64,000 nucleotides of DNA, taken from assembly GCA_050084985.1 (NCBI GenBank), contig JBITNC010000001.1, positions 3,224,001 through 3,288,000 on the forward strand, in the 5' to 3' direction. Numbering within the stretch: position 1 is the stretch's first letter; each line of letters starts with the position of its first letter. Positions 1 through 64,000 of this stretch are shown here, piece by piece. This DNA comes from Nageia nagi (lineage: Eukaryota > Plantae > Pinophyta). The translations under genes were made by a program, and so were the position numbers. The notes beneath the pieces are model-generated. The model did not search any database, was not told the origin of the DNA, and worked only from the letters and a program-made list of their open reading frames with translations.

Positions 1-1391
1 AGTAGACAAGATAAAAAGTATTAATATGTGTACGTACCCTTCACCCAAACATGAAATTAAATACATAGCATTTTACATAACATAAAATAAATTAATTAAA
101 AATGCATTTAACCTTTTCTAACCATTCTTATATGCATTCTAGGCAAAGGGATCACATTCAAAAATATTCTTCCATTTTAACAATACATTATGCATTTTAT
201 TTTAATTTTCTGAAATAATAAAAAGAGACAAAATGACCTGGGTGTGAGTTGTTAGCATTTAGACAGGGGTCGTTGGTGTTTATACTGAGTCATCAGCATC
301 TGATTCTAGTCACTGGCATTTAGTCTAGATTACTTTATAAAATGTTGGCATTCCTTCTGAGTCATCGACGTCCAATTACAGTCGTTGGCATTTCTGTAAC
401 AGATTTCTTGAAATGCATGGAATGCAAAATTTGAAGTTAGTTCATGGAGGAATTCAAATAACCAAAAAATAGAAAGGTAAAATCATTTTAAAATAAAAAA
501 TGCCCCTATTAATAATGGAAGGGCCCTCCTTCTAGTGCCAGAATGTTGCAGTGAAAATAAAGCTGGAATGTAGAATAACACAAAATATGAATTATTCTTA
601 AATCTTCACTGAACCTCAAATTACATATAATAGATAAACATGTTATAATTGCAAAATGATATTGATTTTCAATTAAGACTACAATTTTCCCTTAGAAGGG
701 ACTTTTACAAATGCCATTTGCCAAAACAAGAGTATTAGATCTCCATTATTTTTTATTTGCTTGCTTCTTTCCTTGATATGAACCTGTAAATCCTACACAC
801 ATGCATAAGACACTAACATAAAAGCATCTATGTATAACATATATTGAATTGAAACTAGCATAAAACAATAAAATGTATGAGCTTACAAGATTTTGGCAGC
901 ATTACCCTACTTTAAAAATGGGTCAAGATTCTCTCTCATTTGCTTTGTATTAACTTGCATTTATAGATTTTGGATGGGATATTCAAGAGGTTGGTAAGAG
1001 GAAGTGAACAACCACCATAGGTTGTAGCTAGCCCCCTCTATCCACATCATCTTGAAAAGATGAATCGTTTCAACTTTCCCTCACCATTTTGGTTTTTTGG
1101 TTCAACTGTTGCAGAGTCACTGGTGTTTGGCCTACGAATGTCGACGATTGGCTCAAAATGTCGATGACTGTCTTGGGTCACTAGCAACTGGGTTTTTAAC
1201 TTTGTGACAATATTAACTGACTGCTTAATAGCCAATTTTACCTAAAAAGAGTCATGTGACCATCCGTTTCGCATGTACTCGATGGGGGCTATCCAATAAT
1301 AGGGTTTTTAGACCTATTTTATATTGTTGTGAAGAGTTATGATTATTTTAATGTTTACTAGTTAAGAAGGGGACATTTTTAGGTGTCTACA
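1..1391 (-). mobile_element. Partial LTR of an LTR retrotransposon (5' terminus at 1391, continues off the left edge)
   Basis: Minus strand begins TGTAGACACCTAAAAATGTCCCC at 1391, a TG-starting LTR-like terminus. The sequence is non-coding with short degenerate internal repeats (~250-400). No partner LTR lies in the window. Confidence 0.35.
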
Positions 1392-3910
1392 CAAACATAA
1401 TTTCATGATCCATAATGATGCAATTGTCATTTCATGGTTTTCTAAAAAATACCATAGAGATTTTTATTCCAAATGCAATTGTCAAGTGTTAAGCAATGAT
1501 ATACATGTATTTTGCATAATAAGTAAGAATACAAAACAAAAAATATTTGATAAGATTATATGTATGCAAAATGAAAAAGAATAACTATTGCATCAATTCA
1601 TCTCCTCACTTAGCCTCACATGATATGCATAAAACATAGGAGGGATTCTTAATAGAAAGGCTTCAAAATATGTGCATGCATAGCATATTTTTAAAAAAAT
1701 CCCTATTTTTAAAATTTACCACCCCTTATTTTAATTTATTAAACCCCTTATGGTAAATCTATATTCATATGTTACTACTCTTTATTCTTAAGTACACTCT
1801 TTTTTATGAGAAGGGAGAGAGTTCATAGTATAACCAAAACAAGCTTTGCAAATTTATTATACAACTTAATTATACAAGCAATAATCATTGAAATATTTAA
1901 TTAATATATATATATACTTATATATAAACTTTAATAGATCCTACAAATTGAAGAGTTAAGAAAGACATTAAAAGATTTATCTATCTATCATTTCCATTAG
2001 TGTAACTTTCCATTAAAAAAACTATATATTTTTCAACAATTACAAAAATAAAAGAGACAAAAAGTGATCCTACAATAGCAACACACCCTTCACATCCCCA
2101 TCCACCTTGTAAAACCATATTTATTTTGAATGTATATTTGAAAAAAGTTAAAAATTCTATTAACTAATCCTCTATGTTTTTTTAGCCTTATAATAGAAGG
2201 TATATTAGAAAGTATTGAGATATCCTTAAAGTGATTATTTAAAATTAAATCTATCTATCGATATATCTATATGTATTTTGATGTTAATAATAATAAATTT
2301 TATTATCTAAATAGTATATAATAAAAATAACTAATTAAATAAGATTTAACATATAATCAAAAAGATAAAAAGCATAATATACAAATAAATAATAATTTAT
2401 GTTATAAGCATAATATCAAACTATGAATACAATAATAAAAAATATAAAATCTCTTTGCTCATCATATCATTATTTTTATGTAACTAACTAAATGTTTCTT
2501 CTCTATGCATACATTTCAAATACTATAGAGTTATTATGCTGAATTATTTTTTTAGAAATCCTTTCATGAGATTCTTGCACCTCCCTCTCCATCTCTTCAC
2601 TCTATAATTATACAATATTCTAAAAAAATAATTCAACATGATGACTCTATAGTTTTTAATAGTGACTTATGTTTAATGATATGGAGACAAACACTTCTAC
2701 CACGTTGACCACTTTTTCACCATATGCTGATTAGGATTCTAGGAAGAAGTAAAATTATTCTATTTCTTCTTGAGTTCTTCTTTGATACCCATAGGATACC
2801 TGGTGCTAACACCAATAATTTATACTTTATAGGATCTCTAGATAGTACATTTTGGCCATGTGTTTTTTTACATTTTTCAATAATAACATTAGATTATCTC
2901 TAGGAAACTTTACTATTTATGTAACATGATAAAAGTTCATGAATATGACATGATCCAATTCATTTTTGATACCTAAATGGAACTTGGTTCTACCATAACT
3001 TATTTCCACTTTGAAATGTTCTCTAGATACTACATTATTGCTATTTATTTTTCATATTGTTAACACCTAAATGATGTCAATGAGACTTCATTGTATATAT
3101 ACTTAGTGTTTGCTAGTCAAGCCAAGAAATCCTAGATACATGTTTTGCACTATCTCATAACATAATAACTACAAGAACAACACATATCTTCCTAATGTGT
3201 AAGAAAAAAATGAGTGGTCACAAATCCTATCATCCTTTTATAGATTCTTTGTTGTACTTCAAATGCACATCATATCTTATTATTAACTTTAATATTTCAT
3301 AGATATCTAGCAATACTACTTGTTTGTGCATATTATGCTAACGTATAAGTTAAGAAAAAAGTTAACATTCATGAATACAGATACATTAAACAACATAGGA
3401 GAGATTAAGACAAGGATATAGCTTGTTGAAAAATGCCATCTTCTTTTAAAATTTCATCAAATGATAAATCATATCCTAGTATTTGGACTCTATTGAAGAA
3501 AAAATAGAAATTAATTTACTAATTTTATATTATATAAACAAGCAAATACAATTTTCTAATCATCATAGCTTATTTCATAATACTCACCTATTTTCTAAAT
3601 CATTTTTCAACCATCAACATTTCACTATTATGTAGTTATAATCAAGCATCTCTAACATAATTTAACTAGAAAAACACCATTAATTTCAATAATTGGCTCA
3701 TATAGGGTTCTTAATATTATATTGTTCTCATATAAAAACTTGCAATTATAAATTTTCACAACCTTTCTTGCTTTGTAGATCATCACAAAATGTGGATCTA
3801 CTAACACATGATCATCTTTTTCTTGAATACATTTAGATGTGCAAATACATAGATTTACAACAAGTGAACTCTTGTTTAATATATTTTTCTTCACATATAA
3901 AAATTTTTAC

Positions 3911-4873
3911 ATGTGAGAGATATCAACAGTCAATAGTTCCAACACTTTTTCAAATGTGCAAATAAATAGAACAATACAACAAGAATCATATCATCTATAC
4001 AAATTTTAGCTAATGGTTCTCTCCTCTAAAGTTGTATAAAACGACACCTATTGCAGAAAGCTTATACTACAACAAACAAAAAGGTAAATCATAAATGGTT
4101 ACATCCTATGGTTCTTGCATATATATAAGATAAAACAAGAATATCAAGATACAATGTGTTGACCTCTTCAAAATTTTAAATATATATATATAACAATTGA
4201 CATACAAAATTCTTCTTTAACTAAAAATAAACTTGCGTAAAGAAATTAAAAAACCTCATTTTGTGTTTATCTTAATTCAATTTTAAATCATGAGATTGGA
4301 TGTTTGAAAGTTGAAGCCATCATTTGCTAAACTGACTTAAATGTACCATTTCATTATTTAATTACCTTTAGAGCATAGTAAGGTAGTCACTTGTACAAAA
4401 ATGAGAACCAAGTTAGTGGCACTAACATGAAATTGCTAAAAAGAAGTCAAAAATATCAATCTAAATATCTAAGCATAAGTTAGCAACATTAACAATTTAT
4501 CACTTCTCAAAGTCACAAAAGCTTTCAATACCCATACTTGAAATTTGGAATATGCCTCTTCAAAGAGCTGTAAATGTTACAAGAAAATAATAAATAGTCA
4601 GTATAAGATTTTAGGCTTTACTATAAATTATCAAGAGGGATATAAAAGCTAATTAATTACATTATGTATGAATTCTATAATTTACAACAGGACCAAAAAC
4701 CATGATATCTCAATACAACTTAATTGCAATAAAAAATATTGATGCAATAATAATACAACATTGAATGAATCAAACCATTATGTATAGAAAACTCCTAATA
4801 AGAATAACAAAATGAAAAGATGCAAACTAATGCTGAAGTATCCTAGAAGCAAATATTCCTAAGACATGATTCA
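3911..4873 (+). repeat. ~0.96-kb diverged direct repeat, copy 1
   Basis: Colinear with 10466-11425 from ATG(T/C)GA(G/A)AGATATCAA to TCCTAAGA(C/T)ATGATTCA, with many substitutions and small indels. Confidence 0.85.
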
Positions 4874-5802
4874 TAAGTTAATGATGATGGATAATAAATA
4901 ATGGAAAAGTAATAAGGTTTTGTTTATATATATTCTATAAAATCAACATTATGCAAAGGTATTCCTGAGATGTTGTAATGACCTATCCAAACACCCTTGT
5001 GGAGACCCTGATGATCTTGAGGGATTTGAATTAAATTTTGAATTGATTTATGAAGTGAAAAGGATTATAAATTGTCTTATGCATAATTTATTTTGATTTG
5101 ATTTTGGCTGTGAGGTTATTATGACATAGGTAATAGGTTGACCAACATTGCTTTCAAGATGGAGATCCCAGGGAACCAAATATGAGTTAGTTGTTGGGAA
5201 TAGATTGGTAAGAGTGAGAAAATGATTGGTATTGAATTGATATTAGCCATAAGGAATATTTTAGATCATGTATATTCATATCACCATTATGATGCATTAT
5301 TTTATATTTCGATGATATATGTATGTGTGCACTAACGAATTGCCTTGCAAGATGAATGATCATCACAAGTTAATATGAATTTTAAAAAAATTATGCATTT
5401 TGAAAATTAATTGATTCTTTTCATAGGAAGGAAGCAATATTCCAATGGTTAGAATTTGAATTTTTCATCAAGAAAATTCAATAGACTTGGGTGAAAATAA
5501 AATTAGGGGTTGAAAGGATTATTTGCTTCATTTTGTTAGTTGCAAGTTATCTTGGAATTTTGTGGCAATAATTGAAAGAAGAAACCGCATACAATTTGTT
5601 TTCATGTATTAGGTGTAGGAAATTATTAGAAATATTTTGTAACCTAGTATGAGGTGTCCAAAGCATTTGGGTAGGATACACCATTTGCAAACAAAATTAT
5701 TTGACACCTTTCATAAAAAATTAAAATACCTACACCTACCCAACAAAATAAATGAGTTGGATGAATAGTCCTACTTTTGGAGGGACTATGTCAAAATTTG
5801 AC

Positions 5803-5810
5803 TATAAATA
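5803..5810 (+). promoter_or_regulatory. Putative LTR TATA box
   Basis: TATAAATA lies ~830 bp from the LTR start and is followed by a CT-rich tract. The related LTR has TATAAATA at the equivalent position (30992-30999, minus). Confidence 0.5.
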
Positions 5811-6229
5811 CTAGATGAGTGACCCTTAGAAAGCCTATTTCTCTCTCTCTCTTTCTCTTTCCAAAAATCTTGGTCTAGGATCCTGTAGAAGAGGAAGCAT
5901 ATTCTCAAGCTCAGATGCATCTCTTTCATTTTAGTTTCTAATACTAAAATGATTTCTTTTCAATTCTCCAAGGTTTTATAGTGATAAACCCCATTGTATT
6001 GAGAGATGGGTAGGTTATTTAATGTGTTAATTAGTAAGATTTGTACTACTCATTAACTTCATAAGAGTAGAGACCTTGAAAAGAGAGGAGTTTGTCTCTA
6101 TTTTCTTGTTAATGCATATGAATGTGGAGTACTACCATGTATTTTAAATTATTTATAATAGGGAAGCGACATTACATGGATTTTAAGTTATATATTTTAT
6201 TTTAAAAAAGAAATCACAAGTGAATTTTA

Positions 6230-7800
6230 ATATGACAAGCTAGTGCATAGAAAAGACTACCCAATGTCATCTTTTATACTATATACCTACTCATAGGCTC
6301 CCTAGCATGTAGGCATTGAGCATATTCATTGATTAATGGCACTCTACAATGGTGCATTTGATAAAGTATCTTGAAGTGGCTCATTGTGTTCTGATGTAGT
6401 ACCTTGCCAAAAAGTTGCCAGGCCTTCTATGCATCTCGATCCCATGATACTACCCCTCGATGGAGCATTTCATCCAACATTATTATATCTTGTCCATAGC
6501 CTTTTCAATAAATCATTTTGTGCATATCCTGCTATGATCATAATCCATCAACTAGGCTTTGTGTATTCTTTTTCATTCACATGGTTGCTATTTTGGAAGA
6601 ATGCTCGCAAATATTGTAGAGTTGGCTTTACATTTGACAATTGCAACTACTTAAATGCCTCCATAAAACCTATTTTGTATGCATCCTGCTATGATTGCAA
6701 TCCATAGAACTAGGCCTTGCAGTCCCATTTTGGAAGGATGCTCATAGAGGTTACAAAGTTTGGCTTTGCACTTGATGATTGCATCTGTTTAAATACCTCT
6801 AATACTTTTCAAAAAAATGACTTTCATGTGTATCCTTCCATCATTGCATTTCATGAGACTGCATCTTGATGAGGTAGTTTGTTAAATAATTCAAGGATCC
6901 TTTTAGTGTATCCATTTAAGAAGTCAATGCACACCATGAGAATGCACTCGCTACAACATACTAAAAATAATTTTAGGACCCTTTCAGCATATCTATTTTT
7001 ATGATATTGTTACACTCATGAGAGTCCATTTCAGAGAGATCATTTTTTCAATCAATTCATGGCCTACTCGATGAGGCTCTTTATCAAACAATCTACTAGA
7101 TTTTCAAGTGAATCCAAAATAAACTTGGTGAAATCACCTTGACTTTGAGCTTGCAAGGATTCAGTTTCATATCAATATGCATAAGAAAAGGTAAATATTG
7201 ATGTGCTTATATTTTAGGAATGATCTTCAACATTTTATCTTCCTAATTATTTATCCTTTCATTGTAAGTATAAAGTTCTTTTCCAAATGACCTAGCTTAT
7301 CTAAGTTTGTGAGACTCTATCTAGGAATATGTGTGGGTTCAAATATGATCTACTTGTATGTTTTGTAATGGTTATCCAACTTCAAGTAATTTATTTGTAA
7401 AATAGCCTATTAAATTTTAACTAGAAAGAAAGCTTTATCACGCAGGGAATATCTAAACTATGGAGTATATATATCCTAGTAAATCCATCTTTTATTTGAT
7501 TCTAATCCCTATGAAGTAGATGAGTTTCTAAAGTCTTATGCCACTAATTTGAATTATTTCTTCTTTTTTTGAGGTGCTCGATCAAAAAATTCATGGGACC
7601 CTTTCAATCTTTTGCTTTGAACCTTTGATGAGGCATTTTTGTCAAACAATTTGTGGGTCTTTTAGATGTACCATGACACCCATAAGATGATTTTGATGAG
7701 GTATTTTGGTAGGACCTGTCAATGTATTTATAATACTTATTTTTCATGATGGGAAATTTGCCAAATATTTCATTGACCTTTGATGGTTCTCTTGAAAGGT
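6230..7800 (-). pseudogene. Degenerate PLS-class PPR gene fragments inside the LTR
   Basis: Minus strand gives broken PPR motifs such as WIAIIAGCIQN..., LQLSNVKP..., IFASILP, plus repeated LFDK.PHR-type cores near 6860-7090 and 7560-7800. Many stops and frameshifts. Confidence 0.75.
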
Positions 7801-10465
7801 GAAATAAATGGATTCAAATCCTGGAAAACTAAATTGTTAATATTCATCACTCAATTAAGTGGTATTGATTTAATTAATTTTGAGTAGTCTTCAATATTAT
7901 AAATAAGTGTGTTTTTAAAATAGTAACTTTCATAAGGATGAGGGTAAACTTAGGTAGGGAAATATATTGTTTCCATGCTATGGATCATTAAATGGATATC
8001 CTTATAGAATTAAATTGGATATGGGTATTTACATTTAAATTCTTGTTAGTATAAACTTACATGTCAAGGATTTGATTCAATGATATAAAAAGGGATTATT
8101 AGGATTTCAATATCCTTTAATTTTAGTTATACTACCAAGTATGAGTAATTTATATGGGAATTGAAAGAAAAACTAGGGGATGGAATTGTAATTGTTCGAT
8201 TTTTGTAATGATAATATGCATGATGATGATAGGTAACCTTTTGAAAAGGCTTAAAATCTATCTAGATCAAACATGAAATATTGTTTGGAATAGAATTGCT
8301 TGATATTTTGATTAGTATTTTGAATGGAATGATGATTATGGAAAATTATTGATCAATAAATATAGGTAGTCTTTAAAAAGGCATGGAACCTATTCAGATC
8401 AGAAATGAAGTATTATTTGAAACAAAATTACTTGATACTTTGATTAATATTTTGAATGGAATGATTCATTTGGAAAGTTATTAGGCTCCATGATCAAGGA
8501 TGATAGGTAGTCTCCAACAAGACATAAAATCTATTGAGATAAACTTAGAGTAATATGTTATATTTGCATCTATGGTAGAATGCATTCCATGATTCTAAAG
8601 AGTTGTCCTAATCCTCATCAATTCTAATTAAATTCCTAGTACTTTACACCATATTATTTTGGTTCCCTTAGATGGAGGCATGCTCAAGGATGATGGTAGA
8701 TGGATGGAGACTTGTTAAAGATAAGCATGGTGTCAAGGAACACCTTTAAAGTTGATCATGCTCATGTAAAAGGTTTACTGTAAATTATACTATAATGGAA
8801 AACCCTAAATTGATACTTCATGTATGAAGGAGAAAGGATTTATAGATAGTTAAAGGCTAGAATCATTCTAAGTGTGATGAAATTCCTCATTAGAGAAATT
8901 AATAACTTGATATTTGTAAGAGTATTATGTATGGTATGATGTGCTTTCCTTTATAACCAATAAAGTTCAATATACCTTTTGTCTAAAACATGGGAGTCTA
9001 TCATGATATACCCTCTTCATACATTAAATGCATTGGTGTATTAGTATTAATAAATTTAAGTCCTTATCATAAAAATGTGATTATGTATCAAAGCAACTGA
9101 AATAAGATCTTAAGATGTAATTTGGATTATACCACATAAAAAGGAGTAGGAAACCTCATAACTATTCAATATTCATCATTATAAGAAACAAGTTAAACTA
9201 TTACCCAATTATAGATAATAAGATGGGATACCAGGTTATGCACTAAGATAAAGAAGCAAACTAAGAGATATTATGGGTAGTACATATCATGTGAATACTA
9301 CCATTGAATTGATAAAGGAGTCAAATATATTTCCAATAAAAAAATACAAGGTAACGGTCCTTAAAGTAATCAACATAAATGATCAAAAGTTCATAACCTT
9401 AGTGCTTGACATTGGAAATTAAAAATAATTCAGCTCAAAACTAATTAAAACTTAGATATCCCTTAGGATTGGAGAAACAGTTAATATAAATTAGGACCCC
9501 TGAATAATGAATGGAAAATCTAACCAAGTATTGATTAGACTTTGAAATCTAGAAAGAAACATTTGACATGTTATTTCAATAAGTGTCCTTGGGTATATTT
9601 ACATGACATCACACTCCTTACTAGGAAACAACTTTGAGCATGATAGGACTTTTATTATTCTTCGATGAGTGTTGCTCTTTCTTCATAGTGTGCATATGAT
9701 AATTTATGATTAAAATTCATTTGTTAGCTTCAGAATAAAATTATCTAAAATTCTTGTGCACTTATATGATTAATGCTTTTGGTAGAAAATTATGGAATTA
9801 AATTAACAAACCACTCGAGGTATTTTAATCAATACCATGGGTCCCTAGATATGGGCATGTGATGTCGGACTCATGGTGGGCTTATATGATAGATATGGTA
9901 GCTAATGTCCCATACTCAATATGGTTCAAATAGGGTAGCAATTGATAAAACTAATTACCAAGTGAGGGTAACTATTATTCATACTGCTCATAGTTTAAGT
10001 AATAGGAGTATGATGATTTCCATAGGTGATGATAATACCCATTTCATATGGAGATTGCTCGGATAGACATTCTGCCTATGAATTGAAGGTCATACATTAG
10101 GTGAGGATGTTCGTCTTAAGAATAGTATTCTTTGGTGATATGGCCCAAGTAGGAAACCACAATGCCATGACCCGAATGTCCTTGAATAGTTCAGGATAGG
10201 AATAGTGGATCACCTATAGGCATTTCCAATGGGTGAGCATTGAGAATTGAATACCAACTTTTTTTTTATAAGGATGGTTATCTAATCTACATCTTGCCAT
10301 ATGGGTGCTGGACTAACACATTGCATCTCATGTGGATCACCTAGTCCATTTTCTAGATCATGGAGTGTTTCATTTTAATTTAAACAAAAAAAATTAATCT
10401 AAATTTTTAGGGTTTTGTGAATTAGGAAATAATTTGGTAAGAAGCTTTTAAGGTGGAGCACTACA

Positions 10466-11425
10466 ATGCGAAAGATATCAATAGTTAATAGCTCCAACAC
10501 TTCATCAAATTACCAATAAATGAACAATATAGCAAGAATCTTCATCAATAAAAACTTTAACTGAGGCTACTCTATAAAATCATAAAAAATAACATCTATT
10601 GTAGAAATCTATATATGAAAAATAAAAAGGTAAATTAAAAATAGTTACATCCTTTGGTTTCTGCATTTATAATACAAAGAAAGATATAAGATACAATGTG
10701 TTAACTTATTCAATTTTTAATATATACACCATTGATAGAAAAATTCTCTTTAACTAAAAAACTCATGCAAAGAAACTAAAAAACCTCAATTTATGATTAA
10801 TCTTACTTTAATGTAAGTCTGAACTGATGTTTGAAAGATGAAACCATCATTTGTAAACTACTTGACAATCATTTCATTAGTTTAATTGCCTTTCAAACAC
10901 AATAAGTAGTCCCATACAAAATAAGAACCAAGCTAGTGACACTAAAATGAAACTAATAAAAAAAAAGTCAAAAATACAATCTAAACATACTAAGGACATA
11001 ATTTAGCAACATTAATATTTTATCCCTTCTTAAAGTCACAAAAGCTTTTAGTACTCGTACTTGAAACATAGAATATGCCTCTTTAGAGAGCTACAAATAT
11101 AACAAGTAAATAACAAATAGTTAGTATAAAATTTTAGGCTTTAATATAAATATCAAGAGGAATATAAATCATATAATTGATTACATTACATAGGAATTCT
11201 ATAATTTGCAATATGACCAAAAATCATGATCTCTTAATATAACATAAGTATAATGGAAAGTATTCATGCAACAATAGTTCAACATGATTGTAACATTAAC
11301 AATGCTAAGGTATTGAAATGCATCAAACCATTATCTATAGAAAAATCCTAACAAAAATAATAAAATTAAAAGTTGTAGAACAATATTAAAGTCTCCTAGA
11401 AGTAACTCTCCTAAGATATGATTCA
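10466..11425 (+). repeat. ~0.96-kb diverged direct repeat, copy 2
   Basis: Colinear with 3911-4873. It begins immediately after the solo LTR 3' end. Confidence 0.85.
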
Positions 11426-11586
11426 AACCTGTGTCACCACAACCTCGAAGCCAACATCAAACTGACAAAAATGATGCATATATCATTCATACATAATTAA
11501 TTTCATAATAAAATTATTTCAAACTTTATTTCAACTCCCCCAAGGTCATTCGAGTATGAACAAGAGTGTTTAGGCGAGTCATTACA
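11426..11586 (-). repeat. Truncated 3' LTR (first ~160 bp) of the large element
   Basis: Minus strand starts TGTAATGACTCGCC directly after a polypurine tract and is homologous to 31676-31833. Confidence 0.75.
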
Positions 11587-11917
11587 TACTACCCCCTTAA
11601 AAGGAACACAATCCCTTGTGTTCTTAGACTATAATAATAATAAACTGTAATAATGTTTACATAACCATCCAAATCATTAAAATGTTTATCTTTTTATATA
11701 AAATATAGTTTTTTTCAAATGGAAAAATATTCTTCAAACATGTATATATCTTCTTATTACTCATCTTCCTAGTCCTAAAACTAGGGCTTGATGGAAGAGC
11801 TTCAACATCCAGGTGATCAAATACCTACAATATTAAAGAAATTAAGCATAAAATGGATAAAAATATTTCTTCTCAATAGGGATATATGTAGACATATTAT
11901 CCCTTCTTGATAAATTA

Positions 11918-14900
11918 TTTTCTTTAATCACTAGATGCTTATAACATACTCATATTCTCACTTATAGATTTAAACAAAAATTATTCACCATTATGAGATC
12001 ATACAATTGCATATAAAATTCAAAATTTTATCAATGTAAATCACAAAACACTAGCAATCTCAAATTCACAACAAGATCAACATAATGATTTACCTTGGTT
12101 CACCCAATATGAGCTAATCCAACATGGAATTGGAGCCTTCTCTTCTCCTTGTCTATGGATATTACAATATTACATGCATAGAGAAATACCATCTATAAAA
12201 TGGCAATACAATCTCCTATAATTACTACAATCTCCTACAACAAGAAAAAAAAACAATCTCAAAACTACAAAATTTTGGAATGACTCTTGGTCTTCCTTCA
12301 AATATTACAATCCCAAAATCCTACAACTCTCCATTCTCCTTATGGAATCAAAGAGTAGCATTCCCCTTAAATAAGCATGAAATCATCTTCAAGACAATGG
12401 TTGAATACATTGAACTACTTAGTGGTCCAAAACATTAATGGTCTAAATACAATATAATATATCATTGGTGGAGTGGTTCTATATGTCAATCAACTCCAAA
12501 TTTTAGTCTTCGACTAGTATCCAAGCATAGGTACCTCTGGAATGAGTATTGCTCCTACAAAGATAACCTAACATGATCCAATTCAAATTGTACCTTCCTA
12601 ATGGGAGAGAATTTGGTCCTAGAAATGCATATACGAGGATACAATTCCCCAACTCTTAGCTTATCCATCCAATTGGCTTTGTTAAGCTTCTATCCTTTCA
12701 ATCCAACCAACCACCACTCTATCTCACCTCTCCTTTGTAGTATGAGCCTTGTTTTGCAATATGGAATCCTCTTTGAGTTCATTCATAGTATTAGGAGCTA
12801 AGTCATCAAGATATGGAAAAATTTGATCTAAACCTACTTCATCTTTAGTAAACATATATGGCTCATACATTTTCAAATGCTCAACATTCACAACTAAATA
12901 GATGTTCATATATTCTGATAGAATCAATCTAAAAGCATTCTCACTTACTTGTTGCATAATCTCAAACGGTTCATACCTTATAGGCTTCAACTCCTTAGCT
13001 AGTCCTTCCAACCTTTCCTTACTAATATGCAACCAAACATGGTCTCTGACATGAAACTTATTATCAACTCTATTTGTTTCATGTCTCATCTTGTACTTGG
13101 CTTGGCTTGTCTCAAGTTGCTCTTGGAATTTCAAATGAATTTGCCTAATATTTTGAAAAAAATTTCCATCTTGCTTTTCTTCTTTCTCAACTAAATCTTC
13201 TTCATCCTTTTGCCTCCCAAACATAATTAAAAGGTGAAGGTGGTAAATAACCAAAATAAGTCTCAAAAGGACTCTTATTAATGGAAGAATGAATTTCCTT
13301 ATTATATGAATGTTGAATATATTCAATATGTTCATCCTAAGACTTAGGATGCTTGTCACAATAACCCCTCAAAAATCGAACCACTATCCTATTCACCACC
13401 TTGGTTTGTCCTTCTATTTGAGGATGAAAGGTAATACTCCTCTTCAACCTTGTAGCCATCTTTTCCCACAAACATGTACAAAACTTGCCCAAAAATTTAC
13501 TATCTCTATCTAAAACAATGGAATTAGGCAATCCAAAATGAACCTAAACATGAAAAAAGAACAAATTTGCAGCATCTTATCCTATTATAGTCTTTTTATA
13601 TGGAATCAAAACATACATCTTGCTAAATCTATCCACAACAACAAATAAATAGTCATGAACCTTCTTTATCATAGGAAATTCTCCCATAAAATCCATTAAG
13701 ATACACTCTCATGGACATGAAGGTACTAGAAGTGGCCGAGACAAACCCAAATTCATGTTGGCTTGCTAATGCAACACAAAGAACATCCCCTTATGTACTT
13801 TGTAACTTGATCTTACATCTTTGGTTAATATACATACCTTTATAAATTGTACAACATCTTTCCAACCCCAAAATGTCCTGCAACATTTGAAGTATGTGCT
13901 TCTCTAATTAATCAAATCCTTTCACATATAGGTACACATAATGCATTAAAATGATAAATAAGTCCATTTGTAAATTAAAATAATCCAAACCCCCAAAGTT
14001 GTACCTAGATAGACACAACTACTCATACACTTCTCTGAAGTCAAGATTCTATACATATGCCTCTACAAATGACTCAAACAGAAAAGAAAGAAATTTCAAC
14101 ACTAAGACGAGCTCACTGAACCCTATTTGGACATTTCTAATGACCCATAATCAGTATTGTATGATAATAATAGCATGGAATTTGTAGTTATAGGTGGTCT
14201 AGAAAGCATGTCAACAACCTTGTTATATGTTCCTTTCTTATACTTGATCACTAGATGAAATTGTTGCAAAATATCCATCCATCCATAGTGTCTAATTTGT
14301 TGTAATTTTAATTGAGTTTGTAAATAATTTAATGGTTTATGATTAGTATGAATGATTATTTCTTTCCCCATCAAGTAATGTTTCCACTTTTTAACAGCTT
14401 AAACCAATGCATAGATTTCCTTATCATAAGTAGGATAATTCAAAATAGACCCAATAAATTTTTTAGAATTATAGCAAATTGGTTTACCTTCTTCTAACAA
14501 AATAGCTTCCATGGCATAGTCACTTGCATCAATCTCCACTTTAAATGGCTTTTGTAAATTAGGTAGTGCTAGCATAGGTGCACTAATAATCTTTTGCTTC
14601 AAAGTATCAAAATATATTTGTTGTTATTTCTCCCATTGAAAAACTTGCCTCTTGTCGGTTACATCATGTAAAGGTGAAGCAATATGAGAAAAATCAATAA
14701 TACACTTTCTCAAATATTGACAAGACCTAAAAAAATCCTCCCTTCAGTTATATTAGATGGCCTTGACCAATCTACTAGAGCATTTACTTTACTACGATCT
14801 ATCTTAAGTTTCCCATGACCAATAACATGGCCCACATATACCAAAAACTCTTTGCCAAACTCACATTTTGAATGTTTCAACAAAAACTTCTCCCTATGGA

Positions 14901-17900
14901 AAGCTTAAAACACTTGTTTAATATGTACAATATGTTCTTCCCAAGTAGAACTATAAAAAAGATTATCATCTAAGTATACAACAATAAAACAATCAATAAA
15001 TGGATAAAGTACATCATTCATTACCCTCATAAAATGTGGTTGGTGCATTACACAAAACAAATGGTGAAACAAGCCACTCAAATAGAACTTATCTTATCTT
15101 AAAATTAGTCTTCCAAATTTCCTCCTCCTTGATTTGAACTTGGTGATATCCATTCCTCAAGTCCAATTTTGTAAATAATCTTGTTGCTTGCAACTAATCC
15201 AAAAGATCATCTATTCGAGGCAAAGGATAGCAATTTTTTTATGGTGATTTTGTTAATTTATCTATATTCAATTCACATTATCCAAGTTTGATCCTTCTTA
15301 GGAACCAAAATATTAGGTAATACATAAGGATATGTACTTGGTATGATCACACCTTGATCAACCAACTCTTGAATCTGCCTCTTTATCTCCCCATGCTCCA
15401 AAACTAATTATTGATACAAAGCTATGTTGGGTAATGAAGCATCAGGTAACAACTATATATCATGTTTTATATCCCACATAGGAGGTAATCCCTATGTCTT
15501 TACAAATAAGTTAGTAAACTCTTGAACTAAATTCTACATTTTTTTCTCTCTATTGCACATCACTAACAACCTACATTCAATATTGCATGCCATTGATAGT
15601 GTGAGATTCACCTCACCTGAGGCTCTTGTTTTCACCATGATTAGAATAAATTTTTTAGAAGCATTCACAAGATATTGTACCTTACTAGTAGTGACCAAAG
15701 GTAGGTTTTTTCTACTTTTATGTGCACTAGCTAGAAACACTTTTCCATCTTTCACCAATCAAAATTTATTCAATCTTTTGTAATAGATACCATATCTATC
15801 CCACATATAAGGGTTACTAAGAATAATACCATAAATGTCTAAAGGAACAACATCTACCTTAAATTCATCAATGTACTTTACACAAATAGCAAATTTCAAC
15901 TTACATTGCTTAGTGACTTGCAAACTAGCATTGCGATGCACCCAACCCAAAGGATATGGATTTGGATGGTTGAAAGTTTTCAATCCCAAATTACTTACCA
16001 TAGTCTTTGAAATCAAATATTCTTGAGAACTCAGATCAATAATGCAATCTACTTTGGTTTTTTTTAATTTGGATTTTGAAGTGGAACAATTGAATCCTTT
16101 GTTTTTCAATGTCTTGAGGTTCTTCAACTTTTGAATGGTTGAACAATTTATTTTCTTATCAACATCTAAACTTCTCTCAATATCTTTGCATTAAGTACCA
16201 TAGCATTAGTTTTTTCCTTATTATTATGCTTATGTGGACATAATTTTGGATGTAATTTTTAACATTTATCATCAACAATGTTTATCACAATGACTACAAT
16301 TCTTGTTATCACCTTCTTTCTTTGAAATATTAGTGGTGTTAGTTTCTTGCTTACCTTTGCCTTTATTTTAATATTTGCCTTTCTCTTGTACTACCCTTGA
16401 ATTATAAGCCTTCTTGGATTCATCATATTGTCTCCTTGCTTTACCATACTCCTCTAAGTATTATGCTTACATACACACTTGATCAAGATTAGTAGAATTA
16501 AACAACATGATATCTTTTGCAAATGATTATGTAAACCTCCAATGTACTTCATTAAAGTTTGCATATATTGTAGTGAAATCCTAAGCAAAGTAGCCTATTT
16601 CCTAAATTTTATAATGTATTCTTGAACATTTTTCCCTCTTTTTTGTCTAAAATATTTCCATTTCATCAATTATTTATTATGATTTTCTAATGGATAAAAT
16701 TGATCTCGTAACAACTCCTTAAATTCATTCCAAGAAGATATTTTTGATAAGCATTCATGATTAAGAGTTTATACATGGCTTTCCACCAAACTAAAGCATG
16801 TCCACTCATATTTAATCTAGAAAAATAGATTTTATCAACATCATTTACAACACCATGAATTTAGAAATAAACCTTAAATTGTTCACCTTTTCCACATCAA
16901 CCTCTCCTCCAAAAGTAGGAATGTCCACTTTGGTTTCCACCTTGAATGGAACTTCATTTGATGAAGATGATAAATTAGGTATCCTAACTACATCATGATA
17001 TATCTGATTGACATTTATATTTACTCTAGTATGTAAACTTAACCAACTGAGCCAAATAGTTCTCCATTACCAAAAATCTCCTTTCAAAATTAGCATATAA
17101 CATGGTACAACTAGTAGACTATTACTCCTCTGCATTATCCATTTATATCACTTTGTACCTTTGACCAATCTCTAGATCCTCTAGAATCAACTCTAGTCTT
17201 TGAGATATCCTCCCAAATATTAAAAAAACACATAGGTAGCAGTGTGAAATTCTTAAAATTTTAACCCTAAATTTTATGTACAAAGCTCTAATACCATGTG
17301 ATATATAATTAATGGATGCTTATAACATACTCAGATCCTCACTTAGATATTTGAATGAAAATTATTCACCATTATGAGATCATAAATTGTATATAAAATT
17401 CAAAATTTTCTCAATGTAAATCATAAAACACTAGCAATTTCAAACACACAATAAGATCGACACAATGATTTACCATGGTTCACCAAATATGGGCTAATCA
17501 AGCATGAAATTGGAGGTTTCTCTTTTCATTGTCTATAAAAAATATAATATTACATACATAGAGAAATACCATATATAAAATGGTAATACAATCTCCTTAC
17601 AATTACTGCAATCTCCTATAGCAAGAAGAAAAAAGCAATATCATAACTACAAAATTTTGAAATGAATCATGGTCTTCTTTCAAATCTCACTCCCAAAATC
17701 CTACAACTCTCCATTCTCCCTATGGAATCAAAGAGTAGCATTCTCCTTAAATAAGCTTGGAATCATCTCTAAGATGCTAATTGAAGATACTTAACCTCTT
17801 AGTTTCCTAAAACATTGATGTTCCTTCAACTTCCCTTATTCACTCATCAAGGTGCACATTGTTAACAAATTGAATACAATATATCATTTTGTTGGTGATG

Positions 17901-18016
17901 TGGTTTTGTATGTTGATAACTCCATATTTTAATCTTAAACCTATCTCCAAGAACATATACCTTTGGAATGAGTACTACTCCTATAAATACAACCTAACAT
18001 GATCTAATTCTGATCA
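11918..18016 (-). mobile_element. Full-length degenerate Ty3/gypsy LTR retrotransposon
   Basis: LTRs at ~11918-12590 and 17299-18016. PBS TGGTATTAGAGC at 17285-17296. Domain order gag-PR-RT-RH-IN. Possible TSD AATTA/AATTG. Confidence 0.9.
12630..17150 (-). pseudogene. Ty3/gypsy gag-pol pseudogene
   Basis: Protease (DCIIDLSSQ..HPNPYPLGW), RT region (VVYLDD at ~14965-14985), RNase H (SAPMLALPNLQKPFKVEIDASDYA, YPTYDKEIYALV), integrase (IVLDRDSKF, FHPQIEGQTKVVNR). Disrupted by stops and frameshifts. Confidence 0.9.
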
Positions 18017-21000
18017 AATTGGGTGGTAATACAAATTGTAAGTTAGACTCCCTTTTCAATTATACTCAAAGTGACCAATTAGGGTTTAGATTTTTATGGA
18101 ACTTATGGCATAGTTATAGCAAATTCTAAAGAGTAATTATTACTCTTCTGATTGCTTATTAATGTTGTATGGATCCTTACTAGATCCTCTACATCATCCC
18201 CAGGAGTTCTGCACCTCCTTATAATTAGAGCATGAAATTATTTCATTTCGATAAGGAAGATGTGACTAATTACTAGGAAAAACTTTCCAATTAGTCAAAG
18301 ACTCTCTTGATGCCCAAAGCTTTGTAGTAGAACATAATTTATAGCTTCCATATGGCCAACATTGGTAGGGTTTTATCTTGGGAAAATTATACTTTTTTTG
18401 TTAATCTAACCACCACCAACTCATTAGAGTTGAAATAAAATGCAATCCATTAAATGGTTTGCTATATTGAATGGAAATATCATAGGAAATATTAAATTTT
18501 ACTACATTTTGTAAATATACTTTGTACTAGATTTTCTCATTCCTATTTCATCTAATAGGAACTTGATGTCCTAACACCTTTTTGCATCCTTAATTTGCAA
18601 TTAGTTCTTCTTTTGAGGTGGAAAAGTTACATCACTTTTTATGAAGTTTGAATATTATGGACATTTTAACTCAAGATATTTAGTAATAATCTTGTTTTAG
18701 GGTTTATTACTCTATATGTCATTGATTCATATCAATTGTAGTAAAAAATATGACACTTTCTCATGATTCAAAGTATTATGTTTTAGTACTTTAAAACACC
18801 TTCATAAAGTGTAAAATTTACAAACTAGTGCAATCTTATTGACCTTTAAAAAAAATATTTTATCCCAAGGTCACACTTGTCTACTCACCCTTGGTCAAAA
18901 GTTTTGATGTTCTTACCATGTCTTGATTAATAATACTCCTTATAGAATTTATAAATTTTCAAAGTTTAGAGGGGTTTATGGAAAACATACTTGGATTTGA
19001 AGTGGTACTGGTGTCCTTTTTTATTGTTACTTATTGAGAGGATATCAATTTTGAAGATGTTTTCCACCACATATCTAACAACTTCTAGCGTTCTTATTAC
19101 CAAACCTTGTTCTTTTAAATATTAATTCATTCTTTATCTTGGTTTGAACTTCAACATGCTTTGGATTACTACGTTTACTATAGACTTCATCAAGTAGTAG
19201 GTTTGATAGTTCTTATTATTCTATCATTGAATTTTACATATCCTTCAATTAGTTTTGAATCAATATGATATTTTTAAGGACTTGGGATGCATTTACATAT
19301 TCATTCTCTTGCGATGTATTTGCCTTGATACCATCATCCTAAATTCTTTGACTCAAATTATCCATTTACACTCCCTAATGTAGTAACAAAATCAGTCACT
19401 ATGCTTAAAAGGGCTAATTATTTATTTTTCTATCAAGAATTATTATTTACAATTTAACCAAAAGAGACTTTTTACATTTTCTTCTCAATAAGTTATTAGG
19501 ATTATGAGGTATTTATAGCTCTTCAAATGATGAGGTTTCATTATTATTTAATTTTTTCTTTACATTATTCCTTCTCTTCTTCAAAGAATCTTAAGTTTTA
19601 GCATATAGCATATTCTTACCGTAATATTCCTGTGTTACCACAAAAAGTAATGGTATTGTACATTTATTCCTTTTGTATTAAATCTATCCTGGACCACTTT
19701 TAAAAGTTTTTACAGTGCTCCTTTTTCTTTTTTCTTTTTTCATTTTCCCTATATCATGGGTGTTTGACTAAAATTATGTAGGCCATAAGATTTTCATTCC
19801 CTATGAGGTGTTTTAGTTAACTATTTCTTTATTAACATATCCTTTTTACCTTTGACCCTTCATTATCTCATATTTACGACTATCATCACAATTCATTTCA
19901 TAAGTAACCTAATTTTAGGGTAAAGCACCTCCTATACCCTAATGAACTTTTCCTTTTCTTTTAAATATTTACTTTATTATCAAATCTTTGATAGTACTCC
20001 ATTAAATTGTCACCTTACGATTTAGTTGTTTGATGAGATAGTATGCCCTATAATTAGATGACTTTTCCTTATTCTAGTGTTTTATTCACACCTCTAGGGC
20101 TAATATCTATTAATAAATATGTTCCTCTTCATTTCTTGAGTAATAGTGTTGAGAAATTTTAATTGTCTTATCTAGGTACCTTTAGTAAGGATATAGAGGT
20201 ACAAACTTATAGTGCTTGCACCTTGCCTAGAATGTTTATATATTTTTTCCTTCTTTCAATGGGGTAAGTAAAGTTCCTCATGAGTATCCATTCAATCCTA
20301 TTTCTAGTACAATATGGGAGATACAACCTTTTTACACCTTAAGGGTATCATCCTAATTCTTAATTTTCATCTTTATTAGGTTATCCTATATAAGTAATAC
20401 TCGTTCCCTAGGGTATAGTTCAAATATTTTCCATTCAAGATTAAAGAGATTAGCTTACCCCTAATATTTGACATTATCATAATGTCATTGCTTGCCACTA
20501 TTGAAATGTATAATGTATTATTGTAAAGGTTGTATTAAATATTCTATGTAAATTTACTAATACTTAAGGGTATCATTTGATACCTTAAGTATTTAAGTGA
20601 ATATGATAATGTAACTTGTCCTACACTCCATATCATGAGCATGCCCCTTGGGTAAAAGGATGTGCATGTCATGCTTTTTTACATTGAATAAAAGGGTGAT
20701 CCAAAGAGGGATTTTGGCCTATAAATAGAAGGATCCCTCTTTGTGATCACACACCAAATTGTGGAGTAAAGTTATGCTATAGGATAGAAGTGTAGGAGTT
20801 GAAATTAGAAAGATTGTAAGAGAGTTGTATTTATGATTGAAGTAAATATCTAGTTAGTGGATGTACTCCTAGTTGGAGGAACCACTTTACATCTTGTGTT
20901 GTGAGATTGCTTTATGAGTTTGTTAGATGTAATTGTGAGTTTTCATGTGATCTTGGTTAATTAGAAATTATCTTGTTAGTGTTAGTTCCTTTAAATTGGT

Positions 21001-21075
21001 ATCAAAGCTAGGTTTGGAAGCTCTTATTCTTGGTGTGGAAGCTCTTCTTCTTGAATCAAATAGAAGAATCTTTTT

Positions 21076-24000
21076 TACCCAAATACATTCTTGATGGTTC
21101 CAACTATGAGATTTGAGAACCACATATGAGAGATAAATTGCTAGCAAGGAATCTATGGCAAACAATGAATGAGAACCTTGTACCTCCTATAAATGAGAAG
21201 GCACTAGAAGTTTACAACACAAAGAATGAGTTGAAAACCTCTATGATTTACCATGCAATTCAAATGATTTGCTTCTGATGATATCCTCTTTAACCTAAAC
21301 AAAGGAAGCATAGGATAAGCTTAAACAAATCTACCTTGGTTCAAACTTTTTAAAGAAGGTTTACCATTCTCTAAAAATTTGATTCAATCATATCAAAGAG
21401 AAATGAAAATGTGGCTAACTACTTGAACAAAATCATTGATCTAAGAACCCAAATTATTGCTTGTGGGTGCAATTAGATCAATGATTGGTTCATATTATTC
21501 ATCATTATTCTTTAAAACCTTTCTTCAAAGTTTGAAAACTTTGTAATAGTTTGAAGAAGTCTTCTCCCTTGAGAACTTTTTGAGGCACCCTTTTTTAATG
21601 AAAATCTTATCCTTGATTCATTCTTTATCATCTAATTGGATTGTTGATTCTAGTTGCATTAATAACCTTTGCTTTGAAAAGAAAAAGTTTAAAAACTTTC
21701 ATAAGTACAAGATGCAATTATGATAGGTGATAAATCTACCTTGAAGTTCAAGGAATTAAGAGTGTGTTGATTCATGAGAAGGTTATTGACAATGTTCTCT
21801 TTATTCATAAGCTTAGGATAAACCTTCTCTCTATGATCAAAGTTACTAGAAAATGGTACTCGTTTGAGTTCAACTCTCTATCATGATGCATAAAATATGG
21901 ACTTGTCACATTAGTTAAATGGTCAATGAAAGATAACCTCTATATTATGGATCAAGTACCATCAATGATATGTCTTGCTTCTAATGTGTGTTCTAAAGGT
22001 AATATTTGGCATCATCATTTAGGGCACCTTAACCACAAGAGTATTCAAGTCATAAAAGACCAAGAACTTATGGAATGCTTGAATTCAATTTCTCCATCAA
22101 TTGGTCTATGTGAGAAGTGCATTCTTAGAAAGATGCATAGACAAAAGTTTGAAAAAGATAAGGTAATAAGAGCATCTCAACCTCTTCAACTTGTGCATTC
22201 AAATTTGATGGGTCTATTTTAGACTAACTCACTTGGAGGAGCATCTTCTTTACCTTTATTAATGACTTTAGTAGGATGACCTTTGGTTATCTACTTGAGG
22301 ATCAAACCTTTGAAAGTTTTAAGGCTTTTAAGGCCTTTGTTGAAAATTAGACTAACCTTAAAATCAAGATGTTGAGATCAAATAATAAGGGAGAATATAA
22401 CAACAATGAGTTTAATGGTTATTATGCTATATATGGAATCAAGAGGCAATTTACAATTCCATACACTCTTTAATAGAATGGTGTTACCGAAAGAAAAATA
22501 AAACAATTATGGAGATGGCTAGATGCATGTTGGGTAATCTTCCTAAATTCTTGTAGAGTGAATCCATGAGCATTGCTATTTACACCTTGAATAGGTGTCC
22601 CACAAAAGCCATTCAAAGAAAAACTCTTTTTGAGGCATGGTTAGGAAGAAAACCTAACACTTCACACCTTAAGGTGTTTGGTTATGAAGCATTCTCTTAC
22701 ATTGTTTCTAATAAAAGGAAGAAATTAAACAAAAGAGTTAAAAAATGCATCTTTGTGGGTTATGATAATCAGCATAGAGGCTAGAAGCTTTACTCTCCAA
22801 CCTGTAAAGTAGTATTCATTTCTAGGAATGTAAAGTTAAATAAACTTCTTTAAGAATCTACTTCTAATGAGGATGTTAATGATCTAGAGGACTCTTCAAT
22901 TTCTCCTAGTTGGTTGGATATTGATATAGACAAGTCACCTTAGGAACAAAATTATCCAACACAAAGGGTAACTAGGAGCATGAGCTTGAACAAATTCTTA
23001 ATTACCAAGATTAATAACAACCATGAGCCCTCAACCTTAAAAGAAGCTTCTAAGCAAGAGTGTTGGATGGAAGCCATGAAAGTGGAGTATGAGGCACTTA
23101 TAAAAAATAAAACTTAGGACTTGGTTCCTTATCCCAATGATAAGAATGTGATTGGTAATAAATGGATCTACAAGGTCAAGTTTAATTCAGTTGGAGATAT
23201 TGAGAAATACAAGGCAAGGTTAGTAGCTAAAGGTTTTGCTCAAAAATATGGTATAGATTATGAAAAAACCTTTGCTCCTATATAAAATATGCCTACTATG
23301 AGAGTAATTCTTGCTCTTTCTATAGCTCAATGATGGAAATTTTTTCAACTTGATGTTAAGAGTGCATTTCTCAATGGTGACTTAGATGTAGAAGTCTTCA
23401 TGAATCAACCAGAAGGGTTTATTATGAGAGGCAAAGAGTCCTTTGTGTGCAAGCTAAAGAAGTCTTTGTATGGACTTAAGCAAGCACCTAAAGCTTGGTA
23501 TAGAAAGATTTTAGGGCATTTTGCAAATATTGGATTCTCCAAGTGTTTTTTTGACTCCGATCTATATGTGCTCAATCAAGGATAAGATGTGGTATTGATT
23601 CTTATTTATGTGGATGATATTTTGATTACTAGGAATAATGATGAAATCTTTTAATATTGCATATCCAAACTTAAGACAACATTTGAAATGATTGATCTTG
23701 GTCTCTTACACTACTATCTTGGAATGAAAATGTATCAATACAAGGATTGTACTTACCTCAGTCAATCTAAGTATATATCAGACATCTTGTAGAAGTTTGG
23801 AATGGAGGAGTGTAGATATGTTATAATCCTAGTCTCTCTTGGAATCACTATTTCTCTAAGCTCCAACTCTCAGTTAGTTGATGGTACAGCTTGTAGATAA
23901 TTAATTGGTAGTATTTTGTATTTGACTATATCCAAGCTAGATATTACTTTTACAGTGAATTTGATGGCACAGTTCATGCAAAAACCATATGTTAAGCACC

Positions 24001-24560
24001 TTAATGTTGTTAAAAAAATCTTGAGGTATGTTATAGGGACTAAGGATCTTGCTCTCAAGTATTCCAAGTTTTCCTCATTTGTTCTCTCTAGATTCTTAGA
24101 TATTGACTATGGGGGAGATATAGATTACAAGAAGTCAACCTCTATATATGTGTTTAGAATTGGTTTAGGTGTTATCTCTTGGGCTTCTAAGAAGCAACCT
24201 AGTATTTCTCTTTCCACCATAAAAGTTGAATATCATGCCATGTCTGTTATAGCTTAGGAAGCCATTTGGCTAAGGCATCTTATGAAAGAAATTGGGTATG
24301 AGCAAGGTGGCTCATCTTTGATCTCTTTAGATAATTAGTTAGCTATTTATTTAGCTAATAATCTAGTGTTCCATTAGAGAACAAAACATGTGGAAATCCA
24401 TACCCATTTTATCAGCAAGAAGGTTCTTGATGGCATCATATACCTAGAGTATTGTCCATCCACATTGAACTCTACTGATTTATTCAACAAGCCCCTCTTG
24501 AAAGCTTAGTTCTATAAGCTTAAGAATGCTATCAAGTTGGTGAAGTTGCCCTCAAGGGAG
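21076..24560 (+). pseudogene. Ty1/copia polyprotein pseudogene (gag-PR-IN-RT-RH)
   Basis: Motifs [72 protein letters not shown]. Many premature stops. Confidence 0.93.
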
Positions 24561-24714
24561 AGTGAAGTTTGAATTCTTATGTTGAATTCATGTTTGTGAT
24601 GACAACTTCACCCCTAGGAGGATTTTATGTTGTATAGTGATGATTTTATTGTACACCTTCATGGTAAGTTCTCTCTACATGAGGAACTTGTTGTACAAAT
24701 TGACTAATCTTGCA

Positions 24715-25023
24715 TTTTCCAATTATCCATATGTGAGGAACTCTTATGTGTCATTTGGCACTATTTAGTTATCCATATGTGAGGAACTCATATGTGCATG
24801 TTCTATTTTGATATAACACTATTCAGTTATCCATATGTGAGGAACTCTTATGTGTCATTTGGCACTGTTCAATTATTCATATGAGAGGAACTCGTATGTG
24901 CATGCTCTATTTTTGGTCAATCTAGCACTATTCAGTTATCCATATTTAAGGAACTCTTATGTGCCTTTTGACACTATTCAGTTATCCATATGAGAGGAAC
25001 TCATATGTGCATGCTATATTTTG
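24715..25023 (+). repeat. Tandem repeat in copia 3' UTR, 6 units alternating ~46 and ~58-63 bp
   Basis: The core TTATCCATATG(T/A)GAGGAACTC(T/A)TATGTG is repeated six times with two alternating tails. Confidence 0.9.
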
Positions 25024-26149
25024 TAATAATAATCAACACATGTTTTATATACAACAGGTGATTATAATTTTTTGGGTATGGCATCTACATGATGACTTAT
25101 AGTGCGCCATTGATCAGTTCATGATGGCATTTGTGTGATTCATATATCTTTTTTGATATAAATATAATGAATCTAACTAATCTTATTATTTGAGCTACTT
25201 ATGACTTGTAGGTTCTTTTGAGATTGTAGGTTACTTACCTAAGGTATGCAGGCTCTTAGAGACTCTTCATGACTTCCAGTTGGATGACTACTTCATGTAC
25301 ATTGAAATCAATTGTGGTTAATGATTGTATTTGGCAAACTAGTGAGTCTCAAACTAGATCTTCCTTACTTCACAAATACGTAAAAAGTTCTCATCTCCAT
25401 TGTATCTGTTTGGAGGAGAACTCTCTTACTTTCTCTTCTTCTTCTCTCTTACTCGCTCTATCCCAATACTGCATTAAGGGGGAGTGTTGGAATGTATAAT
25501 GCATTATTGTAAAGGTTGTATTAAATCTTCTATTTAAATTCACTAATACTTAAGGGTATTATTTGATACCTTAAGTATTTAAGTGAATATGATAATGTAA
25601 CTTGTCCTACACTCCATGTCATGAGCATGCTCCTTGGGTAAAAGGATGTGCATGTCATGTTTTTGTACATTGGATAAAAGGGTGATACAAAGAGGGATTG
25701 TGGCCTATAAATAGAAGGCTCCCTCTTTGTGATCACATACCAAATTGTAGAGTAAATTTATGCTATAGGATAGAAGTGTAGGAGTTGAGATTAAGAGGAT
25801 TGTAAGATAGTTGTATTTGTGATTGAAGTAAAGATCTAGTTAGTGGATGTACTCCTAGTTGGAGGAACCACTTACATCTTGTGTTGTGAGATTGCTTTAT
25901 GAGTTTGTTAGATGTAATTGTGAGATTTCATGTGATCTTGGTTAATTAATAATTATCTTATTAGTGTTAGTTCCTTCAACCACAATGAGGGCAAGTTGCT
26001 AAATGCTCTAATGAGTCATGGGGGTGCCACAAGTCGATTCCACAAAAATAAATTTAATTTAGATTTTCCATTATCAAATTGATCAACTTTTTCAACAAAA
26101 ATTCATGGACTGTAGGCTCGAGAGTTTGAACATGAAGATTTGATACCAA

Positions 26150-29100
26150 TGTAATGAATCCTCCTACTGATTTCAATGTAATGCTTCTCATGAACCCTAT
26201 TTCCAACTTCACAAACCTTAAAAATTTAGGCCTATTTTTTTTAATTAAACACTCGAATGGTCTAAGAATGGAAAAGGTGATCCACATGAGCATTTCAACA
26301 CTGCTAGCTAGTTAGCACCCATATGGTAAGAATTGGTTAGATCTAGAATAACCAACCCTGATTGAAAACTTTTTGGTGTTCACTTCTCAATGCTCATTCC
26401 ATTGGAAGATGCCACATACATGACCCACCATTCCTGTCCATGAACTCTACAAAAAATTTTTTGGTCATGATGTTGTGGTTTTCTACTTAGGGCCCATATG
26501 ACCCAAGAGAATGCTCATCCACAAGGTTAAACATATTCACACAATGTATGTCCCTCTTATTCATAGATGTAGAGAGATTTTGTTAGGAAATCTTCCATAT
26601 GAAATAGGTAAGTATCATTTCCTATGGAATAGTCATCATACTCCTATTTTCTTAACCATAGGAAGTATGACTAAGTTACCTTCACTTGATAACTACAATT
26701 TTTTCAACTGCTACCCTCATATGGAATTCTATCTAGAATATGAGATACTAGTCTTCCCATATATATCAGCTAGGATAGCCATGGTATCTAGAATCCCCTT
26801 GCCCATATCTTGGTGAGCCATGGGTATTAGTATAATACCTTTGAGTGGTTTGTTTAGTCTAATAAATTCCATTATTAATCATGTATGATAAATTAAAAGC
26901 AATAATTCATTAAACGGGTATAAGATGTTTAGAGCAAGCTTATTCATGAAGCCAACAAAGAATATTCAACCATAATTGTCTCATATGCACAATGCAAAGG
27001 AAGAGCATTACTTTAAAAGTAGAACATATGTAGAGAATAATAACGAGTCCTGATATACTTAAAAAGTGGCTACTTCTAGCAAGGAAATGCGATGTAGAGT
27101 ATAACTTACTCAAGGGGTCATTTCTTATCTTTTTCAAACCCAAGATAACTATGTTTTGTCTAGTTTTTCCTTCTAGTATCAAAGTCCTAGACACTTTATA
27201 ATCAATCAATACTTGTCTAGATTATCTAGACATATCATTTTGGTTAATCCCAATCAGTTAAGGTCATAATTACATATTCAACTAGTTATCCTTCGTACAT
27301 AAGGGATGTCCTACCACATTAAATAAGTATGAACTAACTTCATTCTAATTTTAAATGTACAACACTAAGACTAATAATTTTGATCACTTATGTTGATTCT
27401 TTGACATGGACCATTCTTTTATTCATTTATTTGGAAACCTTTTCTCTTCATATTGTTGCTAATAGTAGCATTCACCATGTTAATAAGTCATCATGGTTTT
27501 GACTTCTTTATTTTAGGTGTGTAATCCAATAATAGCCCATCCTTGTCTTTTTATTTATTGGATAATAGATTTGAACTTTTGATTGCAATTAATAAACTAT
27601 TTGTATCTTACAAGGTCTTCTTCACCTTTAATGTATCATGATCCTAAACAATGTTTACTAATGAACTTTAGTTCTATTTTTACTTTGATCCTACATTCAC
27701 ACCATCCAATTTTACTTTAAAGTTTGCAATCTTAACCTTGTGAATCAATACTCTAAGTTCATAAATGAAGTTTATTTAATACATTAAGAAGTTATATTCC
27801 TATAAACTTTTTAACCTTGATCATGTTTTGAATATGAGGTATATCAAAACTTCATTGTTTGTAAAAGAATAGAATATATTATATGATTCATATGCCTTTA
27901 CTTTTGTAAATAAGGTATCTTATTAATTCACCCAACAAGGAATTACATTACACCCAGTATGATCATAACCATGGATTGTGTTCATGTTAGGAATACATAA
28001 TATCTTCCACGAGTCATGGTTCCTTCATACATGGTGTGTCAAATTAGGGTTTTTTATTACTGTACAATTTGTAATAACCCTATTTACATAAGTATTATCT
28101 ACTCTAAAAGGGTTCTTCATCATCATCATTATCATTTGATGAGTCTCCATCCATCTATCTTGAACTCAATCATGCATTTGACCAAATGAACCATGACTAT
28201 ATGGTATCAAGTACTAGGATTTAGTAAGAGTTTATGAGGATCAAGAAAACTCTTTTATTTATGAGATGCATCCTACCCTAGATTTGAACATATCATACAA
28301 TTCTATTCAAGCAATACTCCATATTGATCTCAATATAATTTGGGCTCAATAGAGACTACCTATCTTCCTCGATCATGGAGACGATTAAATATCCTCATGC
28401 ATCATCCCAATCCATATCACTATTCAAAATCTCAAGAAATTTCACTCTAAACAATACTCCATTTCATATCTCAATAGGTTCTAGGTATTATCAAAAGACT
28501 ACCTATCTCCTTAATCTTGGAGTCAAGTGAAAGCATCATGCATCATTATTCATAACATAGGGAGAACCTTCCACACTCATAATACCAAATCTGGTCAAAA
28601 TATACTAAATTGTTTCGATCCAGAAAATGGAAAGTAATATCCCATTTTTTATCTTCAAAAGATTTATACTTCCTATTTTCATCATTGTTTAAGAAAAATC
28701 ATAGTTATAAATACTATTTGCATTATCTACTTCTGAAATCATCCTTTCACACATCTCACATATTGCATTATGATCAAAAGAAACTTTAGTGTAAACAGCC
28801 AAATGTAGATATTTTCTTATTCCATGGAAACACAACCATTTTTATGTAACAAGATCATTAATAATCTTAATAAAATTTTTGCAAGTGTCACAATCATGTA
28901 TTCAAAATATTTTCAATAAATTTTTCCCTTATGTAATTAAAGGTTCATTCATGAGAACTTCATATTTAATAATTTTGAAACTTTGTTAGTACCTTCGTAA
29001 TAAATAAAGCAATTTATAAGGTGGTATCCTATACCACCAAGATCTATGAATTGTTTGACAAAATACCTCATTGAAATGATGGCATGGTATGACCCAACAC

Positions 29101-31833
29101 AGATATGTTTAAAAGGATTTGTAAACTATTTGCCAAAATACCTCATCGAAATGTAGTATTGTGTAATCAAAATAAATACCTTGAAGGGACCTATGAATAT
29201 TTTTGATAAAATGCTTCATCTAAATGTAGTATTAAGTAAACAACATAAATACCTTGAAGTGACCTATGAATTATTTGATGAAATGCCTCATCGAAATGCA
29301 AACTTATGGGTGGCATTGATCATAGGATATATCCAAAATAAATGCATTGAAAGAGACCTATGAAACATTTAACCAAATGCCTCATCGGATGCAGACGTTA
29401 TGAATACGTTGAAGGGGCTTGTGATTAGTTTGATAAAATGCCTTATCGAATGGAATCTTTATGCTTTGCATTAGACGCAGGAAATGTCCAATAACAGATA
29501 AAATGAAAATATCTATGAATCGTTTGACAAATTGCCTCACCATAATACCAGAAAAGGAACAAAACGGATACGTGGAAAGCACCTGTAAATTGTTTGACCA
29601 ATTGCCTCATCAAATTGCATTTTTATGACCTGCAATGATCACTAATTCACATAAATGGATTCATTGTAAAGGCCAGTGAGTTTTTGGTTAAGATGCCTCA
29701 TCGATTTGCAGTCATGATGTTATGAACAAGATGAAGATGTTGGAAGGACTCGGTAATTGTTTGACAAAATGCCTCATTTGCATGAACACAACTAAGGTAT
29801 GGAAAGGACCCACGAATTGTATGACATAGCAACTCATCAAAATGTAGATAGGTACGTTGATGCCTTATTGAAATGCATTCTTATGTGTAACAATGATCAA
29901 TGGATTTGAATAAAATGGACACATTGAAAGGGCCTGTGTGTTGTGTGATTAAAGGCCTCTCACATGGATTCAATTTTAAAAGCAGAGCTAATCTTTGCGA
30001 TCCTTTGTTAGCATTCTTCCAGCATATACCACCGTGAAAGATCCATTAGAAGATATGAGCACCCATCAAGAGTAGATAAAAAAGGATTTTCATGGAATGT
30101 TGAGATCATGAATGTCCTGCTATACAAGCATGTAGTATATGGGAGGAAAATAGATGATCTAAAATGATGGACCCACGGACTCATAAACTGCAATGATTTT
30201 AATATGCACAAAATGGGTACGCTGAAAGGTTCTGTGATTCCATTGTAGAATATATTTGCGCATTTTTCCATATCATGGTTTTCTTTCCCTAAATATTCTA
30301 AACGGAAACAACCAAAAGTAATTAAACAAAAAACTTAGCAATGAAAAGAGAGAGGATTTTTCGTTGACAGAAAATCCCTAGCATCTGCAAGGATAAAGGG
30401 AGTGTGTAACCTGGTAATATCATCTAAACACTTAGAATAGAGAAAATATTATAAAATATAAGGTTATTCATAGAGAACTTCATTCATGGAGTCCATCTAC
30501 TCCATCTATAACTGTTGAGACTCTGATAGGAGGAAAACAAATGTTAGAATGGAGGTGTATCATATGGTTTATGGTAGATGTTTAGGCACTCCTGTGATCA
30601 TCCCTTCAAGTAGAGTACTATATTTTACGATCACTTTTATTCTACTTAAAAGAATTCAAAAAAGTATCTTGCCTTTTTAAATCCATATGACCTATCTTTT
30701 AAATTGGGAGTAATGCAAGGCCTAGCGTATGAAAATAAACTAGTACCACTTATCTCCATATACAAAATAGTACTTTATTTTCACATGGTTTTCTCAACAC
30801 CTTATTAATATCAAGAAAGTAATTTAAGGATAAAATATTTATGAAACAACTACTACACTAGGAGCTAAATTGAGAAATAACACCTAAAATATAAGATTGA
30901 GCAATGGAGAAGAGATTAACTTCTTGCTTCATAGGATCCAAAACTAATAAAAAAAAGAGATGTCTCCTCCTTTCTTTAAGGTTACCCAAGGTATTTATAG
31001 CTAAAGGTTGCTATAATATATCCAAGAAATGTGCATATTCATCCAACTCATATATTTTTATTTGAAAGGTGTAGGAATTTTATTTTTTGTGTTAGGTTTT
31101 AGGAAATTTTATTTGTAAGTGTTATATCATTAAAAATAATTTGGAACCTTCCTATTAGGCTACAAATATTTCCAATTATTTTATACACCTAACATAAGGA
31201 AACAAATTGTATGGGGATACCTTATCCATTATTTTCACAAAATCCCAAAATAACCTTGTAACCATAAAAAAAATGATAAATAATCCTTTTAACCCTAAAT
31301 TTTTATTTTCACCAAAATTTACTAAAAAATTCTAGTGAAAAATTCTAATTCAAATAATTGGAATATCCCTTGCATAATTTAAAAATAATCAAACAATTTT
31401 TAAAATACATATTATATTATTTTTTTAACACTCATATTTACCTGCGATGATCACTCATCATGCAAGGAATTTTTTTAGTGCATACACACACATACAACAT
31501 TAAAATCGAATAGTATGCAAAATAATTGAGTTGTGCATCTATATGATCTATGAAAGTCCTTGTGGCTATCAAAAATTCAATGCCAATCATTTTCTCTCTT
31601 ACCATATGTTCCCATAACAAACTCATCTTTAGTTCCATGGGATTCCAACTTGACTCCCACGTTGAGTCAACCTATAACATGTGTCACCACAACCTCGAAG
31701 CCAACATCAAATCAACATAAATGACGCATATATCCATTCATAATTCATTTCATAATGCAAATTATTTCAAACTTATTTTCAATTCCCCGAGATCATCAGG
31801 GTCTCAACAAGAGTATTCAGGTAGGTTGTTACA
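26150..31833 (-). repeat. 5' LTR (~5.7 kb) of the large element, same family as the solo LTR 4974-10465
   Basis: TG...CA termini, adjacent PBS, TATA at 30992-30999, and homology at both ends to 4974-10465. Confidence 0.75.
29020..30290 (+). pseudogene. Degenerate PPR (PLS/S-motif) array inside the LTR, antisense to the LTR
   Basis: About 13 copies of a GAATTGTTTGACAAAATGCCTCATCGAAATG-like core. ORF 29181-29363 reads YELFDEMPHRNANLWVALIIGYIQN. SILPA-like motif near 30005-30025. Confidence 0.85.
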
Positions 31834-32295
31834 ATCTTAGTGAAATTGCATTCATTTTTAGATGGGTATTGTTGCATAAATGAAAAATCCACTTTAGGTT
31901 TTAAATCCATACCTTGAATCAGGGTTTGCTTATTATTGGAAATTGTATTATTGTTTATTATGTGCATCCAAAATCATTATTTCATTTATTTTCATTTGAA
32001 AAGGAAAAAATTATCAAAAAAGAGCATACATTGGGAGGGATTACAAAACATTAATGAAGGAGTAGTGTGTATATCATTTTAATTTGCATCTCATATTATC
32101 TTTCTTGTACTAAATTCCTTCACATACCTAGGGAGTTAAGAGGGCATGTGGATTTAAGTACCACGACCTAGAAGTTGAGAACCAAAGTGGGAGTCCCCCT
32201 CCATTTAGGATAGGTTCCTATGGAGGTTACCAAAGGACCATTGTAAAACATTTTACATACCTATAAGATTCATCCTTTACCTCACTAAACACTTG

Positions 32296-35200
32296 TGTTG
32301 ATACCTAAAACTGATCCGCTTAACATGGCCCCACTTAGGTGCAACTTTATACATACATTTAATCACATTTTAGTCATATTTTACCTTATTATCACATATT
32401 TCTTAGGTTTTGTTCTTATATTTTATGTTATATACATTTGGTTAGCTTCAACCAATATTCAAATGATCAAATGGTGATAATATTATTTATCTAAATGTAA
32501 GTATCTCTAACTTGGGGAAAACATGTCAAGATTACATCTCTATAGTTAGTACCCAACACTTGGGTGTTTCTAAATGTTGCCTATTGAGATTGGAATCTTG
32601 TTATCACTCAAGTGAATATCCTTTATCCACTTATATCATCATATGCTCAATTCAACTTATCATCATCTTTTATCATCGATCCTTATTGGAAAGCCTCATT
32701 CCTCAAGAAAATTCACTCTTGCACTAGCATTCATTCCCATGTTGAGCTCTCAAATATTAACACCCACATTGGTGTTTTTTTTTGTAGTTGGCCTTGGGGT
32801 TCACACAACAAGGTCACTACTCTTTCATAAGTTCATCTGTTACATACTCAACTTTGATATAGGTGTTTATATTTCACTTGATTCTTTTCTATTTAGTGTG
32901 TGTAGCTTATTTTACATCTTGCATAAATGTAATTTCTTTATCCTATTATTATACTATTTTATTCCCTTATTCATGTATATTTATTTGAGTAAATTAGCTT
33001 AGACAATAATATAGTAAATGTTTATGTGTATTTAGTTCATTTAGAGTAAAACCCTAGGTGATACCAAAACACATATCAACATATTAGCACCCATCCATTT
33101 ATGGCTTTTTCTTTCTCTTAATTAGGGTTAGAATAAAAGTTTCTTTCAAACCTACAATTCTATCGCAATGTTAAAACTATTAAGGGTTTTGTTTGCGCAC
33201 TATATTCCTAAGTAATTTTTTGTTACTAGCAATTAAAATGCACATCTTATGCTAACCTTGTAGCCAAGAAAACTACAAAAAGAACAAGAATTGATATACC
33301 TAAGGTGGTTCAACGATGAAGTGAAAGAATTCATGTAAAATAACCATCTACCAATGTTTAGGGATAGATAACTAAAAAAACTACCAATAGTTATTCAAAT
33401 TAGGAGATTTTTGCAAATAAATCTGATAGTTCAACTAAGATATTAAATTAGAGGGTTAATTTAGATAATACTAGATATCAAACCTATCCAAATCAACAAC
33501 CTCCTATCACAATCGAAGAAGAGATCATTTCTTTATTGAGTGATGATGATATATTTAAGAAATGAGTTCTAAGGATAATAAGAACATTTTCATCAAGCTT
33601 TTTAGTGGATTACTAATTAATGAACAAGCTTATGTAGTTGATTTACCTAAAGATGAAGAAGTAACAAAATAACACAAGTTATAGCATTATAACAAGTACA
33701 AGGAGAATATACCTCCTGATGATATGAATCTCATATCTCAAAATACAAATTTGGGATTCTTAACAAATAGGTATACACCTATGTCAAATGTCCACTTATT
33801 TTTCCTTCTAAAAGCTAGTGTAGATGCCCACATCAGGGCGAGTACTAACCCTAGAATAGGATTAGAGCCATAGATAGAAGTAACAATTCCTATTCCTATA
33901 GTGGTTCCCATGACATATGTGGTTTAGGGAAATCAAAAATAAATTATGGTTTTAATCAACAACATAAATGAGAAACTTGCTCAAACTACTACATTTCAAT
34001 ATTTACTTCATCAAGAATCTCATGTTGATAATCTAGTCCCAATAGATAATGATAGTGGTCCAATCACACAAGTTGAATAGAATAGACAGGATGAACAAGT
34101 TCCATATTTCGATGAAGATATAAATATTGTTTTTGAAGATGAATGTAAGCAATAATATCCTTCAAAATATGAATAAATCAATAAACTTCTAATAGAGGTT
34201 GATACACCACATCCAGATTGATTAGGGGAAGATAACATGATCATATAAAAATTCCTTTATTCAGTAGATGATCATGCCATTGAAAACTTGAGTATTCTTG
34301 AAAAGATAAAGTATTATACATGGTTGCTTCCAAAAATTTAAAATAATTATATGACCCAAATAAGATTATTTCAAGTCAAGAACAAGCAGCCAATCCCTTG
34401 TACTCACACAAATGAGAACAAATATTAGGAAGAATAATTAGATAGACTACTTGCTCAAGCTATGCAACCAATTACTGGATGGAATCAAGAAGAAAATGAC
34501 ATTAGATGTACAAAAATTCTAAAATGTAATAAGAAGAAAATTTACAAAAATGAAATCAAATGTATAGTGATAAAGAGTGGTTTGTATCATCAATATCACA
34601 TAATATCATCCATGATGGAAATTATAAAATTGAAGCTTTTAAATTCTTCAAACCTAGATAGCAATTGGAAACTTTCAAAGAAGGTCAACATTCTGAACAA
34701 CCATTAGAAAATGCAAGGAAAGCTATTCAAGTAGTCATACCAACAGCACCCTTGGAGAATGCATTTCCAATGATAGCTCAAGATAGAATTGAAGGATTAT
34801 AGTAATAAGTTAATAAATTAGAAAAATACTAAGGACTGGGTACTCAATGAAAGGAAGAAAATAATCCCTTGTGTATGCAAATCAAAAATATCGTATTACT
34901 CTCTAGCAAAGAGTTGAACTTCATAAAACTTGATGGTACTACTAATCCTTATCTTCATGTATATATTTCTTCTGATGGAGTATCTTTAGTTACCTTGGAT
35001 GAGGACTTGCATGCTAAGTTATTTCCTTTGTCTCTAAAAGGAGAGGCTCCATAATAGTTTAGAAAATTGTCACATGCTAGCATTACTAGTTATACACAAT
35101 TGAAGATTGTATTTTGTGATAATTATCGAATACACATTACAAAGAAGGTTACATTTAATTACTTGATGAACCTAAATCAAAGAGAAGATCAATCTATTGA

Positions 35201-35900
35201 TAAGTTTATCAATTTTTAGACTAAAAAGACTAATCAGGTTTGTGGATATGATGACATGAAAATCATGGCCTTCCTTGAGGTACTTCAACCAAAGTATGTA
35301 ACAAAATATTTTAACTATCACAAAATGCCTTTTGATGAGTTTCTACAAGCATTATTAGAAAAGGAATAATTCAATATTAGATATGGACATTGTAAATCTA
35401 AATCAAAGATAAAAATAGATAAGTCACCTTCACCACCTCAACATTGGTACAAAAAGAAATAGTCCCAAGAATCTCAACTAGTAGACAAAGTGGAATCAGT
35501 ACAATAGGAAACAGTAGCAACAAATAAATTTAGAAAAGTGGATAAAGAAGAAAAATTAGTCTACATATAATATCATAAATTTCCTAGATGGAAATTTACA
35601 CTTATCCATGATGACATTGATGAGGTCATAAGGGCTTTGATAAAGAGCAAGTTATTAGTTCCATCATCTAATAGCAAAGACATGCAATAAAGTATTATGT
35701 GACATTACTCAATAAGATTCAGGGCCTGATTAATCAAAATAAGGTATCCTTGTCATAACCTAAGTCAAATGATAAGCCAAAGCAATTGTAATATCCTCAG
35801 CATGAGAAGAGAAAGAGCATGGACATAATCAACAACCCATTTCCAAATTTTATCAAAGCTAAATCATCAACTTTATGGGTAATCTTTTCCCACATGGAAA
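32296..35900 (+). mobile_element. 5' portion of a degenerate Ty3/gypsy element: LTR 32296-33081 plus gag remnants
   Basis: LTR termini TGTTGATA...TATCAACA. PBS-like TAGCACCCATCC at ~33085. Gag-like remnant LDGTTNPYLHV...LHAKLFPLSLKGEA (34869-35054). The right end is approximate. Confidence 0.6.
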
Positions 35901-38900
35901 AAAAGGTGCACATTACTATTTGTATTCTTTTAATTTATAGTTTTTTTACATGTATTCAGTATGATAAGTGTCTTTGTTTTGGTTTTGCAGTTAAATTCCC
36001 ACCAGATCCTTGTTTGTGTGATAGGATGCGATTCCCTTATCTTTCATCTTAACTACATTGGGTACATCCTTTAAACATTATGAATCAATCCTTCATGTCC
36101 CTTTGTAATTCTATATAAATGTTGAGATCAGCATGTACTGTACTTCCTTCCAAATCTTAAGAAGCCAATAATTTCTTGAGTTCATCTATATCTATTTAGA
36201 GGTCATCACTTATACTTTATCTAGTTTTGTTATCATTTAGTTTGGTTCCCTTTGATTACTTTTTTCTCATGTCCATTTGTCACTTTTTCCAACCTATCAT
36301 ATTTTTTTGGTGTCTAAACATTTCTAGAGAAATAAACTGGTGCTAAAGAGGTTGTAGCTAGAACCATTTGCTATTTGTTATACAACTGCTTACGTTGGAT
36401 TTTTTTTTCATTTTTCTTCCATAGTTGAAACTTTTTGGTTTCCTATCACTTGTGCCAAAAAAAAATATAGTTTCACCTTAATATTTTTCCTTATACCCAT
36501 TATTATCACCTAGGTTCATTTTTCCCTTAAGGTTCTTATGACCTCAAACCTAAACAAACATTGCCTTTTGATGACCAAAATATGAATTTTCATTTCTTTA
36601 TATCACCATGACCTGTTAAACTATAACTAGATCCCATAATTCCTTGAAAATGCTAGTTCCCATGTTGGGTTCTATTTACTTTTTTTAATACATATAAGAC
36701 CCCTAATGTAATATATAGGCCATTATATTCGTAAATCATCCATTATATTACCTAAGTAACCATTACCTATATCATGTCTTCACACTTAGCAAATTAAATC
36801 AACATAAAGTCTTAAATAATTTAATTAAAACTATGTCATAACACATTTAGGCATTCATGATAATATATTTTGATTATATTAATAAAAAAATAAGATTCTA
36901 CTTTGTATTTTCCAAATACATCCATCCATATATTCAAGTCTACATTAGTTCCCTATGCTAATAATGTTAGCAGTACCAAGGTGACACTTAGCTAGGCCTC
37001 TTTAGCCCAGTATGCTCCTCCAATGTTACAAGTGTTAACTATTTTTTCTTTTCAAGGAGAAAAAGGGGATAATAGGGATCTATGATCCTCCTTTTAATGA
37101 GGTGGTCCTCAAAGTAGTAACTTAGGTTTCTCTTTGGTTTTATGTAATAACTCAAATCATCTTTCCCATCAAAAGATCTCCTTTATTGTAAGATTTAACA
37201 CTTGTTGATATAACTTACAAGAGGAATCACTTAATTCAATTCAATTACATAAACTAGTTAGATTATCGAATTATTAAATTTCCTTCAATGGTATTTACTT
37301 GCTTTATTACACACAGCCAAGTGAATGTATATTGCAATCTAAGTCTTTTGATTATTATAGAATAAAGTTTCTATAAGTGTTTATCCTTGCTAAATAATTC
37401 TTGATAGAAATAATACTTAGTACAATTTGACTATAAAATTTAGTATTTAGTTTCACACACATTCTATATTTTTTAATCACTAAGTATTTGCTTGTTCTCA
37501 AAAAGTTAATATCACATTGCATAGCTTGAGTGAAATACTTTTACTTAGTAAAAATATAACTTAACATATAACTTCTTATAATTTCAAAAGGAAATCAATT
37601 CTCAAAGAAAAATATAGATAGTTGAATCTCTACTTGCAATTCATCTAAGTCTAAATAATGATCTCATAAAGAACTATATAACTACTTGAAGCAAAATGAA
37701 TGTTTTATTACCATATGCTTGTAAACTTTCTTTATAAATTTGTATAAGTGTTAGAGATCAAGCTCTACTAGAGAGATATATAAAATGACTTATATTATGA
37801 ATTTTATAATGATTTGAGGTGATTACTCCTCCAAAAATCCTAACTACCTAGGAAATCCTAATCATCTCTATAACCCTAGTTCACTTTGCCAACCCTAGTT
37901 ACTTCTAGAAAAGAGATGCAAAATTTGACTAACTTCTTGAGAAAAGGGATGAAAGATTAAACTAAGTCCTTTTCTTAAGGTTACATTTTATTCCAAAAAA
38001 TAATCCAAGTCTAGAAAAATAAGATTGAAAAACAATCTAGCTTTGAAAAATAGGATTTGAAAAATAGCCTAAGTCCTTTTCCCAAATTAACATCTCCATA
38101 ATTTATTCAATGCTTTGAATTTATTCAATATTCAATTACAATATTCATCATCAAATTGAATATATTTTTCTCTTTTCTTGAACATTCTCCCTTGGATACA
38201 AGTACTTCATTTGTTTCTTTTGAATATGGTTCACCTGTAGTAGGTCTCCTTTCTAGCTCAAATCTCATAATCTCATGTTCGTTCACACAATTCTTATTTT
38301 TTTACCTTTGTGTATATTACATGTGGTTATATCCTACAAATAATATATTTATATTAGAGGATTAAATTAGATCTTCATAGAAAAAATCATAATGAAATTA
38401 GTAGAATACTCCCCTTTTCATGTTTCATGGTCTCGTTAGTTATAAGGGTGAAAGGAGGAAGTTTTCTTATGCGTAAGTATCTTGGAATTCAATTTTTATA
38501 TTCTCACATAGAATATATCTTCTTAACCTCTATAATAGTTCAAATGGAATGAAAAATGAAACCCAAATTTGGAAGTTATGACTATTTGATGATTAGAACT
38601 TCTTCATTCCTATTCATGTGACTCAGTCATTCAAATTGATTTTCTACCTTCCAACATTGTATTAGGTCTCAAAATATTATTATAATCATAGGAAACATTA
38701 TCTTCTTTCCAACACATCTAATGGCACTAAAAAATGGTGTCTCAATGGAAGTACTATGACCATTTAAAAAAATATATATATATATCATTTGGATTTGTTT
38801 TGAACAATTTATGATAGAATTGGTGATTGAGATTTTGATTAAAAAAAGAGGCAAAGATGAAATCTTCATAATTATTGCATATGATATTAGTTTTTTATAA

Positions 38901-39164
38901 AATTTTAGATATGGATGGTTATTCATGGTACCTATATAAAACAAAAAATTTAATAGGATTTGATATTTTTTTCAACAATGATGGTGAAATTTTGTTTTTG
39001 ATATTATTAAAAAAAATGATGAATAGTGATGTATGGAAAAGTTTGGGTGATGACTTGGCATGAGCTGGTAATGCAATTAAAAATATTTAGGATGTATTAG
39101 ATAAATATATAAAAATGGAAAAGAAACATCCTTATATTCCTAATAATCTACGTTTTCATGAGGA

Positions 39165-39570
39165 TCTAGTTCCTTTGAGTTTAGAAGAGCATGTTGTAGA
39201 GTGTGAGGTCCTTCCTCTCACTTGTATCAAGTGTAAATGATGTGGATATAGTTTCTTCATGTTTATTGGAACATGTTGTAGAGTGTGAGATCCTTCCTCT
39301 CACTTGTATTAGTGTAGATTATGTGTATTATATATATATTATATTTATTGGAGTATGTTGTAGAGTGTGAGGTCCTTTCTCTCACTTGTATTAGTGTAAA
39401 TAATGTGGATCCAATTTTTTCAGGTTTATTGGAGCATGTTGTAGAGTTTGAAGTCCTTTCTCTCACTTGTGTCAAGGTATATGATATGGGTCCAATTTGT
39501 TTAAATTTATTGAAGCATATTTTAGAGTGTGAGGATATCCCTCTCACTTATATTAGCATAGACATGGTAG
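39165..39570 (+). repeat. Minisatellite, 5 x 81-82 bp
   Basis: Core TTGTAGAGTGTGAGGTCCTT(C/T)CTCTCACTTGTAT recurs at 39194, 39276, 39358, 39439 and 39520. Confidence 0.9.
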
Positions 39571-41715
39571 AGCAATAAGATTTTTTAGAGTATTCATGCT
39601 TGGATTTTAGAGTGTAGCAGATAGAATTTAGAGCTTGCAAGAGTACTTCAGAGCACATAAGTACCATGGTAGTTTCTTTGTTGATTATTTTGGATCATTC
39701 ATTTTATTTTCCACTTCTTAACAACAACATTATCATTGCTTTAATGGGATTTTGATACTCATATAGGCTCTTATTTAGATTTGGTGCATTATTGGGTACT
39801 TTGGACGAGTTGGATTCTTTGGCTCTTTGCTATCTCTATTATTTATGAAGGGATTATACTTTGTATTTTAGAAAGATTTGATAAAAAATATTTTTAAAGA
39901 GGTCACCACTGTAATGACCCTCCTTAGTAGATTAGTAAGATATTTTATGATGATGTGTGGTGGAATTATGTTAATGTGTGTAGGCTATTATGTTTTGATG
40001 TATAGTGTGTACAAGCTTTAAAGAAAATACTTGCTTAAGAGGGTAGTAATATTATTAACACATAACATGTTATTTATATTATATTAGTATTTATCCCACA
40101 TGTAATAGGTTTGAAAAGTGAAGATTCACAAAGGGCTATTTATATGAAGCCTTCCCTATTGTAATAATGAAGCAAGAAATATAGTTTTATTTGAGAAGAG
40201 AACTTGTTAAGTAGGAGGTTCCCCCTTGAAGTGGTGCAAGTGATTCAGTTACTTTAGTAAGTGGTATTTATAATGGTTTTGCATATTTGAATGGTATTTG
40301 CATATTGGAATGGTTTTATGTGTACTTGTGAATAATCTGGATTATTATGAAATAATGGATTCTTAACATCAATGTTAAGATCCTAGGCATGCAGATTCAC
40401 TAATAGATCAACCTTTTGGTGTAATGATTCCTAGCATTTGGTATCATACAAGGCCATACATTCCAAGTTTAAATCCTTAAAAAGGGCTACCATGGAAAGG
40501 GCTACCTAGCAAAGACTAGAGTGAGAGCCATCATGAGTGAAAACCACTACGAGTGATATTCATTGAGGATATCAAATTTGGGGCATGGTGAAATTTTAAG
40601 ATCTTGGATGTGTTGATTCATTAACAGATCGACCTTTTGGTGTAATGGTTCCTACCATGAATGAAACTCCAAATCCCAAAGTGTAGGAAAGTAAGTTCCA
40701 ATGAAGGTTGAAGAGCATCCTTATGGATATCATCCCATCTTACCAAAATACATGAGTGCTAGCTACTGTAACCACTTAGTTGATTAGGGAATGAAGCTAA
40801 ATATAAGGTTTTCTCACCAAATGTACCATCATATAAGATATTCAAGGTTAAAGAAATCAAATGAAGGAAAATCAAATAATCTTTATCCAGAAGATCTAAC
40901 ATGATGAGGTAATAGGAAGATCACCAAGTCAACCTTGAGGGAAAAGAGAAGTAACCATGAGTTGGGCTATGATACCTTGAAGGCATATAATGACACTCAA
41001 GAATACCCCCTTTAAAAATGGCATATGCTAATGCTTCTCAATATTGATCAAAGTGTCTCATAAGGAGTATATAGGTTTTAAAAAAAAACATAATTGTAAG
41101 GATAGTCGAGCTCAAAGTGACTTCACAAGCACAATAGTGTGATCTTCACCTATACATAATAAGGTCATAAAAAGTATTATAATTAGTATTCTAATGGTAG
41201 GGATTAATAAAACCATCCAAAGTGAAGAGCTCGGAGTCTACTTCCCAATGCAAAAAATGAGGGAAACAACAGATGTCTAGAGCTCAAGTTATGAAATTAA
41301 CAAGGTTGAGTGTTAAAAAACAAAATTTGGACCTAAAAATATTACAAAATTAATTCAACCAAATTAATGATTTTAATTAATTCCTAAATTGAAAACTTCA
41401 AACTAAGAGTGTGGGAAATAAAAATAATCAAACGGGATCGTATTTATAGTTGAAATGACTAGCACGAAACCAAGAACATTATAAAATTGACAGTTCCAAA
41501 AAATAACCATCAAAACTTTGAATAAGACCAAAAAATTGTTGATGACTAAAGAAGTCCAAAAATAAATGAAGTCCCCAAAATGCTCTTTAATGTAAGAGAG
41601 CAAATTGTTTCCAAGATTGACTCATAAGGAGTTATTTGCAACACTCGTTAGATTTTGACTAGAAATTTATAAGGCAAAATATCAAAGACCAAGACTTGTA
41701 TATACAATAACAGAA

Positions 41716-41740
41716 TAGGGTTTAGGGTTTAGGGTTTAGG
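41716..41740 (+). repeat. Plant-type telomeric repeat tract TAGGG(TTTAGGG)2TTTAGG
   Basis: Read directly. The G-rich strand points toward the retroelement array. Confidence 0.9.
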
Positions 41741-42170
41741 TTTTTAAAAATTAGTTTATTAAAAATTAAGTTTTATAAAAATTCAAGTTTTATAAAAATT
41801 CAAGTTTTATAAAAATTCAAGTTTTATAAAAATTTAAGTTTTATAAAAATTCAAGTTTTATAAAAATTTTAAGTTTTATAAAATTAAGTTTTATAAAATT
41901 TTATAAAAATTTGTTTTATAAAAATTTAGTTTTATAAAAAATTAAGTTTTATAAAAATTTAAGTTTTATAAAAATTTAAGTTTTATAAAAATAGTTTAAA
42001 ATTGCTTTATAAAAATTTTGTTTTAAAAAATTTTAGTTTTATAAAAATTTTATAAAATTTTAATTTTATTATTAAGTTTTATAAAAATTTAAGTTTTAAA
42101 AAAATTTAAGTTTTATAAAAAATTTAGTTTTATAAAAATTAAAGTTTTATTAAATTTTTATAAAAATTTA
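41741..42170 (+). repeat. ~17-bp tandem repeat (AAGTTTTATAAAAATTT)n, about 25 imperfect copies
   Basis: Read directly. It runs seamlessly into TTATAAAAATTTACCAAATCAC of the first PLE unit. Confidence 0.95.
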
Positions 42171-42255
42171 CCAAATCACTGGCAGCTTACATTCAAACAA
42201 CGAGAGATAAATTTTAAAAAAATTACAATTTTTCAATTACAAATATCACAATCTA

Positions 42256-42295
42256 TGCAAAACTAGTTTCGGCTCTATAAACCTCATCAGTTGCA
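42256..42295 (-). ncRNA. Minimal type I hammerhead ribozyme (intact core)
   Basis: Minus strand TGCAA CTGATGA GGTTT ATA GAGCC GAAAC TA GTT TTGCA. Stem I is TGCAA/TTGCA, followed by CUGAUGA, stem II, GAAAC, palindromic stem III ACUAGU and a GUU cleavage triplet. Confidence 0.85.
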
Positions 42296-43011
42296 ATGTG
42301 AAAATTACATTGAAATCTATTCATAAAGAAAGAGAGGAGAATGAAATGGTTCTTCCAAAATAAGAAAAATGTTTCAACTTTAGCTCTCACAAAAGATAAA
42401 AATGAGGTACACCTTTCACCTTCAACTCTATCCAAGTGAGACCACTTCCAAAATTAGAGAAAATAAAAAAAAACCTATAAATCTTCCATTTTAAGGAAAA
42501 AATTTCAAATTAAAATTATAAAACATATAATGTATTAAAATATTTATGCTAAATAATTTTAAATAATTAATTTTTAAACTATAGAATAGTTAAAAAATTA
42601 TATAATATAATTATAAAATTATAAAATATAATTAAAAAACTATTCAAAATAGTTAATTAATTAAAATAATCTATGTTGAATAATCAACAAGATTATTAAA
42701 ATTAAAAATAATTAAAACTATATAAAACTATATTTAAAATATAGTAAAATATGATTAAAATTATTAAAGATAATAATTAATTCATTAATTTAAAATAATT
42801 TAAATTATTAAAATGGTTAAATTTATAACTATAGAAATAGCTAAAATTATGAAAAACTAATGATTATTTTCTTAAAAAGTTAAGATTTTAAAGATTGCAA
42901 TACAAAATATTGTAAAATTTAAAAAAATTAAAAATTTAATAATAATAATCGATACTAAACCATAATTTTTATAAAAATTAGAAAAATTAAGACTTAATAT
43001 GAAGTAATTAA

Positions 43012-45210
43012 TTATTTTTGAAATCTACTTTTTATCATAAAAGACCTTAGTGTTCTAGGGTTTCGCTAGCAAATTAGAGGAGAGAGGATGCATTTTAGAG
43101 CTGGAACTTGTTGGCATCACTTGTGGAGTTTAGGGTTTAGGGTGACCCCCAAGTTTAAGTCCTTTACAGAATAGCTAAAGTCAAGCTTGAAGATGAGGGG
43201 GCTTCATTTACTCACTCTTGAAACTCTTAGAGGAAGAGAGAGTAGCTTTGTTTTGTCTCTCCATGAGACTTTACTAAAACATTGAAGTAGAAATCGATTT
43301 GGATAGCCTCTTACCCATAGTCTAAGGAAAAAATTCTTTTTAATATGAACAAAACTAGAAGGATATGATTCTCTCAATAGATATCTCCTCACCTCATTGA
43401 GGATAAAAGATATTTTGTAATGCAATGGATGACATGATCAGCATGGAATATACTGATATGCATTGAGTGGTTTCTAGAAGCATCTAGTGGAGAGAATCCT
43501 TGAAGCGATAAAGTCTGCACCTTTCAAGAATGTAATATCCAGAATGTCCATGATAGTCTGAGAAATGAATGGACTGATCTTTATCTTTGGATAGACACCT
43601 TCGTACTATGCAAGGAAGTCCTTCAACGAATCCAAGGAGCTTGTCCAAATGCCAAACACATCATCCATAAAGTGTTTCAAGAATAGGAGATTAGCATCAT
43701 CAATTTTTTGCAATACTTAGCTTTCCAAATGATAAAAGAATATGCAGATGTAAATAATAGTGAAATTGGAATCCATTGTTGTACCTTTGATTTGTTTATA
43801 GATTTCCCCATCGAATTCTAGCTAATGTTCAATCAAAAGTAATTCTGCCAGACCCATGATGAGCTCAAGCCAAGAAGCATTGAGTTCATTATCCACGATG
43901 AAGGTAGCAAGAGTACTATGAAGTGTGAAAAGGCTAATAAAAATGGGAATACTAGGGTACAATGACTCCACATCGAATGTGAAAGGCAAATAATTGGGTG
44001 GAGCTCTTACAGCAAAAACTTCAGGCAAGAGAAAAATGGAATCAACCAAATGCATTTTCTACTTCAAGAGTACTGGAAGTAATAAGCAATGAAGGAATTT
44101 TGATGCAAGTTCTAGAATGTAGCTAGAGTAGGAGCAAATTGGTCTTCCTACCAAAATTGGCTTGTGAATTTTGGGTAATAGAAAAAATGCGCATCGACGA
44201 CCTTTAGAAGGAAGGTTCTTGAGCAAAAAATTCTTGATTGGTTTAAGGAATTCAAAGTTACCAATGAAGAAATTTAACTTATTCTAGATTATTTGCCATG
44301 GAACCATAAGCATTTTAATTTAGAATATAGCATCTGATAGTTATCTTAAGCCTTTAACAATATATCAAGATCTATCTAGGATGCAAAGGCCTAGATTCTT
44401 ATCTACAGGCTTTATGATGATGGTGGTGTCTTTGTGTAGCAGCTTTAAAATCTTAAGAATCCATCATGGGAGAGAGGGACCTTAGTAAAAGAGCATTTAA
44501 AAAATACCTCTTTAAACTCCCTTTCACTCTTCAGAATAATGGCTTTCAAATCATGGTTCATCTCAAGCAGATTCCACATGGATTTTGAAATTCTGAAAAG
44601 GAAATACATAGTAGAATGGAAGTAATTTGATCCTAGAAGTTTGGCTTGGAGTGAGCTCTCCTTTAGGACCAAAATATGCATGTAGTCAAAGCTTTTGAAA
44701 AAAAATTCTGAATTCAATGTGCATACATTCCATGGTCATGGGTGGTGGCCATAGGATGAACTTCAATCCTAATCCAAGAAGCTTCTTGTCATCATAGCTA
44801 AGTTGCCTGCAAGAGAGATTATGGATAGTAGGATTAGTAATACTTAAATCAATATTAGTAGGAGTTTTTCTTGAGAAAAGGAAGAGTACAAAAAGCTTAG
44901 GATCAGCCACCACACCCCAAAGGTTTATGTGGAAGTGGAGGCATTTGTAGCTAGCTATGCATTGTTGGCATTCTTTAGAAAATGATGGCCATTCTTTCCA
45001 TGCTTCGAGTTCTCTAGTGCATTAGTTGGATGATGTGATGGTTTCTTTGCATTTTGGGTTGTTGGATTGCTTACCTTTGAGCCACTAGGTTGCTTAGCAA
45101 ATGGGGCAAGCTTATTCCCCTTGCAAAAATTACATTTTTCCTTGGAGGGCAATGGTCTAGAGATAGCTGAAATGGAGTTTCGAGGAGTTCCAGAGGTAAC
45201 CCCATTTTTT
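43012..45210 (-). pseudogene. PLE reverse transcriptase ORF2, unit 1 (no endonuclease)
   Basis: LLGLGLKFI..PPP, IIKP.DKNLG, FLLPKIHKPILVGRPIC, FTFDVESLYPSIP, QIKGT.MGS, F(M/V)DDVFGIW, FLRLWVRGYP. Ends ...MIKSRFQK-TAA at 43012. The 5' boundary is inferred. Confidence 0.88.
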
Positions 45211-46586
45211 GGTTGAGCTTGGTTCTACTTCCTAATTGCTTAATTTTTATTTGTATTATTGGTCTTCTTTTCCTTCTTTGTAGGTGCAGGAGTAGAAGAA
45301 TGGATCCCAATAAATCAACAAATTTCATTGATCTCCTTCTACAATGTTTATTGTAGGGATTGGAAATTCTTGTGGATGAGTTGTGCGATAGAAGCATCGA
45401 TAGGCATTCAATCTAATTCATCTTGGGTAGTATCCCTTGCATTTTGACAAGCAATAGTAGCTTACTCTTTAGCACTCTTTTTCAATGAATGTTGAACCAT
45501 CCAACTATTGTAATGCTCTCCAAATGAGGCTATAGAAGCATTGAACCATTCAATGTGAGACGCTAAGAATGAATCAATGAATGGCTGAGCCTTTACTGCA
45601 TCAAGAGCTTGTTACTCTTGTAATGGTAGATCTATGATTGGCTAAAGCCTTATCCATTATAATGATAAAACCTTCAAAGAATGCCTTATTTTCTTCATGT
45701 TGAATGCCCTCTAAGTGAGTCAATAGGAGAGCATTTCCTTCCTCATCGTTAATGGTAACTTTGGGATCTTTTACCATCAAACACTTCGAAAGAGTACCAT
45801 CATCCTTATGTTTGTACAATTTATTGATGTACTCAATTGACTATTTAGCTTGGAAAGAGCATCATTTAAATTCCTTAAAGGATGCAGAGATGAGAAAAGT
45901 AATGGGCATAGGAAACTTCTCAGCGGCTAGAGGAGGCGATGTTCTAATGCTATGAGATGGATGATCCACCATATTGATGTTGCCATCAGCATCATGTAGA
46001 GGGGAGTGAGGTTATTATGACTTACTTTGGTTGTGAGGTTCTTATGGATCATGGGTGGAATCTAGTTGGGCAACGATGGTGGTTATCCTTGCATTTAGTT
46101 GGGCAGAGTCATAGTTTGCTAGGGAGTGGCAACAAGATGAGTAGCAACATTTTGAAGTGGTGCAGTGACATGTTGGGGAGTAGATGGTGCCATGGTGGAA
46201 GAGGAAAAGGAATGAATGGCATGTTGGAGCTGAACTACTAGCATTTCAAACCTATCCATGGTGTGCTCTTCCATTTTTTTACAATAGTCATTGAGAGTAT
46301 AAAACTACTGATCCTTTACATCATCAATCACATTTAGACACTCTATCAACTGGTGTAATGCGCATTCCAAGTTTGCAATGGTGGAGGTTGCATACCTGCC
46401 TTGTTGGGGGTTGTCACAAATTAGGAGGCATGCCTACCCTTCCAATGAATGTGGTGTGGCCGTCTCAGCTATCTTTATTCTTGATTGCTTACTTGGGGGG
46501 AGTGGATTTCTATGTTGATCGTCATGAGGAATAGAATTCCTAGACTCAATTCAAGAGATGATCTATTATTGTTGATTATTGGCCAT
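44925..46586 (-). pseudogene. PLE ORF1, unit 1 (~550 codons; helical/coiled-coil-like with basic C-terminal part)
   Basis: Conserved start ATGGCCAA(T/C)AATCAACAA (MANNQQ) ~125 nt after the hammerhead cleavage site. Conserved core HKDDGTLSKCLMVK.PKVTINDEEGNALL in every copy covering this region. Confidence 0.65.
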
Positions 46587-46708
46587 CGTGAAGAGAAGAT
46601 AAAATTTAAGTTTTATAAAAATTTACCAAATCACTAGCAGCTTACAATTCAAACAAGAGACAAATTTCAAAAAATTTACAATTTTGCAATTACAAATATC
46701 ACAATCTA

Positions 46709-46748
46709 TGCAAAACTTATTTTGGCTCTGTAAGGCTCATCAGTTGCA
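46709..46748 (-). ncRNA. Hammerhead ribozyme copy (GAAA mutated to AAAA)
   Basis: TGCAA CTGATGA GCCTTACAGAGCC AAAAT AAGTT TTGCA. Confidence 0.7.
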
Positions 46749-47426
46749 TTGTGAAAATTATATTAAAATCTGTTCATAAATAAGAGAGAAGAGTGAAACG
46801 ATTCTTTCAAAATGAGAAAAATGCTTCAACTTTAGCTCTCACAAAAGATGAAAATGAGGTACATCTTTCACCTTCAACTCCATCCAAGTGAAACCACTTC
46901 TAAAATTAGAGAAAGCAAAAAACTATAGATCTTTCATTTTAAGGAAAAGATTTCAAATTAAAATTATAAAACATATAATGTATTAAAACATTTATGTTAA
47001 ATAATTTTAAATAATTATTTTTTAAACTATAGAATAGTTAAAAAATTATATAATATAATTAAAAAACTATAAAATATAATTAAAAAACTATTCAAAATAA
47101 TTAATTAATTAAAATAATTTATGTTGAATAATCAACAAGATTATTAAAATTAAAAATAATTAAAACTATATTTAAAATATAGTAAAATATAGTTAAAATT
47201 ATTAAAGATAATAATTAATTCATTAATTTAAAATAATTTAAACTGTTAAAATGGTTAAATTTATAACTATAGAAATAGTTAAAATTATTAAAAACTAATG
47301 ATTATTTTTTTAAAAAGTTAAGATTTTAAAGATTGCAAAATTTACAAAATTTAATAATAATAATCAATACTAAACCATAATTTTTCTAAAAATTAGAAAA
47401 ATTAAGACTTAATATGAATTAATTAA

Positions 47427-49610
47427 TTATTTTTGAAATCTACTTTTTATCATGAAAGACCCTAGTTTTCTAGGGTTTTGCTAGCAAATCAGAGGAGAGG
47501 GGATGCATTTTAAAGCTAGAACTTGTTGGCATCACTTGTGGAGTTTAGGGTTTAGGTTGACCCCTAAGTTCAAGTCCTTTACAAAATAGCTAAAGTCAAG
47601 CTTGAAGATGAGGGGGGTTCATTTGCTCACTCTTGAAACTCTTAGAGGAAGAGAGAGCAGCTCTATTTTATCTTCCCATGAGAATTTGCTGAAACATTGA
47701 AGCAAAAATTGATTTGAATAGCCTCTTACCCATAATCTAAAGAAAAAATTCTTTTTGATATGAAGAAAACTAGAAGGATCTAATTCTCTTAGTAGATATC
47801 TCCTCAACTCATTGATGATAAAAGATCTTTACTGATGCAATGGATGCCACAATCGGTATGGAATATACTGGTATGCATTGAGTGGTTTCTGAAAGCATCT
47901 GGTGGAGAGAATCCTTGAAGTGATAAAGTCTACACCTTTGAAGAATGTAATATTTAGAATGTCCATGGTATTCTGAGAAATGCATGGAGTGATCTTTATC
48001 TCCAAATAGATGCCTTTGTACTATGCAAGGAAGTCCTTCAGCAAATCCTGGAAGCTTGTCCAAATGCCAAATGCATCATCCATAAAACATTTGAAGAATA
48101 TGAGATTAGCATCATTAATTTTTTGCAATACCTAGCTTTCTAGATGATAGAGGAATATGCAAGTGTAAATAATAGCAAAATTGGAACCCATTATTGTACC
48201 TCTAATTTATTTGTATATTTCCCCATTGAATTCTAGGTAATGTTCAATCAAAACCAATTCTACCAGACCCATGATGAGCTCAAGCCAAGAAGCATTAAGT
48301 TCATTATCTACGATGAAGGCAACAAGAGTACTACAAAGTGTGAAGAGGCTAGCAAAAATAGGAATACTGGGGTACAATGACTCCACATTGAATGTAAAAA
48401 GCAAACAATCAAATGGAGCTCTTATAGCAAAAACTTCGCACAAGAGGGAAATGGAATCAACAAAATGTGTTTTCTACTTCAGGAGTACAAGAAGTAATAA
48501 GTAATGAAGGAGTTTTGATGCAATTTTTAGAATGTAGCCAAAGTAGGAGCAAATTGGTCTTCCTACCAAAATTGGCTTGTGAATTTTGGGTAATAGAAAA
48601 AATGTGCATGGATGACGTTTAGAAGGAAGGTTCTTGAGTAAGAAATTCTTGATTGGTTTAAGGAATTCAAAGTTACCAATGAAGAAATTTAACTTGTTCT
48701 AGATTATGCTCCATGGAACCTTAGGCATTTTAATGTAGATTGCAGCATATAATAGTTGTCTTAAGCCTTCAGCAGTATACTAGGATCTGTCTAGGATGCA
48801 AAGGCTTAGATTTTATCTGCAAAATTTATGATGATGGTGGTGTCTTTGTGTAGCAGCTTTAAACTCTTAAGAAGCCATAATGGGAGAGAGGGGAGCTTGG
48901 TAAAAGAGCATTTAGAAAATGCCTCTTTAAACTCCCTTTCACCCTTTATAATAATGGCTTCCAAATCATGGTTCATCTCAAGTGAGTTCAACATAGATTT
49001 TGGAATTTTGAAAGGAAAGACACCATAGAATGGAAGTAATTCAATCCTAGATGTTTGGCTTGGATTGGGCTCTCCTTCAGAGCTAAAATATGCATGTAGT
49101 TAGACCTTTAGATAGAAAATTCTGAATTCAATGTGCATAGCTTCCATGGTCATGGGTGGTGGCTGCATGATGAACTTCAATCCTAGTCCAAGAAGCTTCT
49201 TGTCATCATAGTTGAGTTTCTTGCAAGAGAGATTGTGGATAGCAGGATTAGTTATCCTCAAATCAATATCAGTAGGAGTTTTTCTTGAGAAAAGGATGAG
49301 AGCAAAAAGCTTGGGATCGACCACCATGCCCAAGAGGTTTATGTGGAAGTAGGGGCATTTGCATATGGTTGTCATTATTGGCTTTCTTTTGAAAATGGTG
49401 GCCATTCTTTCCATGCTTTGAGTTCATTGGTGCATTGGTTTCTTTGCATTTTTGGTTGCTATATTGCTTCCCTTTGAGCCACCAAGTTGCCCAGTAGATG
49501 GGGTAGGATTCTTCCCCTTATGGGAATTACATTTTGCCTTGGAGGGAAACAATCCAGAGATAGCTAAAATGGAGTTCTAGGGAGGAATTCCAAAGGTAAC
49601 CCCATTTTTT
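47427..49610 (-). pseudogene. PLE RT ORF2, unit 2
   Basis: Same motifs as unit 1 (ORF fragments 47619, 48207, 48806, 49100). Confidence 0.88.
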
Positions 49611-51021
49611 GGTTGAGTTTGGTTCTACTTGCTAGTTGCTCAATTTTTCTTTGTATTGTTGGTCTTATTTTTCTTCTTTATAAATGTAGCAGTAGAAGAA
49701 TGGATCCTAGCAAATCTATGAATTTCATTGATCTCCTTCTGTAATGTTTGTTACAAAGATAAAAAATTCTTGTGGATGAGTTGTATGATAGAAGCATCGA
49801 TGGGCATTTGCTTCATCTTGGGTAGCATCTCTTACATCTTGACAAGTAGCAGTAGCTTGCTCTTTGGCACTTTTTTTTAATGAATGTTGAACCATCCAAT
49901 TATTGCAACACTCTCCAAATGAAGCTATAGTAGCATTAAACCATTCAATGTGTGGCATTGAAAATGAATCAATGAATGGTTGAGCCTTTACTACATCAAT
50001 AGCTTCTATCAAGATGGTTTTGAAGGAGCTTGTTACTATTGCAATGGTAGATCTATGATTGGTCAAAGCCTTTTCCATTGTAGTGATAAATCCTTCAAGG
50101 AATACTTTATTTACTGCACATTGAACACCCTCCAAGTGATTCGCTAGGAGAACATTTCCTTCCTCATTGTTAATGGTAACTTTGGGAGCTTTTACCATCA
50201 AACACTTTGAAAGAGTACCATCATCCTTATGTTTGCATAATTTATTGATGTACTCAATAGACCATTCAACCTACAAAGAGTATCATTTAAATTCCTCAAA
50301 AGATGTGGAGATGAGAGAAGTAATGGGCATAGGAAGCTTCTCAACAACTGGAGGAAGCAATGTTACAATGCTATGAGATGGATGATCCACCATCTCAATA
50401 TTGCCATCAACATCGCATAGAAGTGAGCAAGGTTCTTATGGCTTACTTTGGCTATGAGGTTCTTATGGGTCATAGGTGTAATCTGGTTGGGTGATGATGG
50501 TGGTTGTCCTTGCATTTAGCTGGTCAAAGGTGGTGGTCATCATCATAGTTTGCTAGGGAGCAGTGACATGATGAGTAGCAATGTTTTGAAGTGGTGTAGT
50601 GGTGTATTGGGGAGCAGATGGTGTTGTGGTGAAAGAGGAAAAGGAATGAATGGCATGCTAGAGCTAAAATGCTAGCATTTCAAACCTATCCATGGTGTGC
50701 TATTCCATTTTTTCATAGCAATCATCGAGAGTATAAAACTATTGATTCGTTGCATCGTCAATCACATTTAGATGCTTCATCAGCTAGTGTAACGCTCATT
50801 CCAAATTAGTGATGGTGGAGGTTTCATAGCCACCATGTTGGGGGTTGTCACAAATCATGAGGCATGCCTACCCTTCCAAAGAATGTGGTGTAGCCATCTT
50901 AGCTATCTCTGTTCTCGATCTTGCTTACTTGGAGGAGCAGATTTCTATGTTGATCACCATGAGGAATAGAGTTCCCAGAATCAGTTCGAGGGATGATCTG
51001 TTGTTGTTGATTATTGGCCAT
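49339..51021 (-). pseudogene. PLE ORF1, unit 2
   Basis: ORF fragments 49725-50201 and 50899-51108 (MANNQQQQIIPRTDSGNSIPHGDQHRN). Confidence 0.65.
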
Positions 51022-51146
51022 CATGAAGAGAAGATAAAATTTAAGTTTTATAAAAATTTTCCAAATCATTGGCAACTTACAATTCAAACAATGAGAGACA
51101 AATTTCAAAAAATTTGTAATTTTTCAATTACAAATATCACAATCTA

Positions 51147-51186
51147 TGCAAAATAAGTTTCAACTCTATAAGCCTCATCAGTTGGA
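51147..51186 (-). ncRNA. Hammerhead ribozyme copy (core kept, stems diverged)
   Basis: TCCAA CTGATGA GGCTTATAGAGTT GAAAC TTATT TTGCA. Confidence 0.7.
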
Positions 51187-51848
51187 TTATGAAAATTATA
51201 TTGAAATTTATTCATAAATAAGAGAGGAGAGTGAAACGATTCTTCCAAAATGAGAAAAATGCTTCGACTTCAACTCTCACAAAGGACGAAAATGAGGTAC
51301 ACCTTCAACTCCATCCAAGCGAAACCACTTCCAAAATTGGGGAAAACAAAAAAATTGTAGGTCTTCCATTTTAAGGAAAAGATTTCAAATTAAAATTTTA
51401 AAATATATAATGTATTAAAACATTTATATTAAATAATTTTAAAGAATTAATTTTTTAAACTATTGAATAATTAAAAAATTATATAATATAGTTAAAAACT
51501 ATAAAATATAATTAAAAAACTATTCAAAATAATTAATTAATTAAAATAATCTATGTTGAATAATCAACAAGATTATTAAAATTAAAAATAATTAAAACTA
51601 TATTTAAAATTATTAAAGATAATAATTAATTCATTAATTTAAAATAATTTAAACTATTAAAATAATTAAATTTATAACTATAGAAATAGTTAAAATTATT
51701 AAAAACTAATGATTTTTTTTAAAAAGTTAAGATTTTAAAGATTGCAATATAAAATATTGCAAAATTTAAAAAATTAACAATTTAATAATAATAATCGATA
51801 CTAAGCCATAATTTTTAAAAAAATTAAGACTTAATATGAATTAATTAA

Positions 51849-53496
51849 TTATTTTTGAAATCTTCTTTTTATCTTGAAAGACCTAGTTTTCTAAGATTTT
51901 GCCAACAAATCAAAAGAGGGGGGATGCATTTCAGAGTCAAAACTTGTTGGCATCAGCTGTGGAATTTAGGGTTTAGCATGACCTCCAAGTTCAAGTCCCT
52001 TACAGAAGAGCTAAAGTCAAGCTTGAAGATAAGGGGGTCCATTTGCTCACTCTTCGAACTCTTAGGGGAAGAGAGAGCAACTCTATTTTGTCTCCACATG
52101 AGACTTTCCTAAAACATTGAAGCAAAAATCTATTTGGATAGCCTCTTACCCACAATTTGAAGAAAAAATTCTTTTTAAGATGAAGAAAACTAGAAGGATC
52201 CGATTCTCTCAATAGATATGTCCTCAAGTCATTGATGGCAAAAGATCTTTTCTAATGCAGTGGATGCCACGATCGGTATGGAATATACTAGTATGTGTTG
52301 AGTGGTCTTTGGAAGCATCTAGTGGAGAGAATCCATGAAGCAGCAAAGTTTGCACCTTTGAAGAATGTAATATCCAAAATGTCCATGGTAGTCTGAGAAA
52401 TGCATGGAGTGATCTTTATCTTTGAATAGATGCCTTCCTACTATGCAAGGAAGTCCTTCAACAAATCCAGGGAGCTTGTCCAAATGCCAAACACATCATC
52501 CACAAAGCATTTGAAGAACAGGAGATTAGCATCATCAATTTTTTGCAATACCTGGCTTTCTAGATGATAAAGGAATATGCAACCATAAAAATAGTGAAAT
52601 TGGAACCCATTGCTATACCTATAGTTTTTTTGTAAATTTTCCCATCGAATTTTAGGTAATGTTTAGTCAAAACCAATTCTGCCAGACCCATGATGAGCTC
52701 AAGCCAAGAAGCATTGAGTTCATTATCCATGATGAAGGTAGCAAGAGTTCTATAAAGTGCAAAGAGGCTAGCATAAATAGGAATACTAGGGTATAATGAC
52801 TCCACATTGAATGTGAAAAGTAAATAATTCAGTGGAGCTCTTATAGCAAAAACTTTATGAAAGAGGGAAATGGAATTTTGGAAGGAAAGACACCATAGAA
52901 TGGAAGTAATTCAATCTTTGATGTTTGGCTTGGATTGGGCTCTCCTTCAGAACCAAAATATGCACATAGTCAGAGCTTTTGATAGAAAATTTTGAATTCA
53001 ATGTGCATAGCTTTCATGGTCATGGGTGGTGGTTGCATGATGAAAACCAATCCTAGTCCAAGAAGCTTCTTATCATCATAGCTAAGTTTCCTACAAGAGA
53101 GATTATGGATAGCAAGATTAGTGATCCTCAAATCAATGTCAATAGGAGTTTTTCTTGAGAAAAGGATGAGTGCAAAAAGCTTAGGATCAACCACCACACC
53201 CCAAAGGTTTATGCATAAGCAGGGGTGTTTGCAGATTGCTATGCATTACCAACTTCCTTCTAAAAATGGCAACCATTCTTTCCATGCTTTGAGTTCTCTG
53301 GTGCCTTGGTTGGATGATGTTGTGGTTTCTTTGCATTTTGGGTTATTATATTGCTTCCCTTTGAGCCACCAAGTTGCCCAGCATATTGGATAGGATTCTT
53401 CCCCTTGTAGAAATTACATTTTTCCTTAGAGGGAAATGGTCCAAAGATAGCTGAAATGGAGTTCCCGGGAGGAGTTTCAGAGGTAACCCTATTTTT
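51849..53496 (-). pseudogene. PLE RT ORF2, unit 3, with ~550-bp internal deletion
   Basis: The junction at ~52871 (GGGAAA-TGGAAT-TTTG) removes the ADK and PKIHK/GRPI motifs. Confidence 0.85.
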
Positions 53497-54905
53497 AGTT
53501 GAGTTTGGTTCTGCTTGCTAATTGTTGGTTTTTCTTTGTATTTTTGGTCTTCTTTTCTTCTTTATAGGTGTAGGAGCAGAAGAATGGATCCCAAAAAATC
53601 TATTAATTTCATTAATCTTCTTCTATAATGTTTATTTCAAGGATTTGAAATTCTTGTGGATGAGTTATGCGATAAAAGCATTGATGGGCATCCAATCTGC
53701 TTCATCTTAGGTAGCATCTCTTTCATCTTTATGAGCAGTAATAGCTTGCTCTTTGGCACTTTTTTTCAATTAATTTTGAACCATCCAATTGTTGCAATGC
53801 TCTCTAAATGAAGCTATAGTGGCAATGAACCATTCAATGTGAGGCACTGAGAATGAATCAATGAATGGCTAAGCCTTTACTGCATCAATAGCTTTTATCA
53901 AGATGGTTTTAAAGGAGCTTGTAACTGTTGCAATGGTAGATCTATGATTAGTCAAATCCTTCTCCATTGCAGTGATAAAGCCTTCAAGGAATGCCTTATT
54001 TGCCTCACATTGAACGCCCTCTAAGTGAGTCACCAATAGAGCATTTACTTCGTCATCATTAATGGTAACTTTGAGAGCTTTTACCATTGAACACTTTGAA
54101 AGAGTACCATCACCCTTATGTTTGAATAATTTATTGATGTACTCGATGGATTGTTCAACCTATAGAGAGCATCATTTAAATTCCTTAAAGGATGTGGAGA
54201 TGAGTGAAGTATTGGGCATAGGAAACTTCTTAGCAATTGGAGGAGGCAATGTTCTAGCATTATGAGATGGATGATCCACCATCTTGATGTTGCCATCAAC
54301 ATCGATAGAGGGGAGTGAGGTTCTTGTGGCTTGCTTTGGTTGTGAGGTTCTTATGGCTCATAGGTGAAATTTAGCTAGGTAATGGTGGTGGTTGTACTTG
54401 CATTTAGCTAGGTAGAGGTGGTGGTCATCATCGTAGTTTGCTAGGGAGTGGCAACATGATGAGTAGCAACATTTTGAAGTGGTGCAATGACATGTTGTGG
54501 AGTAGATGGTGCCATGGTGGAAGAGGAAAAGGAATGAATGGTATGTTGGAGCTGAACTACTAGCATTTCAAACCTATCCATGGTGTGCTCTTCCATTTTG
54601 TCATAGAATTCATCGAGAGTATAAAACTGCTGATCGATGCATCATTTAATCACATTTAGATGCTCTATCAACTGGTGTAATGCTCATTCCAAGTTAGGAT
54701 GGTGGAGGTTGTATACCCACCTTTTGGGGGTAGTCACAAATCACAAGGCATTCCTACCCTTCCAATGAATGTGGTGTGGCCATCTCATCTATCTCTATTC
54801 TTGATTGCTTACTTAGGGGGAGCAGATTTCTATGTTGATCACCATGAGGAATAGAGTTCCCAGGCTCAATTTAGGGATCATCTGTTGTTGTTGATTGTTG
54901 GCCAT
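53209..54905 (-). pseudogene. PLE ORF1, unit 3
   Basis: Homologous to other copies (ORF fragment 53869-54087). Confidence 0.65.
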
Positions 54906-54919
54906 CATGAAGAGAAGAT

Positions 54920-56918
54920 AAAATTTAAGTTTTATAACAATTTACCAAATCGCTAGTAGCTTGCAATTCAAACAATGAGAGATAAATTTCAAAAAATTTA
55001 TAATTTTTCAATTACAAATATCACAATCTATGCAAAACTAGTTTTGGCTCTGTAAGCTTATCAATTGCATTGTGAAAATTACATTGAAATCTATTCATAA
55101 ATAAAAGAAGAGAGTGAAATAGTTCTTCTAAAATGAGAAAAATGCTTCAACTTTAGCTTTCACAAAGGACAAAAATGAGGTGCACCTTTCACCTTCAACT
55201 CCATCCAAGTGAAACCACTTCCAAAATTAGGGAAAGCAAAAAACCTATAGGTCTTCCATTTTAAGTAAAAGATTTCAAATTAAAATTATAAAACATATAA
55301 TGTATTAAAACATTTATGTTAAATAATTTTAAATATTTAGATTTTAAACTATAAAATAGTTAAAAAATTATATAATATAGTTAAAAAACTATAAAATATA
55401 ATTAAAAAACTATTCAAAATAATTAATTAATTAAAATGATCTATGTTGGATAATCAACAAGATTATTAAAATTAAAAATAATTAAAACTATATAAAACTA
55501 TATTCAAAATATAGTTGCTCAGTTTTTCTTTATATTGTTGGTCTTGTTTTTCTTCTTTATAGGTGTAAGAGTAGAAGAATGGATCCTAACAAATCTATGA
55601 ATTTCATTGATCTTATTTTGCAATGTTTGTTACAAAGATTAGAAATTCTTATGGATGAGTTATACGATAGAAGCATCGACGAGCATGTAATCTGCTTCAT
55701 CTTGGGCAACATCTCTTACATCTTTATGAGTAGTAGTAGCTTGCTCTTTGGCGCTCTTTTTCAATGAATGTTAAACCATCCAATTATTGCAATGCTCTCC
55801 AAATGAAGCTATAGTAGCATTAAACTATTCAGTGTGCGGTACTGAGAATGAATCAATGAATGGTTGAGCCTTTACTACATCAATAGCTTCTATCTAGATG
55901 GTTTTGAAGGAGCTTGTTACTGTTGCAATGGTAGATCTATGATTGGCCAAAGCCTTCTCCATTACAGTGATAAAGCCTTCAAGGAATGCCTTATTTTCTT
56001 CACATTGAATGCCCTCCAAGTGATCGCTAGGAGAGCATTTCCTTCCTCATTGTTAATGGTAACTTTGGGAGCTTTTACCATCAAACACTTTGGAAGAGTA
56101 CCATCATCCTTATGTTTGCACAATTTATTGATGTACTCAATGGACCATTCAACTTACAAAGAGTATCATTTAAATTCCTCAAAGGATGTGGAGATGAGAC
56201 AAATAATGGGCATAGGATACTTCTCAGTAACTAGAGGAGGCAATGTTCTAGCGCTATGAGATGGATGATCCACCATCTCAATGTTGCCATCAACATTGCA
56301 TAGAGGGGAGAGACATTCTTATGGATTGATTTTGCTACAAGGTTCTTATGGCTCATAGGTGTAATCTGGTTGGGCAATTATGGTGGTTGTCCTTGCATTT
56401 AGCTAGTTAGAGGTGGTGGTCATCATCATAGTTTGCTAGGGAGCGGTGATATGATGAGCAACAATGTTTTGAAGTGGTGCAATGGTGTATTGGGGAGTAT
56501 ATGGTGTTGTGGTGGAAGAGGAAAAGGAATTAATGGCATGCTAGAGCTAAAATGCTAGCATTTCAAACCTATCCATGGTGTGCTATTACATTTTTTCAAA
56601 GCAATCATTGAGAGTATAAAACCATTGATTCGTTGCATCATCAATCACATTTAGATGCTCTATCAATTGGTGTAATGCTATTCCAAACTAGCGATAGTGG
56701 AGGTTTCATACTTGCCATGTTGGGGGTTATCACAAATCATGAGGCATGCCTACCCTTCTAAAGAATGTGGTGTGGCCATCTTAGCTATCTCTATTCTCGA
56801 TCTCCCTTACTTGGGGGGAGCAGATTTCTATGTTGATCACCATGAGGAATAGAGTTCCCAGAATCAGTTTGAGGGATGATCTATTGTTGTTGATTGTTGG
56901 CCATCATGAAGAGAAGAT
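54920..56918 (-). mobile_element. PLE unit 4, internally deleted (entire RT ORF lost; ORF1 5' part 55512-56904 kept)
   Basis: The AT-rich UTR joins ORF1 sequence at TAGTT (55512-55516). Confidence 0.85.
55031..55069 (-). ncRNA. Decayed hammerhead ribozyme copy
   Basis: TGCAA TTGATAA GCTTACAGAGCC AAAAC TAGTT TTGCA. The catalytic core is mutated. Confidence 0.6.
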
Positions 56919-57027
56919 AAAATTTAAGTTTTATAAAAATTTAGCAAATCATTGGCAACTTACAATTCAAATAATGAGATAAATTTCAAAAAATTTGCAA
57001 TTTTTCAATTACAAATATCACAATCTA

Positions 57028-57067
57028 TGCAAAATAAGTTTCAGCTCTATAAGCCTCATCAGTTGCA
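57028..57067 (-). ncRNA. Hammerhead ribozyme copy (core kept, stem III altered)
   Basis: TGCAA CTGATGA GGCTTATAGAGCT GAAAC TTATT TTGCA. Confidence 0.75.
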
Positions 57068-57701
57068 TTATGAAAATTATATTGAAATTTATTCATAAAT
57101 AAGAGAGGAGAGTGAAACGATTCTTCTAAAATGAGAAAAATGCTTCAACTTCAACTCTCACAAAGGACGAAAATGAGGTACACCTTTCACCTTCAACTCC
57201 ATCCAAGTGAAACCACTTCCAAAATTAGGGAAAACAAAAAAATTATAGGTCTTCCATTTTAAGGAAAAGATTTCAAATTAAAATTATAAAACATATAATG
57301 TATTAAAACATTTATATTAAATAATTTTAAAGAATTAATTTTTAAACTATTGAATAGTTAAAAATTATATAATATAGTTAAAAAACTATAAAATATAATT
57401 AAAAAACTATTCAAAATAATTAATTAATTAAAATAATATATGTTGAATAATCAACAAGATTATTAAAATTAAAAATAATTAAAACTATATAAAACTATAT
57501 TTAAAATATAGTAAAATATAGTTAAAATTATTGAAGATAATAATTAATTCATTAATTTAAAATAATTTAAACTATTAAAATAATTAAATTTATAACTATA
57601 GAAATAGTTAAAATTATTAAACAATTTAATAATAATAATCGATACTAAGCCATAATTTTTTAAAAAATTAGAAAAATTAAGACTTAATATGAATTAATTA
57701 A

Positions 57702-59346
57702 TTATTTTTGAAATCTTCTTTTTATCATGAAAGACCTAGTTTTCTAAGATTTTGCCAGTAAATTAGAAGAGGGGGGATGCATTTCAGAGTCAAAACTTGT
57801 TGGCATCACTTGTGGAATTTAGGGTTTAGCATGACCTCCAAGTTCAAGTCCCTTGTAGAAGAGCTAAAGTCAAGCTTGAAGATAAGGGGGTCCATTTTCT
57901 CACTCTTGGAACTCTTAGGGGAAGAGAGAGCAGCTCTATTTTGTCTCCACATGAGACTTTGCTAAAACATTGAAGCAGAAATCTATTTGGATAGCCTCTT
58001 ACCTATAGTTTGAAGAAAAAATTATTTTTGAGATGAAGAAAACTAGAAGGATCCGATTCTCTCAATAGATATGTCCTCAAGTCATTGATGGCAAAAGATA
58101 TTTTCTAATGCAGTGGATGCCATGATTGGTATGGAATATACTAGTATGTGTTGAGTGGTCTTTGGAAGCATCTAGTGGAGAGAATCCATGAAGCAGCAAA
58201 GTTTACACCTTTGAAGAATGTAATATCAAATGTCCATGGTAGTCTGAGAAATTCATGGAGTGATCTTTATCTTCGAATAGATGCCTTCCTACTATGAAAG
58301 GAAGTCCTTCAACAAATCCAGGAGCTTGTCCAAATGCCAAACACATCATCCACAAAGTGTTTAAAGAATCGGAGATTAGCATCATCAATTTTTTGCAATA
58401 CCTGGCTTTCTAGATGATAAAGGAATATGCAAGCATAAACAATAGTGAAATTGGAACCCATTGCTGTACCTATAGTTTTTTTGTATATTTTCCCATCAAA
58501 TTTTAGGTAATGTTTAGTCAAAACCAATTCTGCCAGACCCATGATGAGCTCAAGCCAAGAGGCATTGAGTTCATTATCCATGATTAAGGTAGCAAGAGTA
58601 CTATGAAGTGCAAAGAGGCTAGTAGAAATAGGAATACTAGGGTATAATGACTCCACATCAAATGTGAAAAGCAAACAATCCGATGGAGATCTTATAGCAA
58701 AAACTTCATGAAAGAGGAAATGTAATTTTGAAAGGAAAGACACCATAGAATGGAAGTAATTCAATCTTTGATGTTTGGCTTGGATTGGGCTCTCCTTCAA
58801 AACCAAAATATGCACATAGTTAGACCTTTTGATAGAAAATTTTGAATTCAATGTACATAGCTTCCATGGTCATGGGTGGTGGTTGCATGATGAAAACCAA
58901 TCCCAATCCAAGAAGCTTCTTATCATCATAGCTAAGTTTCCTGGAAGAGAGATTATGGATAGCAAGATTAGTGATCCTTAAATCAATATCAATAGGAGTT
59001 TTTCTTGAGAAAAGGATGAGTGCAAAAAGCTTAAGATCAGCCACCACACCCCAAAGGTTTATGCAGAAGTGGGGGTGTTTGTAGATTACTATGCATTGCT
59101 AGCTTTCTTCTAAAAATGGTGACCATTCTTTCCATGCTTCGAGTTCTCTAGTCCATTGGTTGGATGATGTAGTGGTTTCTTTGCATTTTGGGTTGTTGTA
59201 TTACATCCCTTTGAGCCACTAGGTTGCCCAGCATATGGGGTAGGCTTCTTCCCCTTATATAAATTGCATTTTTCCTTGGAGGGCAATGGTCCAAACATAG
59301 CTAAAATGGAGTTCCTAGGAGGAGTTTCGAAGGTAACCTATTTTTT
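57702..59346 (-). pseudogene. PLE RT ORF2, unit 5, with the same ~550-bp deletion as unit 3
   Basis: ORF 58309-58851 reads FTFDVESLYPSIP...GTAMGSNF...FKHFVDDVFGIW. Deletion junction at ~58721. Confidence 0.88.
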
Positions 59347-60757
59347 AGCTGAGTTTGGTTCTACTTGCTAATTGGTGGGTTTTTCTTTGTATTATTAGTC
59401 TTATTTTTCTTCTTTGTAGCTATAGGATCAGAAGAATGGATCCCAAAAAGTATATGAATTTCATTGATATCCTTTTGCAGTGTTTATTATAGGGATTGGA
59501 AATTCTTGTGGATGAGTTGTGCGATAAAAGCATTGATGGGATCCAATCTACTTGCTCTTGGGTAGCATCTCTTACATCTTGATGAGTAGCAATAGCTTGC
59601 TCTTTGGCACTCTTTTTCAATGAATTTTGAACCATCCAATTGTTGCAATGCTCTCCAAATGAAGTTATAGTAGTAATGAACCATTCAGTGTGAGGCATTG
59701 AGAATAAATCAATGAATGGCTAAGCCTTTACTACATCAATAGCTTTTCAAAAGATGGTTTTAAAAGAGCTTGTAACTGTTGCAATGGTAAATCTATGATT
59801 GGTCAAAGCCTTGTCCATTGTAGTGATAAAGCCTTCAAGGAATACCTTTTTTGCTTCACATTGAACACCCTCCAAGTGAGTCAACAATAGAGCATTTCCT
59901 TCCTCATCATTAATGGTAACTTTGGGAGCTTTTACCATCAAACACTTTGAAAGAGTACCATCATCCTTATGTTTGCACAATTTATTAATGTACTCAATGG
60001 ATTGTTCAACCTACAAAGAGCATCATTTAAATTCCTCAAAGCATGTGGAGATGAGTGAAGTATTGGGCATAGAAAACTTTTCAGCAATTGGAGGAGGAAG
60101 TGTTCTAGCGTTATAAGATGGATGATCCACCATCTCGATGTTGCCATCAACGTTGCACAGAGGGGTGCCACATTCTTATGGCTTACTTTGGTTGTGAGGT
60201 TCTTATGGATCCTAGGTGGAATTTAGCTGGGAAACAATGGTGGTTTTCCTTGCATTTAGCTAGGCAGAAGTGGTGGTCATCATCACAATTTGCTGAGGAG
60301 TGGCAACATGATGAGCAACAACATTTTGAAGTGGTGCAATGACATGTTGGGGAGTAGATGGTGATATGGTGGAAGAGGAAAAGGAATGAATGGCATGTTG
60401 TAGCTGAAATATGAGCATTTTCAACCTATCCATGGTGTGCTATTCCATTTTTCATAGTAGTCATCAAGAGTAAAAATTGTTGATCCATTGCATCATCAAT
60501 CACATTTAGAAGCTCTAATAACTGGTGAATGCTCATTTCAGGTTAGTAAAGGTGGAGGTTGCATACCTACCTTGTTGGGGGATGTCAAAAATCATGAGGC
60601 ATGCCTACCCTTCTAATGAATATGGTGTGGTCATCTCAGCTATCTCTATTCTTGATTGCTTACTTGGGGGAAGCGGATTTCTATGTTGATCACCATGAGG
60701 AATAGAGTTCCCAGACTCAATTCGAGGGATGATCTATTATTGTTGATTGTTGGCCAT
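59059..60757 (-). pseudogene. PLE ORF1, unit 5
   Basis: ORF fragments 59110, 59420 and 59747. Confidence 0.65.
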
Positions 60758-60882
60758 AGTGAAGAGAATATAAAATTTAAGTTTTATAAAAATTTACCAA
60801 ATCACTAGCAGCTTAAAATTCAAACAAAGAGAGACAAATTTCAAAAAAATTACAATTTTTCAATTACAAATATCACAATCTA

Positions 60883-60922
60883 TGCAAAACTAGTTTCAGC
60901 TCTGTAAGCCTCATCAATTGCA
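60883..60922 (-). ncRNA. Hammerhead ribozyme copy (C3-to-U variant)
   Basis: TGCAA TTGATGA GGCTTACAGAGCT GAAAC TAGTT TTGCA. Confidence 0.75.
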
Positions 60923-61600
60923 TTGTAAAAATTACATTGAAATCAATTCATAAATAAGAGAGGAGAGTGAAATTATTCTTCCAAAATAAGAAAAATGCTT
61001 CAACTTTAGCTCTCACAAAGGATGAAAATAAGGTGCACCTTTCACCTTCAACTCCATCCCAATGAAACCACTTCCAAAATTAGGGAAAGCAAAAAAACCT
61101 ATAGGTCTTCCATTTTTAAGGAAGAGATTTCAAATTAAAATTATAAAACATATAATGTATTAAAACATTTATGTTAAATAATTTTAAATAATTATTTTTT
61201 AAACTATAGAATAGTTAAAAAAATATATAATATAGTTTAAAAACTATAAAATAACTATTCAAAATAGTTAATTAATTAAAATAATCTATGTTGGATAATC
61301 AACAAGATTATTAAAATTAAAAATAATTAAAACTATATTTAAAATATAGTAAAATATAGTTAAAATTATTAAAGATAATAATTAATTAATTAATTTAAAA
61401 TAATTTAAACTAATAAAATGGTTAAATTTATAACTATAGAAATAGTTAAAATCATTAAAAACTAATGATTATTTTCTTAAAAAGTTAAGATTTTAAAGAT
61501 TGCAAAATTTACAAAATTAAAAATTTAATAATAATAATCGATACTAAACCATAATTTTTCTAAAAATTAGAAAAATTAAGACTTAATATGAATTAATTAA

Positions 61601-63776
61601 TTATTTTTGAAATCTACTTTTTATCATGAAATACCCTAGTTTTCTAGGGTTTTGCTAGCAAATCAGAGGAGAGGGGATACATTTTAAAGCCAGAACTTAT
61701 TGGCATCACTTGTGGAGTTAAGGGTTTAGGGTGACCCCCAAGTTCAATTCCTTTATAGAATAGCTAAAGTCAAGCTTAAATATGAGGGGGGTTCATTTGC
61801 TCACTCTTGAAACTCTTAGAGGAAGAGAGAGCAGCTCTATTTTGTCTCCCCATGAGAATTTGCTAAAACATTGAAGCAAAAATTGATTTGGATAGCCTCT
61901 TGCCCATAATCTAAAGAAAAAATTCTTTTTGAGATGAAAAAAACTAGAAGGATCTAATTCTCTTAGTAGATATCTCCTCAACTCATTGATGATATAAGAT
62001 CTTTTCTGATGCAATAATTGCCACGATCGATATGGAATATACTTGTATGCATTGAGTGGTTTCTGAAAGCATCTGGTGGAGAGAATCCTTGAAGCGATAA
62101 AGTATACACCTTTGAAGAATGTAATATTTACAATTTCCATGGTATTCTAAGAAATGCATGTAGTTATCTTTATCTCCAAATAGATGCCCTTGTACTATGT
62201 AAGGAAGTCCTTTAGTGAATCTAGGGAGCTTGTCCAAATGCCAAACGCATCACCCATAAAATATTTGAAGAATAGGAGATTAGCAATATCAATGTTTTGC
62301 AATACCTAGCTTTCTAGATGATAGAGGAATATGCAAGCATAAACAACAGTGAAATTGGAATCCATTACTGTACTTCTAATTTATTTGTAGATTTCCCCAT
62401 TGAATTCCAGGTAATGTTCAATGAAAACCAATTCTGCCAAACCCATGATGAGGCCAAGAAGCGTTAAGTTCATTATCTATGATGAAGGTAATAAGATTAC
62501 TATGAAGTGTGAAGAGGCTAGCAAAAATAGGAATATTGGGGTACAATGACTCCACATTGAATGTGAAAAGAAAATAATTGGATGGAGCTCTTATAGCAAA
62601 AACTTTGCACAAGAGGGAAATGGAATCAACCAAATGTGTTTTCTACTTTAGGAGTACAAGTAATAAGTAATGAAGGATTTTTTATGTAGGTTTTAGAATG
62701 TAGCTAGAGTAGGAGCAAATTGGTATTCCTACCAAAATTGGCTTGTGAATTTTGGGTAATAGAAAAAATGTGCATGGATGACCTTTAGAAGGAAGGTTCT
62801 TGAGCAAGAAATTCTTGATTGGTTTAAGGAATTCAAAGTTACCAATGAAGAAATTTAACTTGTTATAGATTATTCTCAATGGAACCTTAGGAATTTTAAT
62901 GTAGACTACAACATCTAATAGTTATCTTAAGCCTTTAGTAGTATACTAGGATCTATATAGGATGCAGAGGCCTACATTCTTATCTGCAAAATTTATGATG
63001 ATGGTGGTGTCTTTGTGTAGCAGCTTTAAACTCTTAAGAAGCCGTTATGGGAGAGAGGGGAGTTTGGTAAAAGAGCATTTAGAAAATACCTATTTAAACT
63101 CCCTTTCACTCTTTAGAATAATGGCTTCCAAATCATGGTTCATCTCAAGTGAATTCCACATGGATTTTGGAATTTTGAAAGGAAAGACACCATAGAATGG
63201 AAGTAATTCAATCCTAGATGTTGGCTTGGACTGGGCTCTCCTAAAGAACCAAAATATGCATGTAGTTAGAGCTTTAGATAGAAAATTTTGAATTCAATGT
63301 GCATAGCTTCCATGGTCATGGGTGGTGGCTACGTGATGAACTTCACTCCCAGTTCAAGAAGATTCTTGTCATCGTAGTTGAGTTTCTTGCAAGAAAAATT
63401 ATGGATAGCAGGATTAGTTATCCTCAAATCAATATCAGTAGGAGTTTTTCTTCAGCAAAGGATGAGAGAAAAAAGCTTGGGATTGGCCACCATTCCCAAG
63501 AGGTTCATGTGGAAGTAGGGGCATTTGCAAATGGTTATGCATTACTGGCTTTCTTTTGAAAATGGTGGCCATTCTTTCCATGCTTTGAATTCATTTGTGC
63601 ATTGCTTTGTTTGCATTTTTGGTTACTAGATTGCTTCCCTTTGAGCCACCAAGTTGCTTAACAGATGGGGTAGGCTTCTTACCCTTGCAAAAATTGCATT
63701 TTTCCTTAAACGGAAACAGTCCAGAGATAGATGAAATGGAGTTCTAGGGAGGAGTTTTGAGGTAACCCCATTTTTT
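61601..63776 (-). pseudogene. PLE RT ORF2, unit 6
   Basis: FFLLPKIHKPILVG, FNVESLYPNIP, QKPLNAY.YIPYRSW, FFRLWARGYP. Confidence 0.88.
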
Positions 63777-64000
63777 GGTTGAGTTTGGTTCTACTTGCTA
63801 GTTGCTCAATTTTTCTTTATATTGTTGGTCTTATTTTTCTTCTTTATAGGTGTAGGAGTAGAAGAATGGATCCTAACAAATTTATGAATTTCATTGATCT
63901 CCTTCTACAATGTTTGTTACAGAGATTGGAAAATCTTATGGATGAGTTGTGCGATAGAAGCATCGATAAGCATCTAATCTACTTCATCTTGGGCAGCATC

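Follow-up and report, generated by a model that had tools for sequence, protein, structure and literature searches.

Penelope-like elements (PLEs) encode reverse transcriptases (RTs) that form the sister group of telomerase reverse transcriptase (TERT) (PMC8557442). The endonuclease-less PLEs Athena and Coprina, including the Terminons, are attached to telomeres (Gladyshev & Arkhipova 2007 and Arkhipova et al. 2017, via PMC8557442; PMC12477314; PMC13159263). The start of cDNA synthesis has been located in the anole element PAc, where the hammerhead ribozyme cuts the multi-unit transcript at +26 and the RT starts at +111 to +118, that is, 85-92 nt after the cut, a position that accounts for the PLE 'tail' (PMC11167929).

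Here we describe a locus from Nageia nagi in which the 3′ tail of such an element meets plant telomere repeats. The window, by which we mean the whole stretch of DNA analyzed, is 64,000 nucleotides long. Compared with Athena and Coprina as described there, the locus is alike in its RT-only open reading frame (ORF) on the C-strand, in its putative 3′ hammerhead motif and short telomere-complement seed, in the joining of the element 3′ end to G-strand telomere repeats and in its head-to-tail chain of units, as in Coprina-1_Alen (PMC13159263). It differs from those descriptions in that the seed is degenerate, CTTAAA in lieu of CCCTAAA, and in that the locus is dead and probably interstitial. The junction in the window also holds a 430-bp array of element-derived 17-mers, a feature absent both from the descriptions of Athena and Coprina consulted and from about 10 telomere junctions in relatives. 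An earlier note on this DNA had tentatively attributed the array to telomerase-like reiterative synthesis by the element's own RT.

The Penelope-like element and its units

Six decayed head-to-tail units of ~4.4 kb extend from the end of the array to the end of the window, with the minus strand as the sense strand. In unit 1 (u1), a decayed RT ORF at 43126-44904 (minus strand) aligns by tblastn with residues 4-600 of protein P0001 at 49% identity. It is followed, on the same strand, by a 3′ untranslated region that is AT-rich and contains degenerate repeats of 10, 21 and 24 bp (42291-43125), by a putative hammerhead-ribozyme core (42266-42290) made up of CTGATGAG, a 4-bp stem II, GAAAC and then the palindrome ACTAGT, and by a tail of ~90 nt (42171-42260) that reaches from the inferred hammerhead cut to the array. 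The tail is conserved in all six units of the alignment. Internal units u2 to u6 occupy 46601-64000 (minus strand) with boundaries at 51036, 54920, 56919 and 60772; a 545-bp deletion in the RT is common to u3 and u5, u4 is without ~2.4 kb and the window end cuts u6.

The minus strand encodes the RT motifs LPKIHKP...GRPI, which is of PLE type, FDVESLYPSIP, GTAMGS and FVDDVF, the second and last of these within the ORF at 58309-58851 (minus strand). This 180-aa piece gave 4261 protein matches, the best of which are a 604-aa Logan protein (52%), Gb_11119 of Ginkgo biloba (49%) and uncharacterised proteins of Selaginella moellendorffii (41%). P0001 aligns to its last residues at 43126, with AT-rich non-coding DNA beyond. 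Pfam detected no GIY-YIG endonuclease in P0001, P0005 or P0009, only a weak match to RVT_1, and returned no match for the short ORF pieces of the window; by eye, RT motifs A and B′ were not seen to be separated by a long insert, a point of difference from telomerase. The RT matches, together with the alignment of P0001 without an endonuclease domain, identify the element, as judged from its sequence, as a decayed endonuclease-less PLE.

The 3′ end of the unit 1 ORF reads through (CCCTAAA)2 (43129-43142 on the plus strand). The RT frame ends through this repeat at 43126-43145, 47541-47557 and 61718-61731, and the C terminus of P0001, an intact relative, aligns across it, so that the telomere dimer is part of the coding 3′ end, ~870 nt upstream of the hammerhead. 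A second telomere dimer in this position is a further difference from Athena and Coprina.

Rfam found no family in 41000-64000 and no hammerhead match at E ≤ 1, and the hammerhead copy of u2 is mutated. Within a comparison set of 80 related loci from metagenomes, a hammerhead core followed by GAAACTAGTTTGC is present in L005, L009, L010, L012 and L013 and matches the core in the window.

Trees built on three segments group u3 with u5, u2 with u6 and u2 with u4, and set u1 apart. Alternate units are thus sisters (u3/u5 and u2/u4/u6) in an ABABA pattern, and the divergence between units is 9-17%. This pattern and the shared 545-bp deletion indicate that DNA duplication acted at the locus: the chain grew by DNA-level duplication of a two-unit block and not by successive terminal additions.

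The telomere junction and the inferred cDNA start site

Four plant-type telomere repeats of G-strand sequence, TAGGG(TTTAGGG)2TTTAGG, occupy 41716-41740 (plus strand) and meet the array at 41740/41741, where TTTAGG of the telomere is in register with TTTAAG of the element. When every telomere phase is set against every unit phase, a 6-nt overlap with at most one mismatch arises in 2 of 119 combinations, and the observed pairing is one of these two microhomology registers, which bears out the in-register junction reported in the earlier note. The element is oriented as expected if its cDNA was made on a G-strand 3′ end.

Up to 41715, the DNA is ORF-poor and unrelated to the element. No homology to the element units was found left of the junction, and the left flank was therefore rejected as part of the element. 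It contains unrelated minisatellites at 39187-39556 (81 bp × 4.5), 24723-25022 (109 bp × 2.8) and 29127-29298 (73 bp × 2.4), none of them near 25 copies.

On the other side, the homology of unit 1 to the other units ends exactly at a 25-nt motif. In unit 2 this motif lies at 46601-46625 (plus strand) and comprises 8 + 9 + 8 nt, or 1.5 copies of the 17-mer, and equivalent motifs are found at 51036-51060, 54920-54944, 56919-56943 and 60772-60796. The alignment confirms that it stands once in each internal unit, as had been noticed before, with one substitution each in u3 and u4. Measured from the inferred hammerhead cut in the 3′ direction, the motif starts after ~90 nt and the CTTAAA seed after ~105 nt. 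This arrangement corresponds to that of PAc, whose multi-unit transcript has one defined site, internal to it, at which cDNA begins: the junction in the window lies ~90-105 nt beyond the cut on its 3′ side, and the sequence of the internal units runs straight through this point. PAc differs in that it has an endonuclease and starts without primer homology, whereas the start in the window shows telomere microhomology (PMC11167929).

Two sets of relatives show the same kind of transition. In L029, hammerheads are present at both ends, and the following ~85 nt are identical up to the seed AACCTAACC; past the seed, the 5′ (internal) copy goes on into the element and the 3′ (terminal) copy into (CCCTAA)n. 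Between L005 and L012, identity is 100% as far as a two-unit CCCTAAA seed; the two then diverge, L005 continuing and L012 entering (CCCTAAA)n at the contig end. Since the window follows the logic of L029 and of L005/L012, with a degenerate seed, we accept that a telomeric end was extended from a site in the tail. The 25-nt motif is supported as the putative site of both cDNA start and telomere annealing, and a CUUAAA-type seed in the element tail is the most likely place from which the telomere 3′ end was extended. The proposal that the RT primed on the telomere at CUUAAA is accordingly one that the microhomology register, the distance from the hammerhead, L029 and L005/L012 all favor. Both the junction and the priming logic are real and fit the known biology of endonuclease-less PLEs.

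The start site in this plant PLE is close to the internal start measured biochemically in an endonuclease-bearing PLE, and two metagenomic relatives are alike. Taken together, these likenesses suggest that PLEs with and without an endonuclease may share a 'tail' start site.

In the nearest relatives (ERZ10344xx contigs), micro- or minisatellites are often found inside the elements in the stretch of tail 50-90 nt past the hammerhead, namely (TC)14-24 in L002, L007, L009 and L013, (TCAC)12 in L010 and a 26-mer × 7 in L003. Mean tandem-repeat cover among the relatives is 0.107 at +30 to +150 versus 0.034 upstream, and it exceeds 20% in 5 of 24 loci. At the telomere junctions themselves, a non-telomeric array is present in none of about 10 cases among the relatives; all of these junctions are direct.

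The 17-bp array at the junction

TRF and wrap-around alignment delimit an array of ~27 degenerate 17-bp units at 41741-42170 (plus strand), with the consensus AAGTTTTATAAAAATTT. TRF reports a period of 17 with 24.2 copies, 78% matches and 11% indels. By wrap-around alignment, 5 of the 27 units are perfect copies of the consensus and 4 carry an identical T>C change, and the others differ mostly by deletions; the array as a whole shows 17 substitutions, 43 deleted bases and 1 inserted base, with the deletion-dominated differences sited in homopolymer runs. The unit is AT-rich and contains a 10-bp palindrome, TTTTATAAAA. Folded as single-stranded DNA, 41741-41900 forms long hairpins with an energy of -29.8 kcal/mol, compared with -16.5 in shuffles (z=-6.1).

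The array consensus is the unit of the internal 25-nt motif, and the last copy runs on in register into the first PLE unit, in agreement with the earlier description. Allowing at most one mismatch, the 17-mer occurs 21 times in the 64-kb window against 0.02 expected, and every occurrence lies inside the array or once per internal unit. Decay of telomere repeats was rejected as a source of the 17-mer, which by eye has 8 mismatches in 17 against 2.5 TTTAGGG units, mostly transversions. Exact scans for the 25-nt motif in metagenome contigs and for two tandem 17-mers in viral contigs gave no match, in collections that are uninformative for a gymnosperm.

The tract might not derive from this element copy at all, being instead a minisatellite that already stood beside the telomere repeats and served as the target, or an artefact of long-read assembly. 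An insertion bias for microsatellites has been reported for PLEs (PMC8557442), and read errors would likewise produce deletion-dominated differences in homopolymer runs. Neither version sits well with an array whose consensus is identical to the element motif and whose last copy continues into the element. No such 17-mer is found elsewhere in the 64 kb, a satellite distal to the telomere repeats has no obvious origin except addition onto the end, and the neighbouring sequence bears no sign of poor assembly. We regard both versions as improbable.

Variant units are unevenly distributed along the array. The 4 identical C-variant units fall within 5 consecutive positions (p=0.005), in a block at 41768-41852, and the intact units likewise fall into three groups (runs test for clustering, p=0.025), such that the array consists of three patches of near-identical units with degenerate units between them. 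These two forms of clustering argue for block duplication, and growth of the array was multi-step and block-wise; we infer that growth of this kind accounts for most of it. The order of variants, which the earlier note had put forward as a means of telling block duplication from independent errors, thus speaks for the former. Overall, the 17-mers have changed by 3.7% substitutions plus indels, about as much as decay would be expected to produce in the time that it took the element units to diverge by 9-17%. With change in this range, no error-rich synthesis needs to be invoked.

Growth of the array

We propose that a chromosome end, or another free telomeric 3′ end, terminating in TTTAGG would have annealed to CUUAAA in the element RNA, a degenerate telomere-complement seed ~100 nt downstream of the hammerhead, and that the RT would have copied the RNA from there. 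The 25-nt motif at the start point, with its 1.5 copies and 10-bp palindrome, would then have expanded to ~27 copies. Most of this expansion would have been that of a hairpin-forming, AT-rich minisatellite whose DNA lengthened in several steps, by unequal exchange or by slippage during replication. The RT may also have stuttered briefly at initiation and so given the first extra copies, although this is not needed. The remaining array of element units grew by the duplication of the two-unit block, and the junction is a genuine join of telomere and PLE 3′ tail that is probably now interstitial, the element being long dead. To the central part of this account, namely that the array is a hairpin-prone AT-rich minisatellite seeded by the 1.5-copy motif and that some, and probably most, of its growth took place at the DNA level, we give about as much credence as doubt.

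AT-rich hairpin-forming minisatellites expand at the DNA level, as in the human fragile sites FRA16B and FRA10B. The array shares with these sites an AT-only palindromic unit, strong single-strand hairpins and a patchwork of homogeneous and degenerate blocks; it differs from them in having been seeded by the terminal motif of a retroelement and in lying directly against telomere repeats.

Several observations weigh against a purely DNA-level origin. Exact 8-nt direct repeats at a spacing of 9-30 number 11-16 per unit, or roughly 90 proto-repeat sites in the whole array of units, and it would be a striking coincidence that the sole large expansion among them falls at precisely the site where cDNA begins. 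None of the other five 25-nt motifs ever expanded. Over the same time, the AT-rich 10- and 21-bp repeats of the units, which were already multi-copy, changed by one to a few units: the alignment shows unit-to-unit differences in the 3′ untranslated repeats only as indels of 10, 16, 21 or 77 bp. Large copy-number differences of the 21-bp repeat, read from TRF rows, were rejected by this alignment, and an argument from frequent large slippage was dropped for the same reason. The mean distance between adjacent array units does not fall significantly below the random expectation (p=0.18), and the micro- and minisatellites in the tails of relatives hint at a repeat-generating process that may be tied to the start site.

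Such observations lend some weight to synthesis by the RT. It is possible, though we think it doubtful, that the PLE RT made most of the array before element synthesis, either processively or by repeated abortive additions of 17 nt. In a specific form that we hold equally tentatively, the cDNA end AAAATTTA would have paired again and again with the 3′ copy of the 8-nt repeat in the RNA, the 17 nt being copied anew each time, and the variant blocks would have arisen by later DNA turnover. The fullest version, in which an endonuclease-less PLE RT primed on a plant telomere end, re-aligned on the 8-nt RNA repeat and laid down an element-encoded 17-nt terminal repeat, with the tail satellites of relatives as the same stutter, seems to us rather unlikely. 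If the RT did make the array, the locus would stand, as a natural intermediate, between cDNA synthesis by a retrotransposon and the addition of repeats in the manner of telomerase, and would do so in the family closest to TERT.

The position of the array is what reiteration predicts, for it begins precisely where synthesis is inferred to start, in the register of the seed, and its consensus equals the internal motif unit; this is, however, a single junction. Amplification of the motif only at the telomere junction holds within the window, but the internal units that would serve as controls are duplicates of one another and do not amount to five independent tests. The other repeats in the units, nearly static as they are, lend reiteration some support. 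So does the template, which holds the 8-nt direct repeat needed for realignment. The 8 + 9 + 8 layout that had been likened to a telomerase template is indeed present, but it is not distinctive among units in which 8-nt repeats at such spacing are common.

The likeness to telomerase extends to the 1.5-copy template with its terminal direct repeat and to the extension of a telomeric 3′ end. Unlike telomerase, the window has no evident template boundary, anchor or dedicated RNA. A hybrid made up almost wholly of A/T pairs would be weak and could easily slip, but no boundary is seen that would stop the RT after the second 8-mer, and the RNA around the start site has no structure beyond chance when its fold is compared with shuffles (z=+0.8), so the tail is not specially structured.

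The array units themselves point in two directions. Shortened units dominate (43 bases deleted, 1 inserted), a bias that inexact realignment would produce. Against this, one fixed RNA template cannot propagate a variant, and the clustered identical C variants are therefore incompatible with independent copying of one such template; they do not look like telomerase products in this respect. Later DNA turnover could nevertheless hide an RT origin of the array.

Precedent among other elements is likewise mixed. For some LINEs, namely the I element, with (TAA)n, and UnaL2, with (TGTAA)n, slippage of the template at the repeats of the 3′ tail is an accepted idea, and in this 'slippage retrotransposition' an RT re-aligns on a short repeat at a target-primed start and adds tandem copies (PMC3747384). 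The tails of LINEs and SINEs, however, have units of 3-8 nt, are found at the end of every copy and vary between copies (PMC3747384), whereas the window has 17-nt units in ~27 copies at one known junction. For PAc, reiteration is not reported (PMC11167929). Tandem repeats do occur in the equivalent tail window of close relatives, but arrays are absent from the ~10 junctions of relatives, including the two clean pairs of internal and terminal copies. With a contrast that is pseudo-replicated, variants that cluster, a layout that is common and junctions that are direct in relatives, the evidence brought forward in the earlier note does not support telomerase-like reiteration. The reading that we prefer, DNA-level growth of a minisatellite from the motif, is the more ordinary one, and it still ties the start of cDNA synthesis, in an endonuclease-less PLE from a plant, to a degenerate seed of telomere-like sequence ~100 nt past the hammerhead.

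Some further features of the relatives were recorded. The two copies in L029 (1-130 and 3560-3745) have a pseudo-LTR layout, with a seed of one unit. The segments compared between L005 (5801-7109) and L012 (5730-6302) look like a recently active telomere-attaching PLE in a host with plant-type telomeres, and they carry ~200 nt of degenerate telomere-like repeats between hammerhead and seed. In L002, L007, L009, L010 and L013, the tail repeats are located within the elements, 45-110 nt past the hammerhead, and away from telomere junctions. Degenerate AT-rich arrays of 25-26-mers are found in L003 (4417-4597) and L004 (4805-4876). Finally, L009 contains at 5506-5815 two hammerhead-bearing direct repeats ~250 nt apart with (TC)24 between them, a retrozyme-like or pseudo-LTR tandem, and the second of these repeats has CTTAAGAG in place of CTGATGAG.

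Follow-up and report, generated by a model that had tools for sequence, protein, structure and literature searches.

Does a head-to-tail array of retroelements that begins at a telomere-type repeat record the repeated extension of a chromosome end? The question is raised by a 64,000 nt stretch of Nageia nagi DNA (GCA_050084985.1 JBITNC010000001.1:3224001-3288000; hereafter the window), in which the feature at 41716-64000 had been described in an initial annotation as a chain of telomere-extending additions. Penelope-like elements (PLEs) without an endonuclease (EN) are the closest mobile relatives of telomerase. We consider it probable that one such EN-less PLE was joined to a TTTAGGG end, decayed, was then amplified as DNA, and is now interstitial.

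Organisation of the locus

On the plus strand, the order is telomere tract, 17-mer minisatellite, and a tandem array of units of approx. 4.4 kb lying on the minus strand; the antisense head-to-tail elements initially described after the tract are thus confirmed. The features are as follows:

41716-41744, plus strand: telomere-type tract, G-strand, (TTTAGGG) x4.1, adjoining the 3′ end of the element array
41746-42158, minus strand: 17-mer minisatellite, sense TATAAAACTTAAATTTT, approx. 24 copies, 93% AT
42159-42260, minus strand: pseudo-LTR segment of approx. 100 nt, from the hammerhead cleavage site (42261|42260) to the 17-mer, conserved in all units
42149-42919, minus strand: u0, terminal pseudo-LTR only
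42256-42295, minus strand: predicted minimal type-I hammerhead, intact core TGCAA-CTGATGA-GGTT..AGCC-GAA-ACTAGT-T|TTGCA, palindromic helix III
42296-43018, minus strand: AT-rich 3′ UTR of u1, 85% AT
42931-47341, minus strand: u1, full unit
43019-44913, minus strand: ORF2 of u1 (RT, approx. 630 codons), single frame with 21 in-frame stops, aligning end to end with Cryptomeria P0170
43129-43142, minus strand: CCCTAAACCCTAAA in ORF2 of u1; in the other RT units at 47544, approx. 51960, approx. 57815 and 61718
44914-46640, minus strand: decayed upstream coding-like region of u1, possibly ORF1, with weak similarity to Ginkgo Gb_11119 (residues 18-93)
47346-51766, minus strand: u2 (type F), a full-length unit with 90-95% identity to u4 and u6; ORF2 with 11 stops and 1 frameshift
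51779-55501, minus strand: u3, type delta, with a 543-bp deletion taking out RT motifs 1-2
55512-57621, minus strand: u4, 5′ half only (unit coordinates 2288-4358), without RT
57623-61508, minus strand: u5, type delta, 89-95% identical to u3, same 543-bp deletion
61520-64000, minus strand: u6, type F, cut by the window end; ORF2 with 17 stops and 2 frameshifts

TRF reported the telomere tract as TAGGGTT x4.1 at 41716-41744, and (TTTAGGG)2 with at most one mismatch matched five times in the window, always on the plus strand, versus 0.02 matches expected. The earlier count of at least six head-to-tail units, five of them bearing RT, was recovered, the RT-less unit being u4. The UTR, previously put at approx. 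90% AT, measures 83-85% AT over the units. All units share a hammerhead-bearing segment, the array ends in the terminal pseudo-LTR u0, and the junctions between units are uniform. No telomere repeats were found between units, apart from a pair embedded in an ORF, nor was a duplicated post-hammerhead leader found between the units of the array. Read on the sense strand, the element consists of a hammerhead, a leader of approx. 100 nt, an upstream ORF, the RT-coding ORF2, an AT-rich 3′ UTR and a second hammerhead-bearing pseudo-LTR.

The upstream region of approx. 1.7 kb resembles the N-terminus of Ginkgo Gb_11119 weakly (E 2e-4). Its u1 copy has no Pfam match, and a zinc-knuckle search in the upstream ORF region found none. 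Its coding-like character suggests a two-ORF element, the upstream ORF of which has decayed. ORF1 of a metagenomic relative, L011, is proline-rich and of low complexity, and was of no help in annotating this region.

Family placement and hammerhead ribozyme

For u1, the single frame of ORF2 was taken as it stands, with stop codons given as X. In one frame, the RT motifs IIIKPVDKNLG, LPKIHKP, FTFDVESLYPSIP, GTxMxSNF and FMDDVFGIW align against P0001 (E 4e-155). The Penelope-like nature of the RT claimed earlier is borne out by its signatures (DKN motif, FDVESLYPSIP, AMGS, xDD), and P-A-D-K-N is invariant in a 12-sequence alignment of relatives. Residues 2-622 of the 626 of Cryptomeria P0170, which ends ...CWRNPRKLGSFLLRSRF, align to 44889-43021; by this alignment, the terminal sequence common to the RT copies (...AGATTTCAAAAATAA, invariant in 5/5 RT units) is the true ORF end (...SRFQK*). 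Pfam searches with single ORF pieces, which are too short, gave no significant match. All 272 collected homologues match the RT ORF only, and the strong ones are without exception PLE-type proteins with DUF8422, HTH_animal and a weak RVT_1. A LINE (APE or RLE, with a poly(A) or simple-repeat tail and TSDs) was rejected, given these PLE-type homologues, no poly(A), and a hammerhead-bearing repeat at the 3′ end.

The nearest relatives are EN-less proteins of approx. 600 aa from Cryptomeria, Selaginella and Closterium; the nearest ESM-Atlas clusters, proteins of approx. 570-610 aa, are commonest in Rotifera, which we take as a lead only. In a tree of 181 RTs (hmmalign and FastTree; built without named Athena, Coprina, Neptune, Penelope or TERT references), u1 falls in a Cryptomeria clade (99) nested in the Selaginella (99) and Closterium (98) clades, and 16/16 EN+ proteins form a separate clade (100). 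As judged from these sequence comparisons, the element is an EN-less PLE of a plant lineage that includes Selaginella and conifers.

An HMM for GIY-YIG, made from five EN+ PLE tails and run against the six frames of 40000-64000, returned only scores below 0, in line with the EN deficiency proposed at first. ORF2 stops approx. 30 codons past the conserved CW..NPR..L block, as in EN-less relatives, and the C-termini of the nearest full-length relatives (580-626 aa) fall at the same block of residues; among the matches listed, PF01541 occurs in only 1 of 120 relatives. The lack of an EN is ancestral to the clade rather than a local deletion. A Dryad with local EN loss was rejected, as no frame contains GIY-YIG and the RT lies outside the EN+ clade. 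Chlamys, Naiad and PLE-X (N-terminal GIY-YIG, CxC linker) were rejected likewise: no GIY-YIG was found in any frame, and the CKC just upstream of the u2 ORF2 start is absent from Cryptomeria, Selaginella, Closterium and the metagenomic relatives.

One hammerhead occurs per unit, at a fixed unit position, and two copies, including that of u4 at 57028-57067, still fit a strict descriptor (2 matches in the window versus a simulated mean of 0.003). It was found by pattern and descriptor; Rfam gave no match, whether at gathering thresholds or with E relaxed to 1. On its own, CTGANGA..GAAA does not exceed chance (5 occurrences versus 6.7 expected), and a pattern match at 31765-31799 was discarded. 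The claim is based on covariation and not on folding energy, MFE folding being not significant (z -0.8). In 17 sequences, 94.5% of cells are paired versus 29-41% in slid controls, with compensatory change in 7 of 11 pairs. This is evidence that the clade has a hammerhead of the minimal, dimer type, in which helix III is palindromic and covaries.

Amplification of a dead copy as DNA

A chain of at least six successive retrotranspositions, extending a chromosome end or a capped break, would amount to a working telomere-extending system in a seed plant. Head-to-tail arrays of this polarity resemble the Athena, Terminon and Coprina chains (PMC6431247, PMC13159263), two structural variants occur within the array, and CCCTAAACCCTAAA is present in each RT unit. 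However, this motif lies at a fixed position within the C-terminal coding sequence of ORF2, where it is read T-L-N-P-K in 5/5 RT units, and not at a junction; at the protein level, T-L-N-P-K is also present in Selaginella, Cryptomeria and P0001. The spaces between units, which hold neither telomere repeats nor a duplicated leader, speak against a chain as well. Further, all units are pseudogenes, with 11-21 in-frame stops, with frameshifts or with deletions, and at least nine premature stops, at codons 76, 117, 121, 130, 134, 139, 183, 285 and 436, are common to all units holding the codon. The same is true of a stop at codon 599, which may be a genuine family stop rather than a sign of decay. 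Differences between units are spread evenly over the three codon positions (p 0.2-0.9; ts/tv approx. 3), and the units form a two-unit higher-order repeat, with u2, u4 and u6 alike, and u3 and u5 alike with their common deletion. Neither the shared stops nor the codon-neutral divergence nor this repeat pattern suits a chain. Taken together, they imply that the units were copied as DNA from one dead element. The array is one already dead copy multiplied as DNA, and not a series of telomere additions; the chain initially proposed is highly improbable.

The array could also have arisen in one step, if the RT of another copy had reverse transcribed, in trans, a long multimeric read-through RNA of an already dead tandem source, starting on a TTTAGGG 3′ end. 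Tandem or partial-tandem insertion with pseudo-LTRs is typical of PLEs (PMC8557442), multimers would at times escape cutting by a dimer-dependent hammerhead, and the terminal copy ends in a pseudo-LTR, just as read-through RNA would. On the other hand, a cDNA of more than 22 kb would be needed. In addition, the spread of identity between units (84-95%) and its nesting, with u3 and u5 closest, then u2/u4/u6, then u1, fit stepwise duplication in place, unless the source was already so built. We regard a one-step origin as unlikely.

The telomere junction and known systems

Only one telomere junction is in view. Here, the telomere tract adjoins the 3′ pseudo-LTR at its end, downstream of the hammerhead, and the junction has the polarity that a G-strand 3′ end used as primer would give. 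The terminal copy u0 agrees with the other units over the hammerhead and the next approx. 100 nt, up to the native 17-mer, which stands 12 nt ahead of the ATGATGG of the upstream ORF in internal units. The 17-mer array is an expansion of this sequence, which is found once per internal unit, and makes up most of the approx. 520 nt between hammerhead and telomere repeats in the terminal copy. Two metagenomic relatives (L010, L003) carry CCCTAAA-type repeats 9-11 nt ahead of the ORF1 ATG, at the point homologous to the window junction; a third, L033, has the same sequence as L010 but runs instead into (CCCTAAA)x9 at the contig end. In 80 loci of relatives, we counted 28 C-strand tracts in sense orientation versus 1 G-strand tract, and the CCCTAAA-type repeats lie from 170 nt up to approx. 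440 nt after the hammerhead.

The assembled piece runs at least 23.8 Mb past the right end of the window, the side where the chromosome end should lie. The locus is not at a chromosome terminus today; it is interstitial and inert. Of the telomere attachment claimed earlier, the single junction in the expected polarity stands. The four TTTAGGG repeats could be the element's own templated tail and not a telomere remnant. Along this line, the site may never have been a chromosome end: EN-less cDNA with C-rich terminal repeats would have been captured while an internal double-strand break was under repair, or would have used an interstitial telomere-like repeat as its primer, and the TTTAGGG would be the element tail or a pre-existing repeat. 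The tract has only 4.1 repeats, the locus lies deep within a very long assembled piece, and relatives have native CCCTAAA repeats at the pseudo-LTR end. In contrast, the pseudo-LTR ends of the internal units carry only the AT-rich 17-mer and no CCCTAAA, and the polarity is exactly of the G-overhang type, although break capture by the same pairing would give it too. We hold an internal site to be possible, yet the less likely origin; what kind of free 3′ end was involved is the sole difference from our preferred account.

More speculatively, plant EN-less PLEs may pair with G-rich 3′ ends by two telomere-complementary sites, one at the end of the pseudo-LTR, immediately ahead of the ORF1 ATG, and the other CCCTAAACCCTAAA in ORF2. 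The 17-mer array, two heptads and a spacer like the ACCCTAAACCCTTATA array carried by L033, would then be a footprint, decayed by C-to-T changes, of initiation with reiterative copying of the telomerase kind. We give this proposal little credence; if it is true, gymnosperms would have an old system that caps ends or breaks and is still active in part.

In the history that we favour, the end of the 3′ pseudo-LTR would first have been joined to a G-rich TTTAGGG 3′ end, which belonged either to an actual chromosome end or to a break with a few telomere repeats on it. With the array running on past the right end of the window, the site of attachment may have been a genuine chromosome terminus, a break that had healed, or an internal break capturing the C-rich tail of the element. 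The copy then died, gathering the shared stops, and only after this decay was it multiplied as DNA; unequal crossing-over between the two pseudo-LTRs of the element would be the simplest route to such an array, in which neighbouring units share pseudo-LTRs. Later, the block of one full and one 543-bp-deleted unit was duplicated again, and one unit lost 2.4 kb, leading to the silent interstitial locus of today. LTR-type tandem arrays with shared terminal repeats can arise by unequal crossing-over. They share with the window the (repeat-internal)n-repeat structure, uniform junctions, a higher-order repeat and shared inactivating mutations, but have true LTRs where the window has PLE pseudo-LTRs.

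The initial annotation knew of no description of such a family in seed plants. EN(-)PLEs of Pinus taeda and Picea abies are, however, among those listed in a 2022 review (PMC9033089), and the window element is a new example of a kind already recorded in conifers. For plants, telomere association of EN-less PLEs is cited for Selaginella only (PMC12477314), and a junction description for conifer EN(-)PLEs was not found in the accessible literature. The locus adds a concrete seed-plant case of a 3′ pseudo-LTR-to-TTTAGGG junction in the expected polarity, and its metagenomic relatives add evidence for ends in real telomere tracts. It also calls for caution: a head-to-tail array beside a telomere repeat is by itself no proof of repeated telomere extension, and we do not read this one as extension because shared stops and codon-neutral divergence show an amplified fossil. 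Overall, the result is incremental.

In known EN(-) PLEs, C-rich telomere-complementary RNA near the hammerhead pairs with a G-strand 3′ end, which the RT extends (PMC8557442, PMC6431247). The Coprina type is known from fungi, Selaginella (Sm1/Sm2) and diatoms (the 2007 work by Gladyshev and Arkhipova, and Lin et al., 2016, via PMC9033089 and PMC13159263). Like the window element, it has an RT with DKN and thumb motifs of approx. 600-630 aa, no GIY-YIG, a hammerhead in flanking direct repeats (pseudo-LTRs), and a 3′ junction with telomere repeats, the polarity being G-strand to antisense. Coprina usually has a single ORF, whereas the upstream region in the window suggests two. Selaginella proteins are the nearest named relatives outside seed plants, although the hammerhead reported for Selaginella PLEs is of the canonical type-I form (PMC4209133) and that of the window of the minimal kind with palindromic helix III. 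Unlike Coprina and conifer EN(-) PLEs, the window copy is interstitial, dead and DNA-amplified.

Athena and the Terminons of bdelloid rotifers (Arkhipova et al., 2017, via PMC6431247) share with the window element an EN-less PLE RT, head-to-tail arrays, two or more ORFs and, in Terminons, reverse-complement telomeric repeats downstream of the hammerhead at the 3′ end. The C-rich repeats of Terminons are described as following the hammerhead immediately, whereas approx. 100 nt and a 410-nt minisatellite intervene in the window; Terminons reach up to 40 kb versus a unit of 4.4 kb; and their chains are independent insertions capped by telomere repeats, in contrast to the DNA-level amplification of one dead copy. 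Dryads, described as Penelope/Poseidon-clade elements with a C-terminal GIY-YIG, horizontally transferred from arthropods (Lin et al., 2016; PMC8557442; PMC10473749), also place a PLE RT in a gymnosperm-type genome, but they carry the GIY-YIG that is missing from the window element, which groups apart from all 16 EN+ proteins.

Layout of the array and its flanks

The telomere-type tract (TAGGGTT, 4.1 copies; 41716-41744, detected by TRF) is followed on its right by an expanded 17-mer minisatellite (approx. 24 copies, 93% AT; 41746-42158) and then by a tandem array with a period of approximately 4.4 kb. Allowing at most one mismatch, (TTTAGGG)2 occurs five times in the window versus 0.02 expected, in all five cases on the plus strand. 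Unit borders were set by BLAST against unit 2.

Units of the tandem array
42149-42919, minus strand: u0, non-coding tail only
42931-47341, minus strand: u1, full unit
47346-51766, minus strand: u2, full unit
51779-55501, minus strand: u3, with a 543-bp internal deletion
55512-57621, minus strand: u4, unit coordinates 2288-4358 only, without RT
57623-61508, minus strand: u5, with a 543-bp deletion identical to that of u3
61520-64000, minus strand: u6, incomplete at the window end

Coding similarity of the array lies on the minus strand throughout, so that the plus strand is antisense. The tract, the BLAST units and the minus-strand coding confirm the initial annotation, which described a TTTAGGG tract followed by the antisense strand of head-to-tail RT units with a common terminal sequence; indeed, the invariant AGATTTCAAAAATAA (...SRFQK*) closes the ORF in all five RT-bearing units. 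The AT-rich UTR it placed after this end is present as well, though at 83-85% AT rather than the approx. 90% given there.

The left part of the window holds decayed Ty3/gypsy-type LTR retrotransposons, with direct-repeat pairs spaced approximately 5-6.5 kb apart (within 4474-25786), while the 15 kb adjoining the telomere tract are anonymous sequence.

Features of the left part
4474 and 10997: direct-repeat pair, 85% identity
12005 and 17385: direct-repeat pair, 87% identity
20501 and 25487: direct-repeat pair, 94% identity
12727-13359, minus strand: ORF with a Tf2-1-type integrase SH3 domain

On the other side, where a chromosome end would be expected, the assembled piece runs on for at least 23.8 Mb past the window; therefore, the locus is interstitial now.

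An endonuclease-less Penelope-like element with a minimal hammerhead

Searching 1.84 billion representatives with a 180-aa open piece of u5 yielded 4261 relatives, the best being proteins of 604-658 aa from a Logan contig (P0001), Ginkgo (Gb_11119) and Selaginella (XP_024523476). P0001 as second query added proteins of Cryptomeria japonica, Closterium and many unnamed metagenomic sources, nearly all approx. 600 aa long and with DUF8422, HTH_animal and a weak RVT_1; GIY-YIG was found in one of the 120 relatives listed. In u1, the RT ORF (ORF2) can be read whole in a single frame from 44913 to 43019 (approx. 630 codons, 21 stops). It matches P0001 with an E-value of 4e-155, aligns with the Cryptomeria protein P0170 across residues 2-622 of 626, and retains the hallmarks of Penelope-like elements (PLEs), namely IIIKPVDKNLG (DKN motif), LPKIHKP, FTFDVESLYPSIP, an AMGS-type motif and xDD. 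At the C-terminus the window reads ...TLNPKLHK*CQQVPALKCILSPLIC*RNPRTLRSFMIKSRFQK* and the Cryptomeria protein ...TLNPTLHRLCQEVPELQHISPPRVCWRNPRKLGSFLLRSRFLSRG. This alignment upholds the terminus named in the initial annotation, which is the real end of ORF2; the stop preceding it, ‘RVSK*’, arose by decay.

A region of approximately 1.7 kb upstream of ORF2 (49220-51040 in u2, and equivalents) begins at ATGATGGCC and is probably a decayed ORF1. In u2 it holds an open stretch of approx. 230 codons (49725-50201 and upstream), and it shows weak similarity to Ginkgo Gb_11119 (residues 18-93); neither a Pfam match nor a zinc knuckle was found in it.

An HMM built from the linker and GIY-YIG tails of five endonuclease-bearing (EN+) relatives, confirmed by Pfam, gave only negative scores in all six frames of 40000-64000, and tblastn with the same tails returned noise only. 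None of the 272 collected homologs matched outside ORF2, except for a weak N-terminal match from Ginkgo. In a FastTree phylogeny of 181 RT cores, from which Ginkgo Gb_11119 was removed by the coverage filter and which was built without named Athena, Coprina and TERT references, u1 groups with Cryptomeria proteins in a clade of 8 rows (support 99). This clade is nested in one of 38 rows that includes Selaginella (99) and in one of 53 rows that includes Closterium (98). The 16 EN+ proteins all lie beyond a branch of support 100, apart from the u1 side. Taken together, HMM, homolog survey and RT tree exclude a LINE, a permuted Chlamys-type element and a Dryad (the EN+ PLEs of conifers) with a local deletion. 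The element lacks an endonuclease, and local loss is not the cause.

Each unit carries a hammerhead approx. 750 nt past the ORF2 stop, reading TGCAA-CTGATGA-GGYT..AGCC-GAA-ACTAGT-T|TTGCA. The u0 copy (42256-42295) is intact and the u4 copy (57028-57067) nearly so; the other units have mutated copies. A strict descriptor matched exactly the u0 and u4 sites, compared to a mean of 0.003 in simulated 64-kb sequences. Of the 80 metagenomic loci collected from relatives, about 18 contain a hammerhead on the sense strand within approx. 1.3 kb after the RT ORF, and the minimal form recurs in L001-L023 (contigs ERZ10344xx, Ga0213495). Across 17 aligned sequences, 94.5% of cells are paired versus 29-41% with slid partners, and 7 of 11 pairs show two-sided change. 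In every case helix III forms a palindrome of 6 nt, varying by lineage (ACTAGT, ACCGGT, ACATGT, ATGCAT). By these features the hammerhead is the dimer-type minimal form known from animal PLEs. A further CTGATGA...GAAA outside the array (31765-31799, minus strand) is at chance level and without hammerhead stems.

Telomere-type sequence at the pseudo-LTR end and in ORF2

In a sense alignment of all units, u0 matches the others through the hammerhead and approx. 100 nt further, as far as a native 17-mer. This 17-mer is single-copy in internal units, 12 nt ahead of ATGATGGCC; in u0 an expansion of about 24-fold has taken place, followed by (CCCTAAA)4 and the flank. Therefore, u0 is the 3′ pseudo-LTR (the hammerhead-bearing flanking repeat) of u1 rather than a truncated unit, and the telomere tract adjoins the pseudo-LTR end. 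Only the copy beside the tract has the expansion (41746-42158).

The attachment point is the same in relatives. L003 carries AAACCCTAAACCTAAAC 11 nt and L010 CTAAACCCTAAACC 9 nt ahead of the ORF1 ATG; L033 shares the sequence of L010 but from that point changes into (CCCTAAA)x9 up to its contig end (6226-6302). Across the 80 loci, 28 tracts (11 loci) are C-strand in sense orientation versus one G-strand. L035 starts in (CCCTAAA)x7 (1-105); its tract and that of L033 are long, perfect and in the element’s sense orientation, and both copies look telomere-adjacent, in a TTTAGGG-telomere organism. According to the published model, G-rich overhangs are met by base pairing with C-rich repeats located close to the hammerhead (PMC8557442, PMC6431247, PMC13159263). 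The junction fits this model, and we infer pairing and priming on a G-rich 3′ end here, which may have belonged to a genuine telomere, to a break that had been healed or to one inside the chromosome.

The 17-mer (sense TATAAAACTTAAATTTT) comprises two A/T-phased telomere-like heptads and a 3-nt spacer. Between hammerhead and terminal tract, L033 contains eight copies of a 15-16-mer, ACCCTAAACCCTTATA (6022-6145), which the 17-mer resembles if C-to-T changes are allowed; this offers a lead.

A telomere complement also occurs within ORF2. TTTAGGGTTTAGGG has a fixed place in each RT unit, where ACC CTA AAC CCT AAA encodes T-L-N-P-K, and is ruled out as a per-unit telomere junction because of this coding position.

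CCCTAAACCCTAAA in the C-terminal coding sequence of ORF2 (T-L-N-P-K)
Window: 43129-43142, 47544-47557, 61718-31
L001: 2149-2162

At the DNA level, the telomere-complement codons were found in the window and L001 only, and at the protein level T-L-N-P-K occurs in Cryptomeria, Selaginella and P0001; the remaining relatives read x-x-L-x-x-L-H at this site, with non-telomeric codons.

Origin of the array and relation to known elements

u2, u4 and u6 are mutually 90-95% alike, u3 and u5 89-95% with their 543-bp deletion in common, and u1 is 83-91% alike to all other units. The array is thus a two-unit higher-order repeat in which u4 has lost 2.4 kb. Differences are even over codon positions for any pair of units (p 0.2-0.9; ts/tv near 3), and stops at codons 76, 117, 121, 130, 134, 139, 183, 285, 436 and 599 are common to every unit holding the codon, although the one at 599 may genuinely belong to the family. 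Unit alignment and BLAST detected no telomere repeats between units besides the ORF2-embedded motif, nor the duplicated post-hammerhead leader expected from independent insertions. Shared stops, codon-neutral divergence, higher-order repeat and missing junctions together show that all units descend from an element that had already died, and that units were copied as DNA; the chain of telomere-extending additions proposed initially is not supported. A single insertion could have grown into the array by unequal crossing-over between its two pseudo-LTRs, which would explain why junctions are uniform with shared pseudo-LTRs and why only the outermost pseudo-LTR kept the telomere-side version.

Reviews give Selaginella as the only example of plant telomere-associated PLEs (PMC12477314), and in genome papers the ‘Penelope’ of conifers is taken to mean the EN+ Dryads, which were acquired horizontally (PMC10473749). 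In a 2022 review (PMC9033089), EN(-)PLEs are listed for Pinus taeda and Picea abies as well as for Selaginella, with reference to Lin et al. 2016. Therefore, the family is already on record in seed plants. New are the junction anatomy at the pseudo-LTR end, the telomere complement embedded in ORF2, the evidence for the array as a DNA-amplified fossil, and the hammerhead type with its covariation: for Selaginella PLEs the canonical form is reported (PMC4209133), whereas the element and its metagenomic relatives carry the minimal type.
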